Below the pieces are notes generated by a model. The model saw only the letters and a program-made list of their open reading frames with translations. It was not told where the DNA came from and did no database searches. The translations under genes and the position numbers were made by a program. A DNA stretch of 61,713 nt from Candidatus Micrarchaeota archaeon. Its GTDB lineage: Archaea > Micrarchaeota > Micrarchaeia > Burarchaeales > JBFMAP01. Positions 1 to 61,713 of this stretch are shown in pieces. Numbering within the stretch: position 1 is the first letter of the stretch; the number at the start of each line of letters is the position of its first letter. The stretch covers positions 1 to 61,713 of the forward strand of contig CAZWEI010000002.1 of the NCBI GenBank assembly GCA_964632135.1, written 5' to 3'.

Positions 1-343
1 AAAAGCGGACAAATGTCCGGCTAACAAAGGCGGACAGATGTTAGGCTACTGTACATGTAACACTTATCTCGAAGGCAGATTTGTACTCGGATCCTGTTCG
101 AGTTGATGAGACGATTAAACGCGCGCTTGAGGAATCAAAAAACGTGAAAAGGAAAAAGCCGAAGAGAAAAACAACTTTTGGGATAGGGCTTCCAAAACCT
201 GGCCGAAAATGCGGGGACGCCGAGTATTTCAAATTTCCAGCGAAGCGCGACGGCCTACACGTGGGGCTTCCTGTCCACGGGCGCGTTAAACAGGACCCGA
301 GAAAAACGTGGCGAATGCCCGTCTAGATGCAGGCGTGGTCTTT

Positions 344-880
344 ATGGTTAGGATATTGCTCATTGATGATGATAAAGAGGAGCGCGACGCAACGAGGAAA
401 ATATTAGAAGAAGCACTGAAAGGCATCGAACACGAGATAGTCGAGGCGGCAGATGGCCGCGCGGGACTCGTGGAATTCAAGAAGGGGAACTTCACTCTGG
501 TTATCACTGATTTCAAAATGGGTGAAATGGACGGGCTCGAGGTGGTGGCGGCAATCCGCGAAAAGGACAAAGTCACCCCGGTAGTTGTTTTTACTGGTAT
601 GATGGATCGCGAATTCGGTGAATTCAAGGACAAAGCGAAGAAAGTTGGCGCAACCGAAGTGTTCAACAAAGCACCGCTGATTCCGTTTATCATTGACAAG
701 AAGGCGAAGGAAGAATTTCAAAACTGCATCTGCAATTTGGCGGAAAGTGGATTCAGCGCGCTGGGCGGACCGAAACATGATGACCAAAATGTACGCGGCT
801 ATATGAAGCGTGAGAGGGACAGGACGCACTATCACCTCCCTCCGCGACAAAAGCGAACTGGGCAGTCTTGTTTTGCGTGA
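344..880 (+). CDS. Stand-alone response-regulator receiver protein (CheY-like)
   Basis: ORF 308..880 with the start moved to ATG 344 (MVRILLIDDD). The canonical receiver residues are visible: acidic IDDD, phospho-acceptor VITDF, VVVFTG, and FNKAP (Lys-Pro). Confidence 0.8.
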   Translation: MVRILLIDDDKEERDATRKILEEALKGIEHEIVEAADGRAGLVEFKKGNFTLVITDFKMGEMDGLEVVAAIREKDKVTPVVVFTGMMDREFGEFKDKAKKVGATEVFNKAPLIPFIIDKKAKEEFQNCICNLAESGFSALGGPKHDDQNVRGYMKRERDRTHYHLPPRQKRTGQSCFA

Positions 881-884
881 TTTT

Positions 885-1415
885 GTGGTCAACGAATATT
901 TCATGTTCGCGGTGAGGGTTTCCCGCGACACGAGCCTGCTGGAGCAGGCCACGGAAGTTACCGTGCAGGCGATGCGCGAGATGGACGGCAAGGCGAGCGT
1001 GAACATCAGGGAGGTGCACGTTTTGGATGCCGCGCGTGAGCTGTCCAAGGCAAAACGCGCAGGTATAAATCTGGACCTCGTCATTGTTGCGGTTTCGCAG
1101 TTTTTGACCTCGGACGTGCAGAAGATGATTGTCAACATTCGGGGCGCTGACCCGCTTTTGCCTATCTTCGCGATAACCGAAGGGATGGAAAAGAAGTTTT
1201 TGGAGGAAATGGGCGTCGTAGTTTTTGATAAAACATATCTGACGGCATTCGGAGGCAACGAGATTAAAAAAAAGATCAAGGAGAAGGTAGGTTATGCCAG
1301 AAAACAGAGAGTAAACTTGGCGAACGAGAGCGGTTCGGGAATCGCAAAAAATCTTGGCTATCCGAGCGGTGGCGGCTCGGGGCCGTCTCAAGGAAAGCAT
1401 AAATTACGCTTCTGA
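885..1415 (+). CDS. Receiver-like (pseudo-receiver) protein
   Basis: ORF 810..1415. Start placed at GTG 885, 5 nt after the upstream stop, in the same ttttGTG-GTn-AAy context as the gene at 23225. IFAITEG and VVFDK are retained, but the phospho-acceptor position is LVIVAVSQF (no Asp). Confidence 0.45.
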   Translation: MVNEYFMFAVRVSRDTSLLEQATEVTVQAMREMDGKASVNIREVHVLDAARELSKAKRAGINLDLVIVAVSQFLTSDVQKMIVNIRGADPLLPIFAITEGMEKKFLEEMGVVVFDKTYLTAFGGNEIKKKIKEKVGYARKQRVNLANESGSGIAKNLGYPSGGGSGPSQGKHKLRF

Positions 1416-1730
1416 GTTCTCCTCCACCCACCTAAGATATTTTTCATACCCGCGCGCAACCGGAATAACAAAAATCGCCGGCAGTTTGTATGGGTGAAGT
1501 TTGCGCACGCGCGCCTCGATTTTTTTGTAATTTTTCTCGCTGGTCTTCACGAGCGCCACGCATTCGTTTGTTTTTTCGATTTTGTTTTTCCATCGGTAAA
1601 TCGAGCGGATTGGAAAAATGTTCGCGCACGCTGCAAGTTTTTCGCGGACGAGCGTCTCGCAGATGCGTGTGGCGGATTTCTTGTTTGGGAACGTTATGTA
1701 AACGAGAATCAACGAATCACCCGCTCGCAT
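1404..1730 (-). CDS. cutA: Divalent-cation tolerance protein CutA
   Basis: 108-aa ORF. LILVYITFPNKKSA...LVREKLAACANI...YRWKNKIE...E..LVKT is a typical CutA1 signature in both length and pattern. Confidence 0.85.
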   Translation of the reverse strand: MRAGDSLILVYITFPNKKSATRICETLVREKLAACANIFPIRSIYRWKNKIEKTNECVALVKTSEKNYKKIEARVRKLHPYKLPAIFVIPVARGYEKYLRWVEENSEA

Positions 1731-1743
1731 CGCGTTTATTTTT

Positions 1744-2274
1744 TTATTTTTTCCTGCTGCGCGCGTCGTCCACTGCCGCGAGCCACGAATCCCCGATCTT
1801 CATCAGGTAATTCCCGAACGTCTTGCTGAGCGAGATTGTCATCGGCCTGTACTTGCGCCTGCTCTCCTCTGCGATAATTGTTTCGCGCTCAACCTTCAGC
1901 ATCCCAACCCTCTTCAGCCTCGGGAGCACGCGGTTGTAGAACGTCGCCTTTGAAACATTGTTCTGGATTACAAACGCGTTTATCTCGTGCCCGCGCATCG
2001 AGATTTTCTCTGCGAGAAGTGTCATGAACACGAGCGCGGTCTCGTTGTATTTCCTCTGGTACCGCTTCGGGAAGACGAAATTCATTACCTCCTCGAGGCT
2101 CCACAAATTCCGAGTAAGCGTCTCCTCCTTGTCCTGGAACGCGCGCAACTCCTCGCTGTAATGCGCAGGCAGGTAAAGGGAATCACCAGATGGGATTCCG
2201 CGCGACGCGATCTCTTTCTTCTTCTGCTCGCCCGCTGGCTGCACGCTAGCCTGCGCTTCTTCTGGCTCGCCCAT
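1744..2274 (-). CDS. Winged-helix DNA-binding protein (hypothetical)
   Basis: 176-aa ORF. The segment VSKATFYNRVLPRLKRVGMLKVERE looks like a wHTH recognition helix plus wing. It is divergent from the 826-aa gene. Confidence 0.5.
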   Translation of the reverse strand: MGEPEEAQASVQPAGEQKKKEIASRGIPSGDSLYLPAHYSEELRAFQDKEETLTRNLWSLEEVMNFVFPKRYQRKYNETALVFMTLLAEKISMRGHEINAFVIQNNVSKATFYNRVLPRLKRVGMLKVERETIIAEESRRKYRPMTISLSKTFGNYLMKIGDSWLAAVDDARSRKK

Positions 2275-2407
2275 GAGTTATTATCACAGTAAACCTCTTA
2301 TAAACCTATCGATTCGCGCGAATTTCGTATGCGCGCGGGTGCAAATTTATGTGCATTTTCGACGTAAAGCGAGGGGTTTATATATCTGAAATGCATATAT
2401 TATTGGC

Positions 2408-4888
2408 ATGTCCTTTCAGTCTTTACATTATCAGCCTGGAGCTGAAGCAGTGCAAACTCAAGGGGTAGCTGCGCGTCTAGCCTTTGAGAGGCACAAGAAA
2501 GTAGCGGACAAACTCCGAGGCGTGCGGATGGGTGTGGCCGGCGATGTAGGAGAGGAACTTACAAATCTGACGCAAATCGCACGCGCACTAGCTCAACATA
2601 TAACGAAAGACAGGACGTTTGAAAACGGACAGTTTAACATCGAGCTTGTTGGGGATTTGGGGAAACCTCCGAAGGAACTTGTAACTGATACTGTCAGACT
2701 TCTTGTGCTTGGTGGGGAGAAGTATTATCCGGTGGGGTATGGTGTAAAATCAATACCCTCGACTGCATGGGAGGGTTTGGCAAAACTTGGCAGCGTGTCC
2801 CGTACTGAATCGTATAGGCTAGGGCTCAGTCGAGAGAAGTTGCTGGAGAGGTTGGGTGAAATTGAAACGGAAATCGACGAATTGAAAAAGAAAAAAACCA
2901 AAACGGATAAAACTAGTGGCGAGTTCCTTGAAAATACGGTTGGGCTTGTCAGGGCTCTGCGTGAGCGCGCCGAGGTTGTGGAGGAGATACGACGTATAGC
3001 CACAAACATGCGTGTTAAAGGTGCGGACATAGACGCGCATCTGAGTGAGATAAACAGAATCGCTAGAGAGTTGTCCATAAAGATGGATGGCAGTGTAAAC
3101 CCGAGTATAGAAAACCATAAAGAAAAAATGAGGAAAGTGGTGGAACATTCGTGGCCTATTGATTTGAGAGATATCAAACCGCTTTTATACGCCGTCAACA
3201 ACATCGGAAAAGAAGAAGAAAAGCTCGAGAAACTGAAGAAACTGGAAACATTCACAAACGCGTATTTGGACATAGAGGAGAGGAACCTTGGCCGGGATCA
3301 TCTGACGGGAATGAGCAGGCGTGTCGCCAATTTGATAGACGCGTTTGAGATAGAGTGCGAATGCTACCAGAATTGCATTCAGAACCTGCACCAGCAGTGC
3401 ATACAGGATAGACTGCTGGTATTCGTGGGGGATAAACTGGACACCCTTGGAAAGCAGGTTGGGGGGATTAGGAAAAAAATAAACGCCTTGGAGGAGTTGG
3501 CAGCAGAAACAAGTTTGGAGGAGAGATTTGAGCTCCTCTACGAAATAGCAAAGCTTCGGTCTGCATTGTTGAAGAGCGTTTATGATTTGTATAATGAAAC
3601 GTGGAAATTGAGCAAGGATAAACGCCGAGAAAAGAAGTATGGGTATATTCTAGACGAACTGAGTAGAATTTTCTTGGGGTTCGCGTCCGTCACTCCGGAC
3701 AAGGAAATGAAGTTGTGGGAGGGCGTTCTCGGTGATTTTGGTAGAGAATTAAAGAAAACGAGAAAGTTGCGTTATTTGAAAAAGAAGATAAAGGCATATA
3801 ACGCTCACCTAAAAAGCGCAGGGCCTCTTGAGACGGAAATAAAGAGAGAGTATGTGGGCTCTAGGGGCGTGTGGAAGGGAGAAATAAAGACGCTCAAGAC
3901 GGAGCTGGAGACCGCGATAAATAACTTAAAGGAAGACGCACCGATTTTGGGTTATTGCCTGACGACGGCAAACCGCGAGTTACAGCTACACAGCCAACAC
4001 AAGCTAAGGAGACGCCTACACGAAGATGCTAGAGTATATATCACACCTGAGAAGATGGCAGAGGCGCTGTATTTGGCCGTAAATGTGAGTGAAAAAAGCG
4101 AAATAACGCATTTGCAGGATAGGCTGGTCTCGTGCAATGAAAAGATAGGGGTCCTTTTTGAAAAAATAGGGGTTGATTTCTGGAATTGGGCCCGTAACTA
4201 CGAGCACATATACGGGGAACAGACGCTGTTTGACACGGTATGGTCTGATATTATGCATAAAAAAACGGAGAAAACAATACGTGTCAGATATGAACCTAGA
4301 GTCATGGATGGCGTGCGTGGCGTTATGCTCTCCTCTGAGGTTATACCCGAGCTTTTTGTTCCATTCACTGGCCGTCCAAGCACAGAAGTTATCAATAGTG
4401 CCAACATCCTTCATGGGGTTAAGGATCAGGCGATAGGGGATAAAGTTCCCCTCGAATGGTTGGATGCAAGTCTAGAGGCCTATGGAAAAGGCAGATACGC
4501 GCGGTTTGTGGATTTCGTGTCTAACAACTTAGAAGAGCACAGCAAGACGCACGAAAAACTTGTTAAAAACGAAAATGATCTTTTGATTCTAGTTTCCCTA
4601 GCAAGCAGAAGGTTGCTCAATGGATTTACAACCGCGGATTTTGGAGAGAGCCCGCCGATGATTTTGGGTGGGGAGAACACCTTCGAACAAATAATGCGAA
4701 CGCGGGTGTTGAAAGACAAATACAAGTACGATCTTCTCTCGCTAGAAGCCGAGAAGTTCTGCATGGTAGGACTTGTTTCGTGCGTTCTGGATGAAGTACA
4801 CAGGCGCATAAATAGCAGTATTGCTGATGGCCTTAATACGATTTCGAAGAGGCTTGATAGGATGCGTGAGGATGTTGCAGATGCCTAG
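2408..4888 (+). CDS. Large (826 aa) predominantly helical/coiled-coil protein, function unknown
   Basis: Uninterrupted ORF with long K/E/L-rich heptad-like stretches. No P-loop or other catalytic motif was recognised by eye. A TATA-like tttatatatc lies 23-32 nt upstream of the ATG. Confidence 0.7.
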   Translation: MSFQSLHYQPGAEAVQTQGVAARLAFERHKKVADKLRGVRMGVAGDVGEELTNLTQIARALAQHITKDRTFENGQFNIELVGDLGKPPKELVTDTVRLLVLGGEKYYPVGYGVKSIPSTAWEGLAKLGSVSRTESYRLGLSREKLLERLGEIETEIDELKKKKTKTDKTSGEFLENTVGLVRALRERAEVVEEIRRIATNMRVKGADIDAHLSEINRIARELSIKMDGSVNPSIENHKEKMRKVVEHSWPIDLRDIKPLLYAVNNIGKEEEKLEKLKKLETFTNAYLDIEERNLGRDHLTGMSRRVANLIDAFEIECECYQNCIQNLHQQCIQDRLLVFVGDKLDTLGKQVGGIRKKINALEELAAETSLEERFELLYEIAKLRSALLKSVYDLYNETWKLSKDKRREKKYGYILDELSRIFLGFASVTPDKEMKLWEGVLGDFGRELKKTRKLRYLKKKIKAYNAHLKSAGPLETEIKREYVGSRGVWKGEIKTLKTELETAINNLKEDAPILGYCLTTANRELQLHSQHKLRRRLHEDARVYITPEKMAEALYLAVNVSEKSEITHLQDRLVSCNEKIGVLFEKIGVDFWNWARNYEHIYGEQTLFDTVWSDIMHKKTEKTIRVRYEPRVMDGVRGVMLSSEVIPELFVPFTGRPSTEVINSANILHGVKDQAIGDKVPLEWLDASLEAYGKGRYARFVDFVSNNLEEHSKTHEKLVKNENDLLILVSLASRRLLNGFTTADFGESPPMILGGENTFEQIMRTRVLKDKYKYDLLSLEAEKFCMVGLVSCVLDEVHRRINSSIADGLNTISKRLDRMREDVADA

Positions 4889-5303
4889 CAAAACCGCCTG
4901 GAAAAAGATTCAGCACTTTCCTACTGCGGGGATAGTGAGAACGGGGGAGGTTGAGAAGAGACCAGATGCATTTGAACAGGAGAAAATCCGCCGAATCTTG
5001 GAGGAGATACGGACTGGCGAACGCGAGAAAAAAGCGCAGGGCGTTTCTGTTGAATATCTCGCGCAGAAATTGGGGTACGTTTCACGCGGTTATCGTAGAT
5101 TTAACGTAGTGACGAGAAGGAAAGTGCTGCAGGGGGCGTGGGATAAGATGCTGTCGCATATAACGGATGCGGTTTATGTTGGATTTATAAAAGTTAAAAC
5201 TAGTCCAGGGGGGAGAAACATCGTACTAATGCTTACGCCGAAGGGCGAGCGTTTTCTCGCGTCGCATGATGTAGATGTGCAAAAATCCATTAAAAAGCAA
5301 TAG
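4881..5303 (+). CDS. Winged-helix (MarR-like) protein, translationally coupled to the 826-aa gene
   Basis: ORF 4821..5303. ATG 4881 overlaps the upstream stop (ATGCCTAG). VEYLAQKLGYVSRGYRRFN...IKVKTSPGGRNIVLMLTPKGERF is a wHTH-like helix plus beta-wing. Confidence 0.6.
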   Translation: MPSKTAWKKIQHFPTAGIVRTGEVEKRPDAFEQEKIRRILEEIRTGEREKKAQGVSVEYLAQKLGYVSRGYRRFNVVTRRKVLQGAWDKMLSHITDAVYVGFIKVKTSPGGRNIVLMLTPKGERFLASHDVDVQKSIKKQ

Positions 5304-5364
5304 TTTAAAAACCCGCGCGCAAAAACTACTTTTCACAGGCGACAAAAGGCGAGAGGTAATCTAT

Positions 5365-5529
5365 ATGGACCACGGAATCTTCATGAGATGCGAAATTTGC
5401 AAGAGGGACATTCCCTCTCGCGCGGAAAAAATAAGCAAACTAGATTTGGAGGGGTATTCCCACACATTCTGCAAAATATGCTACGCAAATGCGGATGCTG
5501 TGAACGCGGCACTTAATGGAAAGAAATGA
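5365..5529 (+). CDS. Small zinc-ribbon-like protein
   Basis: ORF 5275..5529 trimmed to ATG 5365. It carries CEIC...CKIC cysteine pairs and encodes 54 aa. Confidence 0.4.
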   Translation: MDHGIFMRCEICKRDIPSRAEKISKLDLEGYSHTFCKICYANADAVNAALNGKK

Positions 5530-5548
5530 GGCGATGGCACGCGTGACT

Positions 5549-5599
5549 GATTTGCGCATGCGCGCAAATGGTCCATTTTTCGCGGAGGCGAAAAATTGG
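5549..5599. repeat. Double-hairpin palindromic element, copy a
   Basis: gATTTGCGC-atg-cGCGCAAATGG t CCATTTTTCGC-ggag-GCGAAAAATTGG. Same architecture as the copies at 5800, 22692, 40140, 50996 and 51444. Confidence 0.75.
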
Positions 5600-5625
5600 A
5601 AGGAAAACGACGCGGATTTTATTTG

Positions 5626-5862
5626 ATGGTGTTCGGCGTGCTCCTCGTTATTTTCGGCTTGAGGATGTACATGGACCCGCGCATTTTTGTCATTCTTCTC
5701 GGCGTGGTGTTTTATCTGATTGGTGTAGATAACTACCTTCTAGCGAATTTCAAGGAAAGCATAATTGAAGAGGTCAGGGGCGAGCTCGGGAAGAAAAAGG
5801 CGCAATTTTTGCTACGCAAAAATGCGCATTTGCGCGGAGCGCAAATTGCGCGCGAAAGATAG
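5626..5862 (+). CDS. Small two-TM membrane protein, with its C-terminal tail encoded by a palindromic element
   Basis: ORF 5596..5862. The TTG at 5596 lies inside repeat copy a, so ATG 5626 (MVFGVLLVIFGL) is preferred. There are two hydrophobic spans. The last ~19 aa (AQFLLRKNAHLRGAQIARER) are read from repeat copy b. Confidence 0.4.
   Translation: MVFGVLLVIFGLRMYMDPRIFVILLGVVFYLIGVDNYLLANFKESIIEEVRGELGKKKAQFLLRKNAHLRGAQIARER
5800..5854. repeat. Double-hairpin palindromic element, copy b
   Basis: GCGCAATTTTTGC-tac-GCAAAAATGCGC followed by ATTTGCGC-gga-GCGCAAAT. The 39-nt stretch 5815-5853 matches 22762-22800 apart from 2 compensatory differences. Confidence 0.8.
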
Positions 5863-5875
5863 GATACATAAACTT

Positions 5876-5902
5876 TTTTAGAAATGCTAAGATTATGTTG
5901 GT
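5876..5902 (+). repeat. 27-nt dispersed repeat, copy 1
   Basis: ttttagaaatgctaagattatgttggt. It matches the reverse complement of 9221-9247 at 25 of 27 positions. Confidence 0.6.
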
Positions 5903-6068
5903 TTATTTGGAAACCGCCTAACAAAAAGGGCGTGGTTTAAATACGCGCGCAGTGCAGGCAATGGAAAATGTCAGAAGGCGGATGCGTGAAATAAACTTCT
6001 TTTGGCGCGCTCGCGGACAGTTAAGTATATATAATTTCGAGGGAGTTAAAGAGGTGAAGATGATCTGA

Positions 6069-6734
6069 TTGAGAGGTCTAGTTTTGATTGCATTGATTGT
6101 TCTGATGCCTGCCGTAGTAGCAGGCTTGATAGAGGTACGTTACGTTATTTCTCAACCTCCGGCGCCCGTGGTTTGTGATGTTTTGGAGATTGGTTATTCA
6201 CTTAGTGGCAACGGAACGTATTTTGCTGGAGATAAAATTTTTATAAAAAACATGAGCGTAAGAAATTTACAAGAATTTGACGCAGTAAAGAATATTGAAG
6301 TTAGTGTGGATGTTGTCCAATACCCAGCACGGAATCGGTTTCATCTTAAATCGTTCAATATAACGGCGTTAGGGGGTAAGGAAACGTATATTGTTCCTTA
6401 TGAAAATTATGCTGAAGAACGAGATGGAATTGTGGGTAATTCGTTTAAGATAGAGGAAGGGGGCCGGTACTATCTCGACTTTTTGGTAAGCGGTAATGAA
6501 GAACCGTGCAGATCAGAGTTGTTTAATATATCCACTAGTTATACCAACGAATCTGAAAAAGAAGATTTGTGGCGACAGTTAACAAAACCAGAGACTATTG
6601 CACAGGGCATTATCGGTGTTGTTGTTGCTGGCATCGCCATCATTCTTGAGGTTGTTTTTAAAATTTTTAGTAGAGGGTTGTCGTGGATAATTTCGCGCGC
6701 CAAAAAAATGTTAAGTAGAACCGCGCGTAAGTAA
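6069..6734 (+). CDS. Secreted/membrane-anchored protein with many N-glycosylation sequons
   Basis: 221-aa ORF with a TTG start 11 nt after GAGGTGA. It has an N-terminal hydrophobic signal (LVLIALIVLMPAVVAG), a C-terminal TM (IIGVVVAGIAIILEVVF) and several NxS/T sites. A TATA-like aagtatatataa lies upstream. Confidence 0.6.
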   Translation: MRGLVLIALIVLMPAVVAGLIEVRYVISQPPAPVVCDVLEIGYSLSGNGTYFAGDKIFIKNMSVRNLQEFDAVKNIEVSVDVVQYPARNRFHLKSFNITALGGKETYIVPYENYAEERDGIVGNSFKIEEGGRYYLDFLVSGNEEPCRSELFNISTSYTNESEKEDLWRQLTKPETIAQGIIGVVVAGIAIILEVVFKIFSRGLSWIISRAKKMLSRTARK

Positions 6735-6978
6735 ACCTTCTTTTTAATTTTTATTCTATCAGTAAACCCAACGCGCGCAAAAATGGGGTTTTTCACATCT
6801 TTCGTGGTTTATGGTCGCGCAGGCATTCCTCCACCATCAAAATAATCCAATCAATATCGTGACGATGAACCGCGGGGCGGGGTTCGCTTTTGTGGAGCGC
6901 GCTCGGGTTTATTGAAATTGTAATTTTGGTGCGCGTGCGGTGTATTGGAATGATGTTTTTTGTGGAGGCGTGGTTCGT

Positions 6979-7908
6979 TTAAATTTGGAACCGTTTTACT
7001 GCGTACAGATCTCGTGTGTCAAATATTATAACCCACGGCGAGTCTGGTTTTGGATCGTTTCCAACTGCAACGCACGTGCTCGCGTCTATGTTTATTTTGA
7101 ACACTCCAGAGTATTCAACAGTCCAGTGCATATGGCCGCTGAGCGTGAGGAGTGGCTGGAGATGAAGAATGAAATCGTAAATCGCCTGGCTGCCTGCGTG
7201 ATTTTTATCATCCGCAAAATCAATTGCCTCATCGCCTTTGCCCAACGGCGGCGCGTGGAAAACATAAATTGTGTTCTTGGGGTCTTTTGTGTAAAGCTCC
7301 TGCTCGAGATGTTTGCCTATGCTCAAACTATCGTGAAGGTGGAACTGCATCCTAACCAAATCGCTTCCTTCGCTTTTGTATCCCTCGACAGGAACGCCAT
7401 CGAGATAAAGTTTTGTGGAATAGGCGCCTAAATCGTGCGGCGGGTCTGGTTTTTCCCAATCCTTGAAACGAATGGCGTCTGGATGAGAGATGGGCACATA
7501 GGAACAGCCGACGATGCGCCGATTGTTGATGTGCGCATCCTTGTCATGCAAAAGATGGAAGACCTTGCCGTCGACTTCCTTGTCCTTGAGCAGTTCGAGA
7601 TGCGATTTCGCATCGTCGTTCCCAAGCATCAGCAGTATTTTGCGGTCCTTGTTTTTCTCGTGGAAGCGTATTAGAAGCGGGAGAAGTTCGTTTTCCAAGA
7701 ACGCACGCTGTCTAGTTATCAGTTTGCTGTTTTCCACGCGTGCCGGCTTCCCCACAAGCTGGCCGCTTCCTATGTTCTTCGGGAGGAGGTCGCCGCCAAA
7801 AATGAAGGCCGCGAGGTCGTTTTTCCGCATGTAGTCAAGCGAGCGCAGGAATTGCTCTAGGTTGCCGTGGTTGTCAGAAGTAAAACCTACCCGCATGCGT
7901 TGTCTCAT
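6979..7908 (-). CDS. Calcineurin-like metallophosphoesterase
   Basis: 309-aa ORF with the motifs FTSDNHG, GGDLLPKN, LGNDD and SGHMH in the canonical order. Confidence 0.85.
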   Translation of the reverse strand: MRQRMRVGFTSDNHGNLEQFLRSLDYMRKNDLAAFIFGGDLLPKNIGSGQLVGKPARVENSKLITRQRAFLENELLPLLIRFHEKNKDRKILLMLGNDDAKSHLELLKDKEVDGKVFHLLHDKDAHINNRRIVGCSYVPISHPDAIRFKDWEKPDPPHDLGAYSTKLYLDGVPVEGYKSEGSDLVRMQFHLHDSLSIGKHLEQELYTKDPKNTIYVFHAPPLGKGDEAIDFADDKNHAGSQAIYDFILHLQPLLTLSGHMHWTVEYSGVFKINIDASTCVAVGNDPKPDSPWVIIFDTRDLYAVKRFQI

Positions 7909-7968
7909 AAGATATATGTATTTGCAGGCGCGCGTATTTAATGGTTGGTTATAAATGCTAAGTATATT

Positions 7969-7995
7969 TTAGCGTTTCTAAGAAAGTGTTGGAAG
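7969..7995 (+). repeat. 27-nt dispersed repeat, degenerate copy
   Basis: ttttagcgtttctaagaaagtgttgga, about 19 of 27 identical to copy 1. It forms a hairpin with the preceding aaatgctaa. Confidence 0.35.
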
Positions 7996-8016
7996 AATGT
8001 TAATATACCTGTGCGC

Positions 8017-8049
8017 GCATAACAATTAATCTTATTCTGGAGTGGTTTT
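8017..8049 (+). promoter_or_regulatory. Shared promoter/5'UTR module (GCATAA..TAaTCTTATTCT.GaGtGG)
   Basis: gcataacaattaatcttattctggagtggtttt directly precedes GTG 8050. Related modules precede six other genes. Confidence 0.45.
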
Positions 8050-9219
8050 GTGTCCGAGGAGAGGGATGTTGAGTATCTCATAGGGCTCGTGAGAAGCAGG
8101 GATAAGTGGAAACAGTTGGACGCCATTGTTGGAGCCGAGGAACTAAACAAGAGGTACGGGCGAGGCGCAATGAGCGTGGTTGGCGAGGCGATTGCAAATT
8201 ATGCAGGCGGGGAAGTTTTGAAAAACGCGATGTACGCGGGCATTGAAATCGGGGGCTCGGAAGCTGCCGAGATATTTGCGAGCTTACTACGGAACCCGGA
8301 CATAAACGTCGCGATGGTTGGCGAGATGGGCCTTATGGGGCTTGCGGCAAAGGCTGCGGAGCAGGGCGATCTCGAAACGATGAAGACGATTTTGACTGTG
8401 ATTGGCAGGACATTTTTCGATGAAAGGCGGAAGGACATGCTCGCAATTTATAATTCTTTTGAGATTGGTGGGGTCCTTGAGGAGTTAAAAACGAAGCCGA
8501 GCAGCGAAAAGACAATGGAGGCGGTTTCTGAGTTCGTTCGGAAGGTTAAGGAAAAACTAGCTGGCGGGAACGAGAAGGAGCACCTCAAGGAGATAGGAGA
8601 AGCCAAAAACGTTGATGATTTGATCGAAGTGGTCCTCATAATCTTGAAAAAGCCTGCTGGCGCGAGCGTTTTGGACGCGATCGTCGAGGCGGTTGCTGAA
8701 AAGGCCGACGGGAAGACAAAGGAAATTTTTGAAAAAATGAGTACGGAGCAAGACCCTCGGGTTGCAGCAATGGCTTGCCTGTGCCTTGCTGGAATCGCCG
8801 CACGAGACGGGAGCGGTCTGTTTGTGGACAAATATTTGAAAGCCGCTGGAGAGAAGATGAAGAACTTGAACGATGAGTTCGGCAGCGTAAAGGAGATGGG
8901 CGAAAGGATTCTGTTCAGATATTTGCTGAATTGCGGTGAAGAGGATTTAACGGCCGTAAAGGACAAGGAAACTGCTAAAACGTTTGTGAGTGTGTTCAAC
9001 GTTTTGGGGATGGCGAACCCGAGGAGTGGCGGAAGCAGTAAGGATAAAGAACGCTATTCGGAGCTGAAGAGAATCGCCGATGATTTGAGATTTGCAGTAT
9101 TGGGCGGGGCGAGCGCCGGCGAGATAGTCGAAAAAATAGAGAAGTTTGTAAAGGCACGCGGGCTACGAGAAGAAAAGAAGGGCAGTTCGCGGGCTGGACT
9201 TATGAAAGGGGCGGGCTGA
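8050..9219 (+). CDS. HEAT/ARM-like helical repeat protein (hypothetical)
   Basis: 389-aa ORF with a GTG start after GGAGTGGTTTT. It contains alpha-helical repeats. The C-terminal half (DPRVAAMACLCLAGIAARDG...ILFRYLL...SKDKERYSELKRIADDLRFAVLGG) is paralogous to the gene at 11697..12401. Confidence 0.65.
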   Translation: MSEERDVEYLIGLVRSRDKWKQLDAIVGAEELNKRYGRGAMSVVGEAIANYAGGEVLKNAMYAGIEIGGSEAAEIFASLLRNPDINVAMVGEMGLMGLAAKAAEQGDLETMKTILTVIGRTFFDERRKDMLAIYNSFEIGGVLEELKTKPSSEKTMEAVSEFVRKVKEKLAGGNEKEHLKEIGEAKNVDDLIEVVLIILKKPAGASVLDAIVEAVAEKADGKTKEIFEKMSTEQDPRVAAMACLCLAGIAARDGSGLFVDKYLKAAGEKMKNLNDEFGSVKEMGERILFRYLLNCGEEDLTAVKDKETAKTFVSVFNVLGMANPRSGGSSKDKERYSELKRIADDLRFAVLGGASAGEIVEKIEKFVKARGLREEKKGSSRAGLMKGAG

Positions 9220-9220
9220 T

Positions 9221-9247
9221 ACCAACATAATTTTAGCATTACTAAAA
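9221..9247 (-). repeat. 27-nt dispersed repeat, copy 2 (inverted)
   Basis: The reverse complement reads ttttagtaatgctaaaattatgttggt. It fills the gap between two convergent stop codons and contains the hairpin TTTTAG-cattA-CTAAAA. Confidence 0.6.
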
Positions 9248-9751
9248 TAGTTCTGGCGCTAGTTCCTTTTTGAGCGCTTCTTCATGCTTTTTGATGGACG
9301 CGCGAAGCGCGGTTATTATGAGTGTTAGCTCCGTTGGGTTCTTGCGCTTTTTCTCCGCTTCCGCGCGAAGTTTGGGGACATCCTCGAGCAGAACAATATC
9401 AATATTTTCTTTGAGCGCGCCTAAACGAAGACGTTTTAACTGCTCCTGAATCTCGACGAGCTCGTTTGTCTTATTTCCAACTTCGTTCAGCACTGTCCTT
9501 GCAATCTCATCTCGCGTGTATTTCTTTCCCATTATATTCTGGGTTGCGAAAAAAAACAGTCGCTCATTAACATAATCCATAAAAATTCGCGAGAGAGAAA
9601 GCAGTCCGGCCTCGGTTACCCTTATTGTTGCCCGCCAGTGTATCTCCTGCTTTCCCTCGGCGCGTGGTCCGAGGTGAAGGAAGAAGTCCAATTGTTCGTT
9701 TGGTTTTGGGGGCGGGGGTGTTGCTTTTTTTTCAAGCGTTAGCGAGGCCAT
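9242..9751 (-). CDS. Hypothetical protein
   Basis: 169-aa ORF with coding-like composition. No motif was recognised. Confidence 0.55.
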   Translation of the reverse strand: MASLTLEKKATPPPPKPNEQLDFFLHLGPRAEGKQEIHWRATIRVTEAGLLSLSRIFMDYVNERLFFFATQNIMGKKYTRDEIARTVLNEVGNKTNELVEIQEQLKRLRLGALKENIDIVLLEDVPKLRAEAEKKRKNPTELTLIITALRASIKKHEEALKKELAPELF

Positions 9752-9838
9752 ACCATCCAGTATTATTTATCTTTTCTTTTTTATAATCCTATTGTTTGGC
9801 GCGCAGGGGCGCGCGAAGGAGAGAAAGGTGAGTCTGGG

Positions 9839-10552
9839 ATGAACTTGAGAGCGGTTAACCGTTGCCTTCAGCTCGCTGCCAGCGGCATCGAGACCGAACA
9901 GCTCAGCGCCATCAGAGAAGCTAGGGGGTTTACTGGCGAGCATCCCTTCGCTGTTTTTGCAACTGTTACGAAGCAACCCGCAAATGAGAAGGTTTTGGAG
10001 GAAGTTGTGAAGGCGGCCGTGGGGGTTGGCGGCTTTCACGCGACCAACATGTTTGAGGTATTAGGCAACGACGAAAAGTGGAGGGGCGCGTGTGTTGCGG
10101 GGTTGTTTCTACTTGCTGAAAGATACGCACGGGAATTGGGGCGCAGGAGCATTGACACTAATTTTGATGCACTTGAGAGAATATTGGGCTACAATGCGTT
10201 GTATCGGACCAAAGAGTATAGAGACCTAGTTGACCGGGTGGACCATATATTTTATCTCTACAACGCACAAAGAATTTTAGGTGAGTTGGAGCGTGGTTTG
10301 TCTGCGCAATCCCCTGTGTTCGACTTTGACCACTATTTTACGGCTTTTTTATTGGCTGTACATCGAGCTAAAGAGGAGGGCACGCCGGCGTTGGATAGGG
10401 CAGATGAAACGGTCCGCGCGGAGGTTTACGCTAAAACTGAAGAATTTGAGTTGGTTTATCGTGGAAAGAAGAGAATTGAGGAAGTTTTCAAAACCGTGCC
10501 AAGAGGACTGAACGCGAGGCGGGCTAGGAAGCGAGAGGGTATAACGACGTAG
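9839..10552 (+). CDS. Hypothetical protein
   Basis: 237-aa ORF. An SD-like ggagagaaaggtga lies upstream of the ATG. No motif was recognised. Confidence 0.55.
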   Translation: MNLRAVNRCLQLAASGIETEQLSAIREARGFTGEHPFAVFATVTKQPANEKVLEEVVKAAVGVGGFHATNMFEVLGNDEKWRGACVAGLFLLAERYARELGRRSIDTNFDALERILGYNALYRTKEYRDLVDRVDHIFYLYNAQRILGELERGLSAQSPVFDFDHYFTAFLLAVHRAKEEGTPALDRADETVRAEVYAKTEEFELVYRGKKRIEEVFKTVPRGLNARRARKREGITT

Positions 10553-10570
10553 TTTAGTGGGGAGTTGAAC

Positions 10571-11683
10571 ATGGGCATAGGCGACAAGATAAGGGAAATC
10601 GAGGACGAGATGAAGAGGACGCAGTACCACAAGGGCACTGAGCACCATTTCGGGATGCTGAAGGCGAAACTCGCGAAACTGAAGAAGGAGATGACAAAGC
10701 CTAGCGGCAAGGGGAAGGGCGGCGGGTTCGACATAAGGAGGAGTGGGGACGCGAGCGTTGTTATCATTGGGTTTCCGTCTGTGGGGAAATCCACTTTGCT
10801 GAACGCGCTCACGAGCGCGGAATCGAAGGTGGCTGCGTATGAATTCACGACGCTGAGCGTCGTGCCAGGCGTGATGATGCACAAGGGCGCGCGCATACAA
10901 ATCTTGGATTTGCCAGGAATCCTTGAGGGCGCGAGCGAGGGGCGCGGAAGGGGGAAGGAAGTGTTATCTGTTGCGAGGGGCGCGGATTTGATATTGATTC
11001 TACTGGACGCGTTCGGCGTGAAGAAGTTTGATGTGATAAAAAAGGAACTTCATGAGATGGGAATAAGGATAAACGCGCATCCTCCGCATGTCGTGATAAC
11101 GCCGACGAAAAAGGACGGGGTGAACGTGAGCAGCACCGTGAAGATGACGAAACTGGACGAAAAAATGATACAGGATGTTCTGGGCGTTTACAGCATTTAC
11201 AACGCGAACGTGGTCCTGCGCGAGGACGTTGATGTTGACGGGTTTATCGATGTCGTGGTTGGAAACAGGAGGTACGTACCGGCGCTCGTAGTGGTTGCGA
11301 AAATCGATTTGGTCGACGAGAAAACGCGCGAGGCCATTCGGAGGGAACTCGTGGCAAAGGGAGAGGGCGCGGTTCTCGTATCCGCCGAGAAAAAAATCGG
11401 GATCAAGGAGTTGCGGGATAAGATTTATGATAAGTTGGATTTGATGCGCGTCTACACGCGGCCCTGGAAGGGCGAGGCTGATTTGGACGAGCCGATGATA
11501 ATAAGGAGGGGGGCTGATGTCGAGGAGGTGTGCGGTAAGCTTCACAGGGGTTTGAAGGAGGAGTTCAAGCACGCGTTCATCTGGGGCAAATCAGTTAGAT
11601 TCGGAGGGCAGAAGGTTGGCTTGAAGCACGTGCTGCAGGATGGGGACGTTGTGATGGTAATAAAAAGAAGGGGAGGGGAGTGA
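10571..11683 (+). CDS. DRG/OBG-family GTPase with C-terminal TGS domain
   Basis: G1 GFPSVGKST, G3 DLPG, plus the typical DRG N-terminus (IEDEMKRTQYHKGTEHHFGMLKAKLAKL) and a TGS-like C-terminus. ATG 10571 is preferred over TTG 10565. Confidence 0.9.
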   Translation: MGIGDKIREIEDEMKRTQYHKGTEHHFGMLKAKLAKLKKEMTKPSGKGKGGGFDIRRSGDASVVIIGFPSVGKSTLLNALTSAESKVAAYEFTTLSVVPGVMMHKGARIQILDLPGILEGASEGRGRGKEVLSVARGADLILILLDAFGVKKFDVIKKELHEMGIRINAHPPHVVITPTKKDGVNVSSTVKMTKLDEKMIQDVLGVYSIYNANVVLREDVDVDGFIDVVVGNRRYVPALVVVAKIDLVDEKTREAIRRELVAKGEGAVLVSAEKKIGIKELRDKIYDKLDLMRVYTRPWKGEADLDEPMIIRRGADVEEVCGKLHRGLKEEFKHAFIWGKSVRFGGQKVGLKHVLQDGDVVMVIKRRGGE

Positions 11684-11696
11684 GCGCATCTCTGTT

Positions 11697-12401
11697 CTAA
11701 TGAGGTTGAAAGTTTTTTTTCTTCTCTAGTTTGTTTTGTCCTAGCGCTTTTTTGACTGTGTCTCTTAGGTCTGCTTTGCCGTGTAATACGAGCTTCAAAT
11801 CTTCTGCAGCCGCTTGTAGTTTGTTATACCGTTCCTTGTCTTTCTCGCTCGCTTTTTCTGGAAGCCCCATTTTACTTAATTTTTCAACTTTTTCTAAAAA
11901 TTTATTGACATCTGACGCGTATATGGGAAAAAGGGTATCATTCATTTCTTTTAGGATGCCGTATGCCACCGTCAACTCATACCTAAATTGAATTTTATCA
12001 CGCTCTTCGTTTATGCGCTTTTCTGCGTCCCCTATGTTTTTTATTTTTTCCTCAGCAATTTCCAAATACTCGCGCATTAAGCTATTGTTGCCTTCTCGTG
12101 CACTTAATCCTGCGAGACCAAAGAATGCCATTGCAGCAATCTTTGGATTTTCGTGCTCCCTTGCCCTGAGGAATATGCCCGCTGCTTCTTCGTGGTCTAG
12201 CTGGTCAATCGCCTTTACAGCCATATCCAAAATATTGCCGTCGGCGGGATTTCTTAAAACAAGGTCTAGAATTGAAATTGCGGTTTGCGGGTCTGATGCA
12301 GCGCGTTTCACCGCGTCCTGAACTGCTATACTTTGAGCTTCTGGAACTGGGCTCCCGGCGCGTAAGATGAGTATACTTTTTTCCATATCGACTTTTGACA
12401 C
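11697..12401 (-). CDS. HEAT/ARM-like helical protein, paralog of 8050..9219
   Basis: ORF 11697..12410. Start moved to the second GTG (12401) by analogy with GGTGGTTTTGTG at 8050. It shares NPKIAAMAFFGLAGLSAREG, IQFRYEL and EKDKERYNKLQAAAEDLKLVLHG with the other paralog. Confidence 0.6.
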   Translation of the reverse strand: MSKVDMEKSILILRAGSPVPEAQSIAVQDAVKRAASDPQTAISILDLVLRNPADGNILDMAVKAIDQLDHEEAAGIFLRAREHENPKIAAMAFFGLAGLSAREGNNSLMREYLEIAEEKIKNIGDAEKRINEERDKIQFRYELTVAYGILKEMNDTLFPIYASDVNKFLEKVEKLSKMGLPEKASEKDKERYNKLQAAAEDLKLVLHGKADLRDTVKKALGQNKLEKKKNFQPH

Positions 12402-12436
12402 AAAAACCACCTTGTAGAATAAGTAATAGTTTATGC
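12402..12436 (-). promoter_or_regulatory. Shared promoter/5'UTR module
   Basis: The minus strand reads gcataaactattacttattctacaaggtggttttt, followed by the GTG. Confidence 0.45.
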
Positions 12437-12465
12437 ATGAACGGATTTATATTACTTGCGCGCGA

Positions 12466-14727
12466 CTAAACCGAGCGCAACTCTGCTTCGACGAAGTCCT
12501 TGAATTTTTGCATCCAAATTGGCTCCACGTCTTTGTAATCGATCGAGCCGTTCTCCTGCTCCTTTTCAGCGAGGAGGAGGTTCGCCTCCGAGTTGCATTT
12601 GAGCACGAAATCTATTTCCGTGAGTTGCGGCGCGTTGAGCGCGTTCGAAGCCTTCGCTATGTCCGAGTAAATCTTGCCCTTGAAAAATGCCTGGAGTATG
12701 TTTTGAAGCGGGGTGAGGCCTGCCTCCTCGCTGCGGCGCTGGAGGACCGGGGGTATGTAGTTCACGTTCAGGTTTTCCTCGAGACTCGCGATGCTCGTGT
12801 TGCTCAGCGACCACGCGGACGCCTCGGGGTTCGCGATGAAGTTGCATTGAAGAGAGGAGGTTTCTGGCGAAGTGCCGCGCTTGTACGTGAAAAGTTCTAT
12901 GAACTGGCGGCGCTCTGCGTCGGTTTCGAGGAGTTGCGCGAGAACGCGGTGGACTGGTCCTCTTCGCTTGAATTTTATTTTTTTCAGGAATGAGAAGCGC
13001 TCTGTTGTGAAAAGCGAGGCAGCAGGAACGCCGAAAACAGTCTCGAGGCGGTCCTGAACGTCCTTTATGCTCTGGCCGTGGAGGTTGTAAAGACAGAAAA
13101 CGCCGGTTTGCGTGTTGAGCAGATTGATGAGCCCCTGTATCGCGAGGCGAGAGCGGAGCTCGTTCACGATGAGGCAGGAGTCGCCCATTCTCAGCGAGGC
13201 GTTCGCCATTGTGAGAAGAGACAGTTCTTTCGAGGATTCTGCTTCCTGATCAGAACTTTGAACGTGCATCGCGCCTATGTGGAACCCGCGCTTCCGGTAC
13301 GCGCGCACAGGAATCTCCTCTATGTCCTGAATCGGGAGTATGCGTTTCTTCGTGCCGATGGAGATTATTTTCGCTGCCGTAAACGCGGTTTTTCCAACTC
13401 CTTTCAAGCCGAGAACTGCTTCGGAGCAGCCGAGGCCGACCATCAAATCGTCGTAGCCAGCGTAGAACGGCGTGAGGCTGCAGAGCTGGATGTACTGTGG
13501 GTACGTGAATGGCGTTTCCTTGTTGACGCGGATTGCGAGTTGGAGTTCGCCGAAAGTCGCGGGCGGGCCCTGTATGTGGCAGCGCAGCCCGAGGCGGTTG
13601 AACATCGTGTCGAGAATCGGGTTCTTGAAATCGAACCTGCGCGATTCTTTCATCGTTGCCGCGATGTTGTGGACCGCGCGCTCCAGAAGTTCCTTGTTGT
13701 ATCTCCAGAGCGTGTGGCACAAACCGAACTTCGCGTGTTCGATGTAGATTGGCGAGTTCTCGCTGTCGAGATAGATGTCGGTTATGTTGTTCCTGTCGAG
13801 CGCCATGTTTTCAATCGGGCTTCCGAGACCGACGACCCAGTTCGCCGCCTCCCTGCCCATCGCCATCGCCTCCTGGAGGGAAAGCGGAACGCCCTGCGTG
13901 GCGGCCATGTCGATGAATTGCTGGCGGTACGCGCGCACCTTAGCATCATACGCAGCCGCGGGGTCTATAACCTCCTCGCGAGAGGACATCCCCACGTCTA
14001 TCGCCTGTTTGAGCATTTTCTGCAGTTGCGGTGAGAGGCTCTGGATGAGGCTGTTCTCGTGTGTGTAGAGGTTCGCCTCGGATTTTTCGAGCGAGTAGAG
14101 TTTTGCGGTTATTCCAAACCCCAAATCATAAACCGCGCCAGGCTCTGTCAATGGTTTTGCATCGGGCGGGAGTTCGAACATCAGCGAGTCGATGAACTGG
14201 AAACTCTTCAGCCCCGCAAGCGAGGCGAACGCCGCGCGCACGTCCTTGTATTTTGAAACGAGTTTGTAGAACTCCGTCGAGGAAATTTTTTCGGAGACGT
14301 TTGCGAGATATGTGGAGAATTTGTGATAGCCGTCCATGAAAATGCCTTTCGTCGGCTCTGGCTCGTGGTAGTCTTTTATCATCTGGAGCGTGAGGACTGG
14401 GCTCATGAAAAGCGCTTCGAACATTTTTTCCAGGAATTTCTTCCGTATGGGGTGGTAGTCGTCTTCCTTGCGGCCGTATGATGCTGGATCGGACATGACG
14501 CGCTCGACTTCGCGGATCAGGTTTGCGTATTCCATTATTACGCGCGTCTTTTCCTCGTTGAACTCGATTATTGTTTCCTCCTCGTATCGCATCGTCTTGA
14601 TGTCGACGTCGGTGAGCATGCTGAGGTCGTGGAGCTGGCTGTTAATGCATTTCGCGCTGAACATCTCGAAAGGGCAGGAGGCGCAGTCCATTACCGCGCG
14701 CGTCCCCTGTACCGAGAGCTTGCACAT
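12466..14727 (-). CDS. Type II/IV secretion (PilB/VirB11/ArlI-family) ATPase, long form
   Basis: 753-aa ORF with Walker A GLKGVGKT, the RMGDSCLIVNELRS (Asp/Walker B box region) and TGVFCLYNLHG (His box). It has a long N-terminal extension with a Cys cluster (CASCPFEMFSAKC). Confidence 0.85.
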   Translation of the reverse strand: MCKLSVQGTRAVMDCASCPFEMFSAKCINSQLHDLSMLTDVDIKTMRYEEETIIEFNEEKTRVIMEYANLIREVERVMSDPASYGRKEDDYHPIRKKFLEKMFEALFMSPVLTLQMIKDYHEPEPTKGIFMDGYHKFSTYLANVSEKISSTEFYKLVSKYKDVRAAFASLAGLKSFQFIDSLMFELPPDAKPLTEPGAVYDLGFGITAKLYSLEKSEANLYTHENSLIQSLSPQLQKMLKQAIDVGMSSREEVIDPAAAYDAKVRAYRQQFIDMAATQGVPLSLQEAMAMGREAANWVVGLGSPIENMALDRNNITDIYLDSENSPIYIEHAKFGLCHTLWRYNKELLERAVHNIAATMKESRRFDFKNPILDTMFNRLGLRCHIQGPPATFGELQLAIRVNKETPFTYPQYIQLCSLTPFYAGYDDLMVGLGCSEAVLGLKGVGKTAFTAAKIISIGTKKRILPIQDIEEIPVRAYRKRGFHIGAMHVQSSDQEAESSKELSLLTMANASLRMGDSCLIVNELRSRLAIQGLINLLNTQTGVFCLYNLHGQSIKDVQDRLETVFGVPAASLFTTERFSFLKKIKFKRRGPVHRVLAQLLETDAERRQFIELFTYKRGTSPETSSLQCNFIANPEASAWSLSNTSIASLEENLNVNYIPPVLQRRSEEAGLTPLQNILQAFFKGKIYSDIAKASNALNAPQLTEIDFVLKCNSEANLLLAEKEQENGSIDYKDVEPIWMQKFKDFVEAELRSV

Positions 14728-14780
14728 ATCTGAAGTTAAAAAGGAGGAGGTTTTTATTCGTTGTTATTCGCGCGCAGGTT

Positions 14781-15674
14781 TCACATTGCTTGCAGCCTCT
14801 TTATTCTTTCCTCTATTGGCGGGTGCGTGGCGAGCAGGCCGCCGATGTTGAGGCCGCGTTTGAATGGGTTCACGATGAAGAGCGTGGCCGTCGCGTCGTT
14901 CGCCGTGTGAAGTTTGTTCGCGTCCTTTGATATTTTCTCGAGCGCGCTCGCAAGCCCTTCTGGGTGGCGCGTGAGGAGCGCGCCGTCAGCGTCCGCGAGG
15001 TATTCCCTCTGCCTCGAGAGCGCGAGCCGCAGCAGTTGGGTGAGAAAAGGCGCGAGAACTGCGAAGAAAATTCCGATCACGAACAGGACGACGAGCGCGC
15101 CGCCTCCCCGCCTGCCCCCGCTCCCACCTCTCCCGCGCCAGTAAAAACCGCGCAGGATGAAGTTGCTTAGAATCGAGGCGACTCCGACGAGCACGACCGC
15201 AAGCGTCGCGAGCCGTATATCGTAATTTTTGATGTGCGACATCTCGTGCCCGAGCACGCCCTCGAGCTCGTACCGGTCGAGTTTCTGCAGGAGCCCTGTC
15301 GTGACCGCGATCGCGCTGTGGTCCGGGTCGCGGCCGGTCGCAAACGCATTGGGCGCTGGGTCGTCTATCACGTACGCGCGCGGCGGCGTTCTGAAGCCCG
15401 CAGCAATCGAAAGACCCTCAATCGTGTTTATGAGGTGGGGGAATTCCTCCTTTGGCGCAGGGCGCGCGTTGCTTATTTTCAGCACTATGGAATCGCTGTA
15501 GTAATAACCCCCGAACGCCGAAACCGAGGCGAGAACGAGGGCGAGCAGAAGCCCGAAATAGCCGAGCGCGAACAACTCGCCGAAAACATAGCCGAGCGCC
15601 AAGATTACGAGAACGAAAACGATGATTAAAAGCAGTGACTTTCTCCTATTGCTTTCTATTTGTTGGTAGAGCAT
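14781..15674 (-). CDS. htpX: HtpX-family M48 zinc metalloprotease
   Basis: ORF 14781..15779 trimmed to ATG 15674 (MLYQQIESNRRKS). It has the HEMSHIKN zinc motif, NAFATG, several TM spans and a THPPIEERI C-terminus. Confidence 0.9.
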   Translation of the reverse strand: MLYQQIESNRRKSLLLIIVFVLVILALGYVFGELFALGYFGLLLALVLASVSAFGGYYYSDSIVLKISNARPAPKEEFPHLINTIEGLSIAAGFRTPPRAYVIDDPAPNAFATGRDPDHSAIAVTTGLLQKLDRYELEGVLGHEMSHIKNYDIRLATLAVVLVGVASILSNFILRGFYWRGRGGSGGRRGGGALVVLFVIGIFFAVLAPFLTQLLRLALSRQREYLADADGALLTRHPEGLASALEKISKDANKLHTANDATATLFIVNPFKRGLNIGGLLATHPPIEERIKRLQAM

Positions 15675-15702
15675 TGGACCGCCGTGTGCCGCAGTTCGCC
15701 GG

Positions 15703-16257
15703 CTAGAAGGAAACCGTGACTGCTTTCCTCTCCTTGCCCTCGATTTCGAAATACTCGCGCTGGCCGAAACTAAACGCACCCGCGATTAGATTCGAGGGGA
15801 AGGATTGGATTTTGATGTTGTACTCCATCACGCTGTCGTTGTAGAACTGGCGCGAGTAGGCGATTTTGCTTTCAGTGCCGGCGAGCTCCTCCTGAAGCAT
15901 CTTGAAGTTTTCGTTCGCGCGCAGTTGAGGGTAGGCCTCGGCAACCGCGAAAAGGGATTTTAGCGCGTTCGTGAGAAGATCGTTCGCCGCCGCGCGCTCC
16001 TTCATCGTCGTCGCGCCCATCATTTGCGAGCGCGCCTTCGTGACCATCTCGAAAGTGGACTTCTCGTGCTTCGCGTAGCCCTTCACCGTCTCCACGAGGT
16101 TTGGGATGAGGTCGTACCTCCTCTTTAACTGGACGTCTATCTGATGCCAGGCGTTGTCTATGCGGTTGCGCAGCGTCACGAGGGAGTTGTATACCAGCAC
16201 GACCGCGAGAACGACGAGCGCCACCAGAACGATTAAACCCAAGAACAACGGATCCAT
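15703..16257 (-). CDS. lemA: LemA family protein
   Basis: 184-aa ORF with an N-terminal TM followed by [43 protein letters not shown], the hallmark LemA sequence. Confidence 0.9.
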
Positions 16258-16329
16258 AAGACCACCGATAGAATTAAGTAGATGAGTTTAAAATAATTTT
16301 GGGTAAAGAAGTTATGCGTTGGTGGGAAA

Positions 16330-16743
16330 ATGGGTTTGTTGGATATGTTTGGTAAGAAGGACATCGGCGACGAGCTAACCAAGAAGATACCTTACGATTT
16401 GAAACTGCACTTCAACCCGTACCGGCTGATCGCACGCAAAAGCGAGTCCGTGGAATTGCGAATAGCGCTCAAAAACCTCAGGGAGGAGCGCGTCCTGACG
16501 TCCGTCGTAGTCGAAGCGCCGAGGAGCCTTGGGTTCGACCAAACCGGTCTCGCGAAGGTGAGGGAGGTCCGTCTCGGGTATATGGGCCCGTTCGAGGAGA
16601 AGGAGGTCGTTGTCGACGTCTGGGGCAACCAGCTCACCGCGCCGGGGGAGCACCCGATTTCGGTGACCGCGTTCTGCCATTATAGGGATTACGCCCATAT
16701 TTTAAACTCGGAAAGAAAACGGCTCGCGTTGCGCGCGGTGTGA
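16330..16743 (+). CDS. Hypothetical protein (beta-rich)
   Basis: 137-aa ORF. No motif was recognised. Confidence 0.55.
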   Translation: MGLLDMFGKKDIGDELTKKIPYDLKLHFNPYRLIARKSESVELRIALKNLREERVLTSVVVEAPRSLGFDQTGLAKVREVRLGYMGPFEEKEVVVDVWGNQLTAPGEHPISVTAFCHYRDYAHILNSERKRLALRAV

Positions 16744-17103
16744 TTACTTTTTCTCTTCCTTTGCTTCTTTCGTTTCCTTTTGCTCTTTTTCCTTGACTTC
16801 CTTCATATCTTTTTCTTTTTGCGCCAGCACCGCCGGCGCGGGGGGGGTTAGCTTCACCATGAGCTCGTCGAGGAGGCTCGTGATTGTTAATCCTTTTTCG
16901 GTTAATTTCACGTGTTTTGCCCTGCCCTTGCGCTCGAACGACACCAGACCGTCCTTCTCGAATTTGCGGAGTGTTTTTGTCGTGTGGACGTAGGAGAGGC
17001 CCGCGCGGCGCGCGGCGCCGGAGAGGTTCCAGGTCGTGGCGGTATCTTTTAGCATGGAGAGCAGCGCGGCGGGTTTTGTGTGCAGGAGGGTTTCTTTGGG
17101 CAT
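16744..17103 (-). CDS. Winged-helix transcriptional regulator with K/E-rich tail
   Basis: NLSGAARRAGLSYVHTTKTLRKFEKDGLVSFERKGRAKHVKLTEKG is a classic HTH plus wing. It encodes 119 aa. Confidence 0.7.
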   Translation of the reverse strand: MPKETLLHTKPAALLSMLKDTATTWNLSGAARRAGLSYVHTTKTLRKFEKDGLVSFERKGRAKHVKLTEKGLTITSLLDELMVKLTPPAPAVLAQKEKDMKEVKEKEQKETKEAKEEKK

Positions 17104-17169
17104 GCGAATACCGGAAGTAGTAAGGTTTTTAAATATATAAAATAAAAGGTTGGTGTTGAAGGTGGTTGG

Positions 17170-17490
17170 ATGAGCATGAAATTGTCTAGATTGTACGGCA
17201 TGGATATTTACACCGACGGCGGAAAGTTTTTGGGTATTGTGCAGGACCTTATTCTTGATTTGGAGAAAGGTGAGGTTGTCCGGATGACGATGGAGCCGCT
17301 CCAGAGCATTTCCAGGGACGAGGCGAAGAGGATACTGAAGGAGAGGAGCGTCCTGTACAAAAACGTACGCTCGGTTGAGGATGTTGTCGTCGTGTCAAAA
17401 CAGAGCTCGGCACCCCAGCAGATGGTTGAAGAGTTCGCTGAGAAAAGCGAAGGCCGGAGCGGGCTGGGTTTCGGCGGGTTTAGGAGATAG
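17170..17490 (+). CDS. PRC-barrel domain protein
   Basis: LYGMDIYTDGGKFLGIVQDLILDLEKGEVV...VEDVVVV has the typical archaeal PRC-barrel pattern. Confidence 0.65.
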   Translation: MSMKLSRLYGMDIYTDGGKFLGIVQDLILDLEKGEVVRMTMEPLQSISRDEAKRILKERSVLYKNVRSVEDVVVVSKQSSAPQQMVEEFAEKSEGRSGLGFGGFRR

Positions 17491-17556
17491 CCCCCCGCGC
17501 TTCCGCTATTGCTCCTTTTGTTTAATTGGTTCCTTTTATTTAGAGGGGGTTGGTTG

Positions 17557-17793
17557 TTAGAACACACGGGTTATTTTTTGTGTTTTTATTTTGTATAGCC
17601 GTATGGCTCCCTTCCATTTTTTAAAAAAAACATCGGCATTTTTTTCAAGTTTAGACGGAACCGCAAGAACGGACTTCGTCTTCCAGTTTGAGCTGGGAAG
17701 AATTGAATTTTTTAATTGGTAGTAGAAGCGACGCTTTGTAGTGTTGTATCTTTGTGGATTTTTTGCTTTAAGGTCAAAAAAATAAATAATCAT
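17557..17793 (-). CDS. Small basic protein with a Cas2-like/ferredoxin-fold sequence pattern (speculative)
   Basis: 78-aa ORF in a stretch that looks AT-rich by eye, next to a tRNA. The IIYFFDL...KRRFYYQLKN...KSVLAVP...IRLYKI spacing resembles Cas2/PaaX-C-like proteins. No CRISPR array is nearby. Confidence 0.3.
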   Translation of the reverse strand: MIIYFFDLKAKNPQRYNTTKRRFYYQLKNSILPSSNWKTKSVLAVPSKLEKNADVFFKKWKGAIRLYKIKTQKITRVF

Positions 17794-17794
17794 A

Positions 17795-17810
17795 TGTAAC
17801 TATAGTTACA
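17795..17810. repeat. Perfect 16-nt palindrome TGTAACTATAGTTACA
   Basis: Read directly. It lies 2 nt upstream of the start codon of 17557..17793. Confidence 0.7.
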
Positions 17811-17902
17811 ACAACAATTTAAACCTTTGTTTTTTGTTATTTTACATCAAGATAGTTTAGTGGAAGCGGGGGGCCCGCCCCGCGCGCAAAATTATAAAAA
17901 AG

Positions 17903-17998
17903 TAGCGGGGGCTGGATTTGAACCAACGATCTCTGGGTTATGAGCCCAGCGGGCACTCCATGCTACCCCTAGGGTGCTGTAAACAGCAATACCCCGCT
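17903..17998 (-). tRNA. Initiator tRNA-Met (CAT) with a ~20-nt insertion (putative intron) between the acceptor stem and D-arm
   Basis: The minus strand reads AGCGGGG TA [TTGCTGTTTACAGCACCCTA] GGGGTAGCATGGAGTGCCCG CTGGG-CTCATAA-CCCAG AGATC GTTGG-TTCAAAT-CCAGC CCCCGCT A. It has the A1:U72 pair and GGG/CCC anticodon stem typical of archaeal initiators. The gene is 96 nt, and an oligo-T run follows the 3' end. Confidence 0.8.
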
Positions 17999-18060
17999 GC
18001 CTCCGCTTAAAACAAGTAATTCTATACCCTTAGGTTTATATTCCTTCACACAATGCGCGC

Positions 18061-18636
18061 CTAAGGCGCGCGCGCGCGCTTCAACTCTGCTTCCAACTCG
18101 CGGATATCTTTTCTGTTGTCCCAGTAAGACAACGCGCCGCCGCAGGAAGGGCACTTGAAACTCCATTCGACCGCGATTTCAAAAGGAATCTTCTCGCCCT
18201 TCTTCTTGCAAGACAGACAACCAAAAAAATTATACGAGCGCGCAAACATGAGTCTCTCCTCGATTTCCTTCGCCGCGTTTTCCCTTCTCTCAGCAAGCAG
18301 CCGCACGGCGGCTTCGGGGCGCAGTTTCCACGTGTACGAGTACCACCCGCTTTCTTTATCCCTCGTTCTCTCGTAATCAACAACCCCGTAATTATGCAAT
18401 TTGTTAAGCACCGCGCGCACATCGCTCACCTTCAACCTGCAATTCTCCGCGAGGCGCTCGTCGCTCATCGGCTGCGCAATCTCGCGGACGACGGAGAGCG
18501 CGTTCTCACCCGCAACCTGGAGCAAAAATTCTCGTGCGTGTTTATTCAGAAGCAGTTCGTTGCCTGGTTTTATGGGCTTTTCTGTTTTTCCCGCCTTCGC
18601 CGTCTTCTTTTTTGTCGCCTTTTTCTTCCTAATCAT
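18061..18636 (-). CDS. tfe: Transcription factor E, alpha subunit
   Basis: ORF trimmed to ATG 18636. It has a wHTH (VSDVRAVLNKLHNYGVVDYER..DKESGWYSYTW) followed by a zinc ribbon (CLSC...CPSCGG). A TATA-like aatatataaaag lies upstream. Confidence 0.85.
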   Translation of the reverse strand: MIRKKKATKKKTAKAGKTEKPIKPGNELLLNKHAREFLLQVAGENALSVVREIAQPMSDERLAENCRLKVSDVRAVLNKLHNYGVVDYERTRDKESGWYSYTWKLRPEAAVRLLAERRENAAKEIEERLMFARSYNFFGCLSCKKKGEKIPFEIAVEWSFKCPSCGGALSYWDNRKDIRELEAELKRARAP

Positions 18637-18743
18637 ATGTGGAATTATACCACATCTTTTATATATTCTTTTTGTTTGCCTGCCAAACGCAAAACGCGTC
18701 AAACAGAACAACTTTAATATTCCTACCGCCATAACCTAAGCGC

Positions 18744-18854
18744 GGGCCCGTAGCTCAGCTTGGTAGAGCGTCTGGCTCTTAACCAGTAGGCCAGGGGTTC
18801 GAAGGAGGAACAAGAAAACAACTTTCTTTCTCTCACAAACTCCCCTCGGGCCCG
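18744..18854 (+). tRNA. tRNA-Lys (CTT) with a ~37-nt intron in the T-loop
   Basis: GGGCCCG TA GCTC-AGCTTGGTA-GAGC G TCTGG-CTCTTAA-CCAGT AGGCC AGGGG-TTCGAA[18804-18840]T-CCCCT CGGGCCC G. The acceptor, D and T stems all pair. A TTTAATAT box lies ~25-32 nt upstream. Confidence 0.85.
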
Positions 18855-18866
18855 TGGTGCTTTAAT

Positions 18867-20408
18867 ATGGAACAACCCCCGCGGCATTGGATTGAGCCAC
18901 TCTCGGAGCAAATCATCGAGAGAAAAAAACAACCAATCGTAATAACTTCGGGAATGACTACGAGCGGGCCGTGCCACCTCGGTACGCTGTGCGAGTTCCT
19001 GTACCCCGCGGTCATACAAAAATTTTTAAAAACAAAGGGATGCACAAGCGAGTTCCATTTCATCGCCGACATTTTCGACGCGTTCGACGCGGTTCCTGTT
19101 TCGATGGCGGAATTCGAGCGCGCGCTCGTCCCCCACCTCGGGAAGCCGCTTGCCGTTGTGCCGGACCCCTACGGGTGCTGCGGGTCCTTCGGGGACCACT
19201 TCCTTAACGAGGCAAAGGGGATAATGGAAACGTTCAGCATCCGTCCAAAAATCCACAAGGCGAACGAGCTCTACGCGCAGGGAAACTTCGACGAGTACGC
19301 GCGCCGTTTCCTCAAAAATTACGAGCAGGCAAGGGAGGTCGTCTCGCGGACCTCGCTGAAGGACGCGCCCGCGGACTGGAGCCCCCTGATGCCCGTCTGT
19401 TCCAATTGCGGCAAAATCGCCACCACGAGCGTCACGGCGTTCGATGAAAACCATTTTTCGTATTCGTGCGTCCGCGATGTCGATTACACTAAAGGATGCG
19501 GTTTTTCAGGCGAGTCGAAAATAAGCGAGCACAAATACAAACTCACTTGGCGCCTCCACTGGCCGGCGTGGATGGACGTTTTCAATACGGGCGTCGAGGG
19601 CGCGGGCATGGACCACCACACGCGCGGCGGCTCGTGGGACACGGCGCGCGCAGTCTTCGAGGAGGTTTTCCATAAGGAGCCGCCAATCACGTACAAATTC
19701 GGATTCATCCTGTTCAAAGGGAAAAAATACTCGAAATCAAAAGGGGCGGGGCTCGGGGTGTGCGACGTTCTCTCCCTCGTGCCGCCCGAACTCCTCTCGT
19801 ACCAACTCCTCAAACACGACATACAGGAGAACAAGGACTTTGACCCGACGGGGAACCGGCTGATGCAGCTTTACGATGATTTCGCCGAGGCGGCGCGCCT
19901 CGCCGAAGGAGACGGGGCAGCGCTTTCCCGCGCGGAAAGAAAACGCGCGGTCGCGTTCTCCCTTTCAACGGAAAAAATAAATTGGCGCGCGCAGTTTGCC
20001 GACCTCCTCCTCTACTACCAAATTTACGGAGATTGGAAAACGGTCGGGGAACTCGTCGGAGATCCCGCAGGGGCGGAGTACCTGAAACCGTTCATACAGC
20101 ACTGGCTCAACGAGGGCTACGCACCCGACGAATATGTTTTCAAATTCGAGCCGAGAAAGCCGACGGAAAACAACGGCGCGGTTCGGGCGTTTGCGCTCGC
20201 GCTCAAAGAGGACATGGACGCGCTTGCGGTGCACAATCTGGTTTTTGAAGTCGCGAAACAGCACGGCCTCCAGCCAAACGAGCTTTTTAAAACGTTGTAT
20301 CAAACACTACTTGGAAAGGACAGGGGTCCGCGCTTCGGCAAGCTCGTGTATGCGCTTGGGGCGGGCAAAATAAAAAACACATTGTCGAATCTCGTCGACT
20401 TAGGTTGA
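18867..20408 (+). CDS. lysK: Class I lysyl-tRNA synthetase
   Basis: 513 aa, with SGPCHLGTLCEF (HIGH-like) and KYSKSKG (KMSKS). The overall layout fits archaeal class I LysRS. Confidence 0.9.
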   Translation: MEQPPRHWIEPLSEQIIERKKQPIVITSGMTTSGPCHLGTLCEFLYPAVIQKFLKTKGCTSEFHFIADIFDAFDAVPVSMAEFERALVPHLGKPLAVVPDPYGCCGSFGDHFLNEAKGIMETFSIRPKIHKANELYAQGNFDEYARRFLKNYEQAREVVSRTSLKDAPADWSPLMPVCSNCGKIATTSVTAFDENHFSYSCVRDVDYTKGCGFSGESKISEHKYKLTWRLHWPAWMDVFNTGVEGAGMDHHTRGGSWDTARAVFEEVFHKEPPITYKFGFILFKGKKYSKSKGAGLGVCDVLSLVPPELLSYQLLKHDIQENKDFDPTGNRLMQLYDDFAEAARLAEGDGAALSRAERKRAVAFSLSTEKINWRAQFADLLLYYQIYGDWKTVGELVGDPAGAEYLKPFIQHWLNEGYAPDEYVFKFEPRKPTENNGAVRAFALALKEDMDALAVHNLVFEVAKQHGLQPNELFKTLYQTLLGKDRGPRFGKLVYALGAGKIKNTLSNLVDLG

Positions 20409-21439
20409 TGTCGGACTGGCGTGATAATTTGGCGAACCGCACGGACGGGGAAATGCCGCAAACGCTTTCGCACTATTCCAAACTAGTGGACGCCGAACTC
20501 GAGCACATCATCCCGAAGAACAAAAAACCGACCGCGGTTTACGCGCCCGTTTGGGACCTGTTGGGCAGAGGTGGGAAGCGCTTCAGGCCTGCGCTTTGCC
20601 TGCTCTCGTGCGAGGCGGTTGGCGGGAAGAAGAAGACCGCGCTCCCGATCGCAGCCGCAATCGAGATGTTCCATACCTTCACGCTAATCCACGATGATAT
20701 CGAGGACGATTCAGAACTGCGGAGGGGCAAGCCCTGCCTGCACAAAACATACGGCACCCCCATCGCAATTAACGCGGGCGACGGCCTTTTCATGCTCGTG
20801 TGGCAGGCCGTTCTCGACGCAAAAATCCCGCACGAGAAAATAATACGCGCCCAGAGGATGCTCGAGGCGGCGTTCAGCAGGGTTCTCGAGGGTCAGGGGG
20901 TCGAACTCGACTGGCACGCGCGGAAGGAATGGAACCTGGTCGAAAAGGATTATTTTGAAATGGTCGGCGGAAAGACCGGCGCGCTCATAAGCGTCGCGTG
21001 CGAGGTCGGCGCGTTCGTTGGAGGCGGCGCGGGCGAGCAGGTGCGCGCGCTGAAAGATTTTGGAATGGCGGTCGGAATCGGTTTCCAAATTCAGGACGAT
21101 ATTTTGAATTTGATAGGCGAGGAGGAAAAATACAAGAAGGAGATAGGCGGCGACATAACCGAGGGCAAGCGCACCCTAATGGTGCTCCACACATTACAAC
21201 TCTCCAGCGCGGACGAGAAAAAACAACTGATAGGCCTTCTCGATTCCGGAACGCGCGACAAGCAGAAAATCGCAGAGGCCGTGCAACTAATCAAAAAACA
21301 CGGCGCGATAAAATACGCCTGGGACAAGGCGAAGGCGATGGTCGAGCGCGCGAAGGCAGGACTTCAAATTCTTCCGAAAAACAACGCAACCCGCGACCTG
21401 CTCCAAATCTCTGATTTTCTCATAAACCGTGATTTTTAA
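20408..21439 (+). CDS. idsA: Geranylgeranyl diphosphate (polyprenyl) synthase
   Basis: FARM LIHDDIEDDSELRRGKP and SARM GFQIQDDILN are both present. ATG 20408 overlaps the lysK stop (TGATG). Confidence 0.9.
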   Translation: MSDWRDNLANRTDGEMPQTLSHYSKLVDAELEHIIPKNKKPTAVYAPVWDLLGRGGKRFRPALCLLSCEAVGGKKKTALPIAAAIEMFHTFTLIHDDIEDDSELRRGKPCLHKTYGTPIAINAGDGLFMLVWQAVLDAKIPHEKIIRAQRMLEAAFSRVLEGQGVELDWHARKEWNLVEKDYFEMVGGKTGALISVACEVGAFVGGGAGEQVRALKDFGMAVGIGFQIQDDILNLIGEEEKYKKEIGGDITEGKRTLMVLHTLQLSSADEKKQLIGLLDSGTRDKQKIAEAVQLIKKHGAIKYAWDKAKAMVERAKAGLQILPKNNATRDLLQISDFLINRDF

Positions 21440-21450
21440 GGAGGATTGTC

Positions 21451-22824
21451 ATGACCCAGATGGAACTTGCAAAAAGAGGCGTCGCCACCCCCGAGGCCAA
21501 GGCGATAGCAAAAAAAGAAAAGATAAATTTAGACAAACTCGCGCGTTCCATCGCGCGTGGCCGAGCGGTCGTTCTTTCTAGTGGCGTTTTTGTTTGTGGC
21601 GTTGGCGAAAGACTTGCAACGAAGATTAACGCGAACATCGGCGCGTCCCCGGATTACGTCAACGTAAAGGAAGAAATTAAAAAATTAAAAACCGCGGTTG
21701 CCGCTGGCGCAGACACCGTGATGGACCTCAGCATCGCCGGCCCGCTCGACGACATTTTGTGCGCGGTGATAAAAAATGCAAAAATTCCTGTGGGAACTGT
21801 CCCCATCTACCGGGCGGCGCTCGCAGCCACGCAACGCGGTGGAAAAATTTATGATATGAGCGAGGACGAGATGCTCGCCGCGATACAAAAACACATCAAA
21901 CTCGGCACCTCGTTTCTCACGCTCCACGCGGCGATAACGCGGGATGGCATCCGCCTCGCGAGAAAAAGGGATTTGGGGATTGTAAGCAGGGGCGGGTGCT
22001 TTCTCGCGACTTGGATGCTCCACAACAAAAAGGAAAACCCGCTCTATAAAAATTTCGACTACATTCTCGAAACGGCGCACGAAAACGACGTGGTTATAAG
22101 CATAGGCGATGCGCTCAGGCCAGGCGCGCTCAGCGACGCGAACGACGCCGCTCAAATTCACGAATTAAAAATTCAGGGCGAGCTCGCGAGGCGCGCGCAC
22201 GCGGAAAACGTCTCCGTAATCTGCGAGGGCCCGGGCCACATGCCGCTTAGCACGATCGCGCAAAACGTCGCGCTCCAGAAGCGCATCTGCAGGGGCGCGC
22301 CCTATTACGTCCTCGGCCCTCTCGTCACCGACATCGCGGTCGGCTACGACCACATAAACGCCGCGATAGGCGGCGCGCTCGCTGCAGCGGCAGGCGCGGA
22401 TTTCCTGTGCGTGGTCACCCCGAGCGAGCACGTCGCGCTTCCAACCGAAAATGACGTGCGCGAGGGCGTGATCGCCGCGAAACTCGCCGCGCACGCAGCC
22501 GACATCGTGAAACTCAAACGCTCGAAAATTGATTTTGAGATGGGGAAGGCGCGCGCGCAACTCAACTGGGCGAAACAATTCTCGCTCGCGCTCGACCCAG
22601 TGCGTGCGCGCGAGTACAAAAAAAGACGAGGCACAAAGAGCCCCGCGTGCAGCATGTGCGGGGATTTCTGCGCCATCAAACTGATGAGGAACGCGCAATT
22701 TTTGCTTCCAATTTTTCGCTTCGCGAAAAATGGACATCTTCGCGCGACGCGCGAAGCTTGTCGCAAAAATGCGCATTTGCCCGGAGGGCAAATTGCGCGC
22801 CAAACGAAACAGCAATCTTTTTAA
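21451..22824 (+). CDS. thiC: Phosphomethylpyrimidine synthase ThiC, with a repeat-encoded C-terminal extension
   Basis: Typical ThiC blocks are present (DTVMDLS, IGTVPIY, GDALRPG, EGPGHMP, YVLGPLVTDIA.GYDHI, CSMCGDFCA). The last ~40 codons are read through palindromic element copy c. Confidence 0.9.
   Translation: MTQMELAKRGVATPEAKAIAKKEKINLDKLARSIARGRAVVLSSGVFVCGVGERLATKINANIGASPDYVNVKEEIKKLKTAVAAGADTVMDLSIAGPLDDILCAVIKNAKIPVGTVPIYRAALAATQRGGKIYDMSEDEMLAAIQKHIKLGTSFLTLHAAITRDGIRLARKRDLGIVSRGGCFLATWMLHNKKENPLYKNFDYILETAHENDVVISIGDALRPGALSDANDAAQIHELKIQGELARRAHAENVSVICEGPGHMPLSTIAQNVALQKRICRGAPYYVLGPLVTDIAVGYDHINAAIGGALAAAAGADFLCVVTPSEHVALPTENDVREGVIAAKLAAHAADIVKLKRSKIDFEMGKARAQLNWAKQFSLALDPVRAREYKKRRGTKSPACSMCGDFCAIKLMRNAQFLLPIFRFAKNGHLRATREACRKNAHLPGGQIARQTKQQSF
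22692..22800. repeat. Palindromic element, copy c (nested/composite, 109 nt)
   Basis: The outer arms GCGCAATTTTTGC ... GCAAAAATGCGC enclose two extra hairpins (CCAATTTTTCGC-ttc-GCGAAAAATGG and CTTCGCGC-gac-GCGCGAAG). These are followed by ATTTGCCC-gga-GGGCAAAT. Confidence 0.8.
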
Positions 22825-22862
22825 GTTCCATGATGTAAATTATATCGACCAGTGGTGCTCAA

Positions 22863-23159
22863 ATGAACCCGATACTAGTCGAGGTACTAACCTCGCCGGA
22901 CTGCCCGCATTCGCCGCGCGCGCTCAAGATAGCGAAGCACACGGTCGCGGGTCTGCGCGCGCCGGCAATTGTGCGGGAGGTCAGCATCGCGACCGACGAG
23001 GGAAAAATGCGCGCGCAGGAGTGCGAGATAGAGGCGACGCCGACAATAACGATAAACGGGAGAATCGCGTACGTGGGCGTGCCAACTTCGAAGAAGATGC
23101 TCGCGCTCCTGGACTACGCGATAGAAAGGGAAAAGGAGAGCACGTCGTATTTCTTCTGA
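22863..23159 (+). CDS. Thioredoxin-fold (glutaredoxin-like) small protein
   Basis: 98 aa. VEVLTSPDCPHSPRA has CPHS in place of CxxC. ATPTITINGR is a typical cis-Pro/beta strand of the Trx fold. Confidence 0.7.
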   Translation: MNPILVEVLTSPDCPHSPRALKIAKHTVAGLRAPAIVREVSIATDEGKMRAQECEIEATPTITINGRIAYVGVPTSKKMLALLDYAIEREKESTSYFF

Positions 23160-23191
23160 ACGAACATAAAAAGAGATATAAATTTGTTCGT

Positions 23192-23224
23192 GTAAAAAAG
23201 ATTACTTGTTCTAGAGGTGGTTTT
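23192..23224 (+). promoter_or_regulatory. Shared promoter/5'UTR module
   Basis: gtaaaaaagattacttgttctagaggtggtttt precedes GTG 23225. Confidence 0.4.
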
Positions 23225-23737
23225 GTGGTAAATGTAAACGTTTTGATAGTTATCGGGTCGGTCGATGTGCGCGAGGAGATTAAAAAAGCCGTATCGGACA
23301 CCGCCAAACACTCGTGGTTCGCACGTTTTAAATTTGAAATAATAGACGCCAAGTCCGGTTCCGACTGGTTTTCCGAACGCGACAAGACGCGCCCCAACAT
23401 CATAATCGCCGATCATGAAAATTACGCGCCATTACTAGGATATAGAAAAATGGCTTGCAAAGTAATCGAAGAAAAGCCACACGTGGTTATTTTTGATTTT
23501 GACCACGTGCCCACAGGCGGCCTTGACATTTTAGATGAAATTAAACAACAATATACAAAAAATATAGAAACGCGGTTTAAACTGCAAAAAAAAGAAGAAA
23601 AACTAGCCGAACCTAGTGGGCCGGGTGACGGGATACTTTCAAAGAGGCCGCACCATCTAACGTTCCCCAATACGCTTGCCGAATTTAAAGGGAGAACGAA
23701 GCCGCTCTTTAAGCAACGACCGGTTCAAATAATTTAG
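23225..23737 (+). CDS. Receiver-like protein
   Basis: This is the 3' part of ORF 22730..23737. GTG 23225 sits 5 nt after GAGGTGG. VNVLIVIGSVDVREEIKK...NIIIADHENY...VVIFDFDH has the beta-alpha periodicity of a receiver fold. Confidence 0.5.
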   Translation: MVNVNVLIVIGSVDVREEIKKAVSDTAKHSWFARFKFEIIDAKSGSDWFSERDKTRPNIIIADHENYAPLLGYRKMACKVIEEKPHVVIFDFDHVPTGGLDILDEIKQQYTKNIETRFKLQKKEEKLAEPSGPGDGILSKRPHHLTFPNTLAEFKGRTKPLFKQRPVQII

Positions 23738-23742
23738 TGGCG

Positions 23743-24432
23743 CTAGCGCCTTCTTCTTTTCCTTACTGGCGCGCGCACCTGTCTCGGTCTTTCAGCGCGC
23801 TCAACTCTCGTCTCCTCGACCATTTCAACTTGCTCCTCGTCAGGCAGCACACTGTATCTTATGTAATGCAGAATCATCCAGGTCGCGCCGTAGCCGAGGA
23901 ACGCGTGCAGCGACGTCCAGCCGCCCGAATAAATAAGCAGTTCATTCCGCCCGAGCAGATATTCGCCAAGCGAGCCGAAGAGCGCGAACGTGAGTATATC
24001 AAGAACGCTGTGCGCGAGGTTGAACTTGCGCGGGAGATAGAGCGCCCAGGCCGCGCCGCCCATCACGCAGATGAGCATAACTTCAACAGGAACCGCGAGG
24101 AAGAAATGGGAGCTCTGGTGGCTAGTCCAATAACCCAGCGTCTTCCCGCTGTTCTCCACTGCAAAATCGAAGAGCATCAGGAACAAACCAATATAGACGG
24201 CTTTCTTAATCCGCTCCGGGTCGTTCCAATTGATTTTAAGTTCGACAACGAACCACGCGAGCGCGGCCATCACCAAATACATCCATATTCCGCGCCCCAC
24301 GGGAAGCGAGAACCAGAGCGCGAAATACGCGAAAATGAACAGAATGATGAGATACATCACTTTCGGATCACGAACGGCATTCCTAACTCCTCTTGACTTT
24401 TCACACAACCAGCACATCACAAACCACCCCAC
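23743..24432 (-). CDS. Polytopic membrane protein (hypothetical)
   Basis: 229-aa ORF with about 6 hydrophobic spans and an Arg-rich C-terminal tail. Confidence 0.6.
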   Translation of the reverse strand: MGWFVMCWLCEKSRGVRNAVRDPKVMYLIILFIFAYFALWFSLPVGRGIWMYLVMAALAWFVVELKINWNDPERIKKAVYIGLFLMLFDFAVENSGKTLGYWTSHQSSHFFLAVPVEVMLICVMGGAAWALYLPRKFNLAHSVLDILTFALFGSLGEYLLGRNELLIYSGGWTSLHAFLGYGATWMILHYIRYSVLPDEEQVEMVEETRVERAERPRQVRAPVRKRRRR

Positions 24433-24440
24433 GAATTAAT

Positions 24441-25397
24441 TCACAAAAATCTTTTTTCTTTGCTCTCCTCATCACGGCATAAAAGCGCCACGCGGCTTAT
24501 CTCGTTCTCGTCGGCGTAAACATACCCCGTTTCACGCGCAACCTCTTTCGCGAACTCCCTTACCTCCTCGAAGCTCGGCATGTTCTCCGCGCCCAATCTA
24601 TGAATAGAATAACCAACACGCATGTACGATTTGCACTCGACGAACATAGGGCGCGCGAGTTTCACGAGTTCGGCGTATTTTTCAGGCTCGTGCATGTTGC
24701 GGTCGCGCACGAGCGTCATTCGGATGACTGTTCGCGACGGATGTCTCGCGAGCAGCAAAAGGCTTTTGTTCAGCCTTTCCCAGCCGTTTGATAGCAATGG
24801 CGCGTTCACCTTTTTATATGTTTTCTCATCAGGCGCGCACAGCGAAACGTACAGTTGCGTTGGCCTTATCCTCTCAATCACGTCGGGTTGCGTGCCGTTC
24901 GAAACAACGAACGTGCTCATGTTCTGCGCGTGGAATTCGTTGATGAGCGCACCAAGTTTCGGATAGAGAGTAGGCTCGCCGCTCAGCGATATCGCGACGT
25001 TCTTCGGCTCCTGCGCCTCTTTATATTTCTCTTCGTCAATCTGAACTCCACCAAAGCCGGATATCATCTCGCGTTGTGCAAGGAGCGCGCGCGCCGCGAT
25101 GTCGCACGGTTCGTCCGCGTCCTCCGCGCGCATTTCCGTCTCGGTGAAATCAACCGCGCGCCAGCAGAAGACGCACTTGTGCGTGCAGTGCGCGACGCAA
25201 GGGGTAATTTGCAGGCACCTGTGCGAAGGAACACCGTAAAACTGCTGCTTGTAGCATGCGCCCTTCCCGAGTATCGCCCTCTTCGTCCACAGGCAAAGTT
25301 TCGCAGCCGCGTTTTTCCCGATTATTTTGTATTTCTGCCGCCTCAGCAGTTTCTCAAGCTCTTGCGAGACCATATTATTATTTAAATACCGAATCAC
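24441..25397 (-). CDS. taw1: tRNA 4-demethylwyosine synthase (Taw1/TYW1, radical SAM)
   Basis: LCLWTKRAILGKGACYKQQFYGV.SHRC plus the radical-SAM cluster CTHKCVFCWR and SLSGEPTLYP. Confidence 0.9.
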   Translation of the reverse strand: MIRYLNNNMVSQELEKLLRRQKYKIIGKNAAAKLCLWTKRAILGKGACYKQQFYGVPSHRCLQITPCVAHCTHKCVFCWRAVDFTETEMRAEDADEPCDIAARALLAQREMISGFGGVQIDEEKYKEAQEPKNVAISLSGEPTLYPKLGALINEFHAQNMSTFVVSNGTQPDVIERIRPTQLYVSLCAPDEKTYKKVNAPLLSNGWERLNKSLLLLARHPSRTVIRMTLVRDRNMHEPEKYAELVKLARPMFVECKSYMRVGYSIHRLGAENMPSFEEVREFAKEVARETGYVYADENEISRVALLCRDEESKEKRFL

Positions 25398-25512
25398 ATA
25401 AACTACTTACGCATTTGGGCGTTTGCAATTTTTGCACGCAACGCAGCGCGCGCGATTTTGTTTCCTGCGCGCCGCGGCAAACCGATCAGCAGTTTTGTTT
25501 GAAGGTGGTCGC

Positions 25513-26676
25513 ATGGGAGTTCAGTTGGAGTACATACCCGAGGAAAAAAAGGTCATAGTTTCACAACCAGAGTCAGTAAGTTCTCTGGAGAAGGGCTGCT
25601 ACGGCACGATGCATAAGGGCGTGATAACTCTTTTTCCAGAGGAAGCCCTTTACTTGATAGACATACGAAACGGCAGATGCTACGACACGCACGGGAACGA
25701 ACTGAAATTCAACGACCTCGCTGAAAAATTTCCCATTCCAAAACTTATGGCGCGCTATTTCACCTATAAAGATTGGCGCGACAGGGGGCTCGTTCTCAGG
25801 CCGATTTCAGAGGCAGAGGGAAAATACGGCAGAAGTCCGGCGAAAAAATATCCCTCGGGAAAATTCAACGCGCCCAGATACAGCATTCTCGGACTGTTCT
25901 TCCCAGAGGATTTGGTGACTGTCATTGATGACGACGTAGTGGGAAAAGAAATTTACGAGACCTATTGGCTTGGACAGTTCGGTAGTTACAAGGCAGAGCA
26001 GCGCGGGAGGCTCAGCAAGCTCGACGTGTATGAAACGCTTTTCATGATGAAGCACTGCGGGCTCGCGCTCAAGAATGCGAACGAGAGCGAGGTAATAAAG
26101 CTCGCGACAAAGCGCAGGCCGGATTTCAGGAGCATGTACAGCGTTTATGAAGATTGGAGGCTCCGCGGCTTCATTCTGAAAACCGGTTTCAAGTTCGGCA
26201 CCCACTTCCGCCTCTATTTCCCGAAGGCATCGCCGACGCGCGACGTCGATAAATGGATTCATTCAAAACACGTGATACACGTTTTCCCAAGGAGGAGCAA
26301 ACTCCTCATCTCCGAATGGGCGCGCGCAATCCGCGTAGCGCACAGCGTGAAGAAGACGTTCATACTCGCGATTCCGGGCACGACCAGCAAGAAGAAACCA
26401 GTAGAACTAGATTTTCTCCTCTACCACCGCAAGCCCGGGGGCATCGAAACCCCTAAAGAGGGAAAGCCGCGATTCCTGATGTTCTCGCTCAGCGAGGAGG
26501 AATACATCGGGGGCGCAGAACTCGCGGACGCGATAGAGGAGACGAAGAAAATTGGGCTCGAGTTGATGCTTGCGATCAGCGATAGGGAGACGAGCGTCAC
26601 ATACTACCGCGTGCGCAGGTTGGAACTCCCGGGAAGCAAGTACGAATATTACGAGATTGAGTGGGAGCAGCCATAG
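25513..26676 (+). CDS. endA: tRNA-splicing endonuclease, long single-chain multi-unit form
   Basis: ORF trimmed to ATG 25513 (387 aa). The catalytic unit is YEDWRLRGFILKTGFKFGTHFRLY...HSKHVIHVF...RVAHSVKKTFILA. It is preceded by a degenerate unit (YFTYKDWRDRGLVLRP) and followed by ~95 extra residues. Confidence 0.85.
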   Translation: MGVQLEYIPEEKKVIVSQPESVSSLEKGCYGTMHKGVITLFPEEALYLIDIRNGRCYDTHGNELKFNDLAEKFPIPKLMARYFTYKDWRDRGLVLRPISEAEGKYGRSPAKKYPSGKFNAPRYSILGLFFPEDLVTVIDDDVVGKEIYETYWLGQFGSYKAEQRGRLSKLDVYETLFMMKHCGLALKNANESEVIKLATKRRPDFRSMYSVYEDWRLRGFILKTGFKFGTHFRLYFPKASPTRDVDKWIHSKHVIHVFPRRSKLLISEWARAIRVAHSVKKTFILAIPGTTSKKKPVELDFLLYHRKPGGIETPKEGKPRFLMFSLSEEEYIGGAELADAIEETKKIGLELMLAISDRETSVTYYRVRRLELPGSKYEYYEIEWEQP

Positions 26677-26711
26677 CGCGCGGCGCGCGAAACGTATATA
26701 AACCAGAATAC

Positions 26712-26744
26712 GCATAACGTAATACTAATTCTAGAGGTGTTTCC
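26712..26744 (+). promoter_or_regulatory. Shared promoter/5'UTR module
   Basis: gcataacgtaatactaattctagaggtgtttcc precedes ATG 26745. Confidence 0.45.
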
Positions 26745-27797
26745 ATGGATAATGAAATGGACCAAATCCTTCTCGTGTCCCCAGACCAGCGCCGGTTCAA
26801 GCCACTTAACGAGGCACTGCAAACGGCGAAACACACCACCCCCGACATCGGCTATACGAACATACTCACGGCGACTTCTGCGTCTGCGGCGCTGGAACTA
26901 CTCAAAGACAACAAAGATATTGGCGTTGTCGTCGCAGCCGCCCTCACCGTTTCAGAGGCAGCATTCCTGTTTTCCAAAATCAAGGAGCAAAGTCCGCAGA
27001 CACAGATAATGATGGCGATTCCAGAATCAGGAGAAGACACAAAATCATTAGGGCCCTTCAGACCAGATTTTTTTAGCTATAAAGACCTTCACAAAGAGCC
27101 AGCGGCAGTTGTATACCGGATAGAAACCGCGCTTCTAATTGCAAACATAGGCGGAAAATCCAGCGTCCTGTTTATATTCGACCCATGCAGCGCGTTTGTT
27201 TTTTATACCCGGCATAGAGACGACAGCAGAACCCTATGCGAAAAGATAGGAATGAAACACGAGATTGACCCAATCCTAGACAACGTATCCCTACATGCTG
27301 CGGGAAGCACCCAAGACCGCCTTATATCAAGCGCCCAAGCCTGTAGCGACAAGTCCCTTCGCGCCGCTGTTGTTGACCTTTGGTCGCCTGACGATGTTTT
27401 TACTGTGGTTACCGCCATCCGCGACATTGACCCAAGGCTTCCAATAGCCGTGGTATTCCCTGAAAACCCAGACAAATCCGTGAAGGAGGGGTTTTCAATA
27501 CTAAAGGAATATGCCGCGCAATACGGTCTAACTATCGTTCGTAACGGCGACCACCTGTTTGCGAATCTTAACGACTTTTTAAATGGACGACCGGTGAAAG
27601 AAGATGCAGAAACTACTACACCAAATAAACTTAAAACTGACACTGAGGACGTGTTGTCAATACCTCTCCATTTAGCCCAGAAGAAAAAGCTAAACCCCAA
27701 CGACTTCCAAAAAGAAATCGCCAACAGAAAACCCGTGTACCTACTACTACGAGACCTTATCCCCGAAAAATTACGCAACAGAGTGTGGAAAACCTAG
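26745..27797 (+). CDS. Protein with two tandem receiver-like domains
   Basis: 350 aa. Domain 1 is QILLVSPDQ...GVVVAAALTVSEA (no Asp). Domain 2 is SVLFIFDP...AAVVDLWSPDD...IAVVFPEN. Confidence 0.55.
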   Translation: MDNEMDQILLVSPDQRRFKPLNEALQTAKHTTPDIGYTNILTATSASAALELLKDNKDIGVVVAAALTVSEAAFLFSKIKEQSPQTQIMMAIPESGEDTKSLGPFRPDFFSYKDLHKEPAAVVYRIETALLIANIGGKSSVLFIFDPCSAFVFYTRHRDDSRTLCEKIGMKHEIDPILDNVSLHAAGSTQDRLISSAQACSDKSLRAAVVDLWSPDDVFTVVTAIRDIDPRLPIAVVFPENPDKSVKEGFSILKEYAAQYGLTIVRNGDHLFANLNDFLNGRPVKEDAETTTPNKLKTDTEDVLSIPLHLAQKKKLNPNDFQKEIANRKPVYLLLRDLIPEKLRNRVWKT

Positions 27798-27821
27798 CAC
27801 CTCGCGGCGGCAAGTGATTTT

Positions 27822-28382
27822 ATGAGCGGTAAAATACTCGTGGTTGGCGGAGAAGGAAGCGAAATCCGCCCTGCTGTTGCTGAGCAGTTGCGAAAGAACG
27901 GACATGGCGTGCACGAGGCAATGTCGGCAGGCGACGGGTTCAATATATTTTTTATTGAAATGAACAACAAAGAACCGTTTAGCCTAGTAATAATATCAAA
28001 TCTAGATTTCTGGAACCTAGCTTTCGAAATCGTGAAAGCACGCAAAGTACCGAACGTCAAAATACTGGCGATAACCGAGCGCGGGATAATAAACGGCGAA
28101 CTGGAGCGTAAATTGGAATCCTACGCAAGGAAGAACGGCGTAACCGCATTTTTTCCAAAAATCAATTTATACAAGGATGGAAAATTAGAAGCGGTTGTAA
28201 CCAATTTGTTGAACAACCAACACACACAGAAAAAAAAGAAAAAGAACAAAAGAGGATATGTGTTACCTCTTTCTTCCGCTCCACCTCTATCAGACACGAT
28301 GTCACCTCGAGGATATTGGGCGCGGTATGAACTTCCTAAATGCTTATACCACAACAAACCGCAAACGCGCTTGCCCGCCTAA
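27822..28382 (+). CDS. Pseudo-receiver protein (GG-type)
   Basis: KILVVGGEGSE replaces the acidic pocket and LVIISNLDF replaces the phospho-acceptor. ILAITERG (Thr) and FFPKINL (Lys) are retained. Confidence 0.55.
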   Translation: MSGKILVVGGEGSEIRPAVAEQLRKNGHGVHEAMSAGDGFNIFFIEMNNKEPFSLVIISNLDFWNLAFEIVKARKVPNVKILAITERGIINGELERKLESYARKNGVTAFFPKINLYKDGKLEAVVTNLLNNQHTQKKKKKNKRGYVLPLSSAPPLSDTMSPRGYWARYELPKCLYHNKPQTRLPA

Positions 28383-28504
28383 ATAAACTTTAGAAGCGCC
28401 GCAACCGACTCAACAACCATTTTCGGCTCTTCCTTTCCGCGCGCCTTTTCCGCGTCTTCTTTTTTCGTTACTCCTGTGAGAACGAGGACGCCGCGTGTGC
28501 GGAA
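28379..28504 (-). pseudogene. Relic 3' fragment of a HAD-IIA phosphatase gene (duplicate of the 3' end of 29168..29998)
   Basis: The minus-strand translation FRTRGVLVLTGVTKKEDAEKARGKEEPKMVVESVAALLKFI* aligns with FGALSVLVLTGVAKKEDVKKLRGKEKPKLVVDSVASLLKLV of the intact gene. DNA identity is ~75% by eye. There is no start codon and no N-terminal part. Confidence 0.7.
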
Positions 28505-28523
28505 TTAATATAAGCCCGCGTAT

Positions 28524-28556
28524 GCATAATATTCTACTTATTCTAGGGTGTGATTT
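28524..28556 (+). promoter_or_regulatory. Shared promoter/5'UTR module
   Basis: gcataatattctacttattctagggtgtgattt precedes ATG 28557. Confidence 0.45.
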
Positions 28557-29171
28557 ATGGATTTAGAGAAGCGCCAGAAATATAGCGTGCTTGTTTTTGG
28601 CGGGTCAAACGAAGACCAGGACTATCTAGTAAAACCAATACGAGACGCAATAGAGAAAATGGGCGGGTCGATACTGAAATTAAGCATCCCCAGCGTGCCT
28701 CACTTCTGTGAAGCACTCTTTCACGTTAACGATACAAAAGACGAAGGGAACCTTATTCTCGCTATCGCGATTATGCCGCGGGAAGCCACCAAACTCTCTT
28801 CCGCGATGGAATATCTTCTCGCGATTTTAAATTCAGACCCAACTCTTCCTATGTTGATGTTGAGTTATGAGGGTAGTATGCACCGGGCGGGCTTAGATAC
28901 ATTGGAGAGAATTGGCGTCAAATTTCTTGATAGAACGTCTATATCTTCAGGATCCGGAAGAGTCAAGATTAAAGAAGCAATTGAAGAATTATTGACCAAG
29001 GCGCCAGAAACACGAACTCGCGCGTCTGGACTCGACACCGACGAATCTCTACCCGGGCATTCTTTTTGGCACCCTGGGCAAAAGTTCTCCATGTTTCTTC
29101 CTTTCTCCGTTGAACGCGCAATGCAACGCGCGCAACGCAACAAACGCGGCAACCCCCTGTGGCGCGTCTAG
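28557..29171 (+). CDS. Pseudo-receiver protein (GG-type)
   Basis: SVLVFGGSNEDQD, LILAIAIMPRE (no Asp) and LMLSYEG. Its architecture parallels 27822..28382. Confidence 0.5.
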   Translation: MDLEKRQKYSVLVFGGSNEDQDYLVKPIRDAIEKMGGSILKLSIPSVPHFCEALFHVNDTKDEGNLILAIAIMPREATKLSSAMEYLLAILNSDPTLPMLMLSYEGSMHRAGLDTLERIGVKFLDRTSISSGSGRVKIKEAIEELLTKAPETRTRASGLDTDESLPGHSFWHPGQKFSMFLPFSVERAMQRAQRNKRGNPLWRV

Positions 29172-29998
29172 CAACGTCGAATGGCCGTGCCGTCAACAAG
29201 TTTCAACAGAGAAGCGACAGAATCCACAACCAACTTCGGCTTCTCCTTCCCGCGCAGTTTTTTCACGTCTTCCTTTTTCGCGACTCCCGTGAGCACGAGA
29301 ACGCTGAGCGCGCCGAATTTGTTCGCGGCAACGATGTCGCTTTCTGCTCTATCACCAACGCAAACAATCTCCTTTGGTTTCACGCGTGCCTCCCTTGCAA
29401 TCCTCTCTAGCAAAAACGTGTTCGGCTTTCCGATAACTATTTCAGGCGATTTCTTCGCGCAGGCTTTCAGCGCGCCCACCATCGCGCCCGCGCCGGGGTA
29501 GAACCCCTCCTCGAGAGGAATGGTCGCGTCCTCATTCGTTGCGATGAAGCGCGCGCCGTTCTGGAGCGCGGCCAGCGCGATGCGCAACTTCTCGTAATCG
29601 AACTCGCGGTCAAGGCCGACGACGACAAAATCAACGCGCTCGCCCTCCCTGCCGCCCATAATCTCAAACCCCGCCATCCCCAACTCGTTCTTCAGCCCTT
29701 CCTCCCCAATAATGAACACCCGCCCCTTCCCGTACCGCTCCTTCAAATAAACCGCCGCGCCGTACGCCGACGTAAATACCTCTTCTGCGCGCGCCTCAAT
29801 CCCGAGAGAGTTGAGTTTTTCCGCGTATTGCTGGCGCGTGCGCGTGGCGTTGTTCGTGAGGAAGTAGACTTTCTTGTTTTTAGCGCGGAGGATGCGTACG
29901 AGTTCGCCGGTGCCCGGAATTGTGCGCGAGCCGACGTACAGCACGCCATCAAGGTCGAAAACGAAAACCCTGTATTTTGAGAGTGCGCGCGCTTTCAT
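29168..29998 (-). CDS. HAD-superfamily subfamily IIA phosphatase (NagD-like)
   Basis: ORF trimmed to ATG 29998. It has motif I FVFDLDGVLY, motif II FLTNN, and motif III/IV KP...VGDRAESDI. Confidence 0.85.
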   Translation of the reverse strand: MKARALSKYRVFVFDLDGVLYVGSRTIPGTGELVRILRAKNKKVYFLTNNATRTRQQYAEKLNSLGIEARAEEVFTSAYGAAVYLKERYGKGRVFIIGEEGLKNELGMAGFEIMGGREGERVDFVVVGLDREFDYEKLRIALAALQNGARFIATNEDATIPLEEGFYPGAGAMVGALKACAKKSPEIVIGKPNTFLLERIAREARVKPKEIVCVGDRAESDIVAANKFGALSVLVLTGVAKKEDVKKLRGKEKPKLVVDSVASLLKLVDGTAIRRC

Positions 29999-30081
29999 GT
30001 GTAATTCGAGCGTGCGAAAACTATTTAAATATCCCCGAACCAATCCCTATCGCGCGTAGCGCTAATTGGAGGGTGATACTT

Positions 30082-30339
30082 GTGGGCAAATTCGTCATTG
30101 CGAAACAACTGGCAGGCAAGAAACTGATTACGAACGACGGAGAGGAGATTGGAAAACTCGTTGACTTGACAATAAACGAGGTCACGGGCAAGATTGACAC
30201 GCTCGTCATAGAACCGAATATGGACAACCCGACAGCGAGAAGGCTGAAGAAGGAGGACGGGAACATAATGATTCCATACAACTCCGTGCTTGCCGTGTCC
30301 GACCACGTGATCGTGGACAAGAAGGGCCTCGGGGCCTAA
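30082..30339 (+). CDS. PRC-barrel domain protein
   Basis: GTG 30082 follows GGAGGGTGA. GKKLITNDGEEIGKLVDLTINEVTGKIDTLVIEP...SVLAVSDHVIV is PRC-barrel-like. Confidence 0.65.
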   Translation: MGKFVIAKQLAGKKLITNDGEEIGKLVDLTINEVTGKIDTLVIEPNMDNPTARRLKKEDGNIMIPYNSVLAVSDHVIVDKKGLGA

Positions 30340-30378
30340 TAACTTTATTTTTCTTTCCTTCTATTTCTACACGATATT

Positions 30379-31023
30379 ATGATTATAGCAGGCGCAGATG
30401 AGGCCGGGCGGGGCTGCGTGCTCGGCCCGCTCGTGATTTGCCTCGCGTGCATCGAAGAGGACAATGAGACGGAGTTAAGGAAAATCGGCGCAAAGGACTC
30501 GAAACTCCTCGCACCGAAACAGCGCGAACGAATTGCGAAATCAATCAGAAAACTCTGCAGCCTGCAGACAATCCACATCACTGCGCGCGAACTCAACGAG
30601 GAGATGAAAACGCTCAGTTTGAACGAGATTGAGGCGATGAGGATAGGACGCGCGCTCAATAACGCGGGCGAGGTCGCGGCGGTTTATGTCGATTCTCCTG
30701 ACACCGCAGCGGATAGATTCGACAAGCGCATAAGAAAATACTACGCAGGAGGCGCGCGCATCATCAGCGAGCACAAAGCGGATTACAAATACGCGATCGT
30801 CTCAGCCGCTTCGATAATCGCGAAAGTGGAGAGGGACGCCGAAATCGAGCGGATAAAAAAGGAACTCGACCACGACTTCAACAGCGGCTACACATCGGAT
30901 GAAGCAACCATAGAATTTCTCAAAAACAATCTTTACAGAAAAGACGTTCAGAAATATCTGCGCGTGGAATGGGCGACGGTCGCGCGCCTCGCGCAGAAAA
31001 AGATAACTGATTTTGAATTCTAA
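30379..31023 (+). CDS. rnhB: Ribonuclease HII
   Basis: IIAGADEAGRGCVLGPLVI, DSKLL, VDSPD, KAD..YAIVSAASIIAKV.RD and GYTSD. Confidence 0.9.
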   Translation: MIIAGADEAGRGCVLGPLVICLACIEEDNETELRKIGAKDSKLLAPKQRERIAKSIRKLCSLQTIHITARELNEEMKTLSLNEIEAMRIGRALNNAGEVAAVYVDSPDTAADRFDKRIRKYYAGGARIISEHKADYKYAIVSAASIIAKVERDAEIERIKKELDHDFNSGYTSDEATIEFLKNNLYRKDVQKYLRVEWATVARLAQKKITDFEF

Positions 31024-32357
31024 CCCCCCACGAGTTCGCTCGCGCGCCTTAGGAATTCGTCGAGTTTATCTTTTTTTATCGTTGCGCCTGCCGCTATCGC
31101 GTGCCCTCCGCCCTCGCCGATTCCTGCGGTCGCCTCGCGCAGGAGCGCGCCCAAATTCAACCCCTCCTTCACGAGTCTTTTTGTTGCGCGCGTGGAAATC
31201 TTTATCTGCCCATTTTCGTCAAGCGCGGCAGCAAAGACAGGTTTGTCCATCCTGATATTCCCATACAGCATGCCCGCGACAACGCCGATTATCCCGTCGT
31301 CAATAACCCCCCTTCCATCTAGAAAATAGAACTTCCCGAAATCCTCCACGTTCGCGAGCGCGAACTTTATCCCCTCGCGGAGCGCGCTCCTGTGCAGTTG
31401 AAGCAGTTTCTTCGCCTCCTCAAAAGCCCCGTCGTCGCCCATGCAAACGCCGATTCCAACCTCTGGTTTGTCGTGCCTTCCGCACGCGTTCAGGAGAGTC
31501 GCGAACTCGCTCGCGTCGCTCAACTCAGTTCTTTCAGGCTGCTTTAGCAGAAGATAGACTTCGCCCACAAGTTCGCGCGCAGCCATGCCCGCGCCGCGCG
31601 AATAGAGGTAATCAACAAGCCCGTTCACGAACCTTTTCTTTTCCTCTTTGCTCAAATCATAGTACGCACGCCACCTTTCGTTTTCCTTCAGTTCGATTTT
31701 CAACTCTCCCAAAAACGCGGCGCACGCCTCCTCATTCCCCGTGAGGCCTGGAAGAAAAGGTTCGGTGGCAAACGTCAAAAACTGGACGAGCGGGCGCGTT
31801 ATTCTCCCGAATAATTTTATATCCACCGCGCTTTTCACGCGTCCCGCCTTCTCGCCGTCATACAATATCTCGCGGTTCGCGCCTTGCAGCGGAGCCTGCA
31901 TGTCCCCGACCGCGCCCACGACCGCCAAATCAACACTTCCTTCATCCAACTCGCGAAAGACGAAATACGCCGTCCCGGACGCGCTCAACTCAGTTCCCCC
32001 GTCGATTCCGAAAATGTGCGGGTTCGCCTGAAGAACCGCGCCCTCGCGCGCCCCCTCTCTCGTTTGGTGATGGTCGATTATCACGCAATCGGCGCCGAGT
32101 TTTTCAATCTCTTCCGCGCGCGCGGCTCCAAAATCGACGAAAATAACCTCCCTCTCGTTCGCGAGCGATTCAATCTCGCGCTCCGAGAGTTTGCGCAGCG
32201 TTGTTATCGCGTATTTTTTGTCCATTTTCCTGAGGGCGCGCGCAACAACCGAAGTGCTCGCGAGCCCGTCGCAGTCGTAATGCCCGACTATGCGGGGCGC
32301 GCGCATCCTCTCAACACGCGCCCTCACCTCCTCACACCTCTTCAGGAACTTTTTCAT
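31020..32357 (-). CDS. DHH-family phosphoesterase, archaeal RecJ/GAN-like
   Basis: HYDCDGLAS, VFVDFG, IIDHHQ, GVVGDMQ, and a DHHA1-type GGGHAIAAGA near the C-terminus. Confidence 0.85.
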   Translation of the reverse strand: MKKFLKRCEEVRARVERMRAPRIVGHYDCDGLASTSVVARALRKMDKKYAITTLRKLSEREIESLANEREVIFVDFGAARAEEIEKLGADCVIIDHHQTREGAREGAVLQANPHIFGIDGGTELSASGTAYFVFRELDEGSVDLAVVGAVGDMQAPLQGANREILYDGEKAGRVKSAVDIKLFGRITRPLVQFLTFATEPFLPGLTGNEEACAAFLGELKIELKENERWRAYYDLSKEEKKRFVNGLVDYLYSRGAGMAARELVGEVYLLLKQPERTELSDASEFATLLNACGRHDKPEVGIGVCMGDDGAFEEAKKLLQLHRSALREGIKFALANVEDFGKFYFLDGRGVIDDGIIGVVAGMLYGNIRMDKPVFAAALDENGQIKISTRATKRLVKEGLNLGALLREATAGIGEGGGHAIAAGATIKKDKLDEFLRRASELVGG

Positions 32358-32420
32358 GATTTAATTTCGGGAGGTTAGTTTTTTAATTGCGCGAGCCTAA
32401 TCGAATACGAGGTGGGGGTT

Positions 32421-32726
32421 ATGAGCGTCGTGAAGGAGTTCATGGACTTCCTGAAGAAATACCAGGTAATCGGACTGGCAGTTGCCTTCATCATAGGCGC
32501 GGCTTCAACGAAACTAGTTACTGCGCTCGTTAACGACATCGTTATGCCGCTCGTGGGTGTGCTTGTCCCGGGAGGGGACTGGCGCGCGTCAATTCTGGAA
32601 ATAGGTCCGGTAAAATTCATGATCGGCGACTTCGTCGGCGCGCTCATCGACTTCATCATAATCGCGTTCTTGGTCTTCGTCATAGTTAAACTGTTGATGA
32701 AGGAGGACGCGACGCAGAAACGTTAA
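32421..32726 (+). CDS. mscL: Large-conductance mechanosensitive channel
   Basis: EFMDFLKKYQVIGLAVAFIIGAA..KLVTALVNDIVMPLVG...FVGALIDFIIIAFLVF. The ATG follows GAGGTGGGGG. Confidence 0.9.
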   Translation: MSVVKEFMDFLKKYQVIGLAVAFIIGAASTKLVTALVNDIVMPLVGVLVPGGDWRASILEIGPVKFMIGDFVGALIDFIIIAFLVFVIVKLLMKEDATQKR

Positions 32727-32743
32727 TGCGCGCGCAGCCGAGT

Positions 32744-33142
32744 TCAGAGGAGCCGCTTCTCGCCCTCAATTTCCTTTATTTTCGTTATGTCCTGCGAGAC
32801 CTCGAGGCAGCCCAAATATTCCCCTTTTTCGTCCCTGACCGCGAAATACCTGATGTAAATCTTCCTTCCCTTATTGTCTATCCAGAATTCCGCGGCGTCC
32901 CTCTTGTTGCTTTTGAACTCGCCTAAAATCTGCTCAACTTTCGCAAGGCTTTTTGGGGGATGGCAGTTCTGCACCTTCCTTCCGATGACCGCGGCAGGCC
33001 GTGGGAATATCTCCCTCTTCTCGCCTTTGTTGAAATAGGCGACAGTGTTGCTCGCGTCAATGAAACTTATCTCCACCGGAAGAGTATCGAGTAACGGACC
33101 TAAAACGCCCTTTCCAATCCCGCCAGGCATCCGGATCACCAT
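32744..33142 (-). CDS. Stand-alone PAS domain protein (DUF438-associated type)
   Basis: LDTLPVEISFIDASNTVAYFNKGEKREIFPR..AVIGRKVQNCHPPKS...ILGEFKSNKRD..EFWI. The CHPPKS block is characteristic of this PAS subfamily. Confidence 0.7.
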   Translation of the reverse strand: MVIRMPGGIGKGVLGPLLDTLPVEISFIDASNTVAYFNKGEKREIFPRPAAVIGRKVQNCHPPKSLAKVEQILGEFKSNKRDAAEFWIDNKGRKIYIRYFAVRDEKGEYLGCLEVSQDITKIKEIEGEKRLL

Positions 33143-33201
33143 GGTTAATTTGACACCGCAAACTATTTAAACCGCGAGACGTCAATAACCTCGGTGATGC
33201 C

Positions 33202-33417
33202 ATGAGAAACCCAGCAGGGTTAATTATAGAAGTCATCTCTGTGCTGTTGTTGGTTAGCGCGGTCGCGAGCCTCGGGCCAACACTGGCAGGTCTGATAAAG
33301 ACCACGGACCAGAATGTAGTGACGCTGTTCCGCCTGATATTCCTCGGCGGCGCTGCGATTGTCGGTCTTGCGCTAGGCCTTGTTCTGCCCAAGCTCGAGG
33401 CGATGGTCGGGGAGTGA
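33202..33417 (+). CDS. Small two-TM membrane protein
   Basis: 71-aa ORF with two hydrophobic helices. Confidence 0.45.
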   Translation: MRNPAGLIIEVISVLLLVSAVASLGPTLAGLIKTTDQNVVTLFRLIFLGGAAIVGLALGLVLPKLEAMVGE

Positions 33418-33426
33418 GGTGGCCGC

Positions 33427-33606
33427 ATGAAAATAACAAAATACGTCTTGGCCTTGTGCGCAATGAGCGCGCTTTCGTTCGCCCAAGTGGCACAGCAGGC
33501 GGCACCCGCAGAGTTCACCGACGTCATGCCTTGGCTCGGTGTCGTCCAGACGATAACCATCATTCTCGCGCTCTGGATGATAGTCTATAAGATGTACCAG
33601 AAATAG
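33427..33606 (+). CDS. Small signal-peptide/C-terminal-TM protein (below the ORF-track cut-off)
   Basis: Hand translation gives MKITKYVLALCAMSALSFAQVAQQAAPAEFTDVMPWLGVVQTITIILALWMIVYKMYQK*. The ATG lies 9 nt after the upstream stop and is preceded by GGAGTGAGGTGG. Confidence 0.4.
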   Translation: MKITKYVLALCAMSALSFAQVAQQAAPAEFTDVMPWLGVVQTITIILALWMIVYKMYQK

Positions 33607-33632
33607 GCGCGCGCGTTCGTTTTCTTTTTTCT

Positions 33633-34253
33633 TTATTCAGAAAAGTAGCTTGGCGAATGCGCGCGCGGCGTGTTGTCGTACTGGTGCCGAGGAGGGAAAT
33701 CATCAAAACCAAATGCGTTTTTCGGTGGCTTCCAGCGACCATAAATCTCATTCAAATCGCGCGAGCCTCCTCCCCCAACCTCCGCGCTTTTAGGCACAAC
33801 GCTGTTGAGAATTTTTACGGCACCCGGTTTCTTTTCACAAATACCTTTGTTGTAGATAAACGTGATATTGGTTGGCGTCGATCCGTCTTTGTTTTTAAAT
33901 GCTTTTTTATCTGCGTCATTCTCTACCAACACAAATATAGGGAGACCTCGCCCCTCTTTATATTTGAGTGCTTTACGAACAAAATTCGCGGGGTAGCCCA
34001 TCACATTAGCCGAAACAATCATAAGATTAATCGCTCCCAGCTCGGTCGATGTCAATCCAAAACCAAACGGCATATCTTCCATGCAACTTCTTACAAAGTA
34101 GGGTTCCAGTTTTCTACCCGTCAATTTCTTAATTTTTCTATATGTTCCTTTGCTACATACGAAAAAAGTTTTGATAGTACCGTCCACAACACCACCCCCA
34201 AGAACAAGTAATATCTTTTGCAGGTGCAAATTTATATTCGTTGCGCGTTTCAA
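33633..34253 (-). CDS. Pseudo-receiver protein (GG-type)
   Basis: KILLVLGGGVVDG, NLMIVSANVMGY (Ser in place of Asp), IFVLVEND and FIYNKG. The stretch looks AT-rich by eye. The start is TTG. Confidence 0.5.
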   Translation of the reverse strand: MKRATNINLHLQKILLVLGGGVVDGTIKTFFVCSKGTYRKIKKLTGRKLEPYFVRSCMEDMPFGFGLTSTELGAINLMIVSANVMGYPANFVRKALKYKEGRGLPIFVLVENDADKKAFKNKDGSTPTNITFIYNKGICEKKPGAVKILNSVVPKSAEVGGGGSRDLNEIYGRWKPPKNAFGFDDFPPRHQYDNTPRAHSPSYFSE

Positions 34254-35551
34254 ACAGTGTAACTCTCCATGTTCTTCGGTATCACCACATCATAACCCAA
34301 ATCCTGCAGTGCGCCCCCCAGCTCCGCGGACTTCTGCGGCTCGCCGTGAACGATGAAGATTTTCTGCAGCCCCTTCACCCCGCGCGCGAGTTCAATCAAC
34401 CCCTTGTGGTCCGAGTGCGCGCTGAACTGCGTCTGCTCCACCTGCATCCTCACATCCACGCTCTCGCCGTCTATGGTGATGCTGCGCGCGCCGTCGAGCA
34501 GTTTTCTCCCGAGCGTTCCTTCAGCCTGATAGCCCACCAGCATCAACTTGTTGCGCGCGTCGCCTGCGAGATGCTTGAGATATTCAAGCACAGGACCGCC
34601 GGTGAGCATTCCGGAAGTGGTGACTATTATCGCGCCCCCTGCCTCGAGGACGTCGCGCTTGTCCTTTGTGCGCGGGGTCTTGAACAGCGGGCTCTTGAAC
34701 GGGTCCTCCTCGCTCATAAGAATTCTTTTCTGAATCTCGTCGCGCGCGTAAATCACATTCTGCCGGTATATCCTGTTCGCCTTTATTATCATCCCGTCAA
34801 CGAAAATTGGAACCTTCTTAATCCCGCCCGAGCGCATGTAACTCTCCAGCACGAGGAGAATCTCCTGCCCGCGCCCCACGGCAAACGAGGGAATCAGCAC
34901 CTTCCCGCCCTTCTTCATCGTCTCGTTTATGCTGTCCGCGAGCGTCTTGGACGCGCTCTTCAGCGAGGGAAGGGTGTCGCTTACCGCGCCGTACGTGCTT
35001 TCAAGTATGAGCACTTCCGCTCCGATGTCCTTCTCCGCAGGGTCCAGAACCCTGCTCTCGCGGAAGTTCGTGTCCGCGCTGTAAAGGAGTTTCTTTGAGC
35101 CTCGCACGAGAATCATCGCGCTCCCCAATATATGCCCCGCGTTGTGAAAAGTAAATTTCATTTTGCCGCCCACTGGCTCGTGGTACTCGATGATTTTGCA
35201 CCTCGCCAGCGCGTGCGCGATGTCGCTGCTGTTGAACTTAGCGCGCCCCTTCTTTATCCTCAAATAATCCGAGAGAAGAAGCTGCATCATGTCGCGCGTG
35301 GGCTTCGTGGCGTAGATGTCCGCGTGGCACCCGCGCCTCATCATGAAAGGGAGATAACCCATGTGGTCAAGGTGCGTGTGGCTGATGAAAATATGCTTTA
35401 CCTTCTTCACGTCCGCGTCGTCGATGAGCGGGTATTCCTCGACCTCGCCGAGTTTTATCCCGCAGTCGAGAAGCGCGTGCTCGCCGTGCTCCTCCACGCC
35501 GATGCAGTTCCTCCCGACCTCGCCTGCGCCCCCAAAAAACATCAATCTCAT
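34250..35551 (-). CDS. Beta-CASP metallo-beta-lactamase-fold ribonuclease (aCPSF2-like, no KH domains)
   Basis: MFFGGAGEVGRNC, the HxHxDH motif FISHTHLDHMGYLP, beta-CASP blocks (ESTYG, FAVGRGQE) and HGEP at the C-terminus. Start set at ATG 35551. Confidence 0.85.
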   Translation of the reverse strand: MRLMFFGGAGEVGRNCIGVEEHGEHALLDCGIKLGEVEEYPLIDDADVKKVKHIFISHTHLDHMGYLPFMMRRGCHADIYATKPTRDMMQLLLSDYLRIKKGRAKFNSSDIAHALARCKIIEYHEPVGGKMKFTFHNAGHILGSAMILVRGSKKLLYSADTNFRESRVLDPAEKDIGAEVLILESTYGAVSDTLPSLKSASKTLADSINETMKKGGKVLIPSFAVGRGQEILLVLESYMRSGGIKKVPIFVDGMIIKANRIYRQNVIYARDEIQKRILMSEEDPFKSPLFKTPRTKDKRDVLEAGGAIIVTTSGMLTGGPVLEYLKHLAGDARNKLMLVGYQAEGTLGRKLLDGARSITIDGESVDVRMQVEQTQFSAHSDHKGLIELARGVKGLQKIFIVHGEPQKSAELGGALQDLGYDVVIPKNMESYTV

Positions 35552-35602
35552 CAAAACAACACCATCACCATTATAAACCACAACGCGCAATATCTTTTCA
35601 AT

Positions 35603-36316
35603 ATGGATACAAGCGGAATAACGAACGCAGTTTATTCGCTCAGCTTTATATTTCTACTCATAGACATCCCGTTCCTTAAAAAGAAAACCAGCGAAAGCGA
35701 GGGCGGAGGGGCGGCAGGCGCGCGCGCAGGGGAAAAGGAGATGCCGGAGCCGTGCGCCGACCACGAGCTCAGCATCGCCGTGTACAAAAAAATACTCGCG
35801 AGGTACCACGAGCAGATTGAGAAGAACGAGTACAAGACCATCTCCGAACTGCGCGCGCTCGTGAATCCGAACAACCCAGCAATTCAGAAAATAAGCGCGG
35901 AAATACGGGAGGAATTTCATCCATACATTTACGATAATAATTTTCTCGAGGCGGCGGGAAAGGCTTACGACTTCATAAAAAACGACATCAAAAACGTAGA
36001 GCTCCCGATTGATTTCTGGCTCGCGCCGGAGGAAATTCTCGAACTGCGCGCCGCCGATGAGACGGACAAGGCGATATTCCTGTGCTCGCTGCTCGTCGCG
36101 CTCGACAATGCGGATGCGCGCGTGGTGGTGGAAACGAACGGCGAGCGCCACGTGTTCGCGATATTCGAATTCAAGGAGGGGTTCTATCTGATGGACCCCG
36201 TTCATGACGTGCGGCTCGAGGGCGCGAAGGAGGAGGTCCTGAAAACATATTTCGCAGACCGGGCTGGCAACCGCCTCGTGTACGAGTTCAACGACCGCGT
36301 TTACGAGGAAAAGTGA
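35603..36316 (+). CDS. Transglutaminase-like (Cys-His-Asp) protein
   Basis: This is the 3' part of ORF 35132..36316 from ATG 35603. DKAIFLCSLLVAL...RHVFAIFEF..GFYLMDPVHD gives the Cys, His and Asp in the expected order. Confidence 0.55.
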   Translation: MDTSGITNAVYSLSFIFLLIDIPFLKKKTSESEGGGAAGARAGEKEMPEPCADHELSIAVYKKILARYHEQIEKNEYKTISELRALVNPNNPAIQKISAEIREEFHPYIYDNNFLEAAGKAYDFIKNDIKNVELPIDFWLAPEEILELRAADETDKAIFLCSLLVALDNADARVVVETNGERHVFAIFEFKEGFYLMDPVHDVRLEGAKEEVLKTYFADRAGNRLVYEFNDRVYEEK

Positions 36317-36396
36317 GGGGCGGGCGGGGATAAGCGTTTTAAATCTCATCTACCAATATACTACGCTCCATAGCGGCTACAAGAATGTGATTGAAT

Positions 36397-36561
36397 ATGA
36401 AAATAGACACTAGCAAATGCCTTTACTGCGGCGCGTGCGTGGGCGTTTGCCCCCAGCTCGCGCTCCGCCTGCGCGAGGTCGTCGTCGAGAAAAACGACAG
36501 GTGCAACGAGTGCGGGGTGTGCGCGCGCGCGTGCCCGAACAAGGCGATAACCGTTCCATAA
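36397..36561 (+). CDS. 2x[4Fe-4S] ferredoxin (54 aa, below the ORF-track cut-off)
   Basis: Hand translation gives MKIDTSKCLYCGACVGVCPQLALRLREVVVEKNDRCNECGVCARACPNKAITVP*, which has two CxxCxxCxxxCP motifs. Confidence 0.8.
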   Translation: MKIDTSKCLYCGACVGVCPQLALRLREVVVEKNDRCNECGVCARACPNKAITVP

Positions 36562-36573
36562 ACAGGGGATTTT

Positions 36574-37752
36574 ATGAAGGAAAATTACGACGTCGTGGTT
36601 GTGGGCGCGGGCCCTGCCGGAAGCAGCGCCGCGAAAACCGCGGCGAAGAATGGGATGAGCGTCGCGCTCCTCGAGAGGAGGAAGGAGATAGGCGCGCCCG
36701 TCCGGTGCGGCGAGGGCGTGGGGCTCCACTGGATTCAGCAGTTTGGAATGAACGTCAGCGACAAGGCGATATCCGCGCGAATAAACGGCGCAATCTTGTA
36801 CGCGCCTGACTTGAAGCACAGCGCGACCATACGCAACGAGCAGACGAAGGGCGTCGTCGTTGACAGAAAAGTTTTCGACAAGGAGCTGGCGATTGACGCG
36901 GGGCGCGCGGGCGCGGAAGTTTATGTCAAGACCGACGTCGTCGACGTGCTGAAGAACGATGGGAAAATTTCGGGCGTGAGGGCGCGAACAGACGGCGAGA
37001 ATATTGATGTTTTTGGAAAGGTCGTGATTGCAGCGGACGGCGGCGAATCCATCATTTCACGACTCGCGGGCCTGAACACGCTCGCGACTCTTTATGATAC
37101 TGATTTTGGAATCGAGTACGAGATGGCGAACGTCGACTGCACTGATTTGATTGAAATTTATTTCGGGAGGGAGTGGGCTGCCAGGGGGTATGCGTGGATT
37201 TTTCCAAAGGGAAAAGACGTCGCGAACGTGGGCGTTGGAATCGGGGGGATGGAGAAAGGGAATGCCGTCGAATACCTGAACAAATTCCTGAAACTGCCGA
37301 GGTTCGCGCGCGCCCAGCCGGTTGCAGTCAAGGCCGGGTTGATTCCAGTAGGCTCTGCGGTCAAGAAAATGGTCTTGGACAATTTCATGGTCGTCGGGAC
37401 CGCGGCGCACCAGGTTGACCCGATTCACGGTGGAGGAATCTGCCTCGCGATGGAGGCAGGCGTGCTCGCTGGCGAGGTCGCCGCTGACGCGGTGAGGAAA
37501 GGCGACACTGGCGAGAAAAGCCTTTCCGCCTACGAGAAAAGGTGGCGCGAGAAGGAGGAGAGGAAACTCGCGAAAAGGCTCCTCCTCCGCAAGGCGCTCG
37601 AGAAACTGAACGACGACGACTTGAACGCGATATTCGAATCTCTTGATGACAAGGACATAGAAAACCTGCTCGGGGGGAAATTCGCGCCGGTCGTGAAGAA
37701 AGTCCTTTCGCGCAGGCCGCAGTTGCTGAAGGTGGTGAGCGCGCTCGTTTAG
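36574..37752 (+). CDS. Geranylgeranyl reductase (digeranylgeranylglycerophospholipid reductase family)
   Basis: YDVVVVGAGPAGSSAAKTAAKNG (FAD dinucleotide fold), RCGEG, YAWIFPKG, and GTAAHQVDPIHGGGI. Confidence 0.9.
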   Translation: MKENYDVVVVGAGPAGSSAAKTAAKNGMSVALLERRKEIGAPVRCGEGVGLHWIQQFGMNVSDKAISARINGAILYAPDLKHSATIRNEQTKGVVVDRKVFDKELAIDAGRAGAEVYVKTDVVDVLKNDGKISGVRARTDGENIDVFGKVVIAADGGESIISRLAGLNTLATLYDTDFGIEYEMANVDCTDLIEIYFGREWAARGYAWIFPKGKDVANVGVGIGGMEKGNAVEYLNKFLKLPRFARAQPVAVKAGLIPVGSAVKKMVLDNFMVVGTAAHQVDPIHGGGICLAMEAGVLAGEVAADAVRKGDTGEKSLSAYEKRWREKEERKLAKRLLLRKALEKLNDDDLNAIFESLDDKDIENLLGGKFAPVVKKVLSRRPQLLKVVSALV

Positions 37753-37782
37753 GCGCGCACGGCGGTGCAGCGGGGTAGCGAT

Positions 37783-38535
37783 ATGACTGTTGAACAGCAT
37801 CTTAACAGGCGGGTAATGCTTGTCTGGGCGTTTCCGGTGATCTCAATCGTAGCGGCGCTCATATTCGTCGGCTCGCTGTACTATTTCCTGACGCCGGAGG
37901 AGACGGTCTTCTTCGGGTTCCCGGGAAGGCTCGTGGTGATGGCGACGGTCCTCGTACTCTCGCTGCTTCTCGTGATAATTTTCGGTTTGTGGGTGCTGGT
38001 TTCATACAGGCTTTTCACGTTCACCCTCAGCGACAACGAGATAATACTCCGCTACGGCGTGCTCACGCGGCATCGCGCCGTAATCCCGTACGAGCGTATT
38101 CAGAACATAAACACCATACGAAACCCGGTTGAGCGGCTGCTCGGGCTCGTCTCGCTGAAATTCGAGACCGCGGGCGCGGAACTCAGCGTGACAGAGGGCG
38201 TCCTCCCGGGCATCGCGTACAGGCGCGCGATTGACGTGATAGAAGCGATAATGGCAAGGAAGGCAGGAATAACCGCGGGCGCGCGCAAGCCCGAGCAGCA
38301 GAAGACAGAACTGCCGACTGCGACGCTCGGGGCGATTTTCGAGGAACTGCGCGCGATACGAGGACTCCTCGAGAGGGGGCAGGGCAGGACTGGCGGAGGC
38401 GGGTTCGGCGAGCGCTCCTCGCAGATGCAGGCTCCCCCGCGCGAAAGTTTCGCCGAGCCGTCCCACGACCAGATACAGCGCGAGGTCGAGAGGCAGATCG
38501 AGGAATTGAGAACGAGGAAGAAAAGAGGAAAATGA
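37783..38535 (+). CDS. Membrane protein with bacterial-PH (YdbS/YdbT-like, DUF304) domain
   Basis: Two TM spans are followed by YRLFTFTLSDNEIILRYGVLTRHRAVIPYERIQNINTIRNPVERLLGLVSLKFETAG. Confidence 0.7.
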   Translation: MTVEQHLNRRVMLVWAFPVISIVAALIFVGSLYYFLTPEETVFFGFPGRLVVMATVLVLSLLLVIIFGLWVLVSYRLFTFTLSDNEIILRYGVLTRHRAVIPYERIQNINTIRNPVERLLGLVSLKFETAGAELSVTEGVLPGIAYRRAIDVIEAIMARKAGITAGARKPEQQKTELPTATLGAIFEELRAIRGLLERGQGRTGGGGFGERSSQMQAPPRESFAEPSHDQIQREVERQIEELRTRKKRGK

Positions 38536-38550
38536 TATCGAGGTGCATTT

Positions 38551-38733
38551 ATGACAAACACAACCGATCTTAACAAATACGAGAAGGCGAGGGTTCTTGG
38601 CGCAAGGGCGCTCCAGCTCGCAAGCGGCGCGCCGCCGCTCGTCGAAATAAAGGGCGGGGTGCTGAACCCGATAAAAATATCCTTCGAGGAGTTCCAGCGC
38701 GGCATCATCCCGCTCGTCGTCATGCGGGAATGA
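38551..38733 (+). CDS. rpoK: DNA-directed RNA polymerase subunit K (Rpo6)
   Basis: LNKYEKARVLGARALQLASGAPPLV...NPIKISFEEFQRGIIPL. It encodes 60 aa. Confidence 0.85.
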   Translation: MTNTTDLNKYEKARVLGARALQLASGAPPLVEIKGGVLNPIKISFEEFQRGIIPLVVMRE

Positions 38734-38748
38734 GGGATAAACGAGGGA

Positions 38749-39504
38749 CTAAACTTTTTTCGTGACGTTGAACGGCGCGCTAACGAGTTCCACCTCCGCG
38801 CCTTCTGCCGAAGCATAGAGAAGGACCCTCTTATCAACGTCGATCCATTCGATGGCTTCAGCGCTCGCCCGCTCCGTGCCCTCCTCAACCACGCGCGACA
38901 CAATCCTAACCTTGAACGCGCGCCTTCCTTTCATCTCCTCAATTTTTTCAACAGAATAATCCGAGACTAGCGTGCGTCTGAGGTTCATAATGAGCGCGCT
39001 CGTGGTCGTGGTTATGTTCTGCTGCCAGGTCCATCCCTCCCCGAGTGCGAGCATCCATGGCTGGAAAAAGACCACGCCCATACTGGTCAACTGCGTCTGC
39101 TCGGTAAGCGCGAGGCTCTCGTTCCCGATTCTCACGCTCGCGTCCTTCGCCTCGCCAGTGCGCGCGTCCAGGCATAACTCATAGAAATTCCCAGACGCAT
39201 CGGCGCTCGCGTTCAGGCTGCGCGCGTGCATGCCCACGCAATTCTCGCCTTGAAAAACCGAGTACTCGTCCTCGCGATAGAGACTGTCCAGCCTCGTCCC
39301 GTAAACATACCTCTCTCCAGGCAGCAGCCTCACCTCGCTGTTTTTTTCAAGCGGCGCAGAGCTGATCTCGTTGCGCACGCTGACTCCTGAGAAAAAGAAT
39401 AGCGCTGCAACGACGAAAAACGCCACGAGGCACGCGAGCAGGATTATCTGCCAGTCCCCGAGCGCCACCTGCCTCCCGAAAATTTTGAAGACCCTAACCG
39501 TCAT
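38749..39504 (-). CDS. Membrane-anchored extracytoplasmic protein (hypothetical)
   Basis: ATG 39504 lies 5 nt after AGGTGG. It has an N-terminal TM (IILLACLVAFFVVAALFFF) and overlaps the upstream gene end by 11 nt. Confidence 0.6.
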   Translation of the reverse strand: MTVRVFKIFGRQVALGDWQIILLACLVAFFVVAALFFFSGVSVRNEISSAPLEKNSEVRLLPGERYVYGTRLDSLYREDEYSVFQGENCVGMHARSLNASADASGNFYELCLDARTGEAKDASVRIGNESLALTEQTQLTSMGVVFFQPWMLALGEGWTWQQNITTTTSALIMNLRRTLVSDYSVEKIEEMKGRRAFKVRIVSRVVEEGTERASAEAIEWIDVDKRVLLYASAEGAEVELVSAPFNVTKKV

Positions 39505-40039
39505 CCCTTCCACCTGTTAAACGTCCAACCGGAACCGTGGTTGCCTCGCCGGCATGGCGCACGAAACTCACCAGCCGCGGGCATATCAAAAACACGAACG
39601 TGCAGTTCCCTGCCAAATGCAGCATGGTGAACGGGATCTGCCCAAGGACCGCAGCCCATAGCGGCATGCCGAACTGCAGCGAAAACCCAAGCATCGTCAG
39701 CAGGTCGTAAACTATCGTGAGCATTGCCGCGATGAGCGTCATCTCCGTCCTGCTATACTTTTTCCCACGCATCCCCAAAACGCCGGCGAGGAGGCCCACG
39801 ACCCCATACGACGGCGCGGTATAAAGGCTCCAGGGACCGACGAAGGCCATATAAACATCATACGCAAACCGCGCCAGACAGCCAACGAAAAAGCCGGAAA
39901 CCGGCCCGAAAACAAGCCCTGCGCAGAGCACAAACGGCATGAGCAGCTCTATGTTCGGCGGCGCGCCGAGCGCCTTCACAAAGACCCCGCTTGAAACCGC
40001 GACAGCCAAAAGGCCGAACGCCACGATATGCCTGTTCAT
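39494..40039 (-). CDS. Polytopic membrane protein (ECF-transporter S-component-like by composition; uncertain)
   Basis: About 181 aa with 5-6 hydrophobic spans. Start set at ATG 40039. Confidence 0.5.
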   Translation of the reverse strand: MNRHIVAFGLLAVAVSSGVFVKALGAPPNIELLMPFVLCAGLVFGPVSGFFVGCLARFAYDVYMAFVGPWSLYTAPSYGVVGLLAGVLGMRGKKYSRTEMTLIAAMLTIVYDLLTMLGFSLQFGMPLWAAVLGQIPFTMLHLAGNCTFVFLICPRLVSFVRHAGEATTVPVGRLTGGRDDG

Positions 40040-40110
40040 TGCCACCACCCATCAGTATTCTGCTATCAATTTAAAAACCATGCGCTGAACTGCTCTGTAG
40101 AAAACCTTGC

Positions 40111-40268
40111 GAGCGCAGCCACGCCGCGGCAACTGCGCTCCAATTTTTGCCTCGAGGCAAAAATGGACCATTTGCGGTGAAGCCGCAAATTGGTCGAGCG
40201 CAGTTGGTCCGCCTCGAAGCGGACCTGCCCGTTCGAACGGGCAGCCGCGTGTTGGCGGCGGCTGCGCT
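40111..40268. repeat. Nested multi-hairpin block containing palindromic element copy d
   Basis: Outer stem GAGCGCAGCC/GGCTGCGCT. Inner perfect 10-bp stem AACTGCGCTC/GAGCGCAGTT encloses CCAATTTTTGCC-tcga-GGCAAAAATGG and CCATTTGCGG-tgaa-CCGCAAATTGG (40140-40193). Three more hairpins follow: GGTCCGC-ctcgaa-GCGGACC, TGCCCG-ttcgaa-CGGGCA and GCCGC-gtgttg-GCGGC. Confidence 0.8.
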
Positions 40269-40320
40269 ATTGGGCATTTCTACCGAGCACGCTGAACGAT
40301 AACTATAAATACAAGAGAGT

Positions 40321-40361
40321 GAATAAAATAATACTTATTCTACAAACGACAGAGGGAGAAT
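40321..40361 (+). promoter_or_regulatory. Shared promoter/5'UTR module (variant)
   Basis: gaataaaataatacttattctacaaacgacagagggagaat precedes ATG 40362. Confidence 0.4.
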
Positions 40362-41708
40362 ATGGGGGGACATCCTGCGGTCGTGGCCGCGCTCCTGATA
40401 CTTGTCTGCGTCTTCGTAAACAGCGCGAGCGCCATCTCCCTGTATGCGAGTTCCGGCCCGTACCCGGCGGACTGTCCGATAATAATCAAGGGCGAGCCAG
40501 GCAGCACGATCAGCATATACTCGATGAAGGACGAGTACATCGGGAACTGCATCATCCCGTTCTACTCCGATTACTGTGTGTTCAGCCTGAACGAAAAATA
40601 CGGCGACGGCGCATATAGGATAACCGACGGAAGCTCGCATCTGTTCATCTCATTCTCAAAAAGCGCTCCTTGCCTGAACTGTTTCATCGACGATAAGCCC
40701 TACCCGCGGGGCATGGAAAGCCCGTCGAATCCAAACGAGTTCTGCGATGTTTCCTCGCCCTGGGCCTGGAGCACAAGGCCGCTTGCCGGCGTCGTCGTTT
40801 CGCCAGCCTCGATAACAGTCGGCCAGAACCAGATGTACATTTTCAGGGCCTATGGCTTCGACGTCAACAACAACACGGTTCAAATAGCGCCGGAGTGGAA
40901 AAGCGGCAATCCGCAGGTAGGCGAAATAAATTCGCACGGCGCATTCACCGCAAAAACCAGCGGCACAGCCATCATAACCGCGACGTACAACGGCCTTTCC
41001 GCGAATTCCAGCGTCGAAGTCGTCGTGATAGCGCGGCCAGACTATGAAAAAATCCTGTCCCTGAGCGCCCCGGGCGCTGCCCGATTCGGCGACACACTGC
41101 TGGTGCGCGTATCGAGACTCGACGGCGCGCCGTTTGCCAACAAGACCGTGACGATACTCACCCCGAACCAGGATATCACCCTGAACGCACTAACCGACGA
41201 AGATGGGCGGTTCGTTTTCAAGGTTCCAGAGCCCGGCGTCTACACGTACGAGGTTCAGGGTTATTCATTTGAAAAAACCGTTTCGACATTTGTGGAGGAG
41301 CAGCCTCCTACCGCGTGCCAGGTCTGCGCGAACGCGACATGCCCGAACCAGACAAACGCGTGCCAGGCGCAGCAACTCCAGCAACAGCCGCAGCAGCCGA
41401 TAACCTCGCGGATTACCGCTTATTTCGGAAGGATGAGCGGCTATGCGCCGGTCGCCATGGCGGTCATCATCCTGCTCGCGTTCGTTTTCGGCTATCTGCT
41501 TTTCGTAAGATACCGCGGCAGCAAGGCAGAAGCGGAATCCTCGCAATTTGAAGGGCTCTCCCCCGAAAAAGGCGAGGAAACAAAGATATGGACGGTTGAT
41601 GACTTTGAAACGCCGCCGCTCTACGCGCCTCCGAAAACGCTGGCCGCGCCGCATTCTGCAAAAACGAAAAAGGCCAAGCGCGCAACAAAAGGCAAGCCTA
41701 GGCGTTGA
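40362..41708 (+). CDS. Surface protein with Big_2 (Ig-like) and carboxypeptidase-regulatory-like domains, a C-terminal TM and a Lys-rich tail
   Basis: Signal peptide; a Big_2 pattern (VVVSPASITVGQNQ...AFTAKTSGTAIITATYNGLSANSSVEVV); NKTVTILTPNQ...TDEDGRFVFKVPEPGVYTYEV; a Q-rich linker; and the TM AMAVIILLAFVFGYLLFV. Confidence 0.7.
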   Translation: MGGHPAVVAALLILVCVFVNSASAISLYASSGPYPADCPIIIKGEPGSTISIYSMKDEYIGNCIIPFYSDYCVFSLNEKYGDGAYRITDGSSHLFISFSKSAPCLNCFIDDKPYPRGMESPSNPNEFCDVSSPWAWSTRPLAGVVVSPASITVGQNQMYIFRAYGFDVNNNTVQIAPEWKSGNPQVGEINSHGAFTAKTSGTAIITATYNGLSANSSVEVVVIARPDYEKILSLSAPGAARFGDTLLVRVSRLDGAPFANKTVTILTPNQDITLNALTDEDGRFVFKVPEPGVYTYEVQGYSFEKTVSTFVEEQPPTACQVCANATCPNQTNACQAQQLQQQPQQPITSRITAYFGRMSGYAPVAMAVIILLAFVFGYLLFVRYRGSKAEAESSQFEGLSPEKGEETKIWTVDDFETPPLYAPPKTLAAPHSAKTKKAKRATKGKPRR

Positions 41709-41713
41709 ACGCA

Positions 41714-42643
41714 TTACTGTTGCGCGCCCCTGATCCAGAACCCGACCCAAAGCGGCGCTGTCGCCTCCTCGTCCGTTTTCTCTCTTTCCGCAACTGGCGA
41801 CCATCCAAATGCCGTGTTGCCGCGCCCCGTCACTTCCTCACTGCTTTTTCCGTCCGGCGCGCCCTCGTCCTTGCATTCGGAAACATAGAATGTCCTGCTC
41901 CACGGCACGTAATCGCTTTTTTCAACCTCGATCTCGTACTTTCCAGGTGCTCGCGGAACGAACTGCGCGTCTCCCTCGCCATCCGTGTAAACCACATCTT
42001 CCACGACCCACCACAAATCCTGGTGCAAAACGCCAATTCTTGCGCCGAGTATCACACGCAAATCGCGCGTTATGCTCGGCGCCCAGACGCGCTCTCCGGT
42101 ATCCTGGGTCACCGAAACGTTTACGGTTTTGTTCGTGCAGTTCCCGCTGACGTTAGCGCTGAAATGTTTTATCCTGCCCCTGCCCTCCTGCGCAGTGGTT
42201 TGGGACTGGCAGATGCTGCCAAACGAGTAGAGCGGGGGCTGCGGTGGGGGACTCAAATTCCAGTCTATATACTTGAACCCAATCACGTCCCCGTCCCTGA
42301 CTTCATACGCGCCAACGCCGACCGGCGCGTGCGCCCACGCCCCGCCTTCGACATATGAAAACCCCCAGTAATACGGGCTGTTGCAGCCAAAGCAGTTGTC
42401 AGTCCCGCACCCGACGGCGCCTATCTTGCAAAGTGCCTTGCCCCACATGGGATCGTCCAGCATGACCGCGCCAAAACCAGAATTCTGGATTATGTCAGCA
42501 GCGCTCGCGCTGCCGGAATAATCGACGCATTTCGTCACCACGTTCGCGTCGTCAAAAGACACCACCAGGGCGGCCCTGCCGCCGCCGACCAGCGCCGCGG
42601 CGGACACAACGCAGAGCAGCGCAGCCAGCATCCATTTTTTCAA
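41714..42643 (-). CDS. Secreted DUF4430-like protein with a C-terminal beta-sandwich domain
   Basis: Signal peptide. YWGFSYVEGGAWAHAPVGVGAYEVRDGDVIGFKY matches the DUF4430 (transcobalamin-like) hallmark. DGEGDAQFVPRAPGKYEIEVEKSDY is PEGA/CarbopepD_reg-like. Confidence 0.6.
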   Translation of the reverse strand: MKKWMLAALLCVVSAAALVGGGRAALVVSFDDANVVTKCVDYSGSASAADIIQNSGFGAVMLDDPMWGKALCKIGAVGCGTDNCFGCNSPYYWGFSYVEGGAWAHAPVGVGAYEVRDGDVIGFKYIDWNLSPPPQPPLYSFGSICQSQTTAQEGRGRIKHFSANVSGNCTNKTVNVSVTQDTGERVWAPSITRDLRVILGARIGVLHQDLWWVVEDVVYTDGEGDAQFVPRAPGKYEIEVEKSDYVPWSRTFYVSECKDEGAPDGKSSEEVTGRGNTAFGWSPVAEREKTDEEATAPLWVGFWIRGAQQ

Positions 42644-42711
42644 ATAAACGCACCCTTGCCTTGTGGATGCGCTGACAACTTTATAAACCTGCCGCGGTTC
42701 ATAAATAAAAC

Positions 42712-43116
42712 ATGCAAAACATGCGCACCGAATCCGCGCCCGACGTCAAGGAGCGAATCGAAAGGATACTGCGCGCGCTGGAATTCGACCACATCAACCA
42801 ATACAGAATCATATGCATGCGAAGCAGGGGCAGCAAGGCCCGCGCGTATGCGCGCGTGTGGAACCTGCCCTCAATCTGGCAGAAGGCGCTTGACGTGCGC
42901 GCCTATTACATCATCGAGGTTCTCTCCGAGCATTTCGACAAACTCGGCGAGGAGCAGAAGGAGAAGGTGCTCATCCACGAACTTCTCCACATCCCGAAAA
43001 CGTTCAGCGGCGCGCTCGTGCCGCACCTGTGCTTCGGGAAGAGGATAGACAACGCGCGCGTGGAGTCTCTTTACAGAAAATATAAGGAAAACTGCAACGA
43101 AAAAGAACAATTCTAG
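42712..43116 (+). CDS. Putative small zinc metallopeptidase (HExxH)
   Basis: 134 aa with LIHELLHIP (HExxH). A TATA-like ctttataaacc lies ~25-33 nt upstream. Confidence 0.55.
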   Translation: MQNMRTESAPDVKERIERILRALEFDHINQYRIICMRSRGSKARAYARVWNLPSIWQKALDVRAYYIIEVLSEHFDKLGEEQKEKVLIHELLHIPKTFSGALVPHLCFGKRIDNARVESLYRKYKENCNEKEQF

Positions 43117-43892
43117 AAGAAGCGCCTGAAAAGTCTCCTGAACCATCTAACAATGTCCCACGGCGGAGGGCGGGCGCGCATCGGTATGTTGTAGAGTTCG
43201 GACGCAAGCTCCTTCAGGCTTTCGCTCGCAGCCGAATTTGGGCTGCATTGCGCGACAGGCGCCTTCAACGCTATGCTCGCGGGCACGCTCTCGTCCTCTG
43301 GGATCATGCACAGAATCCGCATGTCGCACATCGACTCAATCTCCTTTCTGTGGAGTTCGTATTTCTTGTCGTGCACCCTGTTCACCACGATGCCCGCGAT
43401 TTTCGCGCCGTTCTCCTGGCACATCGTTATCATCTTCACTGCGCTCGTGACGCTCGGCACGTCCGGGGTGGTTATTATGGCGACATCAGTGCAGGCCTTC
43501 ACAATCCCCTCGACGTCGCTCGATAGCCCGGGCGGCGAATCAATCAGAATCACGTCGTACGCGTCAACGCCTTTGAACGCGTCCTTCAAGTTGCGCATAT
43601 TCACGTTGCGGTCGTATTTGAGGGCGGACGGAAGAACCCTGACCCCGCTTCCAGGATGGACGACAACAGCCTCGGAAACACTCGCCTTGTTAAGAAGGAC
43701 ATCCTGCAGTCCGAGCGTGTGGTGCCATATCCCGAGATGGAGCGCCACGCTGGGATTGAAAATATCCCCGTCAACGAGCAGATTCTCTATTTTGTTTTCG
43801 GTATAAAGATACGCCAGGTTTATGGCTACCGTGCTCTTTCCAACCCCGCCCTTCCCTGAAACGATGCCCAGAGTTTTTCTTTCGCCTTTCAT
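43113..43892 (-). CDS. minD: MinD/ParA-family P-loop ATPase
   Basis: Deviant Walker A GIVSGKGGVGKST and ILIDSPPG. It has a 4-nt start/stop overlap with the upstream gene. Confidence 0.85.
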   Translation of the reverse strand: MKGERKTLGIVSGKGGVGKSTVAINLAYLYTENKIENLLVDGDIFNPSVALHLGIWHHTLGLQDVLLNKASVSEAVVVHPGSGVRVLPSALKYDRNVNMRNLKDAFKGVDAYDVILIDSPPGLSSDVEGIVKACTDVAIITTPDVPSVTSAVKMITMCQENGAKIAGIVVNRVHDKKYELHRKEIESMCDMRILCMIPEDESVPASIALKAPVAQCSPNSAASESLKELASELYNIPMRARPPPWDIVRWFRRLFRRFF

Positions 43893-45586
43893 TCGCCCAC
43901 CACGGTCCTCTTTATATTTCTAAGATATTTAAGCCTTTCAACCTCAAAACGCGGACCACCCCTGCGCCTTCTCAGCCGCGCGAGAACACCGAACACTATC
44001 ACGAAAACAACTACGAAAAGGAGCGCGTGCTCCGCCTTTATTCCAGGGAGGGTTAAAAATGGCTGCGGGGCCTCTTCGCGCGCCTTTTCAATAATGAGCG
44101 TGCCGGTGTCCGATACTTGAAACGTGTCCCCAAAAACGACCAATCGCACAAGGCGCGTTCCAGCGCCCTCGGTCTCCGGAACCTTGATCCTGAATTTCAC
44201 GTTGATCTTTCCTCGCGGTATGAGGTCCGTGCTTATTGTTGCAGGGTCAACCTCAAACCCGCTTGGCACTTCCAGCACGATGTTCGCATTCAACCTGTCG
44301 GTGCCAAGATAAGTGATTGAGGCTTTCACATCCCCCTCGTTCCCGGCAACCATCTTCTGCGTGGTCAGGTCGCTTATCTGCACCAAATCCGCGAGGTTTA
44401 CCCTCTCGGAGACCGCGATCTGGCGCACGTGCCAGCCCGCGTATTCAGCGTAATCGTTCAGCACGCCAGAAACAGAATACGAGATGTGGACCTCCTCGCC
44501 GGGCGCCACATCGCTGAAATCCCAGCTCACAACGCGCGCGCCGTCAACTTCCGTCATCACGCCCCTTTTATCCTTGAACGAAACTTCCGCGTTTCTGCCG
44601 AAGTCGTCAAGTATGGTCTCTTTTACAGTGAGCACCTTTATCCTGTTCTGGGACGGGTTTTTGACGTCGAGCGAGACAAGCGTCTCGCCAGTCGTTTCGT
44701 CAATACTAACGGACTTGAGGACCACTGGCTTCGCGTGCCCCTCCTCGTAACTCTTCACCCTGAGCACCATGTAGTCGCTTGCGCCGTAGCACTCCGAGCA
44801 ACCCGCGCCTATCTTAATTATGTAATTCCCGGCAAGGGCCTCTTTCGGCGGAGAGATGATTAGGTTCACCACGCGCGTTTCCTCTGGAAGAATTACCGTG
44901 TGGTTTGGCTCGGCGGAAATCCACTGCGAGGGGACGCCGCCAAGGCCGAGGTCAACGGTCAGGTTTTCGTTCCAGGTGTTCTTCAGGTATATGCTCCCAA
45001 TCCCGCCCTCGCCTGCGAGGAATTCCTTCAAAACAGTGGATTTGAGGAATTTTATCTTGCCAAGCAGGGGCACGACCGGAATTATAGACGGCGGCAGTAC
45101 CTCGGGCGTGGGCAGCCCGCCGCTGACAACGCCGCTCGGGCCACCGGAGGGGCCAGGCGGCATCGGTATCACTATCATAAAACTCGCGTTCATGGTGTTC
45201 GTGGTTTTTCCGTCGTAAGTCGCGTTTGCGCGCGCGGTGTACACCCCGGCCGAAAGCGAGTCGCTGTCCCACGTTTTCTCAAGCGTCACAGTCTGGCTTG
45301 GCGCGATGTTAATCTCGTCATACGCTATCGTGTTAACAAGCGTGTCTGTCACGTCAAATATCCCCACCTGCGCGGTCACGCTGGTGGAAGCGGTTCCTAT
45401 GTTCTGCATTGTCACAGAAACGTCTGCGGTGCCGCCCTGGTTTATAGAACTCGGAGAAACGCTGACGCTCGTCATCTCCACGTCTATACCCTCAACTATA
45501 AACGAGACGGCCACTTCGCTGGTTTGGCAAGCGCATATTCCTACGAATAGAAGAAACACAAACAAACATTGTGCTCGCCAACGCAT
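43889..45586 (-). CDS. Large surface protein with a CARDB-like and repeated beta-sandwich domains and a C-terminal TM anchor
   Basis: 565 aa with a signal peptide. SVSPSSINQGGTADVSVTMQNIGTASTS...TVTLEKTW is CARDB-like. The C-terminal TM is LLFVVVFVIVFGVLA followed by RLRRRRG. Confidence 0.7.
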   Translation of the reverse strand: MRWRAQCLFVFLLFVGICACQTSEVAVSFIVEGIDVEMTSVSVSPSSINQGGTADVSVTMQNIGTASTSVTAQVGIFDVTDTLVNTIAYDEINIAPSQTVTLEKTWDSDSLSAGVYTARANATYDGKTTNTMNASFMIVIPMPPGPSGGPSGVVSGGLPTPEVLPPSIIPVVPLLGKIKFLKSTVLKEFLAGEGGIGSIYLKNTWNENLTVDLGLGGVPSQWISAEPNHTVILPEETRVVNLIISPPKEALAGNYIIKIGAGCSECYGASDYMVLRVKSYEEGHAKPVVLKSVSIDETTGETLVSLDVKNPSQNRIKVLTVKETILDDFGRNAEVSFKDKRGVMTEVDGARVVSWDFSDVAPGEEVHISYSVSGVLNDYAEYAGWHVRQIAVSERVNLADLVQISDLTTQKMVAGNEGDVKASITYLGTDRLNANIVLEVPSGFEVDPATISTDLIPRGKINVKFRIKVPETEGAGTRLVRLVVFGDTFQVSDTGTLIIEKAREEAPQPFLTLPGIKAEHALLFVVVFVIVFGVLARLRRRRGGPRFEVERLKYLRNIKRTVVGE

Positions 45587-45623
45587 TCCATCACATCACT
45601 CGCCGACCGCAAACGTCCTTTCG

Positions 45624-46487
45624 TCATCCAGCAGGCACGGTAACGAAAACCCTGAACATCGGTCTGCCGACGCCAAAAGATGTCCCCGAGCCGATGTAAT
45701 ACGCCAGATGCTCTTTTATCCATGCGTTCTCAACGTCTGCGGGGGGTTTTCCGACATCCAGCGCCACCGTATAGGTGCCTGGCGGGGTTCCTGGTTTTAC
45801 CTTGATTTTCATATAAAGTTTTTTGGTCCAGTTCTTGCTGAATATCGGGAACGTCGGCTCCATCAGCGTATATTTTGGAGTTATTGTAACCTCAAAATAC
45901 TTCTCAGCTTCGCTTGAGTTCTGCAGATTCAAGACGGTCGCGTTCGCCTCTTCGCTTGCGTACGAGGCAGCGGGATAATCGGCGCCGAATGCAAGCCCCT
46001 GGTACGTCTCAATGCCCCAGGAGGTATGGAAGAAGGTGCAAATCGTAAGAGTATCTCCGGGCAGGATTGTGGCGTACACATCCGAGGGAAAAGCGCCGTA
46101 ACCCACAACGCCCCATCTGCCTGTTGGCGGGTTCTTGAACCAGTTCAATCCCACGCCGATGCTGCCCTTTTCAGTAGGATGCTGCTCAAAATTCGGATAG
46201 AACTCAGGCTGCATCCAATACTCTTCGCCCATACCGCACAGGTCCGTAATCAAGCCCCTGTCCATGGCCGCTTTCATGGACCCAAAATCATCAGTATACT
46301 GCGGTATATTTTTGAATATCTCCATGGAAATCCCGTATCTGCTCCTGTCTATTGTGCCGAATTTTACTCCTGCTGAAACTGGCGGCACTGTTTCATTCGG
46401 AGTTACTACGGATTGCGTTGGGGGAGTAGTGGTTCCTACATTTCTCTGCGCACATCCGGCAAATAAGAAAAGAAAAACAGTAAACAA
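45624..46487 (-). CDS. Putative lipoprotein (hypothetical)
   Basis: The N-terminus has the lipobox-like LFAGC followed by a T/P-rich linker. The start is TTG and is uncertain. Confidence 0.55.
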   Translation of the reverse strand: MFTVFLFLFAGCAQRNVGTTTPPTQSVVTPNETVPPVSAGVKFGTIDRSRYGISMEIFKNIPQYTDDFGSMKAAMDRGLITDLCGMGEEYWMQPEFYPNFEQHPTEKGSIGVGLNWFKNPPTGRWGVVGYGAFPSDVYATILPGDTLTICTFFHTSWGIETYQGLAFGADYPAASYASEEANATVLNLQNSSEAEKYFEVTITPKYTLMEPTFPIFSKNWTKKLYMKIKVKPGTPPGTYTVALDVGKPPADVENAWIKEHLAYYIGSGTSFGVGRPMFRVFVTVPAG

Positions 46488-46530
46488 TACCGCGAACTGG
46501 TTTGTCGTATCCGTGTTAATCCCCTCCCCC

Positions 46531-47058
46531 CTACGAAGACGAAGCGTTTACAGTCAGCGTGCGATCCGTTGTTCCTGCGCTCGCGCTCACAAATTGTGCC
46601 CAGCACCAAGCGGTCTGGTTTAGCCCCACAGTTGTTCCGGTCGCGTTTATTCTGACGTTCGTCGTGGTTATGTTGCAGCATATTGCAGCAGTCCCACTTG
46701 TCGTTGAAGTCCCGGCCTGACAGTCGCATACTGACTGCCACGAGCTGTACAGCGGGCCGCACTTCATCGTTGCTCCAGTAACTGTGGCGTCAAGTTTCAT
46801 GTTGTAATACTCGGCCGTGTTCCCGGTGTTCGTGAAATTCATTATGGGCATCGTGTCTGTCTGGTTGCTCGCGTTGACCTCGCAGGTCGGTCCTGTGGCC
46901 GAGAAGAGTATGAACACAGTTGTGGCTGGATAACTGATTGTGAAAGAAAGGTCTCCGGGAATGAAGAATCTGACCGTCGTTGTCTGGTCGCCTGCGCCGT
47001 ATGCAAGCATCGCCGCGGCAAGCAAAACCCCTAATGTAACACCAAATTTCCAGTTCAT
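46531..47058 (-). CDS. Secreted Thr/Cys-rich protein with many NxS/T sequons (hypothetical)
   Basis: 175 aa with signal peptide MNWKFGVTLGVLLAAAMLAYG, at least 7 sequons and 8 Cys. It has its own TATA-like aaatttataaacc and a GGGGTGGTTTT-ATG start context. Confidence 0.6.
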   Translation of the reverse strand: MNWKFGVTLGVLLAAAMLAYGAGDQTTTVRFFIPGDLSFTISYPATTVFILFSATGPTCEVNASNQTDTMPIMNFTNTGNTAEYYNMKLDATVTGATMKCGPLYSSWQSVCDCQAGTSTTSGTAAICCNITTTNVRINATGTTVGLNQTAWCWAQFVSASAGTTDRTLTVNASSS

Positions 47059-47121
47059 AAAACCACCCCGGTCGCGATTGATAATTCTAACACTTCAATT
47101 TTAAATTCCTGGTTTATAAAT

Positions 47122-47883
47122 TTATCCCTCGTAGACCTGCTCGCTCGGATAGACGACTATGCCGTTCGGCCTGAACCGCATCGGGCATATCTTCTGCTCG
47201 AACGCGGTCCCGCGCAACTTTATCACCTCAAGCGCGCGTATCCTAGAGTTTCCTTTCCTTATGTTGTACAAATAAACCAGCCCATCCACAAGCGCCTCTA
47301 TCCCGAATCTGGTTCTGAGGCTGTCAGGCGTGCTTATCTCCGGCGCGCTCTCGGAAAGCAGAAGAGTCGTGCAGCTCCATTTCCTCAGTTTGCTTATTAT
47401 CCGCAGCAGCTCCTGCCGCCTCCTTCTCTCGGTGTCATAAAGAAGCGCGAGCGAGGTCATCGAATCCACGACCATTCGCTTCACCCCTTTTTCCTCCATC
47501 TCGTCGCGGATGAATGCCTCCTCGGTCGTGAACCTCTCGACCTCCTGCGGGGGGTATTCGAGAAACATCAGCTTTCCGTCCTTCTCAAGCGTTTTCAAAT
47601 CCCATCCGTATCCTTTCATGTACTCAAAAACCGCGTCCTTCTGCTCCTCGAAAGTCACGTAAAGGCCAGGCTCGTCGTACTGGCTCGCGCCCATATACAA
47701 AAACTGCAATCCGAACGTGGTCTTCCCGCAGCCGGAATCGCCAGTGACGGTGATTATGCTGCCCTTCCTGAACCCGCCCTGCACCAGCCCGTCCAGGCCG
47801 GATATTCCGGTCTTTATCCTGGTTGCGATATCAACGGGCGCGTCGGACCTTTCAATCATACTATCGATTTTTTGTGCGACCAT
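47122..47883 (-). CDS. Single-domain KaiC/RecA-superfamily ATPase
   Basis: ATG 47883. GISGLDGLVQGGFRKGSIITVTGDSGCGKTTFGLQFLY contains the Walker A motif, and VVDSMTSL is the Walker B. Confidence 0.85.
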   Translation of the reverse strand: MVAQKIDSMIERSDAPVDIATRIKTGISGLDGLVQGGFRKGSIITVTGDSGCGKTTFGLQFLYMGASQYDEPGLYVTFEEQKDAVFEYMKGYGWDLKTLEKDGKLMFLEYPPQEVERFTTEEAFIRDEMEEKGVKRMVVDSMTSLALLYDTERRRRQELLRIISKLRKWSCTTLLLSESAPEISTPDSLRTRFGIEALVDGLVYLYNIRKGNSRIRALEVIKLRGTAFEQKICPMRFRPNGIVVYPSEQVYEG

Positions 47884-47927
47884 TTCAACTCCCGACAACA
47901 ATTAAACGCGCGCGCATATAAACGTTA

Positions 47928-48440
47928 TCACGCGCTCCTTTCCATTTCCTCCAGCATGCGCGTTATTCTGTCCTTGCTCCGCTTGTCAACCCTTATCGCG
48001 ACGATTCCCTCGCGCGGCTGCCCGTACAGCACTAGCGCTCCAACAGGCGCCTGGATTACCGCGAGGAGGGTGGCGAGATCCTCCTCGCCCTCAACGAACA
48101 CGCTTCCCCTTCCCTGCTCCACCACTTTCTTAACCGCGTCTTCAAGCTCGTCGGTTATGCTCCCCGCTGGATTTTTAACGCTCAACCTGAAGTTCGCGCG
48201 TGCAAACTCCTCAATCCCGTTTTTCGTCTCCTCGTCTACCGGCTCGCGCATGCAGCGCAAATCGTATACCACGACATCAAGGTGCGCTTTTGCGTTTATC
48301 AGCGTGCGCGCGCACTCGTCGCCCACAGCGATGACCATCTTCTTGCTCGCGTTCGCTGCGGCGATTGCCTCGTCCTCGTTCATAAGAGCGCCCAGCGGCT
48401 TCTTGAACTCCATCCGCAGATGCTCGGTTAGTTTTTTCAT
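47928..48440 (-). CDS. GTP-dependent dephospho-CoA kinase (DUF359 family)
   Basis: VIAVGDECARTL...LDVVVYDLRCMREP...NPAGSIT...VFVEGEEDLATL matches the DUF359/archaeal DPCK pattern. Confidence 0.75.
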   Translation of the reverse strand: MKKLTEHLRMEFKKPLGALMNEDEAIAAANASKKMVIAVGDECARTLINAKAHLDVVVYDLRCMREPVDEETKNGIEEFARANFRLSVKNPAGSITDELEDAVKKVVEQGRGSVFVEGEEDLATLLAVIQAPVGALVLYGQPREGIVAIRVDKRSKDRITRMLEEMERSA

Positions 48441-49109
48441 CTAAATCACTCGCGCCCCATCCTCGCTTCCAACGATTACTTTCCAAACCTTCCCAGTGAA
48501 AATACCACTCTCGACAACACCAGGCATGCGCTTTATTTTCCTCTCAAGCGCGCGCGGGTTTTTTATTGTTTGAAAGCGCGCGTCGATTATGTTGTTTCCA
48601 TTGTCCGTAACAAAAACGCCGTCGTCCGCCTTTTTCCTAACAGAAACTTCCGCGCCCATCCTCGCGAGTTTCCTCTCAACGAACGCGCGCGCAAAAGGAA
48701 TCGCCTCAACCGGAACGATGCCGTTCAACTCCTCGACCATCTTACCCTCGTCAGCCACCACAACAAACTTTCTCGCGGCGTAATCCACGACCTTCTCGCG
48801 TGTGAGCGCGCCGCCCATCCCCTTCAGCAAGTTTTTGTTTTTATCGACCTGGTCAGCGCCGTCAACCGCGAGGTCGATTTTCCCGACGTTTTCCAATCCA
48901 ACAACGCCCAGTCCCAACTCCTCCGCGAGTTTGTGCGATGCAATTGATGTGGCGACGCACGTGATTTCCAGATTCTCGTTTTTGTTTTTTTCAGCAAGCG
49001 CGCGTATGAAATGCGCCGCAGTGCTTCCAGTACCCAGCCCGATAACCATTTTCCTTCTCACGAACTTCAGCGCCTCTAGGGCTGCGTTCATCTTCGCATT
49101 CTCGCTCAT
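48441..49109 (-). CDS. rpiA: Ribose-5-phosphate isomerase A
   Basis: IGLGTGSTAAHFI, DLAVDGADQVD, KGMGGALTREK and VVADEGK. Start set at ATG 49109. Confidence 0.9.
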   Translation of the reverse strand: MSENAKMNAALEALKFVRRKMVIGLGTGSTAAHFIRALAEKNKNENLEITCVATSIASHKLAEELGLGVVGLENVGKIDLAVDGADQVDKNKNLLKGMGGALTREKVVDYAARKFVVVADEGKMVEELNGIVPVEAIPFARAFVERKLARMGAEVSVRKKADDGVFVTDNGNNIIDARFQTIKNPRALERKIKRMPGVVESGIFTGKVWKVIVGSEDGARVI

Positions 49110-49142
49110 AACATCACTGCAACTAACCGCAAACAACTAAAA

Positions 49143-49718
49143 CTAAGCGCCGACAAATTTAAAAATTGCAATGCACGCGAGCGGCACGACAAAATTGTCG
49201 TCAAAATCAATCCTGAAACTTTCGATGAGCGCGCACAGCCCTGCCGCGAGCACGCCGACCGCGCCAACGAAGAAATACGCCGGCAGCCCGCCCACGAAAA
49301 ACGCGGCCGCGCCCTCGACCGTCTTCTCGCCGTTGTACGGAAGCCTCATCCTTCCAAACTGTCCGACGAGGGTGGAAAGCCCGTCCCCGAGCGCGAGTAT
49401 CACGAGGGACGCGTACATGAAATTATAGTCACGCAGGAACGAAAGTATGGCGAGCACTCCGAGAACATACCAGAATGCTCCGTGCGCAGGAAGGCTGTCA
49501 GGCCGTTCGAGGAGCGCGAGCGCCTCGTCAATGAACGGCAGGCGTTTTTCCTTCAGTTTCAAATCAAGCAAAATTACCCCGATCAAAAACAATCCCACGA
49601 GAAGCATCTCGAGCCTCTCGATGCCCGCGCTCCCGTACGCCGACAGGAACACGTGCAGAAGAAGCATCACGCCGAGCCCGAACGCCATGTGCACGAGTTG
49701 CCTTCTAAATTCAAACAT
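49143..49718 (-). CDS. CTP-dependent polyprenol (dolichol) kinase-like / cytidylyltransferase-family membrane protein
   Basis: Polytopic, with LALGDGLSTLVGQFGRMRLPYNGEKTVEGAAAFFV (the GD...G...KT.EG signature of the family). Start set at ATG 49718. Confidence 0.65.
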   Translation of the reverse strand: MFEFRRQLVHMAFGLGVMLLLHVFLSAYGSAGIERLEMLLVGLFLIGVILLDLKLKEKRLPFIDEALALLERPDSLPAHGAFWYVLGVLAILSFLRDYNFMYASLVILALGDGLSTLVGQFGRMRLPYNGEKTVEGAAAFFVGGLPAYFFVGAVGVLAAGLCALIESFRIDFDDNFVVPLACIAIFKFVGA

Positions 49719-49731
49719 TACAAAACCTCTT

Positions 49732-50217
49732 CTAGATGCCTCTCTTCCAACCGCGGTTGTAGAACACCTTGTCAACGAAATAATAGCACGTCATTCCAAT
49801 CACGATGCCGCCCGCAATCTGCGTGATGGTGTGCACTCCAAGGTAAAGCCGGCTGAGCGAGACGAGCGCGCCCAATATGAAATAAAACGCGAAGAGAGGG
49901 GTGCCCGTGCTCGCTGCTATGAAAAAGAACGATATGGCGGTGTGCCCGCTCGGGAAGCCGTAATCGCCAGGGCACTCAGCGCCGAACCTTACCACCCCGC
50001 AATCCCGCGCCTCCTGGTAGTACATTTTTATTGCGTACGTGGCTGCGAGCAAAATGACAAACGAAACGAGTATGCACCTCGCCCTGCACCGCGCGCCCCA
50101 CAAAACAACGAGCAGGAACAGCGCGACGACCGTGTACCAGATTAACGTGTTATTGAAAAGAAGAGCTAGCCACGTTAACGCCGGCACATCAAGGCCTAGA
50201 AGCGCGTGTGTTGGCAT
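49732..50217 (-). CDS. PAP2-family phosphatase (polyprenyl-diphosphate phosphatase-like)
   Basis: KxxxxxxRP-like region, PSGHTA, and SRLYLGVHTITQ (SRxxxxxH). It is a membrane protein. Confidence 0.8.
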   Translation of the reverse strand: MPTHALLGLDVPALTWLALLFNNTLIWYTVVALFLLVVLWGARCRARCILVSFVILLAATYAIKMYYQEARDCGVVRFGAECPGDYGFPSGHTAISFFFIAASTGTPLFAFYFILGALVSLSRLYLGVHTITQIAGGIVIGMTCYYFVDKVFYNRGWKRGI

Positions 50218-50232
50218 GGCATCCTTCGCTCC

Positions 50233-51654
50233 TCAACAACAGTAAAGGTTTTTTGGAATCTTCCCTTCCTCGATTTCGCCGAACGGGTTTCCGTACTTCC
50301 GCACGTTTTCCATCATCTCCTTGTTCGTCTCTAGTTCGAACCCGCCCTTCACCATGCGCGCGCGGAGTTTTTTAATGAGCGCTGGAATGTCGATTTCCGC
50401 AGGGCAGTCCTCCTTGCAGCCCGAGCACGCGAGGCACAGGTACGCGCGCAAGTTGTTTTTATCGCGCGGGCTTGCTATCACGTGCGAGATGAGCCCCTTC
50501 CCACCGGCGCGCTCGAACCCGAAGAACTCCGCGAGCTGGTGGTACGAGGGGCAGGCGTTATCACAAGCACCGCAGTTTATGCAGTACATCAGTTCGCCCA
50601 ACCCCTCTCTTATCATCTCGCTCCTTCCATTGTCAAGCAGAACTAGGTAAACCTCCTTCGCGCCCTGCGCGCCGAGCACTGCTTTGTTCTGGATGTCCGC
50701 GGTCTTGCTCGGTCCGTTTATTATGCTTATGTACACCGGAGCCTCGCGCCCGGTTCCCCAGATCGCGTCGCACTTTGCGACGAGAAGCGCGTCCTCGAGC
50801 GTGGGAACGAGCTTCTCAAATCCCGCGACCACGATGTGCTTGTCAGGATAGCGCGAAACGAGCGAGATGTTTCCCTCGTTCTCGAGCACAACAATATTTC
50901 CGTCGCTCGTGAGCGCGTTCGCACCCGTTATCCCTATCTTGCTTTTCGTTATCTTCTCGCGCAAATACCCGCGCGCAAATCCAACAATCTCTTCCGCAAT
51001 TTTGCCTTCGGCAAAATGCGGCGCATTTTCGCTCCGCGAAAATTGCGCCGGTTTCGCGCTCACCTTCGCGCCGAATTTCTCCCTGAGCGCGCTCGCCATC
51101 TCCTCTGGGGTAAGATGCATCGCCGGAATTACCGGGTGTATCCCCTCAACACCGCAGACCTGCGTCAGGAAGTCGCCGAGGTCGGTTTCAACAATTTCAA
51201 CCCCGCACTCCTCCAAAAACTTGTTAAGTTCGATTTCCTTGCACGCGTTCGATTTTGATTTCACGGCAAGTTTTTCTTTCCCGATGATTCCCAGAATTAT
51301 GTCGCGCGCATCCTCCGCATCCTTCGCCTCGAGCACGCGCACGCCGTTCCTTTTGAAGTTTTCAATCGCGGTTTTTTTCAACCTCTCGATATTCTCGATT
51401 GCGCCTTTCTTTATCGCGCGCAGTTTCTCGCGCAGCGCGTCCTCCAATTTGCGCTTTGCGCAAATGGACCATTTGTCCTGCGGGACAAATTGGTCGTCAA
51501 TTTTCGCGAGTATTGCGTCCCTGTTCTCGTTGGTTTCCCTGATGACCTTTAGCATCGCCTCCCGGAATTTCTTCTTCTCCGCGAGCTGCCTCTCCACTTC
51601 TTTTACTATTTCATCCATCGCATCGCCATCCAGCCCACGAACCCATATACTCAA
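50233..51654 (-). CDS. LutB-like iron-sulfur protein (LUD domain plus 2x[4Fe-4S]) carrying two intragenic palindromic elements
   Basis: KSKSNACKEIELNKFLEECGVEIVETDLGDF, IGITGANALTSDGNIVVLENEGN, CINCGACDNACP and CLACSGCKEDCP. Confidence 0.8.
   Translation of the reverse strand: MSIWVRGLDGDAMDEIVKEVERQLAEKKKFREAMLKVIRETNENRDAILAKIDDQFVPQDKWSICAKRKLEDALREKLRAIKKGAIENIERLKKTAIENFKRNGVRVLEAKDAEDARDIILGIIGKEKLAVKSKSNACKEIELNKFLEECGVEIVETDLGDFLTQVCGVEGIHPVIPAMHLTPEEMASALREKFGAKVSAKPAQFSRSENAPHFAEGKIAEEIVGFARGYLREKITKSKIGITGANALTSDGNIVVLENEGNISLVSRYPDKHIVVAGFEKLVPTLEDALLVAKCDAIWGTGREAPVYISIINGPSKTADIQNKAVLGAQGAKEVYLVLLDNGRSEMIREGLGELMYCINCGACDNACPSYHQLAEFFGFERAGGKGLISHVIASPRDKNNLRAYLCLACSGCKEDCPAEIDIPALIKKLRARMVKGGFELETNKEMMENVRKYGNPFGEIEEGKIPKNLYCC
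50996..51049. repeat. Double-hairpin palindromic element, copy e (intragenic, 54 nt = 18 codons)
   Basis: GCAATTTTGCC-ttc-GGCAAAATGC and GGCGCATTTTCGC-tcc-GCGAAAATTGCGCC. On the minus strand it is translated as ..AQFSRSENAPHFAEGKIA.. Confidence 0.75.
51444..51493. repeat. Double-hairpin palindromic element, copy f (intragenic)
   Basis: CCAATTTGCGC-tt-tGCGCAAATGG a CCATTTGTCC-tgcg-GGACAAATTGG. On the minus strand it is translated as ..DQFVPQDKWSICAKRKL.. Confidence 0.75.
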
Positions 51655-51692
51655 CTCATATATTTATATCCAACATATATTAGGTTGGTACC

Positions 51693-52013
51693 ATGGGGCT
51701 TCTCGACGCGATAAAGAACTTCTTCGGCAAGGGGAAAAAGGGAGAGGAGATGCTGTGCGTGAAGTGCAAGGTCCCCATTCCACCAGAGCGCACCACGTGC
51801 CCGAAATGCGGGCGAAAAGTTTCCGAAATGTACAAGGTCACGTGCCCGAAATGCGGCACGGAGATTCCCTGGAACGCTGAGAAGTGCTTCAAGTGCGAGA
51901 CGAGTTTCAAACCAGAAACGAAAACTTACAACGTCTACATCTGCCCGCGCTGCGGGTTCGAGGCGAAATACTACATGCTCGAATGCCCAAGTTGCGGGGT
52001 AAAATTAGTATAA
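51693..52013 (+). CDS. Multi-zinc-ribbon protein
   Basis: 106 aa with four CxxC...CxxC pairs (CVKC..CPKC, CPKC..CFKC, CPRC..CPSC). A TATA-like atatatttatat lies upstream. Confidence 0.7.
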   Translation: MGLLDAIKNFFGKGKKGEEMLCVKCKVPIPPERTTCPKCGRKVSEMYKVTCPKCGTEIPWNAEKCFKCETSFKPETKTYNVYICPRCGFEAKYYMLECPSCGVKLV

Positions 52014-52026
52014 CGTAGTCGCGCGA

Positions 52027-52610
52027 TTATTTTTTCTGCGCAATTTTTTCTTCATCGTTTTGGATTATACTCCTAAACATGTCTCCAAACTTTTCCTCAA
52101 CTGTCGTTTTGAACTTCACGTTCAACCCAACATCGAAAACTACCGAGTTTGGGATTAGTTCTCTCTTCTCGCCCTCTGTAAAGGCAGGACAATTTTTAAC
52201 ACGTTCCAGGTCTGCCACTAATGGATGTATTATAACCTCTGGGTGTGCTTTTCGAATCTCTTTTATCAACTCGCCCGCTTCAGGATCCTTTGGCCCGATG
52301 TAAGTGAATAGGATGGCCGGCCCCCCCCTTCCTCCAGAAAATTGCGCGCTTGGCTAAGGGACGGTCTCCAGTTGATATCAAGGCGCCCGTCGCTTATCGT
52401 TTTACGTATTGCTCTAAGGACGTCTATATTTGGGTGAACTATTATAACCCTAGTTCTTTCGCCACCACCGACAAGTTTCTTAACTGGGGTTTCTTCTTTT
52501 GCACGATGCCGTATAGACGAGGGCAATGGCTCATCCAAAGAAGAGCCAAAACCCGAATTTATCGTATGAATTACGGAGCGGTTTACCCCGCGTTTGTAGA
52601 GACCTTCCAT
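52027..52610 (-). pseudogene. Receiver-like gene split by a frameshift at a C8/G8 homopolymer
   Basis: ORFs 52266..52610 and 52027..52269 are adjacent in different frames. Reading through the G8 run (plus strand C8 at 52321-52328) with one extra G joins them: ..NFLEEGGGPAILFTYIGPKDPEAGELIKEIRKAHPEVIIHPLV.., a continuous receiver-like beta-alpha pattern. Confidence 0.55.
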
Positions 52611-52632
52611 GAAATAATTACGCGGTTTAAAT

Positions 52633-53679
52633 TTAAATAACTAATGTCGTCGTCTCGACTCGCGCGCCGTTATAATCAACTTCCGCCACAAACGCCCCGA
52701 ATCCTTCTTTTTTCAGCTCGCGCACAACCTCGCCAACCTTCCACGCGTCGACAATCGCAATGACCGCCCCCCCTTCCCCGCCGGCACCCGATAATTTCGA
52801 GCCATACGCACCATTTTTCAAACAAACTTTTCTCGCCTTCTCGATTCCCCTGCTGCTCATTCCCGCGCGCGCCAGCATCTCGTGGTTCTCGTTCAGCAGT
52901 CCCCCCAGCGCGCGTGCATCACCCCCAGCGCGCAGCTCGCTCGCAACCCGCCCAAACAATTTCTCGTACGCGCGCGTTATTCGCTTTCTTTCCGTTTTTC
53001 CAATCTCCTCTGGTTTGCCCCTCGCGCCACAAATCCGCGCGAACTTTTTCACCATCGCGCTCGTCGCGCTCTTTCTTCCACCAAAACAAGTATCAACGAC
53101 AACCACGCGCGCATTCCTCGGGAATGCGACTCGCGCATCCTTGAATTCAAACGAAACCTTTCTTTGGTTGAATTTTTTCCTGAAGAATTGGAACCCGCCC
53201 CTTATCACGGCGCGCGCGTCTATCCCGCTCGGAATCCCGCCGTGCATTATCCTCTCGGACGCCTGAACCGCCTCAAAAATCTCATCAAAGCTCGGCTGCT
53301 TCCTTCCAAAATACGAATAAAGCGCGAGCGCGAGCGCGGCGCCGAGCGATGCGGAATTTCCCATTCCCTTGGGCGCGTTCGAAAGAGCAAGATTCGCGCG
53401 CAAACCAGCGCGCGGTCTGAATTTGTTTTTCCTCAATATATGCAGAAACAACTCCCCGAAACCGCGCAGAACTTTCGCGCCAGAAAACTTTCCATCCGCG
53501 TTCATCATCGCGCAGCCGATTTTGCTTCTCATCTCCAGGCGCGGTTCTCCAGTAGTTTCTATTAGTTCCGCGCGGCTCCTGAGCGCCGTTGCGAACGCTA
53601 CTGCGCGCGCGCCGTAAACCACGTAATGCTCCCCGCAGAGTATCAGTTTCGTGGGCGCGGACGCGGCACTTTTTTTCAT
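52633..53679 (-). CDS. mvk: Mevalonate kinase
   Basis: ATG 53679. KLILCGEHYVVYG, PKGMGNSASLGAALALAL (GHMP motif II) and KLSGAGGEGGAVIA (motif III). Confidence 0.9.
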   Translation of the reverse strand: MKKSAASAPTKLILCGEHYVVYGARAVAFATALRSRAELIETTGEPRLEMRSKIGCAMMNADGKFSGAKVLRGFGELFLHILRKNKFRPRAGLRANLALSNAPKGMGNSASLGAALALALYSYFGRKQPSFDEIFEAVQASERIMHGGIPSGIDARAVIRGGFQFFRKKFNQRKVSFEFKDARVAFPRNARVVVVDTCFGGRKSATSAMVKKFARICGARGKPEEIGKTERKRITRAYEKLFGRVASELRAGGDARALGGLLNENHEMLARAGMSSRGIEKARKVCLKNGAYGSKLSGAGGEGGAVIAIVDAWKVGEVVRELKKEGFGAFVAEVDYNGARVETTTLVI

Positions 53680-53737
53680 ATACGGCAGATATCGCGCGCA
53701 ACCTTTTAAAGCCCTGCGCCGATAGTTAATCGATGTC

Positions 53738-54304
53738 ATGAAGATAGTGCTCGCGCTCACAGGCGCCTCTGGAGCGGTTTACGGAATAAGGTTAGCAGAG
53801 ACGCTTCACAGCGCAAAACACGAACTCCACATAATCGTCACGCGCACCGCCAAAAAAATAATAAAGCACGAGCTCGGGGAGGTTGAGGGGGTTCTGAAAA
53901 AACTCTCGCGTTTTGGAAAATTATACGAAGAAGACGAGATGGAGGCGCCGTTCGCATCAGGCTCGTTCCGCGCGGATGCAGTGGCAATCTGCCCGTGCTC
54001 CACAAAGACGCTCGCCGCGGTTGCGTGCGGATTCTCGCACAATTTGGTTTGCCGCGCGGCGGACGTCGCGCTCAAGGAAAACAAAAAACTAATTCTCGTG
54101 ATTCGCGAGACCCCGCTGAGCGCGATACACCTTGAAAATATGCTGAAATTATCGCGCCTTGGCGTCGTAATTCTTCCGGCGAGCCCCGCCTTCTACCCAT
54201 CGCCAAAAAAAATCGACGAGATTGTTGATTTCATTGTTGGAAAGATTTTGGACTCGCTCGGCGTCGAGAACAGACTTTACAGGAGGTGGAAGGATGTTCC
54301 GTGA
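53738..54304 (+). CDS. ubiX: Flavin prenyltransferase UbiX
   Basis: MKIVLALTGASGAVYGIRL, ICPCSTKTLAAVA and LILVIRETPLS. Confidence 0.9.
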   Translation: MKIVLALTGASGAVYGIRLAETLHSAKHELHIIVTRTAKKIIKHELGEVEGVLKKLSRFGKLYEEDEMEAPFASGSFRADAVAICPCSTKTLAAVACGFSHNLVCRAADVALKENKKLILVIRETPLSAIHLENMLKLSRLGVVILPASPAFYPSPKKIDEIVDFIVGKILDSLGVENRLYRRWKDVP

Positions 54305-55649
54305 TTTCATAAATAAACTGGAAAAAAACAAACAACTCGTCAGGATAAAAAAACCCGTCTCCACGCGCCTTGAGGCTTCCGGCATTTTGAAAGTGCTCGA
54401 CGGCACGCCTGTTCTTTTTGAAAACGTGAAGGACTACAAATACTCCGTCATCGGCAATCTCTTCTCGTCCCGCGCGCTCATCGCACAATACCTGAAAACT
54501 ACTCCCGAGAAACTGATTTTCAGGATGGCGCGCGCAATCGACAAACCGACAAAGCCGACGCTCGTTAAAAATGCGCCCTGCCACGAGGTTGTGGAGAGCG
54601 GCGTTGACCTCACGAAAATTCCAATCCTATCCCACTGCGCGCATGACGGCGGCCCTTACATTTCTTCGGGCGTGGTGGTCGCGCACGATTCCGAACACGG
54701 AAGAAACTGCAGTTTCCACAGGCTGATGCTCATCGGAAAAAACAAATTCACGCTTCGAATTCTGCCGCGCCACCTCGACGCGTTCATAAAACGAAACGGC
54801 GGCGAGCTCGACGTCGCTGTCGCAATCGGGAATCCGGTCAATTTCCTCCTCGCTGCCGCGACGTCTATCGAACTGGGCGCGGACGAGATGTGGATAGCGA
54901 ATTCGCTCGAGCGAATCCAGACCGCGCGCTGCAAAACCGTCGATGTTGAAGTGCCTGCGCACAGCGAGTTCGTGCTCGAGGGAAGAATTACGAAAGAAAC
55001 CGCGCCAGAGGGAAAATTCGTCGACCTCACGGAAACGTATGATATTGTGCGCGAGCAATCTGTCCTCGAGGTGAAGAAAATCACCCGCCGTAGGGACGCA
55101 ATTTACCAGGCGCTCCTTCCGGGCGCGATGGAGCACAAACTCCTGATGGGGATGCCGCGCGAGCCAACGATATTCCGCGAGGTAAGCAAGGTTTGCAAGT
55201 GCGAGAACGTCGTGCTCACGCTCGGGGGCTGCAGCTGGCTCCACGCCGTAGTGCGGATTGACAAGAAAAAAGAGGAGGACGGAAAGAACGCAATCGAGGC
55301 GGCGTTCCGCGGGCACCACTCCCTCAAGCACGTTGTGGTAGTGGACAAGGATATTGACATAAACAAGATGTCGAACGTGGAGTGGGCGATTGCGACACGC
55401 TTCCAGGCGAAAACAGGACTCGTCGTGAAGTTGAATGAGAAGGGCTCCTCGCTCGACCCGTCTGCGGACCCTCTCACGCGCGAGACGTCAAAAATGGGGA
55501 TTGACGCGACCGCGCCGCTCCAAGCATTCGCGACAAAGTCGCGAAATTTTGGAAGCGAAGCTTCCAAATATAAGGGAAAAGACTTCAAGAAGGCGGAATT
55601 TCCAAATGTGAAGCCCGGAAAATACGGAGTTGGAAAGGTATGCGCCTAG
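54294..55649 (+). CDS. UbiD-family decarboxylase, by context anhydromevalonate-phosphate decarboxylase
   Basis: ATG 54294 overlaps the ubiX stop. UbiD-like blocks are present (FRDFINKLEKNKQLVRIKKPVS, GGPYISSGVVVA.D, RLM). It sits between ubiX and the aconitase-X genes. Confidence 0.8.
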   Translation: MFRDFINKLEKNKQLVRIKKPVSTRLEASGILKVLDGTPVLFENVKDYKYSVIGNLFSSRALIAQYLKTTPEKLIFRMARAIDKPTKPTLVKNAPCHEVVESGVDLTKIPILSHCAHDGGPYISSGVVVAHDSEHGRNCSFHRLMLIGKNKFTLRILPRHLDAFIKRNGGELDVAVAIGNPVNFLLAAATSIELGADEMWIANSLERIQTARCKTVDVEVPAHSEFVLEGRITKETAPEGKFVDLTETYDIVREQSVLEVKKITRRRDAIYQALLPGAMEHKLLMGMPREPTIFREVSKVCKCENVVLTLGGCSWLHAVVRIDKKKEEDGKNAIEAAFRGHHSLKHVVVVDKDIDINKMSNVEWAIATRFQAKTGLVVKLNEKGSSLDPSADPLTRETSKMGIDATAPLQAFATKSRNFGSEASKYKGKDFKKAEFPNVKPGKYGVGKVCA

Positions 55650-56818
55650 AGAAAAAAGACGAAGACGCGCTTGCGGGAAAACTGGGCCGCGCTTACCAAA
55701 AATCAATGGAAATCCTTCTCGCGCTCGGCGACATTTACGGCGCGGACAAATTAATTCCCGTTGCTTCTGTTCAGGTTGCAGGCGTTTCGTATCACAACTT
55801 GGGCGACGCCGGTTTGGAATTTCTCGAGGAGATGGCGCGCGATGGGAAAGTCGTTGTTCAGACCACTCTAAATCCAGCGGGGATGGATTTGCGCGACTGG
55901 AAGAAACTGGGAATAAGCGACGAGTTTGCAAACAAGCAACTGCGCATAATCCACGCGTACGCGAAAATGGGAATACAAACGACGTGCACGTGCACCCCCT
56001 ATCTCATCGGAAACAAACCGAAATTCGGGAAGCACATCGCGTGGAGCGAGTCCTCTGCAGTATGCTACGCGAACTCAGTTTTAGGCGCGCGCACGAACCG
56101 CGAAGGAGGCCCCTCCGCGCTCGCGGCCGCGCTCATCGGAAAAACCCCTAATTACGGATTACATTTGGAAAAAAACAGACAAGCGCAAGTCCTCGTGGAA
56201 GTTCAAACCCCGCTCGAAAATGTTCCTGATTTCGGCGCGCTTGGGTATTCGATTGGAAAGAAAATAAAGAACAAAATCCCGCTTATCCGCGGCGTGAAAA
56301 AGGCCAGCCTCGAGCAACTAAAAAGTCTGTGCGCTTCCATCGCGACTTTTGGGGGGACAGCACTCTTCCACATAGAAAAAATCACTCCAAACAAAACAGC
56401 AATTCCAAAAGAAAAAATCGAAATCACGAAGCGCGACATTGAGGACGCGTACGCCGCGCTGAATGATAACGAGAAGCCGGATTTCGTGAGCACAGGCTGC
56501 CCGCACTGCTCGCTCGGCGAGATAAAGCGCATCGCCGATTTGCTGCGCGGGAAAAAAATTCGCAAGGAATTCTGGATTTGCGTGGCGCGCGCAATAAAGG
56601 AAAAGGCAGACGCGCTCGGCTACTCAAAACCCATCGAGGCCTCGGGCGCGAAGTTCGCGTGCGACACGTGCATGGCGGTCGCGCCACTGAAGGGAAGATT
56701 CAGATGCATGGCAATCGATTCGGCTAAGGGCTGCTACTACGCGCGCGGGAACAATAATTTCAAGACGAATTTCAAAACGCTCGAGGAGTGCGTGCGCGAG
56801 GCGCTGGACGAGGGATAG
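55640..56818 (+). CDS. Aconitase-X catalytic subunit (DUF521), by context phosphomevalonate dehydratase large subunit
   Basis: IPVASVQVAGVSYHNLGDAGLEFLEEMA, AWSESSAVCYANSVLGARTNREGGPSALAAALIG and GCPHCS. The start overlaps the upstream stop. Confidence 0.85.
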   Translation: MRLEKKDEDALAGKLGRAYQKSMEILLALGDIYGADKLIPVASVQVAGVSYHNLGDAGLEFLEEMARDGKVVVQTTLNPAGMDLRDWKKLGISDEFANKQLRIIHAYAKMGIQTTCTCTPYLIGNKPKFGKHIAWSESSAVCYANSVLGARTNREGGPSALAAALIGKTPNYGLHLEKNRQAQVLVEVQTPLENVPDFGALGYSIGKKIKNKIPLIRGVKKASLEQLKSLCASIATFGGTALFHIEKITPNKTAIPKEKIEITKRDIEDAYAALNDNEKPDFVSTGCPHCSLGEIKRIADLLRGKKIRKEFWICVARAIKEKADALGYSKPIEASGAKFACDTCMAVAPLKGRFRCMAIDSAKGCYYARGNNNFKTNFKTLEECVREALDEG

Positions 56819-56819
56819 C

Positions 56820-57221
56820 ATGTTATTGAAGGGTAGGAGCATTTCGAAAGGGATTGCGGAAGGAGAGGTTCTCCTCACGCGCGCGCAGATTTCATTCTTC
56901 GGCGGTGTGGACCCGAACACGGGGGTCGTGATAGAAAAGGGGCACGGGCTCGAGGGACAATCAATTGCCGGAAAAGTGCTGGTTTTTCCAAGCGGGAAGG
57001 GCTCGACTGTCGGTTCTTACACTCTTTACCGCCTAAAAAAGAACGGCGTCGCGCCTGCCGCGATAATAAATGTTGAGTGCGAGCCGATCGTCGCGGTTGG
57101 CGCGATAATCTCGGATATTCCCGCGATAGACAAATTAAATAAGGACGTTTTTGCAATATTGAAAAACGGGATGCGCGTGAAGGTTGACGGGACGCGCGGC
57201 ACCCTAGAGGTGCGGGGTTGA
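56820..57221 (+). CDS. Aconitase-X swivel subunit (DUF126), phosphomevalonate dehydratase small subunit
   Basis: GRSISKGIAEGEVLL...ISFFGGVDP.TG...L.GQSIAGKVLVFPSGKGSTVGSY.LY.L...G.AP.AII. Confidence 0.85.
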   Translation: MLLKGRSISKGIAEGEVLLTRAQISFFGGVDPNTGVVIEKGHGLEGQSIAGKVLVFPSGKGSTVGSYTLYRLKKNGVAPAAIINVECEPIVAVGAIISDIPAIDKLNKDVFAILKNGMRVKVDGTRGTLEVRG

Positions 57222-57225
57222 TTTT

Positions 57226-58008
57226 ATGGAGATCATACTTGTTAAACTCGGCGGAAGCCTGATCACGAACAAATTCATTCCATTCACGGCGAACGAGCAC
57301 GTAATAGACAGATTATCGCATGAGATTCACGAGGCGCGGAAGAAGAAAAAAATCAAACTCGTCCTCGGGCACGGGGGCGGCTCGTTCCCGCACACACCGG
57401 CGCACAAATACCAAGTGCACAAGGGGTTCAAAAATGAGAGGAGCGCGCGCGGGTTCGCGGAGACGCAGGAGGCGGCCTCGCTTCTTAACCGCATCGTCGT
57501 CAAATCTCTTCTTGATGAGGGGGAGAGCGCGGTCTCGCTCCAGCCTTCCGCGGCCGCGGTCGCGGTGGACGGGCGCATAATCGAATGGGACACAAAGCCA
57601 ATCGAACTCATGCTGAAAATGAACGTTCTCCCGGTAGTTTACGGTGATGTTGCAGTCGACACGAAGAAGGGCTGCTCAATCATCTCGACAGAGGAAATCC
57701 TGTGCCATCTCGCGCGCAAACTCAGGGCAGAGCGCGTGATTGTTGTTGGAAAGACAGATGGCGTCTACACCGACAACCCGCTCCGCCCGCTCAAAAAAAT
57801 AACGCCAAAAAATTACGCGAAAATAAAAAAATACCTCGGCGGCTCCGACGCGACGGATGTCACGGGAGGGATGAGGCACAAAGTTGAGAGGCTCCTGGAG
57901 CTTGCGCGCGACGGAATCCCGAGCGAGGTCATAAGCGGGATGAAAAAGGAAAACCTCCTGAACGCGCTCCTGAACCGCCCGCGCGGCGGCACGAAAATAA
58001 CCAAGTGA
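57226..58008 (+). CDS. ipk: Isopentenyl phosphate kinase
   Basis: ILVKLGGSLITNK, LVLGHGGGSFPH, VVYGDV and TDVTGGM (amino-acid-kinase fold, IPK signature). Confidence 0.9.
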   Translation: MEIILVKLGGSLITNKFIPFTANEHVIDRLSHEIHEARKKKKIKLVLGHGGGSFPHTPAHKYQVHKGFKNERSARGFAETQEAASLLNRIVVKSLLDEGESAVSLQPSAAAVAVDGRIIEWDTKPIELMLKMNVLPVVYGDVAVDTKKGCSIISTEEILCHLARKLRAERVIVVGKTDGVYTDNPLRPLKKITPKNYAKIKKYLGGSDATDVTGGMRHKVERLLELARDGIPSEVISGMKKENLLNALLNRPRGGTKITK

Positions 58009-58020
58009 GGTTTTTGGGAG

Positions 58021-58968
58021 ATGGACATCCTCTCGCAATTCACAATCCTTTTCATTTTCCTATTCGTCCTCGCGCGCTCCTCGCAGTTCGTCGTTTCCTC
58101 GGCGGTAAAGCTCTCACGCTTCTTCAGAATCGGCGAGATGACGATCGGCTTCATCCTGCTCTCGATTTCCACCACTCTTCCAGAACTTTCAGTTTCAATA
58201 ATCTCCTCCTCGGCAAACGAGAGCGCGCTCGCGGTCGGAAACGCGATAGGCTCGAACATAGCGGACATATGCATGGTGCTCGGCATCTCCGCGTTCATAG
58301 GCACGATATACGTGAGGGGAAAGGAGATGCTCAAAATATCCCAAATCATCGTCGCGACCTCCCTGATAGTCATAGTCCTCATGATGACGACGAAACTCGA
58401 CCGCCTCGACGGGCTCATCCTGCTCGTGGTTTTCGTTCTCTACATCTACTTCCTCTGGAAGGAAAAAATCGCGATTGAGGAGCGCGGTGAGGTCAGCAGA
58501 AAGGAAGCGCTGAACTCATTTTTATTTTTCGGGATTGGGATAGCGGGCGTGATAATAAGTTCAGGCTTCGTCGTCGATTCAGCGATTAAAATTTCAGACG
58601 CGCTCAACCTCACGCGCTCGTTCATAGGCGCGACACTCGTTGCGATGGGCACCTCCCTTCCAGAACTCGCGATAAGCGCGACAGCTGTCGCGCGCAAACA
58701 CTTCTCGCTCGCAATTGGTGATGCGGTTGGCGCGTGCATGATAAATCTCACTCTCGTGCTCGGTGTTGCCGCGCTCATCAACCCCCCGAACATAAACATG
58801 AGCATGTTCAACGTGCTCGCTGGCTTCCTGCTCATCACGAACATGGTGTTCTGGTACATCCTCCAGACGAAGAAAAGGCTCACGCGCGAGCACGGCGCGC
58901 TCCTCCTGCTCGTTTACGCGTGCTTCCTGGGCGCGATGCTCTGGGTGCAGGGGGCGATACGCGCGTGA
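58021..58968 (+). CDS. Na+/Ca2+ exchanger (CaCA/YrbG) family membrane protein
   Basis: The two alpha-repeats are GFILLSISTTLPELSVSI..GNAIGSNIADI and GATLVAMGTSLPELAISA..GDAVGACMINL. Confidence 0.85.
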   Translation: MDILSQFTILFIFLFVLARSSQFVVSSAVKLSRFFRIGEMTIGFILLSISTTLPELSVSIISSSANESALAVGNAIGSNIADICMVLGISAFIGTIYVRGKEMLKISQIIVATSLIVIVLMMTTKLDRLDGLILLVVFVLYIYFLWKEKIAIEERGEVSRKEALNSFLFFGIGIAGVIISSGFVVDSAIKISDALNLTRSFIGATLVAMGTSLPELAISATAVARKHFSLAIGDAVGACMINLTLVLGVAALINPPNINMSMFNVLAGFLLITNMVFWYILQTKKRLTREHGALLLLVYACFLGAMLWVQGAIRA

Positions 58969-59016
58969 GAAAAAGTGTTATATAATCGATACGGCAAAAC
59001 ATCAAATGATGATTTT

Positions 59017-59196
59017 ATGAGGCTGCACGTTTTAGAAAGAGGAGTTGCATACAGGGGAAGCTCGCCGCAAGAGGAAAATCCAAACGAGTTCGAACTCCTC
59101 GGGCGCAAATTCAAAAAAGAGCCGCTAATAAACCCACCACGCCTCTCTGGCAAGCTGGAGAAAAAGCAAGCAAGGTCCGCAGGCGCGCGCAGGTAA
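59017..59196 (+). CDS. Small basic protein (hypothetical; weak call)
   Basis: ORF 58975..59196 trimmed to ATG 59017. A TATA-like gttatataatc lies ~30-40 nt upstream. No motif was recognised. Confidence 0.3.
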   Translation: MRLHVLERGVAYRGSSPQEENPNEFELLGRKFKKEPLINPPRLSGKLEKKQARSAGARR

Positions 59197-59216
59197 ACCT
59201 ATATATATTTGCTCCG

Positions 59217-59257
59217 GCATATAGTAATACTCGTTCTGGAAGACCGTTGGTGACTCC
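59217..59257 (+). promoter_or_regulatory. Shared promoter/5'UTR module (variant)
   Basis: gcatatagtaatactcgttctggaagaccgttggtgactcc precedes ATG 59258. Confidence 0.35.
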
Positions 59258-59989
59258 ATGGGTTGGCAGTACTCATCGCCCCATTCTAGTAGCGGCTCGT
59301 GTTCCCTAAAAAAAACCGAGAAGATAAAGAAATCCGCAGCCTGCCTAGCTGAAACAACATTCAAATTTACGAAACCAGACGAAAATGCCGTGGAGAGCCG
59401 CATCAACTCTTTCCGTAAGGCGAGCAATTACATAGAGCAGGTTGAGTACAACTGCACTTCTATTGCCGAGATACTCGAAAACCTGGCGCATCTCCTTTAC
59501 ACCGACTCCCTATCGCGCGTTTCAACAGAGCTCACGCAATTCAAATCGTCCACGAGTTCTCTCCGCTTTACCGATAACGAGCTTCGTGTCTATGAACAAA
59601 TCGAAAAGCAAATAGACAAGATAAATCAGACCATAGCGCCCATTCTAAAAAAATATGAGACCGGGGCGATGGGATTGGAAATCCCACTTAAGCGCGAATC
59701 CATACTCTCGAATGTTCTTGTACCCATCAATGACTCGCTGAACAATGTGCTCGCGGATATTAAGACGCTTTTCAAAGGTCCCGCGCGACAATCGAAGGGA
59801 CTTAACAGCGCCTCCACAGCGCTGCAGGCTACCATAAGCCACTTCAAAGAAAGGCCCGGTGAAGCCGATGCCGTGCTCGATGTGGTGAACGAACTGTACG
59901 CGTGTAAAAAAGTCGTGGGTAAGGCGCAAGAAAAAGAGGTAATATCCGCGTTCTACGCTGTAAGGGATGCCAGCATAGGTACAGATTGA
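59258..59989 (+). CDS. Helical protein, member 1 of a tandem triplicated family
   Basis: 243 aa. It shares the block IAEILENLAHLLYTDSLSRVSTEL and a helical C-terminal region with the next two genes. Confidence 0.6.
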   Translation: MGWQYSSPHSSSGSCSLKKTEKIKKSAACLAETTFKFTKPDENAVESRINSFRKASNYIEQVEYNCTSIAEILENLAHLLYTDSLSRVSTELTQFKSSTSSLRFTDNELRVYEQIEKQIDKINQTIAPILKKYETGAMGLEIPLKRESILSNVLVPINDSLNNVLADIKTLFKGPARQSKGLNSASTALQATISHFKERPGEADAVLDVVNELYACKKVVGKAQEKEVISAFYAVRDASIGTD

Positions 59990-60017
59990 GATTTTGGAGG
60001 TGGAACAGGTGGAACTA

Positions 60018-60686
60018 ATGATGACGTCTGGCGATACTAAAAAAAGAATCATGCTAGACCCTGGTGTTATTAAAAAATTTGGCACATTGCTCACAGAGAT
60101 ATATGAAAAGAGAGGAGAAAAACCATCACCGGATAGCCTCACGCAGGCGAAATCATTCGCGCTCGCGTTCGAGTATATACACGTTTCAATGTTAAAAACA
60201 ATGCGCGAGCCAACTATTGATAAAATAGTCAAGAATATGGCCGGTCATCTTTTTCTAGATTCGATTGCGCAGATAGATTCGCTCCAAAAAGTTCAGCTGA
60301 CCAACAGAGGAAGGATAATCTTGGAAGATATTAACGAAGGAATTGGACGCGTCCAGGCGATTAAAAATGCCCTAGAAAAACACATCTTGGAGCAAGATCT
60401 TTATTTGACCGCGGACTCTCAATTTACACACCTCATTTCAAAACTTAATGAGATAGCCCGCGAGCTTTATCACATAAATGAAAATTCAAAAATGCTTTTG
60501 AAGGACGACAGGTTTCATCCTATTCTTTCCAGTACTACAAACGCAATAAATTACCTACAAACTAACGCTGACGAGACAAAAGCCGTGCTTCACGTCATGA
60601 ATATTTTGAAAACATGGGAGCGCGCGGGCATGGAAAAAGACGTGATAAACATGCTTACCGAGATGATAAACATTACCCCGGGGTGA
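60018..60686 (+). CDS. Helical protein, member 2 of the tandem family
   Basis: ATG 60018 follows GGAGGTGG..CAGGTGGA. The shared block here is IVKNMAGHLFLDSIAQIDSL. Confidence 0.6.
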   Translation: MMTSGDTKKRIMLDPGVIKKFGTLLTEIYEKRGEKPSPDSLTQAKSFALAFEYIHVSMLKTMREPTIDKIVKNMAGHLFLDSIAQIDSLQKVQLTNRGRIILEDINEGIGRVQAIKNALEKHILEQDLYLTADSQFTHLISKLNEIARELYHINENSKMLLKDDRFHPILSSTTNAINYLQTNADETKAVLHVMNILKTWERAGMEKDVINMLTEMINITPG

Positions 60687-60690
60687 GATT

Positions 60691-61440
60691 ATGGACGTTA
60701 ATCGTTCTGCGCTTGCCAACCAAAAACGACTTTCCGAAGCAGACGCCTTAAAAGCACTAAGCAAACTCCGGGATATCCGAGGCGAATTAGAGCCGTTATA
60801 TAAAAAAGCAAAAACCACGCCCGGCTGGGGTGTTGTCGATGCTTTCCTGACCATACGCGAGCAAATAACGCCAGCGATGCGCACTTCGTTCCGCGAGAAA
60901 CTGACTTCCAAAATCATCATACACAATCTGGCTACAAACCTCTGGCTTGACGACCTTTCTTCTGTTTCAACTGCGCTTGACAATTTTATCACTTATCAAA
61001 AGCCGCCCAACCTGCTTAAGAGCCAAATAGAAGACTTAATCAAATACATTGAAAAAGTTACGGACAACGAAAAAGATGGAAGATATAATAATGAATCTCG
61101 TCTCAAAGAACTTAGGAAAATCGCGACATCGCTATACACCGCCCCTGGCAAGGAGATAAACGTGGATAGTCCCCCGTCCGGAATGTTAAACAAGATCGAC
61201 GCGCTTTACACAGAAAAATCCAAACAGCGCGATGATCTGGGGGATTCATACAAACATATTACTGACACAATAGAAAAATTCGAAAAAGAGAAAGATTTCG
61301 TGGATAGTTTGGATATCGCAATTCGAACATTGCGCGAGTGGAAAAAGTCCAGCTGGAAAGATGATGAGATAAAAACCACTCTCGAAAAAATTGTGAAAAT
61401 TACCGCCGAGCCGGTGGTACAAAAACCACCAGACATGTGA
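60691..61440 (+). CDS. Helical protein, member 3 of the tandem family
   Basis: The ATG follows GGGGTGAG. The shared block here is IIHNLATNLWLDDLSSVSTAL. Confidence 0.6.
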   Translation: MDVNRSALANQKRLSEADALKALSKLRDIRGELEPLYKKAKTTPGWGVVDAFLTIREQITPAMRTSFREKLTSKIIIHNLATNLWLDDLSSVSTALDNFITYQKPPNLLKSQIEDLIKYIEKVTDNEKDGRYNNESRLKELRKIATSLYTAPGKEINVDSPPSGMLNKIDALYTEKSKQRDDLGDSYKHITDTIEKFEKEKDFVDSLDIAIRTLREWKKSSWKDDEIKTTLEKIVKITAEPVVQKPPDM

Positions 61441-61444
61441 TGAA

Positions 61445-61711
61445 ATGGAACTCCCCCAAAAAACGCGCGCACTCCTGAAATCAGGAAAAGCGGACATAAA
61501 GGTGAAGCGCGCGGGCACTCTTCAGTTCCAGGAGTTCGTGGTGAAGAAGATACCCTCGCCTGTGGGCGCGTACGTCGTTCTCCACGTGGAGAATTTCATC
61601 GATTTGAGCGAACTGCTGCGCCTCGCTGAGGAGTACAAACTCCCTATTTCCGCGAAGAACGGGGTCGTTTTCCCGCAGGGGACGGCTTCGCGCGACTTCG
61701 TGAAACCCTAG
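61445..61711 (+). CDS. Hypothetical 88-aa protein
   Basis: Complete ORF 4 nt after the previous stop. No motif was recognised. Confidence 0.5.
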   Translation: MELPQKTRALLKSGKADIKVKRAGTLQFQEFVVKKIPSPVGAYVVLHVENFIDLSELLRLAEEYKLPISAKNGVVFPQGTASRDFVKP

Positions 61712-61713
61712 TG

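Follow-up and report, generated by a model that had tools for sequence, protein, structure and literature searches.

Double-hairpin elements in the window

What are the short double hairpins that recur in this Micrarchaeota (DPANN) contig, and how did they reach their sites? We analysed the whole stretch of 61,713 nucleotides, hereafter the window, and found eight double-hairpin elements of 45-55 nt each. An initial annotation had described a shared two-hairpin architecture at six loci, and all six contained it. In an exhaustive scan of the window for stems of at least 7 bp, 12 perfect hairpins with the ATTT(T)(T)+G/C type of core were detected, and 12/12 fell within these six loci. Over 202 kb, comprising the window and related loci, 67 hairpins of this type were counted; composition-matched shuffles gave about 0.25. 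The strict double-hairpin pattern gave 2 matches in the window and 0 in 100 dinucleotide-preserving shuffles. The window copies were scored with a covariance model, R1 (bits, E).

5545..5598, minus strand: type-a element, 54 nt (R1 64.2 bits, E=2.5e-11)
5800..5853, plus strand (weak assignment): type-b element (GCGCAATT...AATTGCGCGC), 54 nt (sequence, R1)
22693..22800, plus strand: composite of two elements, 108 nt (sequence, fold, R1)
40141..40195, plus strand: type-a element, 55 nt (R1 77.5 bits, E=4.7e-14)
50995..51048, plus strand: type-b-like element, 54 nt (protein alignment, DNA alignment with empty site)
51445..51495, plus strand: type-a element, 51 nt (R1 68.1 bits, E=3.9e-12; alignments)
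55527..55571, no strand given: divergent double-hairpin variant, 45 nt (perfect hairpins, alignment with the related locus L001)

Three further stretches that had been proposed as degenerate copies (2290-2345, 6771-6795 and 25411-25439) were not borne out, with zero covariance-model matches at E<=10 and no filters. The Rfam search gave zero family matches for the elements.

The element was not fully symmetric, and a canonical strand could be defined. With slashes at the element ends, it read yTC / CAATTT(TT)-core-loop-core'-(AA)AAATGG A CCATTTG-core-loop-core'-CAAATTGGTC / G. The first hairpin had one additional A in its 5' arm and the second one additional T in its 3' arm. T5 runs were present on either strand of the first hairpin, and the termini formed short inverted repeats (CCAATT/AATTGG). 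When folded as single-stranded DNA, 5/6 window loci gave z-scores of -4.7 to -6.9. The weakest fold was that of copy 5799-5854 (z=-2.75), with 4/200 shuffles as stable.

The 5545..5598 copy lay between ORF 5275-5529 on one side and a small ORF, 5596-5862, on the other. Its 3' foot was degenerate, CAAATCAGTC replacing CAAATTGGTC, and its DNA fold was -18.4 kcal/mol (z=-5.9). The 5800..5853 copy encoded the C-terminal ~18 residues of ORF 5596-5862 (88 aa), which was without a Pfam match; the strand call was weak, R1 giving 53.1 bits on the plus strand and 49.4 on the minus strand. The 40141..40195 copy was intergenic, between an ECF S-component gene (39494-40048, minus strand) and ORF 40362-41708 (plus strand).

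Covariation of the stems

The stems of both hairpins were perfectly paired although the G/C cores varied among copies. Over 30 copies, 96.6% of cells were paired; shuffles reached 82%, and sliding the partners gave no more than 48%. Double-sided changes numbered 72 in these copies, with 21.5 expected. The earlier proposal that the inner G/C changes stay complementary was therefore upheld by compensatory covariation. It had also pointed to a 39-nt match between 5815-5853 and 22762-22800. Just two positions of this match differed, 20 and 26, and they pair with each other in one stem; the outer 3' part of the composite differed from 5815-5853 by one compensatory pair.

The locus 22692-22800 had been read as a single long copy. 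Its element sequence was confirmed, but it proved to be two elements, one nested in the other. The outer element was type-b, 54 nt, and consisted of 22693-22708 plus 22763-22800. The inner element (22709-22762, 54 nt; R1 48.8 bits, E=3.4e-8) stood directly after the TTC loop of the outer element's first hairpin. The fold of 22693..22800 was a hairpin nested in a hairpin (z=-4.9).

Empty sites and distribution

According to the initial annotation, the element might be mobile and REP/MITE-like, or else structure-maintained, and presence/absence polymorphism among relatives was named as the sign of mobility. Clean empty sites were found in relatives for three in-frame insertions. The 51445-51495 copy was absent from the LUD/LutB orthologue in both L001 and L002, where the empty site was CATCCTC^GTCCAT. 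The 50995-51048 copy was present in L001, the closer relative, and not in the more distant L002 or in any other homologue; DNA alignment gave the empty site CTCCTC^CGGTTT. The 55527-55571 variant was absent from the UbiD gene of L001. The relatives with empty sites for these insertions (51, 54 and 45 nt) had 73-82% DNA identity, and the three insertions were the sole intragenic indels of at least 30 nt in ~19 kb of synteny. L001 also carried two extra copies in an intergenic region, and the same region was short in the window. The elements are mobile: they insert at new sites, of which relatives keep the empty form.

Further copies had been expected genome-wide, and with the strict pattern they were found in related genomes and nowhere else. 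Among 185,579 species genomes, the pattern matched 18 loci, all within three Micrarchaeota MAGs. One metagenome held 4 true copies, and 0 viral contigs matched. The LUD-gene copy at 50995-51048 was 54/54 identical to its L001 counterpart, whereas the remaining gene was 86% identical (P about 3e-4). This may indicate a degree of constraint or homogenisation in addition to simple decay as selfish DNA, and it counts against the reading given below as best.

Insertion into genes

Copies occurred in host genes that Pfam assigned to LUD, ThiC, UbiD, Ala_racemase_N, DHH, HAD and CGI-121. In the LUD/LutB-like gene 50233-51654 (minus strand), 50995..51048 formed an in-frame insertion of 18 residues (AQFSRSENAPHFAEGKIA) and 51445..51495 one of 17 residues. 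The 55527..55571 variant (TTCGCGAC aaa GTCGCGAA / TTTGGAAGC gaa GCTTCCAAA) added 15 residues in frame, close to the C-terminal end encoded by the UbiD-family gene 54222-55649 (plus strand; Pfam UbiD_N/UbiD/UbiD_C). This variant had been missed in the initial annotation. It scored only 10.3 bits with R1, and its ATTCGCGAC/GTCGCGAAT hairpin was found again within family arrays in L028. The composite 22693..22800 substituted the usual end of ThiC with a tail of ~44 residues, the Pfam ThiC domain stopping at residue 413/457.

The length was divisible by 3 in 10/10 intragenic copies, compared with 12/21 others (Fisher P=0.015). All six frames were open in 19/27 distinct copies, compared with 0.1% of shuffles and 5% of random window segments. 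Because stop codons were nearly absent from the six frames, copies with a length that is a multiple of three can survive in genes as insertions of 15-18 residues. Host genes appeared to be left intact, even essential ones with a copy in their interior. Type-a copies within gene bodies had a uniform orientation relative to the host transcript, and the ThiC-tail copy was reversed relative to them.

Target sites and orientation

TC stood directly 5' of CAATT in 27/27 type-a copies, in a single fixed orientation, and the right end was GGTC or GGTT in 27/27. A second TC was carried or duplicated at the element's right end. For the type-b copies (window 5800 and 22693), the TC rule was not clear. 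Equally well, the TC...TC arrangement could represent a target-site duplication of 2 bp, and a double-strand mechanism would then be favoured.

When the CAATT..GGTC segment was deleted, the junction fell in the loop of a restored perfect hairpin (5 bp or more) at 10/27 sites, compared with 5.8% of control TC^G sites (P=1.4e-6). With related loci collapsed, the count was 8/21 (P=1.3e-5). The 40141..40195 copy divided a perfect palindrome of 22 nt precisely at its midpoint, into CAACTGCGCTC (40130-40140) and GAGCGCAGTTG (40196-40206). Its deletion in silico restored a 9-bp hairpin with the loop TC^GA, and the copy with its outer arms folded at -32.5 kcal/mol (z=-8.9). Insertions nested after a TTC loop were observed at window 22709 and in L017, L021 and L028. 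Pre-existing hairpin loops, including the loops of earlier copies, were often targeted, giving nested elements.

Mechanism of movement

The targets were structural (hairpin loops of unrelated sequence), and an asymmetric dinucleotide strictly fixed the orientation. Single-stranded DNA is therefore the most likely form in which the element moved, with the enzyme supplied in trans. The best candidate enzyme would be a Y1 (HUH) transposase of the IS200/IS605 type, acting by 'peel-and-paste'. The flanking TC would be the transposon-adjacent motif, and GGTC the transposon-encoded motif. The reaction would need folded hairpins, and this would account for the spread of structure-preserving variants only. 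Characteristic of the IS200/IS605 family is a strand bias relative to replication. Its members insert 3' of a short motif with no target duplication and require left-end and right-end stem-loops, and gene-less miniature derivatives exist (PMC10055086). IS608-type elements cleave ~10-19 nt from the hairpin feet, whereas the sites abut the feet in the Micrarchaeota elements, and this counts against the Y1 reading.

A candidate enzyme remnant was present in an element-bearing genome. This was a truncated IS200-like Y1 transposase, PPR_0038 (L009 5662-5853), whose match to Pfam Y1_Tnp (E=1.8e-4, 22.0 bits) was below the cut-off of 23. Its HUH motif was lost, and a link to the elements was not demonstrable. 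A family-type hairpin, GCATTTTGC acg GCAAAATGC, lay closely upstream of it. A near-identical form of 57 aa, P0121 (98% identical), had its closest relatives at E=3.7e-9 among 1.8 billion representatives. The six top matches tested were all Y1_Tnp proteins, and three covered essentially the full-length profile. The host of the full-length relatives was a different, AT-rich archaeon with zero family copies. No intact transposase was found between the two hairpins, and none among the window genes scanned. An IS200-like Y1 transposase may nonetheless mobilise the elements, as we infer from their targets and orientation.

Other routes of movement were weighed against this. A conventional double-strand MITE, with CCAATT/AATTGG repeats, a DDE transposase and a 2-bp staggered cut duplicating the target TC, would fit the inverted-repeat termini, the TC at either end of every type-a copy and the single TC in empty sites. 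This is unlikely, since staggered cutting at TC, which is asymmetric, should permit either orientation, whereas 27/27 copies share one; moreover, the targets are alike in structure and not in sequence, and the sequence examined showed no DDE transposase. The earlier term MITE-like applies only loosely. The fixed orientation and the TC on either side would be accounted for by an asymmetric 2-bp TC core, at which a site-specific (e.g. serine) recombinase exchanges strands of a small circular double-stranded element. The joined ends would make the palindromic AAATTGG-T-CCAATTT, mirroring the internal AAATGG-A-CCATTT; both junctions are near-perfect palindromes about one central base, and many targets are palindromes. 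However, a sequence-specific enzyme would fail to recognise target palindromes that are unrelated in sequence, a double-stranded circle of 50 bp is too stiff for a likely intermediate, and a recombinase gene was not found nearby, which makes this route improbable. Reverse splicing or retro-insertion of an RNA intermediate is improbable as well. Such an intermediate was proposed for Allomyces mitochondrial double-hairpin elements, given missing flanking duplications (as cited in PMC2800124). Besides this precedent, target duplication was not unambiguous at any site, and type-a copies in gene bodies are uniformly oriented relative to the host transcript. Selection for one hydrophilic, cysteine-free frame (DQF..KW/QM..KLE) explains that orientation equally well, though, and the ThiC-tail copy is oppositely oriented. 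A reverse transcriptase was not seen, and the intergenic and loop-nested copies fit targeting at the DNA level.

Two further readings were considered, a selected function and RNA splicing. A selected functional motif (a protein-binding site, a bidirectional archaeal terminator or an RNA stability element) would be consistent with the LUD-gene copy that is 54/54 identical beside 86% flanks, with perfect hairpins retained across divergent copies and, for a terminator, with the T5 runs on both strands of the first hairpin. Several copies also lie directly 3' of genes or closely upstream of TATA-like boxes. It would leave unexplained the recent in-frame insertions in the mid-region of conserved enzymes, the nesting within other copies and the six-frame stop avoidance, and no Rfam family was matched; we regard it as very improbable. 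Element function could be a secondary addition to mobility. The window encodes a long tRNA-intron endonuclease (25423-26676), and the elements are highly structured with bulged bases, so the intragenic copies might be bulge-helix-bulge introns excised by this archaeal splicing endonuclease. This is scarcely credible, because 10/10 intragenic copies are divisible by 3 and stop-free in the host frame, neither of which a spliced intron needs. Identical elements also occur intergenically, and the flanks at the LUD-gene sites are without the exon-exon helix of the motif.

Comparison with known elements

The elements resemble Rickettsia palindromic elements (RPEs) and mitochondrial double-hairpin elements (DHEs). 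RPEs are likewise lineage-restricted palindromes, intergenic or in-frame within conserved genes; their host genes are apparently intact, and they are regarded as selfish DNA of hosts whose genomes are small and densely packed with genes (PMC2229807, PMC10969869). However, RPEs are 105-146 bp with one long stem-loop and a conserved encoded peptide, whereas the Micrarchaeota elements measure 45-58 nt and combine two separate short hairpins and variable G/C cores with six-frame stop avoidance, TC-coupled orientation and hairpin-loop insertion. There is zero sequence similarity, and the hosts are alphaproteobacteria and archaea, respectively. DHEs of Allomyces and fission yeasts, with related hairpin-forming repeats and G+C clusters, are also short and consist of two adjacent hairpins. 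They share presence/absence among close relatives, the lack of a clear flanking duplication, and genic as well as intergenic copies, some identical across species; in-frame colonisation of many genes, a TC rule and loop nesting are not described in these reports (PMC10085805, PMC2800124). DHEs are GC-rich islands in the AT-rich DNA of eukaryote organelle genomes and are unrelated in sequence.

The PATE-like miniatures of IS200/IS605, with archaeal examples such as Haloquadratum, are essentially a left-end and a right-end stem-loop. Like the Micrarchaeota elements, they are strand-specific, insert 3' of a short motif, carry a similar motif at their own 3' end and need no target duplication (PMC10055086). 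They are larger, and their cleavage sites, 10-19 nt off the hairpins, are read by internal guide sequences. In contrast, the Micrarchaeota elements total ~50 nt, have only TC as a motif, use hairpin-loop targets and have only a candidate partner transposase. REPs/REPINs are also short palindromes, often inverted pairs, that are kept as hairpins. REPs are thought to be mobilised by RAYT, a Y1 transposase relative with one gene per genome. They are bacterial and essentially extragenic with a conserved GTAG head, whereas the Micrarchaeota elements include intragenic copies; in a REPIN two repeats pair together, whereas here each hairpin is self-paired. No RAYT-like gene flanked by element copies was found, and because the GTAG head and a RAYT gene were absent, the suggested REP membership was unsupported. 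A precedent from another archaeal phylum, cited in PMC2229807, reportedly concerns palindromic repeats capable of being translated as part of proteins. Taken together, the elements are probably lineage-specific, non-autonomous mobile DNA of 45-58 nt with two adjacent stem-loops, which may move as single-stranded DNA by means of a Y1 transposase.

Double-Hairpin Loci in the Window

The window was scanned exhaustively for hairpins whose perfect stem had 7 bp or more and whose loop had 3-7 nt. Two adjacent perfect hairpins were read at each of the six loci for which the initial annotation had described a double-hairpin architecture. The window contained 12 perfect hairpins of the form ATTT(T)(T)+G/C core ... 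core'+(A)(A)AAAT, and 12/12 were located inside the six loci. In the window and related loci together (202 kb), 67 family-type hairpins were counted, compared with about 0.25 in composition-matched shuffles. Folding as single-stranded DNA gave z = −4.7 to −6.9 at five of the six window loci. The copy at 5799-5854 showed a weaker fold (z = −2.75), and when the flanking arms were included, the copy at 40141 gave z = −8.9. An Rfam scan of the window at the gathering threshold returned one tRNA only and no family match for the elements.

The 39-nt match between 5815-5853 and 22762-22800 was as first described, with exactly two differences, which were both partners of one base pair. The locus 22692-22800 did have the family architecture, but it was not a single copy and was resolved into a composite of two 54-nt elements. 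Three stretches that had been proposed as possible degenerate copies (2290-2345, 6771-6795, and 25411-25439) were read and covered by an unfiltered covariance-model scan, and 0/3 was supported. An eighth element, absent from the initial list, was identified.

Elements added or resolved in the window
22693-22708 plus 22763-22800: outer 54-nt element, type b, host of the inner copy
22709-22762: inner 54-nt element, directly after the TTC loop of the outer element's first hairpin
55527-55571: eighth element, divergent 45-nt double hairpin

The density in the window was 8 copies per 61.7 kb. Copies were 45-58 nt in size, and more than 35 were present in the related loci, whose densities are biased because all loci besides the window, L001, and L002 were retrieved for carrying a copy.

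Element Anatomy and Covariation

The following consensus was obtained from 30 oriented copies:

yTC CAATTT(TT)-core-loop-core'-(AA)AAATGG A CCATTTG-core-loop-core'-CAAATTGG TC G

The left hairpin was TC^CAATTT...AAATGG and the right hairpin was CCATTTG...CAAATTGGTC. Single-base bulges were formed by an extra A in the 5' arm of the first hairpin and an extra T in the 3' arm of the second, and the elements carried terminal inverted repeats CCAATT/AATTGG. This canonical form was designated type a. In type b, GCG/CGC feet replaced C/G (window 5800, 22693, and 50995; related locus L016), and the copy boundaries were ambiguous by 1-3 nt. More divergent variants were found at L001 18174, L006 2974, and window 55527.

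Standard pairs occupied 96.6% of 621 cells in the two-hairpin structure compared with 82.3% in shuffles, and 0/500 shuffles reached the observed value. When the partners were slid by 1-3 columns, pairing was at most 48%. Changes on both sides were observed in 10/21 pairs, and double-sided changes filled 72 cells where 21.5 were expected. The compensatory stem changes noted at the outset were seen as strong covariation in both hairpins across the 30 copies. A covariance model built from the family copies (R1) recovered all type-a and type-b copies and separated the strands by about 20 bits.

The copies at L011 1500-1870 and L013 5390-5470, which are from different genomes, were flanked on either side by about 12 identical nt (CCCCTGCGGTTC ... 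GGCACTGGAAA) and had nothing in common beyond. A double compensatory change distinguished their first-hairpin cores (CGC/GCG versus GCC/GGC), and each copy had a TATA-like box about 25 nt downstream. The two were rejected as an orthologous pair for in situ compensatory change because the common flank was only about 12 nt per side.

Distribution of the Family

The search pattern was CAATTT N10-20 AAATGG N CCATTT N10-20 AAATTG. It has 24 specified bases, and by our estimate about 0.5 chance matches would be expected in 596 Gb. The scan for further copies suggested in the initial annotation gave 18 loci among 185,579 species genomes, all of them in three Micrarchaeota MAGs (MAG141, 10 loci; PPR_0038, 7; WY4.bin88, 1). 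In a metagenome collection there were 12 pattern matches. Four had real hairpins, all from the sample that also gave L002, and the other eight were discarded as chance, hairpin-less matches in AT-rich contigs. None of the retrieved pattern copies was identical to the window's own copies, and the genome of the window is therefore a further member of the family's hosts. Since the pattern matched only in Micrarchaeota MAGs and one metagenome sample, the range of the family is restricted to a narrow clade of archaea. Viral contigs were scanned twice with the pattern and gave no match, and a viral or plasmid-like origin was rejected.

Presence and Absence at Orthologous Sites

The LUD protein of the window contained two insertions relative to eight aligned homologues. 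The 17-residue insertion (51445-51495) was present in none of the other aligned sequences, and the 18-residue insertion (50995-51048) was common only to the window and an 89%-identical relative. For comparison at the DNA level, L001, a MAG141 contig, was syntenic with the window at 42.3-61.7 kb with 77-82% identity, and L002 showed 73-77% identity. The comparison genomes were all fragmentary MAGs or metagenome contigs. Three empty sites were found in L001 and L002. The two in the LUD gene were as follows.

Empty and filled sites in the LUD gene
51445-51495: CATCCTC^GTCCAT when empty, CCTC[CAATT...AATTGGTC]GTC when filled
50995-51048: CTCCTC^CGGTTT when empty, TCTTC[CGCAATT...AATTGCGC]CGG when filled

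Indels between the window and L001/L002 were listed systematically, and the only intragenic ones of at least 30 nt were the two LUD elements and a 45-nt double hairpin in UbiD. One intergenic region held two copies in L001, where it was 330 nt long, compared with 118 nt in the window. The proposal of a mobile element with presence/absence polymorphism was therefore borne out by empty sites in relatives.

The LUD-gene copy was identical at 54/54 positions between the window and L001, compared with 86% elsewhere in the gene. The other 54-nt windows of this gene reached 52/54 at most (P about 3e-4). Cross-species identity has likewise been seen for the double-hairpin elements (DHEs) of mitochondria (PMC10085805). 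The identity may be the result of selection acting on the fold, of correction templated by the hairpin, or of recent exchange.

Target Site, Orientation, and Nesting

TC was present immediately 5' of CAATT in 27/27 type-a copies found with a relaxed pattern. All of them ended with GGTC or GGTT, and the following base was usually G. A filled site had TC on both flanks and an empty site had one TC, so that either TC is duplicated (a 2-bp target duplication) or the 3' TC is borne by the element. Under either reading, the orientation relative to the asymmetric TC was fixed in 27/27 type-a copies. In the case of type-b copies, the TC rule was unclear.

At 10/27 sites, a perfect hairpin of 5 bp or more that had the junction inside its loop was restored when [CAATT...GGTC] was removed. 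The same DNA gave a rate of 5.8% at control TC^G sites (P=1.4e-6). After related loci were collapsed, a restored hairpin was still found at 8/21 sites (P=1.3e-5).

Examples of restored hairpins
window 40141: CAACTGCGC TC^GA GCGCAGTTG
L016: CTAGC GTC^ GCTAG
L020: GTCGGCTC TC^GA GAGCCGAC

In four nested cases (window 22709, L017, L021, and L028), the host hairpin was an older family copy and the insertion was located right after its TTC loop. The host stems were unrelated in sequence, which argues that the target was recognised as a structure.

Other hairpins and arrays were observed around the elements. Beside the 40141 element, window 40206-40244 contained G/C-rich perfect hairpins with TCGA-containing loops (GGTCCGC ctcgaa GCGGACC; CTGCCCGT tcga ACGGGCAG). 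L001 had a 120-nt hairpin-rich intergenic insertion at about 12810-12930, opposite window 47930, which included CCAGCGC TCGA GCGCTGG. These hairpins may represent another family, or they may be sites at which the elements land. In metagenome 3300032046, L028 377-575 and L021 550-760 were dense arrays with several elements nested or abutted within about 200 nt. Because these contigs were only 1-1.4 kb long, the arrays are suggested to break assemblies. A structured repeat about 200 nt long was observed at least four times in PPR_0038 (L012 at about 1520-1760, L015, L018, and L019), each copy with one double-hairpin element, further hairpins, and TATA-like boxes. One copy was located just upstream of a GAPDH gene and two were at contig ends; a diverged version was present in L009 and L010.

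Copies Inside Genes

No stop was found in any of the six frames in 19/27 distinct copies, and the mean was 5.5 open frames. Shuffles of the same composition had a mean of 2.2 and all six frames open in 0.1%, and random segments of the window had a mean of 3.8 and all six open in 5%. Copies were located in the following genes.

Genes with intragenic copies
LUD/LutB: two copies
UbiD: one copy
ThiC, C-terminal tail: two copies, nested
YggS-like PLP protein (L003): one copy
DHH protein (L004): one copy
HAD hydrolase (L005): one copy
Cgi121 (L017): two copies, nested

Intragenic copies with a measured length were multiples of three in 10/10 cases (45, 51, or 54), compared with 12/21 for the others (Fisher P=0.015). 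All five type-a copies within gene bodies had one orientation. Four of them were read in one hydrophilic frame, DQF....K(W/M)....KLE, and the fifth, the inner copy in Cgi121, was in a different frame. This pattern of length, frame, and orientation is that expected from selection on putatively translated inserts. It argues against intron removal of the inserts. The reading as bulge-helix-bulge introns was rejected, since all intragenic copies were divisible by three and stop-free in frame.

Host and Genomic Context

The LUD/LutB-like protein (50233-51654, minus strand) showed 89% identity with a protein from a MAG of a 'Candidatus Micrarchaeota archaeon', and its remaining homologues were from DPANN archaea and Patescibacteria. 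Ordinary housekeeping genes of archaea were encoded in the window, including ThiC, class I lysyl-tRNA synthetase, TFIIE alpha, tRNA-intron endonuclease, RNase HII, and UbiD. The mevalonate-pathway neighbours seen in L001 were also encoded in the window.

The region 1-10550 held nine consecutive ORFs of 160-826 residues, including 2408-4888, that matched no Pfam or NCBIfam family. Its G+C content was 0.45-0.50 compared with 0.50-0.58 elsewhere, and it holds two elements. A 753-residue protein (12466-14727) showed weak similarity to FlaI/VirB11/TadA-type secretion ATPases in NCBIfam, far below the cut-offs, and no Pfam match. The tRNA-intron endonuclease (25423-26676) was unusually long (417 residues), with N-terminal and catalytic domains, and bears only on the rejected intron reading.

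Mechanism and Search for an Enzyme

The family was shown to insert, to keep a fixed orientation relative to TC, to use hairpin loops as targets, and to nest, with covarying stems and a sequence open in six frames in most copies. An enzyme provided in trans would process the element in the form of folded single-stranded DNA, and the 'peel-and-paste' pathway of IS200/IS605 would be the best-matching known chemistry. Elements of this type insert 3' of a short transposon-adjacent motif, with a similar transposon-encoded motif at the right end, and they make no target duplication and excise without a scar. They need left-end and right-end stem-loops, and gene-less miniature derivatives exist (PMC10055086). 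The two end hairpins of our family, with conserved bulges and covariation, correspond to this stem-loop feature and would presumably be needed for transposition.

A 63-residue truncated IS200-like Y1 transposase was found at L009 5662-5853 (contig JBFYLO010000006.1) in PPR_0038, one of the three host genomes. It was first located, as a lead, by tblastn with IS608 and ISDra2 TnpA sequences, and Pfam and a full-library search confirmed a truncated Y1 remnant. The HUH motif was lost, and the match to Pfam Y1_Tnp was E=1.8e-4 with 22.0 bits, where the cut-off is 23. P0121, a near-identical 57-aa form, had its closest relatives at E=3.7e-9 among 1.8 billion representatives, and the top six matches tested were all Y1_Tnp (6/6). 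This dead gene is only a lead towards IS200/IS605-like chemistry. About 50 nt upstream of the remnant, a family-style hairpin was observed (GCATTTTGC acg GCAAAATGC; region L009 5593-5853).

The nearest full-length relatives of the remnant (the Y1 transposase-like protein P0122 and others) were multi-copy in a different, AT-rich archaeon. Homologues of the remnant thus pointed to an IS200-like element in an unrelated archaeon, and this element was rejected as the intact partner, as it had its own different hairpins and no family copies. No intact Y1 (HUH) gene bounded by the two family hairpins was present in about 200 kb of fragments, and no parent insertion sequence with matching terminal inverted repeats was found. 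Pfam and NCBIfam showed no transposase in the window (about 45/73 greedily selected ORFs), and the window and related loci, from incomplete genomes, had no RAYT gene flanked by REPs. The family also differs from IS608-type elements in that its cut sites lie directly at the hairpins, its motif has just two bases, and hairpin loops are its targets. Because of these differences and the lack of an intact partner, membership in IS200/IS605 is not claimed.

We consider it possible, though rather doubtful, that the family represents an undescribed transposition system. This would be an ultra-minimal single-stranded DNA transposon of about 50 nt, consisting of two hairpins only and targeting extruded hairpin loops, including its own ('Russian-doll' nesting). 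It would be stop-free in six frames to colonise the gene-dense coding DNA of DPANN archaea and would be driven by a divergent Y1/HUH enzyme or a host replication/repair enzyme. The stems would be kept by the need for mobility or by hairpin-templated correction.

Discussion

The family resembles a generic MITE in being short and multicopy, with no coding capacity of its own and with presence/absence at orthologous sites. The initial label of REP/MITE-like held for MITEs only loosely, in size, copy number, and polymorphism, and did not hold for REPs. REP/REPIN sequences have a conserved GTAG head, whereas the family consensus starts with TC^CAATTT without GTAG, and no RAYT gene was found in the window or related loci. 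In behaviour, the closest analogues are Rickettsia palindromic elements (RPEs), in-frame selfish DNA in genes (PMC2229807, PMC10969869). The likeness is in-frame insertion into conserved genes with the frame kept (LUD/LutB, twice; UbiD; the ThiC tail; YggS-like; DHH; HAD; Cgi121). However, RPEs are 105-146 bp, have one long stem-loop, and occur in Rickettsia only, whereas our family is 45-58 nt with two hairpins and occurs in Micrarchaeota only.

Mitochondrial DHEs are closest in form (PMC10085805, PMC2800124). The likeness is of form only, two adjacent hairpins in a short mobile unit; DHEs belong to fungal mitochondrial DNA, whereas the host here is an archaeal chromosome, and a sequence relation was neither to be expected nor seen. 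In its likely chemistry, the family is closest to miniature IS200/IS605 derivatives and REP/RAYT systems. RPEs, REPs, IS200/IS605 miniatures, and DHEs each have defining features that the family lacks. We rate it as belonging with short palindromic mobile elements. Its unusual traits are a very small size, two hairpins that each pair with themselves and have free-running cores, a polarity linked to TC, the targeting of hairpin loops together with nesting, and the avoidance of stops in all six frames.

The genomes of DPANN archaea are among the smallest and most gene-dense of cellular organisms. To our knowledge, their mobile DNA has been little described, and a literature search on palindromic or hairpin elements of Micrarchaeota or DPANN found nothing relevant. 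In these lineages, indels created by the elements can lead alignments, phylogenies, and gene calls astray, and the elements probably break metagenome assemblies, because several copies sit at contig ends. The fixed TC-linked orientation, hairpin-loop preference, and compensatory stems give a testable handle on how short hairpin elements move, a question that also stands for mitochondrial DHEs. Peptides of 15-18 residues are predicted to be added to core enzymes (LutB-like, UbiD, ThiC, YggS-like, and Cgi121). As the family shows, a tiny size, a hairpin shape, and a sequence that can be read in all frames can allow a selfish element to persist in a gene-dense genome.

Follow-up and report, generated by a model that had tools for sequence, protein, structure and literature searches.

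In the thiC gene of a Candidatus Micrarchaeota archaeon, the last codons are separated from the conserved part of the gene by a palindromic segment that is best explained as a derived, in-frame insertion of 102 nt, made up of two nested copies of a lineage-specific, ~50-nt palindromic mobile repeat and carried by a functional gene. We put the probability of this reading at roughly 85%. In what follows, "the window" means the whole stretch of DNA that was analysed (61,713 nt, contig CAZWEI010000002.1 of assembly GCA_964632135.1), and all positions refer to it. The features discussed are collected in Table 1.

Table 1. Positions of the thiC features and of the repeat modules in the window.
Feature	Position	Strand	Basis
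"Copy a", intergenic module; degenerate terminal box AAATCAG for AAATTGG	5545..5601	-	covariance model R1, 57.6 bits; fold
"Copy b", of the subtype also seen in the thiC outer module; 3' end of orphan ORF 5596..5862, Q-F frame	5800..5851	+	sequence; R1
thiC (phosphomethylpyrimidine synthase) ORF of 457 aa, counting the insertion and a 3-codon extension	21451..22824	+	ORF, Pfam, PDB, orthologs
Codons of the C-terminal Fe-S motif CSMCGDFC (C400, C403, C407)	22648..22671	+	sequence
Hairpin 1 of the outer module, 5' arm (GCGCAATTTTTGC)	22693..22705	+	identical to copy b 5800-5812
In-frame insertion of 102 nt that MAG141 lacks (empty site); encodes Q416-A449	22696..22797	+	DNA alignment, protein ends, blastn break points 22694/22795
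Inner nested module, 57 nt in place of a 3-nt loop (net +54 nt)	22706..22762	+	R1
Remainder of the outer module: hairpin 1, 3' arm (22763-22774), and hairpin 2 (GCGCATTTGCCC-gga-GGGCAAATTGCGC, 22771-22798)	22763..22798	+	R1 partial match 22772-22797
Ancestral ThiC C-terminal codons R-Q-T-K-Q, kept 3' of the insertion	22798..22812	+	identical peptide ends MAG141 ThiC
Former stop position (CAA; TAA in MAG141), followed by TCT, TTT and the TAA that now serves as stop (22822-22824)	22813..22824	+	DNA alignment
Module in a divergent intergenic region	40138..40195	+	R1, 75.3 bits; fold z = -9.3
LUD-domain/4Fe-4S (LutB-like) gene with two in-frame modules	50233..51654	-	orthologs
In-frame module in the LUD/LutB-like gene (54 nt, AQFSRSENAPHFAEGKIA)	50994..51048	-	common to MAG141; not in L003 or any other ortholog
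In-frame module in the same gene (51 nt, DQFVPQDKWSICAKRKL)	51442..51495	+	window only

An in-frame insertion close to the end of thiC

The ORF is identified as ThiC by a full-length match to the Pfam family ThiC_Rad_SAM (PF01964, E = 4e-167), in which residues 2-413 correspond to profile positions 1-419 of 420, and by a CX2CX4C Fe-S motif whose three cysteines are invariant in a 40-sequence alignment. Alignments with ThiC structures in the PDB end at residue 415, and it is nine codons from C407 to the start of the insertion. The ORF continues for about 42 codons beyond the Pfam domain and crosses a nested palindrome; the extent of the ORF, the end of the domain and the hairpin coordinates all agree with a preliminary description made from the sequence.

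The closest relative is Micrarchaeota MAG141 (GCA_040755655.1), which has a syntenic thiC with 83% amino acid identity to that of the window. Its protein ends in LMRNARQTKQ, whereas that of the window ends in LMRNA, 34 further residues and then RQTKQQSF. At the DNA level, the two genes differ here by a single clean gap of 102 nt and by one stop codon, TAA in MAG141 and CAA in the window. The boundary of the insertion can slide by ~4 nt within a flanking GCGC/GCRC repeat, and the site lies five codons upstream of the ancestral stop, which the ortholog alignment proposed in the preliminary description places at 22813-22815. The tail had been described as entirely encoded by the element. This holds for 34 of the 42 extra codons; RQTKQ is the ancestral C-terminus, and QSF results from the loss of the stop codon through a separate TAA-to-CAA substitution that added three codons.

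The tail segment is absent both from MAG141 and from the nine other orthologs that were read (55-62% identity), and ThiC orthologs are mostly ~407-435 aa long. The earlier view that the tail is foreign to ThiC and derived from a repeated palindromic element is thus upheld: relatives lacking the repeat and yet sharing the same tail, which would have spoken against it, were not seen. The same view had the ORF reading through into the element, that is, thiC would have lost its stop and translation would then have run through a module already present in the downstream intergenic DNA. Such a loss did occur, and intergenic modules of the family exist, but the ancestral RQTKQ codons sit downstream of the element and not upstream of it, so that the element interrupts the coding sequence, and the lost stop explains only three codons. 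The empty-site alignment therefore refutes this scenario, to which we give hardly any credence; what it displays is a precise in-frame insertion with RQTKQ still translated beyond it.

The ratio dN/dS between the thiC genes of the window and MAG141 is 0.165, at a dS of 0.72, which indicates that the gene is still under purifying selection. Judging from its frame and length, the insert appears to be translated as part of ThiC, as a 34-residue segment that is probably disordered; AlphaFold2 gives pLDDT values below 50 at residues 421-457, which comprise most of the insert (416-449) and the whole extension. The native thiC terminator is probably the T5 tract at 22817-22821.

Two nested modules

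The insert is composed of a twin-hairpin module of ~50 nt that is present twice, one copy nested in the other (48 + 54 nt). The element contains hairpin A (CCAATTTTTCGC-ttc-GCGAAAAATGG, 22708-22733), hairpin B (CTTCGCGCG-a-CGCGCGAAG; core 22738-22756, whole 22735-22760) and outer hairpin 2, whose core is ATTTGCCC-gga-GGGCAAAT (22775-22793). A perfect outer inverted repeat of 10 nt pairs 22692-22701 with 22790-22799. Folding z-scores of the element are -3.4 as RNA and -4.9 and -5.0 as DNA on either strand, and none of 200 shuffled sequences folds equally well.

The preliminary description took the thiC element (copy c) to be copy b whose first hairpin has received additional hairpins in its loop, and this is correct: copy b has the 3-nt loop "tac" where copy c has 57 nt. 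Over 43 nt, copies b and c share 93% identity, and their differences include a compensatory stem change from GCGC/GCGC to GCCC/GGGC. It was also suggested that an element within an element reflects repeated insertion. Two results support this suggestion. The inner part by itself is a full-length match to the covariance model R1 of the family (38.7 bits, E ~1e-6, with the thiC copy left out of the model), and a second nested case (L021) was found inside the Cgi121 gene of a relative. The inner-module variant CATCTTCG..CGAAGCTTGTCGC is seen again at another locus, L019.

A plausible course of events is that a first module (net 48 nt) landed five codons upstream of the thiC stop, that a second (net 54 nt) then entered the loop of the 5' hairpin of the first, and that the stop codon would have changed independently. 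We infer the order of the two insertions from the nesting alone, since no thiC allele with only the outer module was found among JGI metagenome contigs that contain the ThiC C-terminal region (best matches 53-69% identical). ThiC would still be made after both steps, because each insertion is a multiple of three, is stop-free and lies past the last conserved helix.

The repeat family and its distribution

The module has the consensus (T)CCAATTT(TT)-GC stem-loop-stem-(AA)AAATGG, one base, CCATTT-stem-loop-stem-AAATTGG. Its core can be written as CAATTT-stem-loop-stem-AAATG / CATTT-stem-loop-stem-AAATTG; each module is a pair of short hairpins in inverted orientation, and each hairpin has a single bulged base. 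In the window, the half-module pattern CAATTT..AAATG..CATTT is found 10 times as against an expectation of 0.01, and model R1 finds seven modules there, or approximately one per 9 kb, in both orientations. In all, 29 "CAATTT..AAATG" and 28 "CATTT..AAATTG" units were collected, and they are invariably adjacent in that order. An outer stem surrounds the module at 40138..40195, and two further GC hairpins come after it; the array as a whole spans 40124-40262.

All 266 of the stem pairs compared are Watson-Crick pairs, without any G.T pair, across 13 stem types, and 9 of the 19 consensus pairs have compensatory double changes. Loops, by contrast, vary among copies with identical stems. Decayed copies are absent from the window, where copy a alone has a degenerate terminal box.

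When 185,579 species genomes were scanned with the pattern, 21 matches were obtained, 18 of them in three Micrarchaeota MAGs, and only those 18 fold as twin hairpins. The other three, in bacteria (L008, L010 and L020), were rejected as chance matches with no hairpin complementarity. As a negative control, 390 kb of other archaeal thiC contigs (80 metagenome loci) contained no family units, and viral contigs contained no match to two module patterns. A search of the whole window against Rfam 15 gave one tRNA only, the best score in the element region being 19.4 bits against a cut-off of 71.4. Two loci that share module flanks, L014 and L016, were considered as orthologous copies, but a wider alignment shows them to be non-orthologous; the ~12-nt flanks that they have in common are part of a longer element subfamily.

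Since palindromes are prone to artefacts, the element might have arisen in assembly or amplification, for example from chimeric reads. Among public sequencing runs, a search for supporting reads or RNA surfaced two, each sharing 4% of the sampled words, so that neither contains the organism. Against an artefact, four independent assemblies have the family with the same conserved boxes, two of them share an identical genic insertion, and no verified genic case departs from the reading frame; we consider such an origin extremely unlikely.

Copies occur both between and within genes. At one intergenic site MAG141 has two modules and the window has none, and MAG141 has further genic copies. In the window, copy b lies in an orphan ORF for which a homolog search returned only the ORF itself, and the LUD/LutB-like gene has two copies, at both of which AlphaFold2 predicts low-confidence coil. 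The 54-nt copy in this gene is present in the window and in MAG141 and missing from a relative with 77% identity. It is identical at 55 of 55 positions between the two genomes, whereas the LUD genes themselves are 86% identical, an outcome that simple selfish-DNA decay would not lead one to expect. We judge the family to be real; its presence and absence at orthologous sites of close relatives, together with its occurrence in intergenic DNA as well as in genes, is the behaviour of a non-autonomous transposable repeat.

On another reading, the modules would serve the host as a regulatory or structural signal, for instance by stabilising mRNA 3' ends, terminating transcription or binding a protein; they would then have evolved or been recruited in place and would not be mobile DNA. 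The modules have T5 tracts, in the thiC insert at 22699-22703 and 22712-22716, that look like the oligo-T terminators of archaea; the thiC and orphan-ORF copies lie at gene 3' ends; and the perfectly kept stems with compensatory changes, together with the 55/55 identity of one module across genomes at a dS of ~0.7, fit a conserved function. Other copies, however, are in the middle of conserved domains, in the LUD gene (twice) and in the Ala_racemase_N, DHH and Cgi121 genes, and both orientations occur. Presence and absence between close relatives and the lack of an Rfam match also count against a signal of this kind, and the absence of G.T among the 266 pairs argues against a purely RNA-level constraint. 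We therefore regard this explanation as unlikely.

The genic copies also bear on whether the insert might be removed or skipped, by archaeal bulge-helix-bulge splicing or by a bypass as in T4 gene 60 or mitochondrial "byp", leaving ThiC unchanged. The thiC insert is a compact, stable hairpin between identical codons (GCG ... GCG), and a tRNA-splicing endonuclease gene is located nearby (25423-26676). Splicing of this type would call for a 4-bp helix with a 3-nt bulge on either side of it at the junctions, but the outer stem is a perfect helix of 10 bp, and no bulge is larger than the single bases found within the hairpins. Moreover, wherever the empty site is known (three insertions), the inserted length is a multiple of three and has no stop in the gene frame, and 7 of 8 genic copies share the Q-F frame, a signature for which removal of the segment would create no need. 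Matching take-off and landing codons are absent from the LUD junctions as well. Fold geometry and the signature of frame and length led us to reject both an intron of this type and a translational bypass, and we hold removal or skipping of the insert to be very improbable.

Known repeat systems and a possible mobiliser

In their behaviour, the modules are like a mobile repeat of the REP/REPIN or RPE type. REPs are imperfect palindromic units of 20-40 nt with a conserved bulge, of which there are Y and Z types (PMC3733652, PMC6006769). The modules likewise consist of 20-40-nt imperfect palindromes arranged as inverted doublets. As in REPs, BIMEs and REPINs, two unit types are paired in inverted orientation, subfamilies differ by complementary stem changes, and copies are occasionally found in ORFs. 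In contrast to those systems, the copies described here are not mainly extragenic, and the GTAG/CGTC end tag of REPs (PMC3733652) is not present in any of the aligned modules, which begin with (T)CCAATTT or GCGCAATTT and end with AAATTGG(TC) or AAATTGCGC. A motif scan of 231 kb of DNA from the window and its relatives gave no RAYT; in a 2018 survey, RAYT classes were not seen in Archaea, where only IS200-type TnpA was (PMC6006769).

Archaeal MITEs have been described in Sulfolobus, Halobacterium and Haloquadratum (PMC10969869). Like MITEs and the hairpin elements derived from IS200/IS605 (PATEs), the modules are small, non-coding, multi-copy and non-autonomous and have terminal inverted symmetry. 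However, typical MITEs are longer (70-300 bp), with terminal inverted repeats and a target-site duplication of fixed length, whereas the terminal repeats here are short (~6-10 nt) and the junction direct repeats at the three empty sites are 4, 3 and 2 nt, with no fixed duplication. The same 231 kb gave no parent IS for the modules.

With low confidence, we suggest that the repeat probably moved in trans, as single-stranded hairpin DNA acted on by a structure-specific enzyme. An HUH/Y1-type transposase would be the obvious candidate, and hairpin loops already present may be its preferred targets. Regular expressions for the HUH...Y motif, applied to all six frames of the 231 kb, gave no HUH-Y1 protein, and none of ten large ORFs of the window has a transposase Pfam match, five of them having no Pfam match at all. 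A more speculative and, in our estimate, rather doubtful extension is an archaeal REPIN-like system, as yet undescribed, of which the modules would be the half that can be seen. There, a single-stranded DNA enzyme outside the known RAYT classes would copy the bulged mini-hairpins, with a preference for hairpin loops as their destination; this would account for the self-nesting. The enzyme or a repair process would keep the stems paired, from which the uniform pairing, the absence of decayed copies and the unchanged genic copy could follow. The host would tolerate the modules or use them, as portable surface-loop peptides or as DNA or RNA structure signals. The family thus makes several questions accessible to testing: the spread of structure-specific mobile DNA in archaea, where RAYT-type enzymes are unreported; the role of hairpin loops as insertion targets and the cause of stem perfection; and the tolerance of essential enzymes such as ThiC to the insertion of short peptides.

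The insertions into genes find a close parallel in the Rickettsia palindromic elements (RPEs), of ~100-150 bp, which occur in frame within various unrelated housekeeping genes and add stretches of peptide to the proteins (PMC10969869). Here too, a repeated palindromic DNA interrupts unrelated genes in frame (thiC by 102 nt, the LUD gene by 51 and 54 nt), is absent from orthologs, is present or absent between related genomes and occupies positions compatible with the protein fold. RPEs differ in being bacterial and in having a conserved peptide in each family. The present modules are set apart by their size (48-54 nt) and by their archaeal (DPANN) host; each joins two bulged mini-hairpins whose stems vary, and one module can nest in the loop of another. 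Similarity in sequence between the modules and RPEs would not be expected. Selfish palindromes lying in frame within genes are a textbook oddity of Rickettsia, and the present family would extend this kind of gene colonisation to small-genome DPANN archaea, with a much smaller element. For annotation, ~34 residues of this ThiC and segments of 17-18 residues in other proteins of the lineage are to be read as repeat-encoded, and not as lineage-specific domains or extended C-termini.

The insertion in thiC

The feature in thiC is correctly described as a mobile twin-hairpin repeat that was inserted in frame, in two steps, shortly before the stop codon. By its best ThiC matches, the organism belongs to the Micrarchaeota (DPANN archaea), and the nearest protein, P0002 (83% identity), belongs to the closest relative, MAG141 (GCA_040755655.1), where its contig (L001) is syntenic with the window (thiC, thioredoxin and so on) at 81-83% nucleotide identity. 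P0002 ends in ...CSMCGDFCAIKLMRNARQTKQ, and the window ThiC in ...CSMCGDFCAIKLMRNA[34 aa]RQTKQQSF. In the DNA alignment, L001 has a single clean 102-nt gap at about 22696-22797 of the window, the boundary of which can slide within a GCGC/GCAC repeat. The preliminary description had the C-terminus extended by read-through into a palindromic element; the MAG141 gene contradicts this, since the 102 nt interrupt the coding sequence upstream of RQTKQ. The tail sequence then quoted, QFLLPIFRFAKNGHLRATREACRKNAHLPGGQIARQTKQQSF, matches the ORF translation after the region of residue 415, but the element encodes only part of it: of the 42 extra codons, 34 belong to the element, five to the original C-terminus, and the last three were added by an independent substitution in the stop codon. 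Because the TAA stop of L001 is CAA in the window (22813-22815), translation goes three codons further, to TAA at 22822-22824; this shift is unrelated to the repeat insertion.

In the nine orthologs that were read as sequences (55-62% identity), the protein stops 6-22 residues past the CAIK motif, and most ThiC orthologs are about 407-435 aa long; the gene without the insertion is therefore the ancestral state. The Pfam domain ThiC_Rad_SAM covers residues 2-413 (profile positions 1-419 of 420), and solved ThiC structures align with the protein only up to residue 415. In an AlphaFold2 model (mean pLDDT 89), pLDDT is below 50 at residues 421-457. These take in all of the extension and the greater part of the 416-449 insert, and lie past the last conserved helix. 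A dN/dS of 0.165 (dS 0.72) against the MAG141 ortholog indicates that thiC is still under purifying selection.

Nesting and structure of the repeat

The nested palindrome reported in the thiC tail is real: its hairpins are listed in the table, the folding z-scores are -3.4 (RNA) and about -5 (DNA, either strand), and none of 200 shuffles folded as well. The module designated copy b equals this palindrome with a 3-nt loop, tac, in place of 57 nt, and a compensatory stem change, GCGC/GCGC to GCCC/GGGC, distinguishes the two. A covariance model of the module (R1), built from 21 modules with the thiC copy left out, matches the inner part of the palindrome over its full length (38.7 bits, E about 1e-6); hence what had been taken as two additional hairpins is a single, complete member of the family that sits in the first-hairpin loop of another module, and the proposal of an element within an element stands. 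The net sizes are 48 nt for the outer module and 54 nt for the inner one, each a multiple of three. A second case of nesting is found in MAG141 (contig L021, 4600-4715), in a Cgi121 gene, and the inner module in thiC has an odd second hairpin, CATCTTCG...CGAAGCTTGTCGC, that is seen again in sequence L019. In the window, R1 finds seven modules, the next score down being only about 11 bits, and the half-module pattern occurs 10 times against 0.01 expected.

Coordinates of features in the window
Feature	Position	Strand	Details
thiC ORF	21451-22824	+	457 aa
Outer inverted repeat	22692-22701 with 22790-22799		perfect, 10 nt
Hairpin	22708-22733		CCAATTTTTCGC-ttc-GCGAAAAATGG
Hairpin	22738-22756		CTTCGCGCG-a-CGCGCGAAG
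Hairpin	22775-22793		ATTTGCCC-gga-GGGCAAAT
R1 module	5545-5601
R1 module	5800-5851		copy b
R1 module	22706-22762		thiC inner
R1 module	around inner module		thiC outer, split
R1 module	40138-40195
R1 module	50994-51048
R1 module	51442-51495
LUD/4Fe-4S (LutB-like) gene	50233-51654	-	473 aa from first start codon, TTG at 51654
ORF without Pfam match (E <= 0.001)	2408-4888	+	826 aa
ORF without Pfam match (E <= 0.001)	6979-7908	-	309 aa
ORF without Pfam match (E <= 0.001)	8050-9219	+	389 aa
ORF without Pfam match (E <= 0.001)	9839-10552	+	237 aa
ORF without Pfam match (E <= 0.001)	12466-14727	-	753 aa
tRNA	17907-17969	-	33.9 bits; sole Rfam match at gathering score in the window

Every copy consists of two mini-hairpins (units) in inverted orientation. 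The 5' unit is composed of CAATTT(T0-2), a 2-7-nt GC-rich stem, a short loop, the complementary stem and (A0-2)AAATG, and the 3' unit of CATTT, stem, loop, stem and AAATTG, with a short GC centre, usually G-A-C, between them. One base is bulged in each unit, an A in the 5' and a T in the 3' one, and the outermost boxes of the module are mutually complementary. In about 203 kb of DNA from the window and its relatives, the 5' unit was counted 29 times and the 3' unit 28 times, invariably side by side with the 5' unit first, plus a single unit without a bulge. Across these 57 units, which have 13 different stem cores, all 266 stem pairs are Watson-Crick and none is G.T. Compensatory double changes occur at 9 of 19 consensus base pairs, and the apparent one-sided changes or breaks all come from one misaligned row. 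Loops vary among copies having both stems in common. The absence of wobble pairs, together with conservation on both strands, points to a stem constraint at the DNA level, or some maintenance, rather than a purely RNA-level one.

Distribution among genes and genomes

The repeat forms a lineage-specific family that is polymorphic for presence and absence, varies in a structure-preserving manner and occupies positions tolerated by the protein fold; the thiC insertion is derived, in-frame and nested. Protein and DNA alignments of the LUD gene reveal two clean in-frame insertions: one of 54 nt (AQFSRSENAPHFAEGKIA), present in the window and MAG141 and absent from the contig of a 77%-identical relative (L003) and from the other aligned orthologs, and one of 51 nt (DQFVPQDKWSICAKRKL) in the window only. 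AlphaFold2 predicts both to lie in low-confidence coil between helices. The LUD proteins of the closest relatives have 444 and 426 aa, and those of most orthologs about 421 aa. Relatives begin at an ATG that corresponds to window residue 13, the TTG lying 12 codons upstream (51619-51654), and translation probably begins at the ATG at 51618. The LUD module common to the window and MAG141 is identical at 55 of 55 positions, against 86% in the rest of the gene and 83-85% in the adjacent 60 nt, for which selection, conversion or parallel insertion may each account. The pair is window 50994-51048 and L002 (a MAG141 contig) 9685-9739; for thiC, dS is about 0.7.

In the reverse case, an intergenic site of MAG141 (L002 18149-18480) has two modules and the window site, of about 118 nt, has none. 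The MAG141 site also has a further GC hairpin, and the orthologous window spacer (42618-42736) is about 213 nt shorter. Such differences are evidence of movement. Genes are common hosts, and more MAG141 modules lie inside ORFs with the Pfam domains Ala_racemase_N, DHH, HAD and Cgi121. Almost every one of the six reading frames is open in the modules, and the CAA-TTT (Q-F) frame is used by seven of eight genic copies (p about 0.003 by our own binomial estimate, at a chance of 1/3 for each copy). The small, predicted membrane ORF 5596-5862 (+) has copy b as its last roughly 20 codons, read, as in thiC, in the Q-F frame; it is a putative gene, with no homologs in a collection of 5.8 billion proteins.

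An exact-pattern scan of one genome per species (185,579 species) gave 21 matches: 10 in MAG141, 7 and 1 in two further Micrarchaeota genomes (PPR_0038 and WY4.bin88, respectively), and 3 in bacteria. The bacterial matches, without any hairpin complementarity, are due to chance. No family units were found in 80 other archaeal thiC contigs (390 kb), nor the family pattern in IMG/VR viral contigs, and an Rfam search gave no matching family. PPR_0038 has five to six near-identical copies (L012, L015, L018, L022, L023) with common extended GC-rich flanks (..GCGGCGGCTC[module]GTCGGGSCGCC..), which suggests that a longer subfamily has multiplied there recently; MAG141 and the window, unlike PPR_0038, have many different stem combinations.

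Known systems, spread and other features

By behaviour, the closest precedent is the Rickettsia palindromic elements (RPE), repeats of palindromic form that insert in frame in numerous unrelated genes (PMC10969869); by architecture, it is the REP/BIME/REPIN doublets, some REPs being also located inside ORFs (PMC3733652). The Micrarchaeota family is not a member of either, because it has no GTAG/CGTC tag, is only a third to a half of RPE size, is archaeal and has no known cognate enzyme. We found no description of such elements for Micrarchaeota or DPANN in the literature searched. The repeat represents a new family within a known kind of selfish DNA, and its host is unusual.

The repeats would be non-autonomous and moved in trans. 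Their conserved bulged hairpins may be likened to the imperfect hairpins that Y1 HUH transposases and RAYTs recognise (PMC6006769), and their nesting and enclosure by outer stems suggest a preference for hairpin loops as targets. Three results speak against a firm mechanism: a search of 231 kb of available DNA (window and relatives) found no transposase; the junction repeats, of 4, 3 and 2 nt, show that the target duplication has no fixed length; and a 2018 survey did not observe the RAYT classes in Archaea (PMC6006769).

An intergenic array at 40124-40262, between divergent genes, has a DNA fold z-score of -9.3; an 11-bp outer stem (GCAACTGCGCT/AGCGCAGTTG) surrounds its family module, which is followed by two unrelated GC hairpins, GGTCCGC..GCGGACC and CTGCCCGTTCGAACGGGCAG. 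Finally, the AT-rich intergenic motif GAAYAAGTAWT (12417, 23201, 34202, 40330 and others) lies within longer common stretches (e.g. 23176-23217 / 34196-34237 and 12412-12437 / 40320-40345). It was counted 9 times (2.7 expected), in most cases upstream of a gene, and may be a promoter or leader element.

Follow-up and report, generated by a model that had tools for sequence, protein, structure and literature searches.

The window analyzed here, a 61.7-kb stretch of a Micrarchaeota genome, contains 75 called ORFs, 29 of which are Pfam-annotated housekeeping genes. Its gene content is archaeal: the products include a tRNA-intron endonuclease (EndA), a class I LysRS, a wyosine radical-SAM enzyme (Taw1-like), ThiC, TFE-alpha, a geranylgeranyl reductase, and an archaeal-type mevalonate cluster. 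More than 1,300 EndA homologs were retrieved at E ≤ 1e-20, and almost all of the named homologs among the best 120 belong to Micrarchaeota, Micrarchaeia, or Anstonellales. Identity is 77% for the best full-length matches and 96% for a partial protein of MAG141 (GCA_040755655.1). The MAG141 contig L138 is 83 to 88% identical to the window at the nucleotide level, and MAG141 is the nearest relative. EndA itself (25423-26676) has both the N-terminal and the catalytic endonuclease domains; its true start probably lies ~29 codons downstream of the first TTG, because the homologs are ~388 aa long. The tRNA-Met gene (17904-17999, minus strand) resembles that of an initiator tRNA whose intron occupies a non-canonical position, in that AGCGGGG at 17999-17993 pairs with the 3′-end CCCCGCT and ~20 nt (attgctgtttacagcaccct) separate the acceptor stem from the D-arm; ARAGORN and Rfam report the downstream part only. 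The features of EndA fit both the broad-specificity enzyme of the ARMAN-2 type and this odd tRNA intron.

Pfam matches at 52633-58008, 20405-21439, and 36574-37752 resemble an archaeal-type mevalonate and isoprenoid lipid pathway, comprising a GHMP kinase, a flavoprotein (UbiX-like), a UbiD-like protein, the large and small subunits of AcnX, an amino-acid-kinase-family protein, a polyprenyl synthetase, and a geranylgeranyl reductase. Lipid synthesis is thought to be absent from many DPANN archaea, and the pathway is therefore notable in a DPANN genome. A PhageMetallopep-family gene (42712-43116) and a gene for a KaiC-like ATPase (47122-47901) also sit amid the housekeeping genes, both without the promoter module described below. 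Over the whole window, the hexamer GCGCGC is 3.5-fold over-represented (249 observed versus 71 expected under a first-order Markov model) and is frequent in intergenic DNA, either just upstream of TATA boxes or ahead of T-runs after stop codons; GCGC sites occur, for example, at 2300-2400, 5815-5857, 18050-18080, 22762-22804, and 26677-26690. Palindromic units of the form GCGC-(A/T)n-GCGC recur, including a 43-nt unit that is 93% identical at 5815-5857 and 22762-22804, and possible roles include a terminator, a structural element, or a REP-like repeat. We considered whether this 43-nt repeat is a duplicated ThiC 3′ end, but the palindromic unit explains it better.

Eighteen nucleotides past the EndA stop codon begins a promoter and leader module (26695-26744, plus strand) that runs up to the ATG of an orphan gene at 26745. 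A sequence-only reading of this DNA had described a conserved element at 26712-26744, which lies inside this module, and had listed seven full copies over the window. All seven are present where that reading placed them and are co-oriented, with a start codon directly downstream, 5 to 7 nt past GGTG in five copies and behind a longer leader in the other two. One more full copy, the eighth, emerged from a scan with a position weight matrix (PWM); it lies on the minus strand, with its core at 34199-34221 and a GTG start at 34187. The layout is fixed as TATA-N9-GCATAA-N5-TACTTATTCTAG-(A)GGTG-N5-start, and the module spans ~50 bases. The spacer after GCATAA had been described as N3-6; it is instead a constant N5, with one extra base only in the copy listed at 8017.

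The first copy (8000-8049, plus strand) carries that extra base and combines the TATA octamer TAATATAC, GCATAA, the core ATCTTATTCTGG, and the Shine-Dalgarno (SD) sequence AGTGG ahead of a GTG at 8050, which opens the gene of a 389-aa orphan without a Pfam family (8050-9219, plus strand). The second (12402-12453, minus strand) lies directly after the stop codon of an upstream gene for a 753-aa ATPase-like protein and leads, from a GTG at 12401, into a 234-aa gene product (11697-12401, minus strand, GC3 0.40). This protein is 31% identical to that of 8050-9219, and the two form the sole paralog pair detectable by BLASTP among the cargo lead proteins. A variant with GTAAAA and the core TACTTGTTCTAG makes up the third copy (23175-23224, plus strand), followed by a GTG at 23225 and a gene for a 170-aa protein without a Pfam family (23225-23737, plus strand, GC3 0.46). 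The copy behind EndA is the fourth, and its cargo (26745-28382, plus strand) is a two-gene operon encoding the 350-aa orphan and then a 186-aa protein with its own internal SD. The fifth copy (28507-28556, plus strand) is the sole exact match to the core TACTTATTCTAG and precedes an ATG at 28557 and a gene for a 204-aa protein (28557-29171, plus strand).

The sixth copy (34188-34238, minus strand) is the one that the earlier reading missed; it reads AATATAAA-N9-GCAAAA-N5-TACTTGTTCTTG-GGGGTGG and leads into a gene for a 184-aa protein (33633-34187, minus strand). Both remaining copies have the longer leader. The seventh (40304-40361, plus strand) has the variant GAATAA and the SD GAGGGAG ahead of an ATG at 40362, where the gene for a 448-aa protein with signal peptide/TM-like ends begins (40362-41708, plus strand); the eighth (59200-59257, plus strand) has GCATAT, the core TACTCGTTCTGG, and the SD GGTGA ahead of an ATG at 59258. 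Behind the eighth lies an operon of three remote paralogs of 243, 230, and 249 aa (59258-61440, plus strand, GC3 0.46-0.55; phmmer E of about 2e-4 to 9e-4 in a three-sequence search), and a fourth ORF follows and reaches the window end. A partial match upstream of endA (25395-25410) had also been proposed. It exists, but in its context (25381-25410, plus strand) it reads TTTAAATA-N8-CATAA-N2-TACTTAC, a spacing unlike that of the module, and it is only a weak relative.

The module is enriched well beyond background. Allowing up to one mismatch, the window has five occurrences of the core TACTTATTCTAG, always among the listed copies, where we estimate ~0.3 to be expected by chance, and TACTNNTTCT occurs nine times (seven of them in module context) versus 1.55 times in shuffled sequence (maximum 6). 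With a 23-nt PWM, six of the listed copies score 28 to 34 bits, whereas the maximum over 30 shuffles is 18.6. Nor is the module a generic promoter or SD consensus, since it heads only eight of the 75 ORFs and, as the earlier reading had claimed, no housekeeping gene (0 of the 29 with Pfam annotation).

To the eight window copies we aligned three more, L012, L013, and L020, from other genomes, so that our evidence base is the 61.7 kb of the source genome plus single module copies in three other Micrarchaeota MAGs. All 11 copies share one fixed register, and in every one of them an A/T-only TATA octamer stands at a fixed N9 before GCATAA. A GGTG-type SD follows 2 to 4 nt past the core in nine copies and 10 to 13 nt past it in two, with the start codon ~5 nt further on. 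Mean pairwise identity is 0.64 in the TATA octamer, 0.32 in N9, 0.73 in GCATAA, 0.45 in the A/T-biased N5, and 0.78 in the core; over the 40 nt from TATA to core it averages 0.60 (range 0.33-0.80). Conserved blocks separated by neutral spacers of constant length therefore argue for selection on a phased signal rather than for recent copying. A-rich stretches (AAACG, AAGTA, AAAGAG, AACGA) precede most copies at the position tested for a BRE, with no strict consensus. On inspection of the alignment, GCATAA and TTATTC can pair at five of six positions in the consensus and at only two to four of six in variant copies, and the invariant positions TACT..TTCT have no symmetric partner. We thus rejected a palindromic or dimeric operator, as the inverted-repeat half-sites degrade in variant copies and the invariant positions are asymmetric.

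The geometry of the module points to where transcription may begin. Judged by their promoters, the other first genes of the window appear to be leaderless in most cases, and in 8 of 10 clear leaderless genes the TATA octamer ends 22 to 24 nt before the ATG. Counted from the TATA end, the module has the A of TAC at nucleotide 22 and the invariant purine at nucleotide 26, so that the distance from TATA to the TAC core equals the distance from TATA to ATG in the leaderless genes. Because the spacings match, we place the probable transcription start at or within the TACTT core; the initiating base would be either the A of TAC or the invariant purine 4 nt beyond it. The predicted leader would be ~22 nt long, would begin ACUUAUUCU, and would carry the SD; that the 3′ part of the module includes the SD had already been recognized. 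With this start site, the TATA octamer, at a fixed position in all 11 copies, would have the spacing expected of a TBP/TFB core promoter (TATA about 22-25 nt upstream of the start), and the conserved segment between the TATA box and the start codon would cover about −13 to +10.

The earlier reading had taken the 5′ part of the module for a TATA region at −36 to −27 from the start codon. Had it been right, GCATAA-N5-TAATAC would be the TATA box of leaderless transcripts and GGTG would be incidental, which would suit a window in which most genes are leaderless, with TATA ~30 nt ahead of the ATG, and an N5 spacer biased toward A/T. However, every one of the 11 copies has a better, canonical TATA octamer 9 nt upstream of GCATAA, N5 is poorly conserved, and a strong SD stands 5 to 7 nt ahead of the start codon in 9 of 11. 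Start codons are either ATG or GTG, and 5 of the 11 module genes use GTG. Leaderless initiation depends on a 5′-terminal AUG, and these GTG starts behind strong SDs of the GAGGTG type therefore call for a transcribed leader. We consider the leaderless geometry very improbable. Because a leader is needed, GCATAA is better read as a promoter-proximal element, and the GCATAA...TAATAC segment is probably such a −10-like element and not a TATA box. Several leaderless promoters of the window have an ATAA- or ATAT-like element at the same position.

A conserved sequence just upstream of start codons might also be a structured RNA leader (a riboswitch, a thermometer, or a protein-binding hairpin) or a miniature transposable element. 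A gathering-threshold Rfam search of the window returned tRNA only, with no match in the module, and the 11 predicted leaders neither share a fold nor exceed shuffled sequences in stability (z-scores −1.3 to +1.5). Terminal inverted repeats and short target duplications are lacking at the insertions described below, which are bounded by the TATA box and the stop codon. The probability of either explanation is, in our estimate, negligible.

The module resembles a known archaeal core promoter joined to an SD leader in its A/T octamer after an A-rich stretch, its A/T-rich element ~10 nt before the inferred start, its pyrimidine-purine initiator, and its GGTG-type SD 5 to 7 nt before the start codon. 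Unlike such a promoter, it has a 12-nt near-invariant block, its best-conserved part, over the inferred start and the first 10 transcribed bases. In Thermococcales, TrmB-family regulators bind a glycolytic motif, and their operators are inverted repeats that serve metabolic genes. The module is similar to these operators in being a specific motif, downstream of TATA and overlapping the start site, that is common to otherwise unrelated genes; it differs from them in being asymmetric, strictly phased to TATA, and placed at the head of orphan genes. The class of putative mobile promoters requires an identity of 80% or more across no fewer than 50 nt between −150 and −50 of non-homologous genes (PMC3575422). 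They share with the module the occurrence, inside a single genome, of similar upstream sequences before non-homologous genes, in some cases common to several taxa (PMC3575422), but the module lies at about −52 to −1 with its lower mean identity over 40 nt. We therefore do not class it as a mobile promoter in that sense (PMC3575422), since its identity falls short of that definition and its spacers are near random; it is a constrained motif instead. A lineage-specific cis-regulatory promoter/leader motif, which marks accessory genes rather than acting as a generic promoter, best fits these comparisons.

The genes behind the module have a character of their own. Seven of the eight module-led transcription units begin with a gene that has no Pfam family (Fisher's exact test, p = 0.023). 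The sole lead gene with a significant Pfam match, 40362-41708, encodes a membrane-anchored protein with a CarboxypepD_reg domain above the curated cut-off and Big_2 below it. Cargo genes have a GC content of 0.46 and a GC3 of 0.50, compared with 0.54 and 0.68 for annotated genes (Mann-Whitney p = 2e-5 for GC3); 40362 is the only one with a host-like GC3 (0.70). For the proteins of 26745, 8050, and 28557, searches against billions of database proteins recovered nothing but the query. The one non-self match of 28557 among 1.84 billion representatives, the bacterial repeat adhesin P0124, we judged spurious, as its score adds up ten weak repeat matches.

We were unable to confirm the labels receiver-like and HEAT-like that the earlier reading gave to some of these genes, with no significant Pfam match and models of low confidence. 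The receiver candidates 23225, 26745, and 28557 have no Pfam match even at E ≤ 5. Two AlphaFold2 single-sequence models show alternating beta/alpha elements at low confidence (pLDDT 48 and 55), and Foldseek searches with them gave nothing at E ≤ 1e-3. A MAFFT alignment of nine receiver candidates was uninformative, and only L012b, a neighboring gene in another MAG, has a Response_reg match, which is below threshold (E = 2e-4). At L012 (3005-5232) and L020 (5739-6254), the genes behind the module encode small proteins of alpha/beta appearance whose C-terminal tails are basic and rich in aromatic residues, and similar tails occur in the window proteins 23225, 27822, 28557, and 33633. These tailed proteins may be one very divergent family, not demonstrable by sequence. 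Low GC3 also occurs in orphans that lack the module (6026-6734, 2408-4888, 9242-10552, and 52266-52610), among which the gene at 6069-6734 (GC3 0.35) is preceded by a TATA box of its own and a GAGGTG leader. Module use is thus not universal among compositionally atypical genes.

Comparison with syntenic relatives shows how some of these units are placed. The gene order of the EndA region (taw1, EndA, HAD and/or PRC, RNase HII, DHH) is kept in L138, L142, L144, and L145, and beta-CASP and then GGR come next in those relatives whose contigs extend far enough. In all four, the next conserved gene follows EndA directly; the window has at this point a 2.5-kb insertion (26677-29195) that carries two modules and three genes. 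The other insertion (33635-34248) is made up of the A-rich stretch, TATA, module, and ORF to its stop codon and nothing else, and replaces ~14 nt of intergenic DNA in L138. The two inserted loci account for three of the eight copies. Within the first, a decaying 105-nt duplicate of the 3′ end of the HAD hydrolase gene (28401-28505; intact copy at 29213-29315) adjoins the TATA box of the fifth module copy, with the breakpoint exactly there, so that the 28557 cassette is flanked by ~105-nt direct repeats. This left copy is non-functional and 78% identical to the MAG141 gene. The HAD duplication is a footprint of the insertion mechanism, be it att-like, Campbell-type, or replication slippage. Pfam searches found no integrase or transposase domain in the window, and the cargo units have no common 3′ element or recombination site that we could find. 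Neither PWM nor relaxed-regex scans found any copy of the module in ~99 kb of the relatives, as against eight in the 61.7 kb of the window.

Phage morons are promoter-gene-terminator units inserted between conserved genes, and the module units are like them in being compact, self-sufficient, atypical in composition, and present or absent between syntenic neighbors. They are unlike morons in residing in a cellular archaeal chromosome and in all using one promoter/leader type. We rejected a MITE or an outward promoter borne on an insertion sequence, for which transposase relatives, terminal inverted repeats, and target-site duplications are lacking, as well as integron-type gene cassettes, since each unit has its own promoter and there is neither a common 3′ element nor an integrase.

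When 185,579 species, each represented by one genome, were scanned for the exact pattern, 42 loci matched. Three of these belong to Micrarchaeota MAGs (WY4.bin88, MAG141, and PPR_0038), and only these three have TATA, SD, and start codon in register; the others are coding or chance matches. L012 and L020 are syntenic, with flanking proteins 70 to 88% identical, and the module stands at the same place in both, after a diphthine-synthase gene. It is the sole non-coding segment that blastn aligns there (76% over 87 nt), and the ORFs behind it can be aligned over only ~22 N-terminal residues. At this site the module has been kept and the ORF has diverged; the signal has therefore been conserved longer than its cargo. 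In metagenomes, all 88 loci that matched the pattern were rejected as conserved coding sequences or chance matches in other organisms, including the module-like locus L080, on a contig of 29% GC with no ORF behind its ATG. Scans of IMG/VR with three patterns gave chance-like or coding matches only and no contig with several copies. A viral group (L190, L206, L220, and L235) has core, SD, and ATG in an A/T-rich context once per contig, for which chance beside a phage SD suffices as an explanation.

These data bear on the possibility that the module is the native signal of a virus, plasmid, or cassette system of Micrarchaeota that arrives with each ORF, its conservation reflecting common origin and the transcription needs of the donor. 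The precise insertions from TATA box to stop codon, the direct repeats around one cassette, the low-GC3 orphan cargo, and the occurrence of eight copies in the window versus one exact-pattern match in the whole of MAG141 all speak for such a mobile pool. On the other hand, the window lacks an integrase and a transposase as well as terminal inverted repeats and any 3′ recombination site common to the units, the IMG/VR scans produced no multi-copy contig, and the cargo gene 40362 is host-like in composition. Retention of the module at the orthologous L012/L020 site argues in turn for vertical inheritance under selection. We regard this explanation as unlikely, and it partly overlaps with the one that we prefer.

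It is also conceivable that the module is simply a strong promoter with an optimal leader, in which the core is the preferred initiator of the clade joined to an unstructured SD leader. The core would then have been selected independently, or copied, wherever high expression was needed, with no dedicated regulator. Archaea in general use signals such as TATA, an A/T-rich −10-like element, and a GGTG SD, and the unstructured leaders predicted here are what efficient translation would favor. A 10-nt piece of the core, ATTACTTGTT, recurs in the tRNA-Met promoter (18007-18042, minus strand) after the TATA octamer AATATAAA, which hints that the core is perhaps a general strong initiator and not regulon-specific. 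A study of the cultivated ‘Ca. Micrarchaeum harzensis’ also reports high expression of many hypothetical genes, in keeping with a generic promoter (PMC8623467). However, the tRNA-Met element is 4 nt out of register, being that much nearer to the TATA box, and the core is absent from all Pfam-annotated housekeeping genes and from the other SD-led genes of the window (46531-47058 and 16330-16743). A clade-wide initiator should moreover recur in the ~99 kb of related genomes, which have no copy. At L013, the run of stalk-protein genes (uL1/uL10/P1) is divergent from the module and not behind it, and the window has no ribosomal-protein or rRNA genes. As TATA, the −10-like element, and the SD are generic, the phased TACT..TTCT core is the special part. 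We do not expect a generic promoter to be the answer, although it keeps some plausibility and, like the mobile pool, overlaps with our preferred explanation.

We favor, with modest confidence, a clade-specific cis-regulatory promoter/leader that defines a co-regulated set of accessory genes. The module would be a complete archaeal promoter joined to a short Shine-Dalgarno leader, running from an A-rich BRE-like stretch through the TATA octamer, N9, the GCATAA promoter-proximal element, N5, the core, and (A)GGTG to the start codon ~5 nt on. The mRNAs of module genes would all open with ACUUAUUCU(A)G and continue into a strong SD, in contrast to most first genes of the genome, which are predicted to be leaderless. 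The segment from −13 to +10, strictly spaced, non-palindromic, and conserved block by block, may be the recognition site of one dedicated factor, either a DNA-binding regulator that contacts the pre-initiation complex or a protein that binds the mRNA 5′ end. Such a factor would co-regulate lineage-specific, fast-evolving accessory genes that presumably come and go in the genome as compact units of promoter plus ORF. The architecture, enrichment, gene association, cross-species conservation, and insertion polymorphism are direct observations, from which we infer the transcription start, the existence and nature of the trans factor, and the co-expression of its targets. Of the two origins suggested in the earlier reading, a regulon with a shared factor is favored by the block-wise conservation with neutral spacers, with the factor itself a putative one. 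The idea of a cassette that travels with its cargo is supported by the two precise insertions, but simple duplication of promoter and gene together is unsupported, there being a single paralog pair.

A full-text literature search returned no description of promoters, start sites, or leaders in Micrarchaeota or DPANN, and almost nothing is known of DPANN transcription signals and gene regulation. A motif that marks fast-evolving, strain-variable orphans offers a handle on which hypothetical genes act together, and the orphans so marked are the most likely host-interaction candidates in these symbionts. A promoter and leader that outlast their coding sequence also bear on how genes are recruited into expression in streamlined genomes. 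More speculatively, and in our view rather doubtfully, Micrarchaeota may have a dedicated expression system for fast-turnover orphan genes, with phased cassettes, a specific factor, and precise insertion between housekeeping genes. Insertion would then sometimes duplicate ~100 nt of the 3′ end of a neighbor, and coding parts would be replaced or diverge far faster than the signal. If true, this would be a new way to acquire, label, and co-regulate accessory, possibly host-interaction, genes in reduced symbiont genomes.
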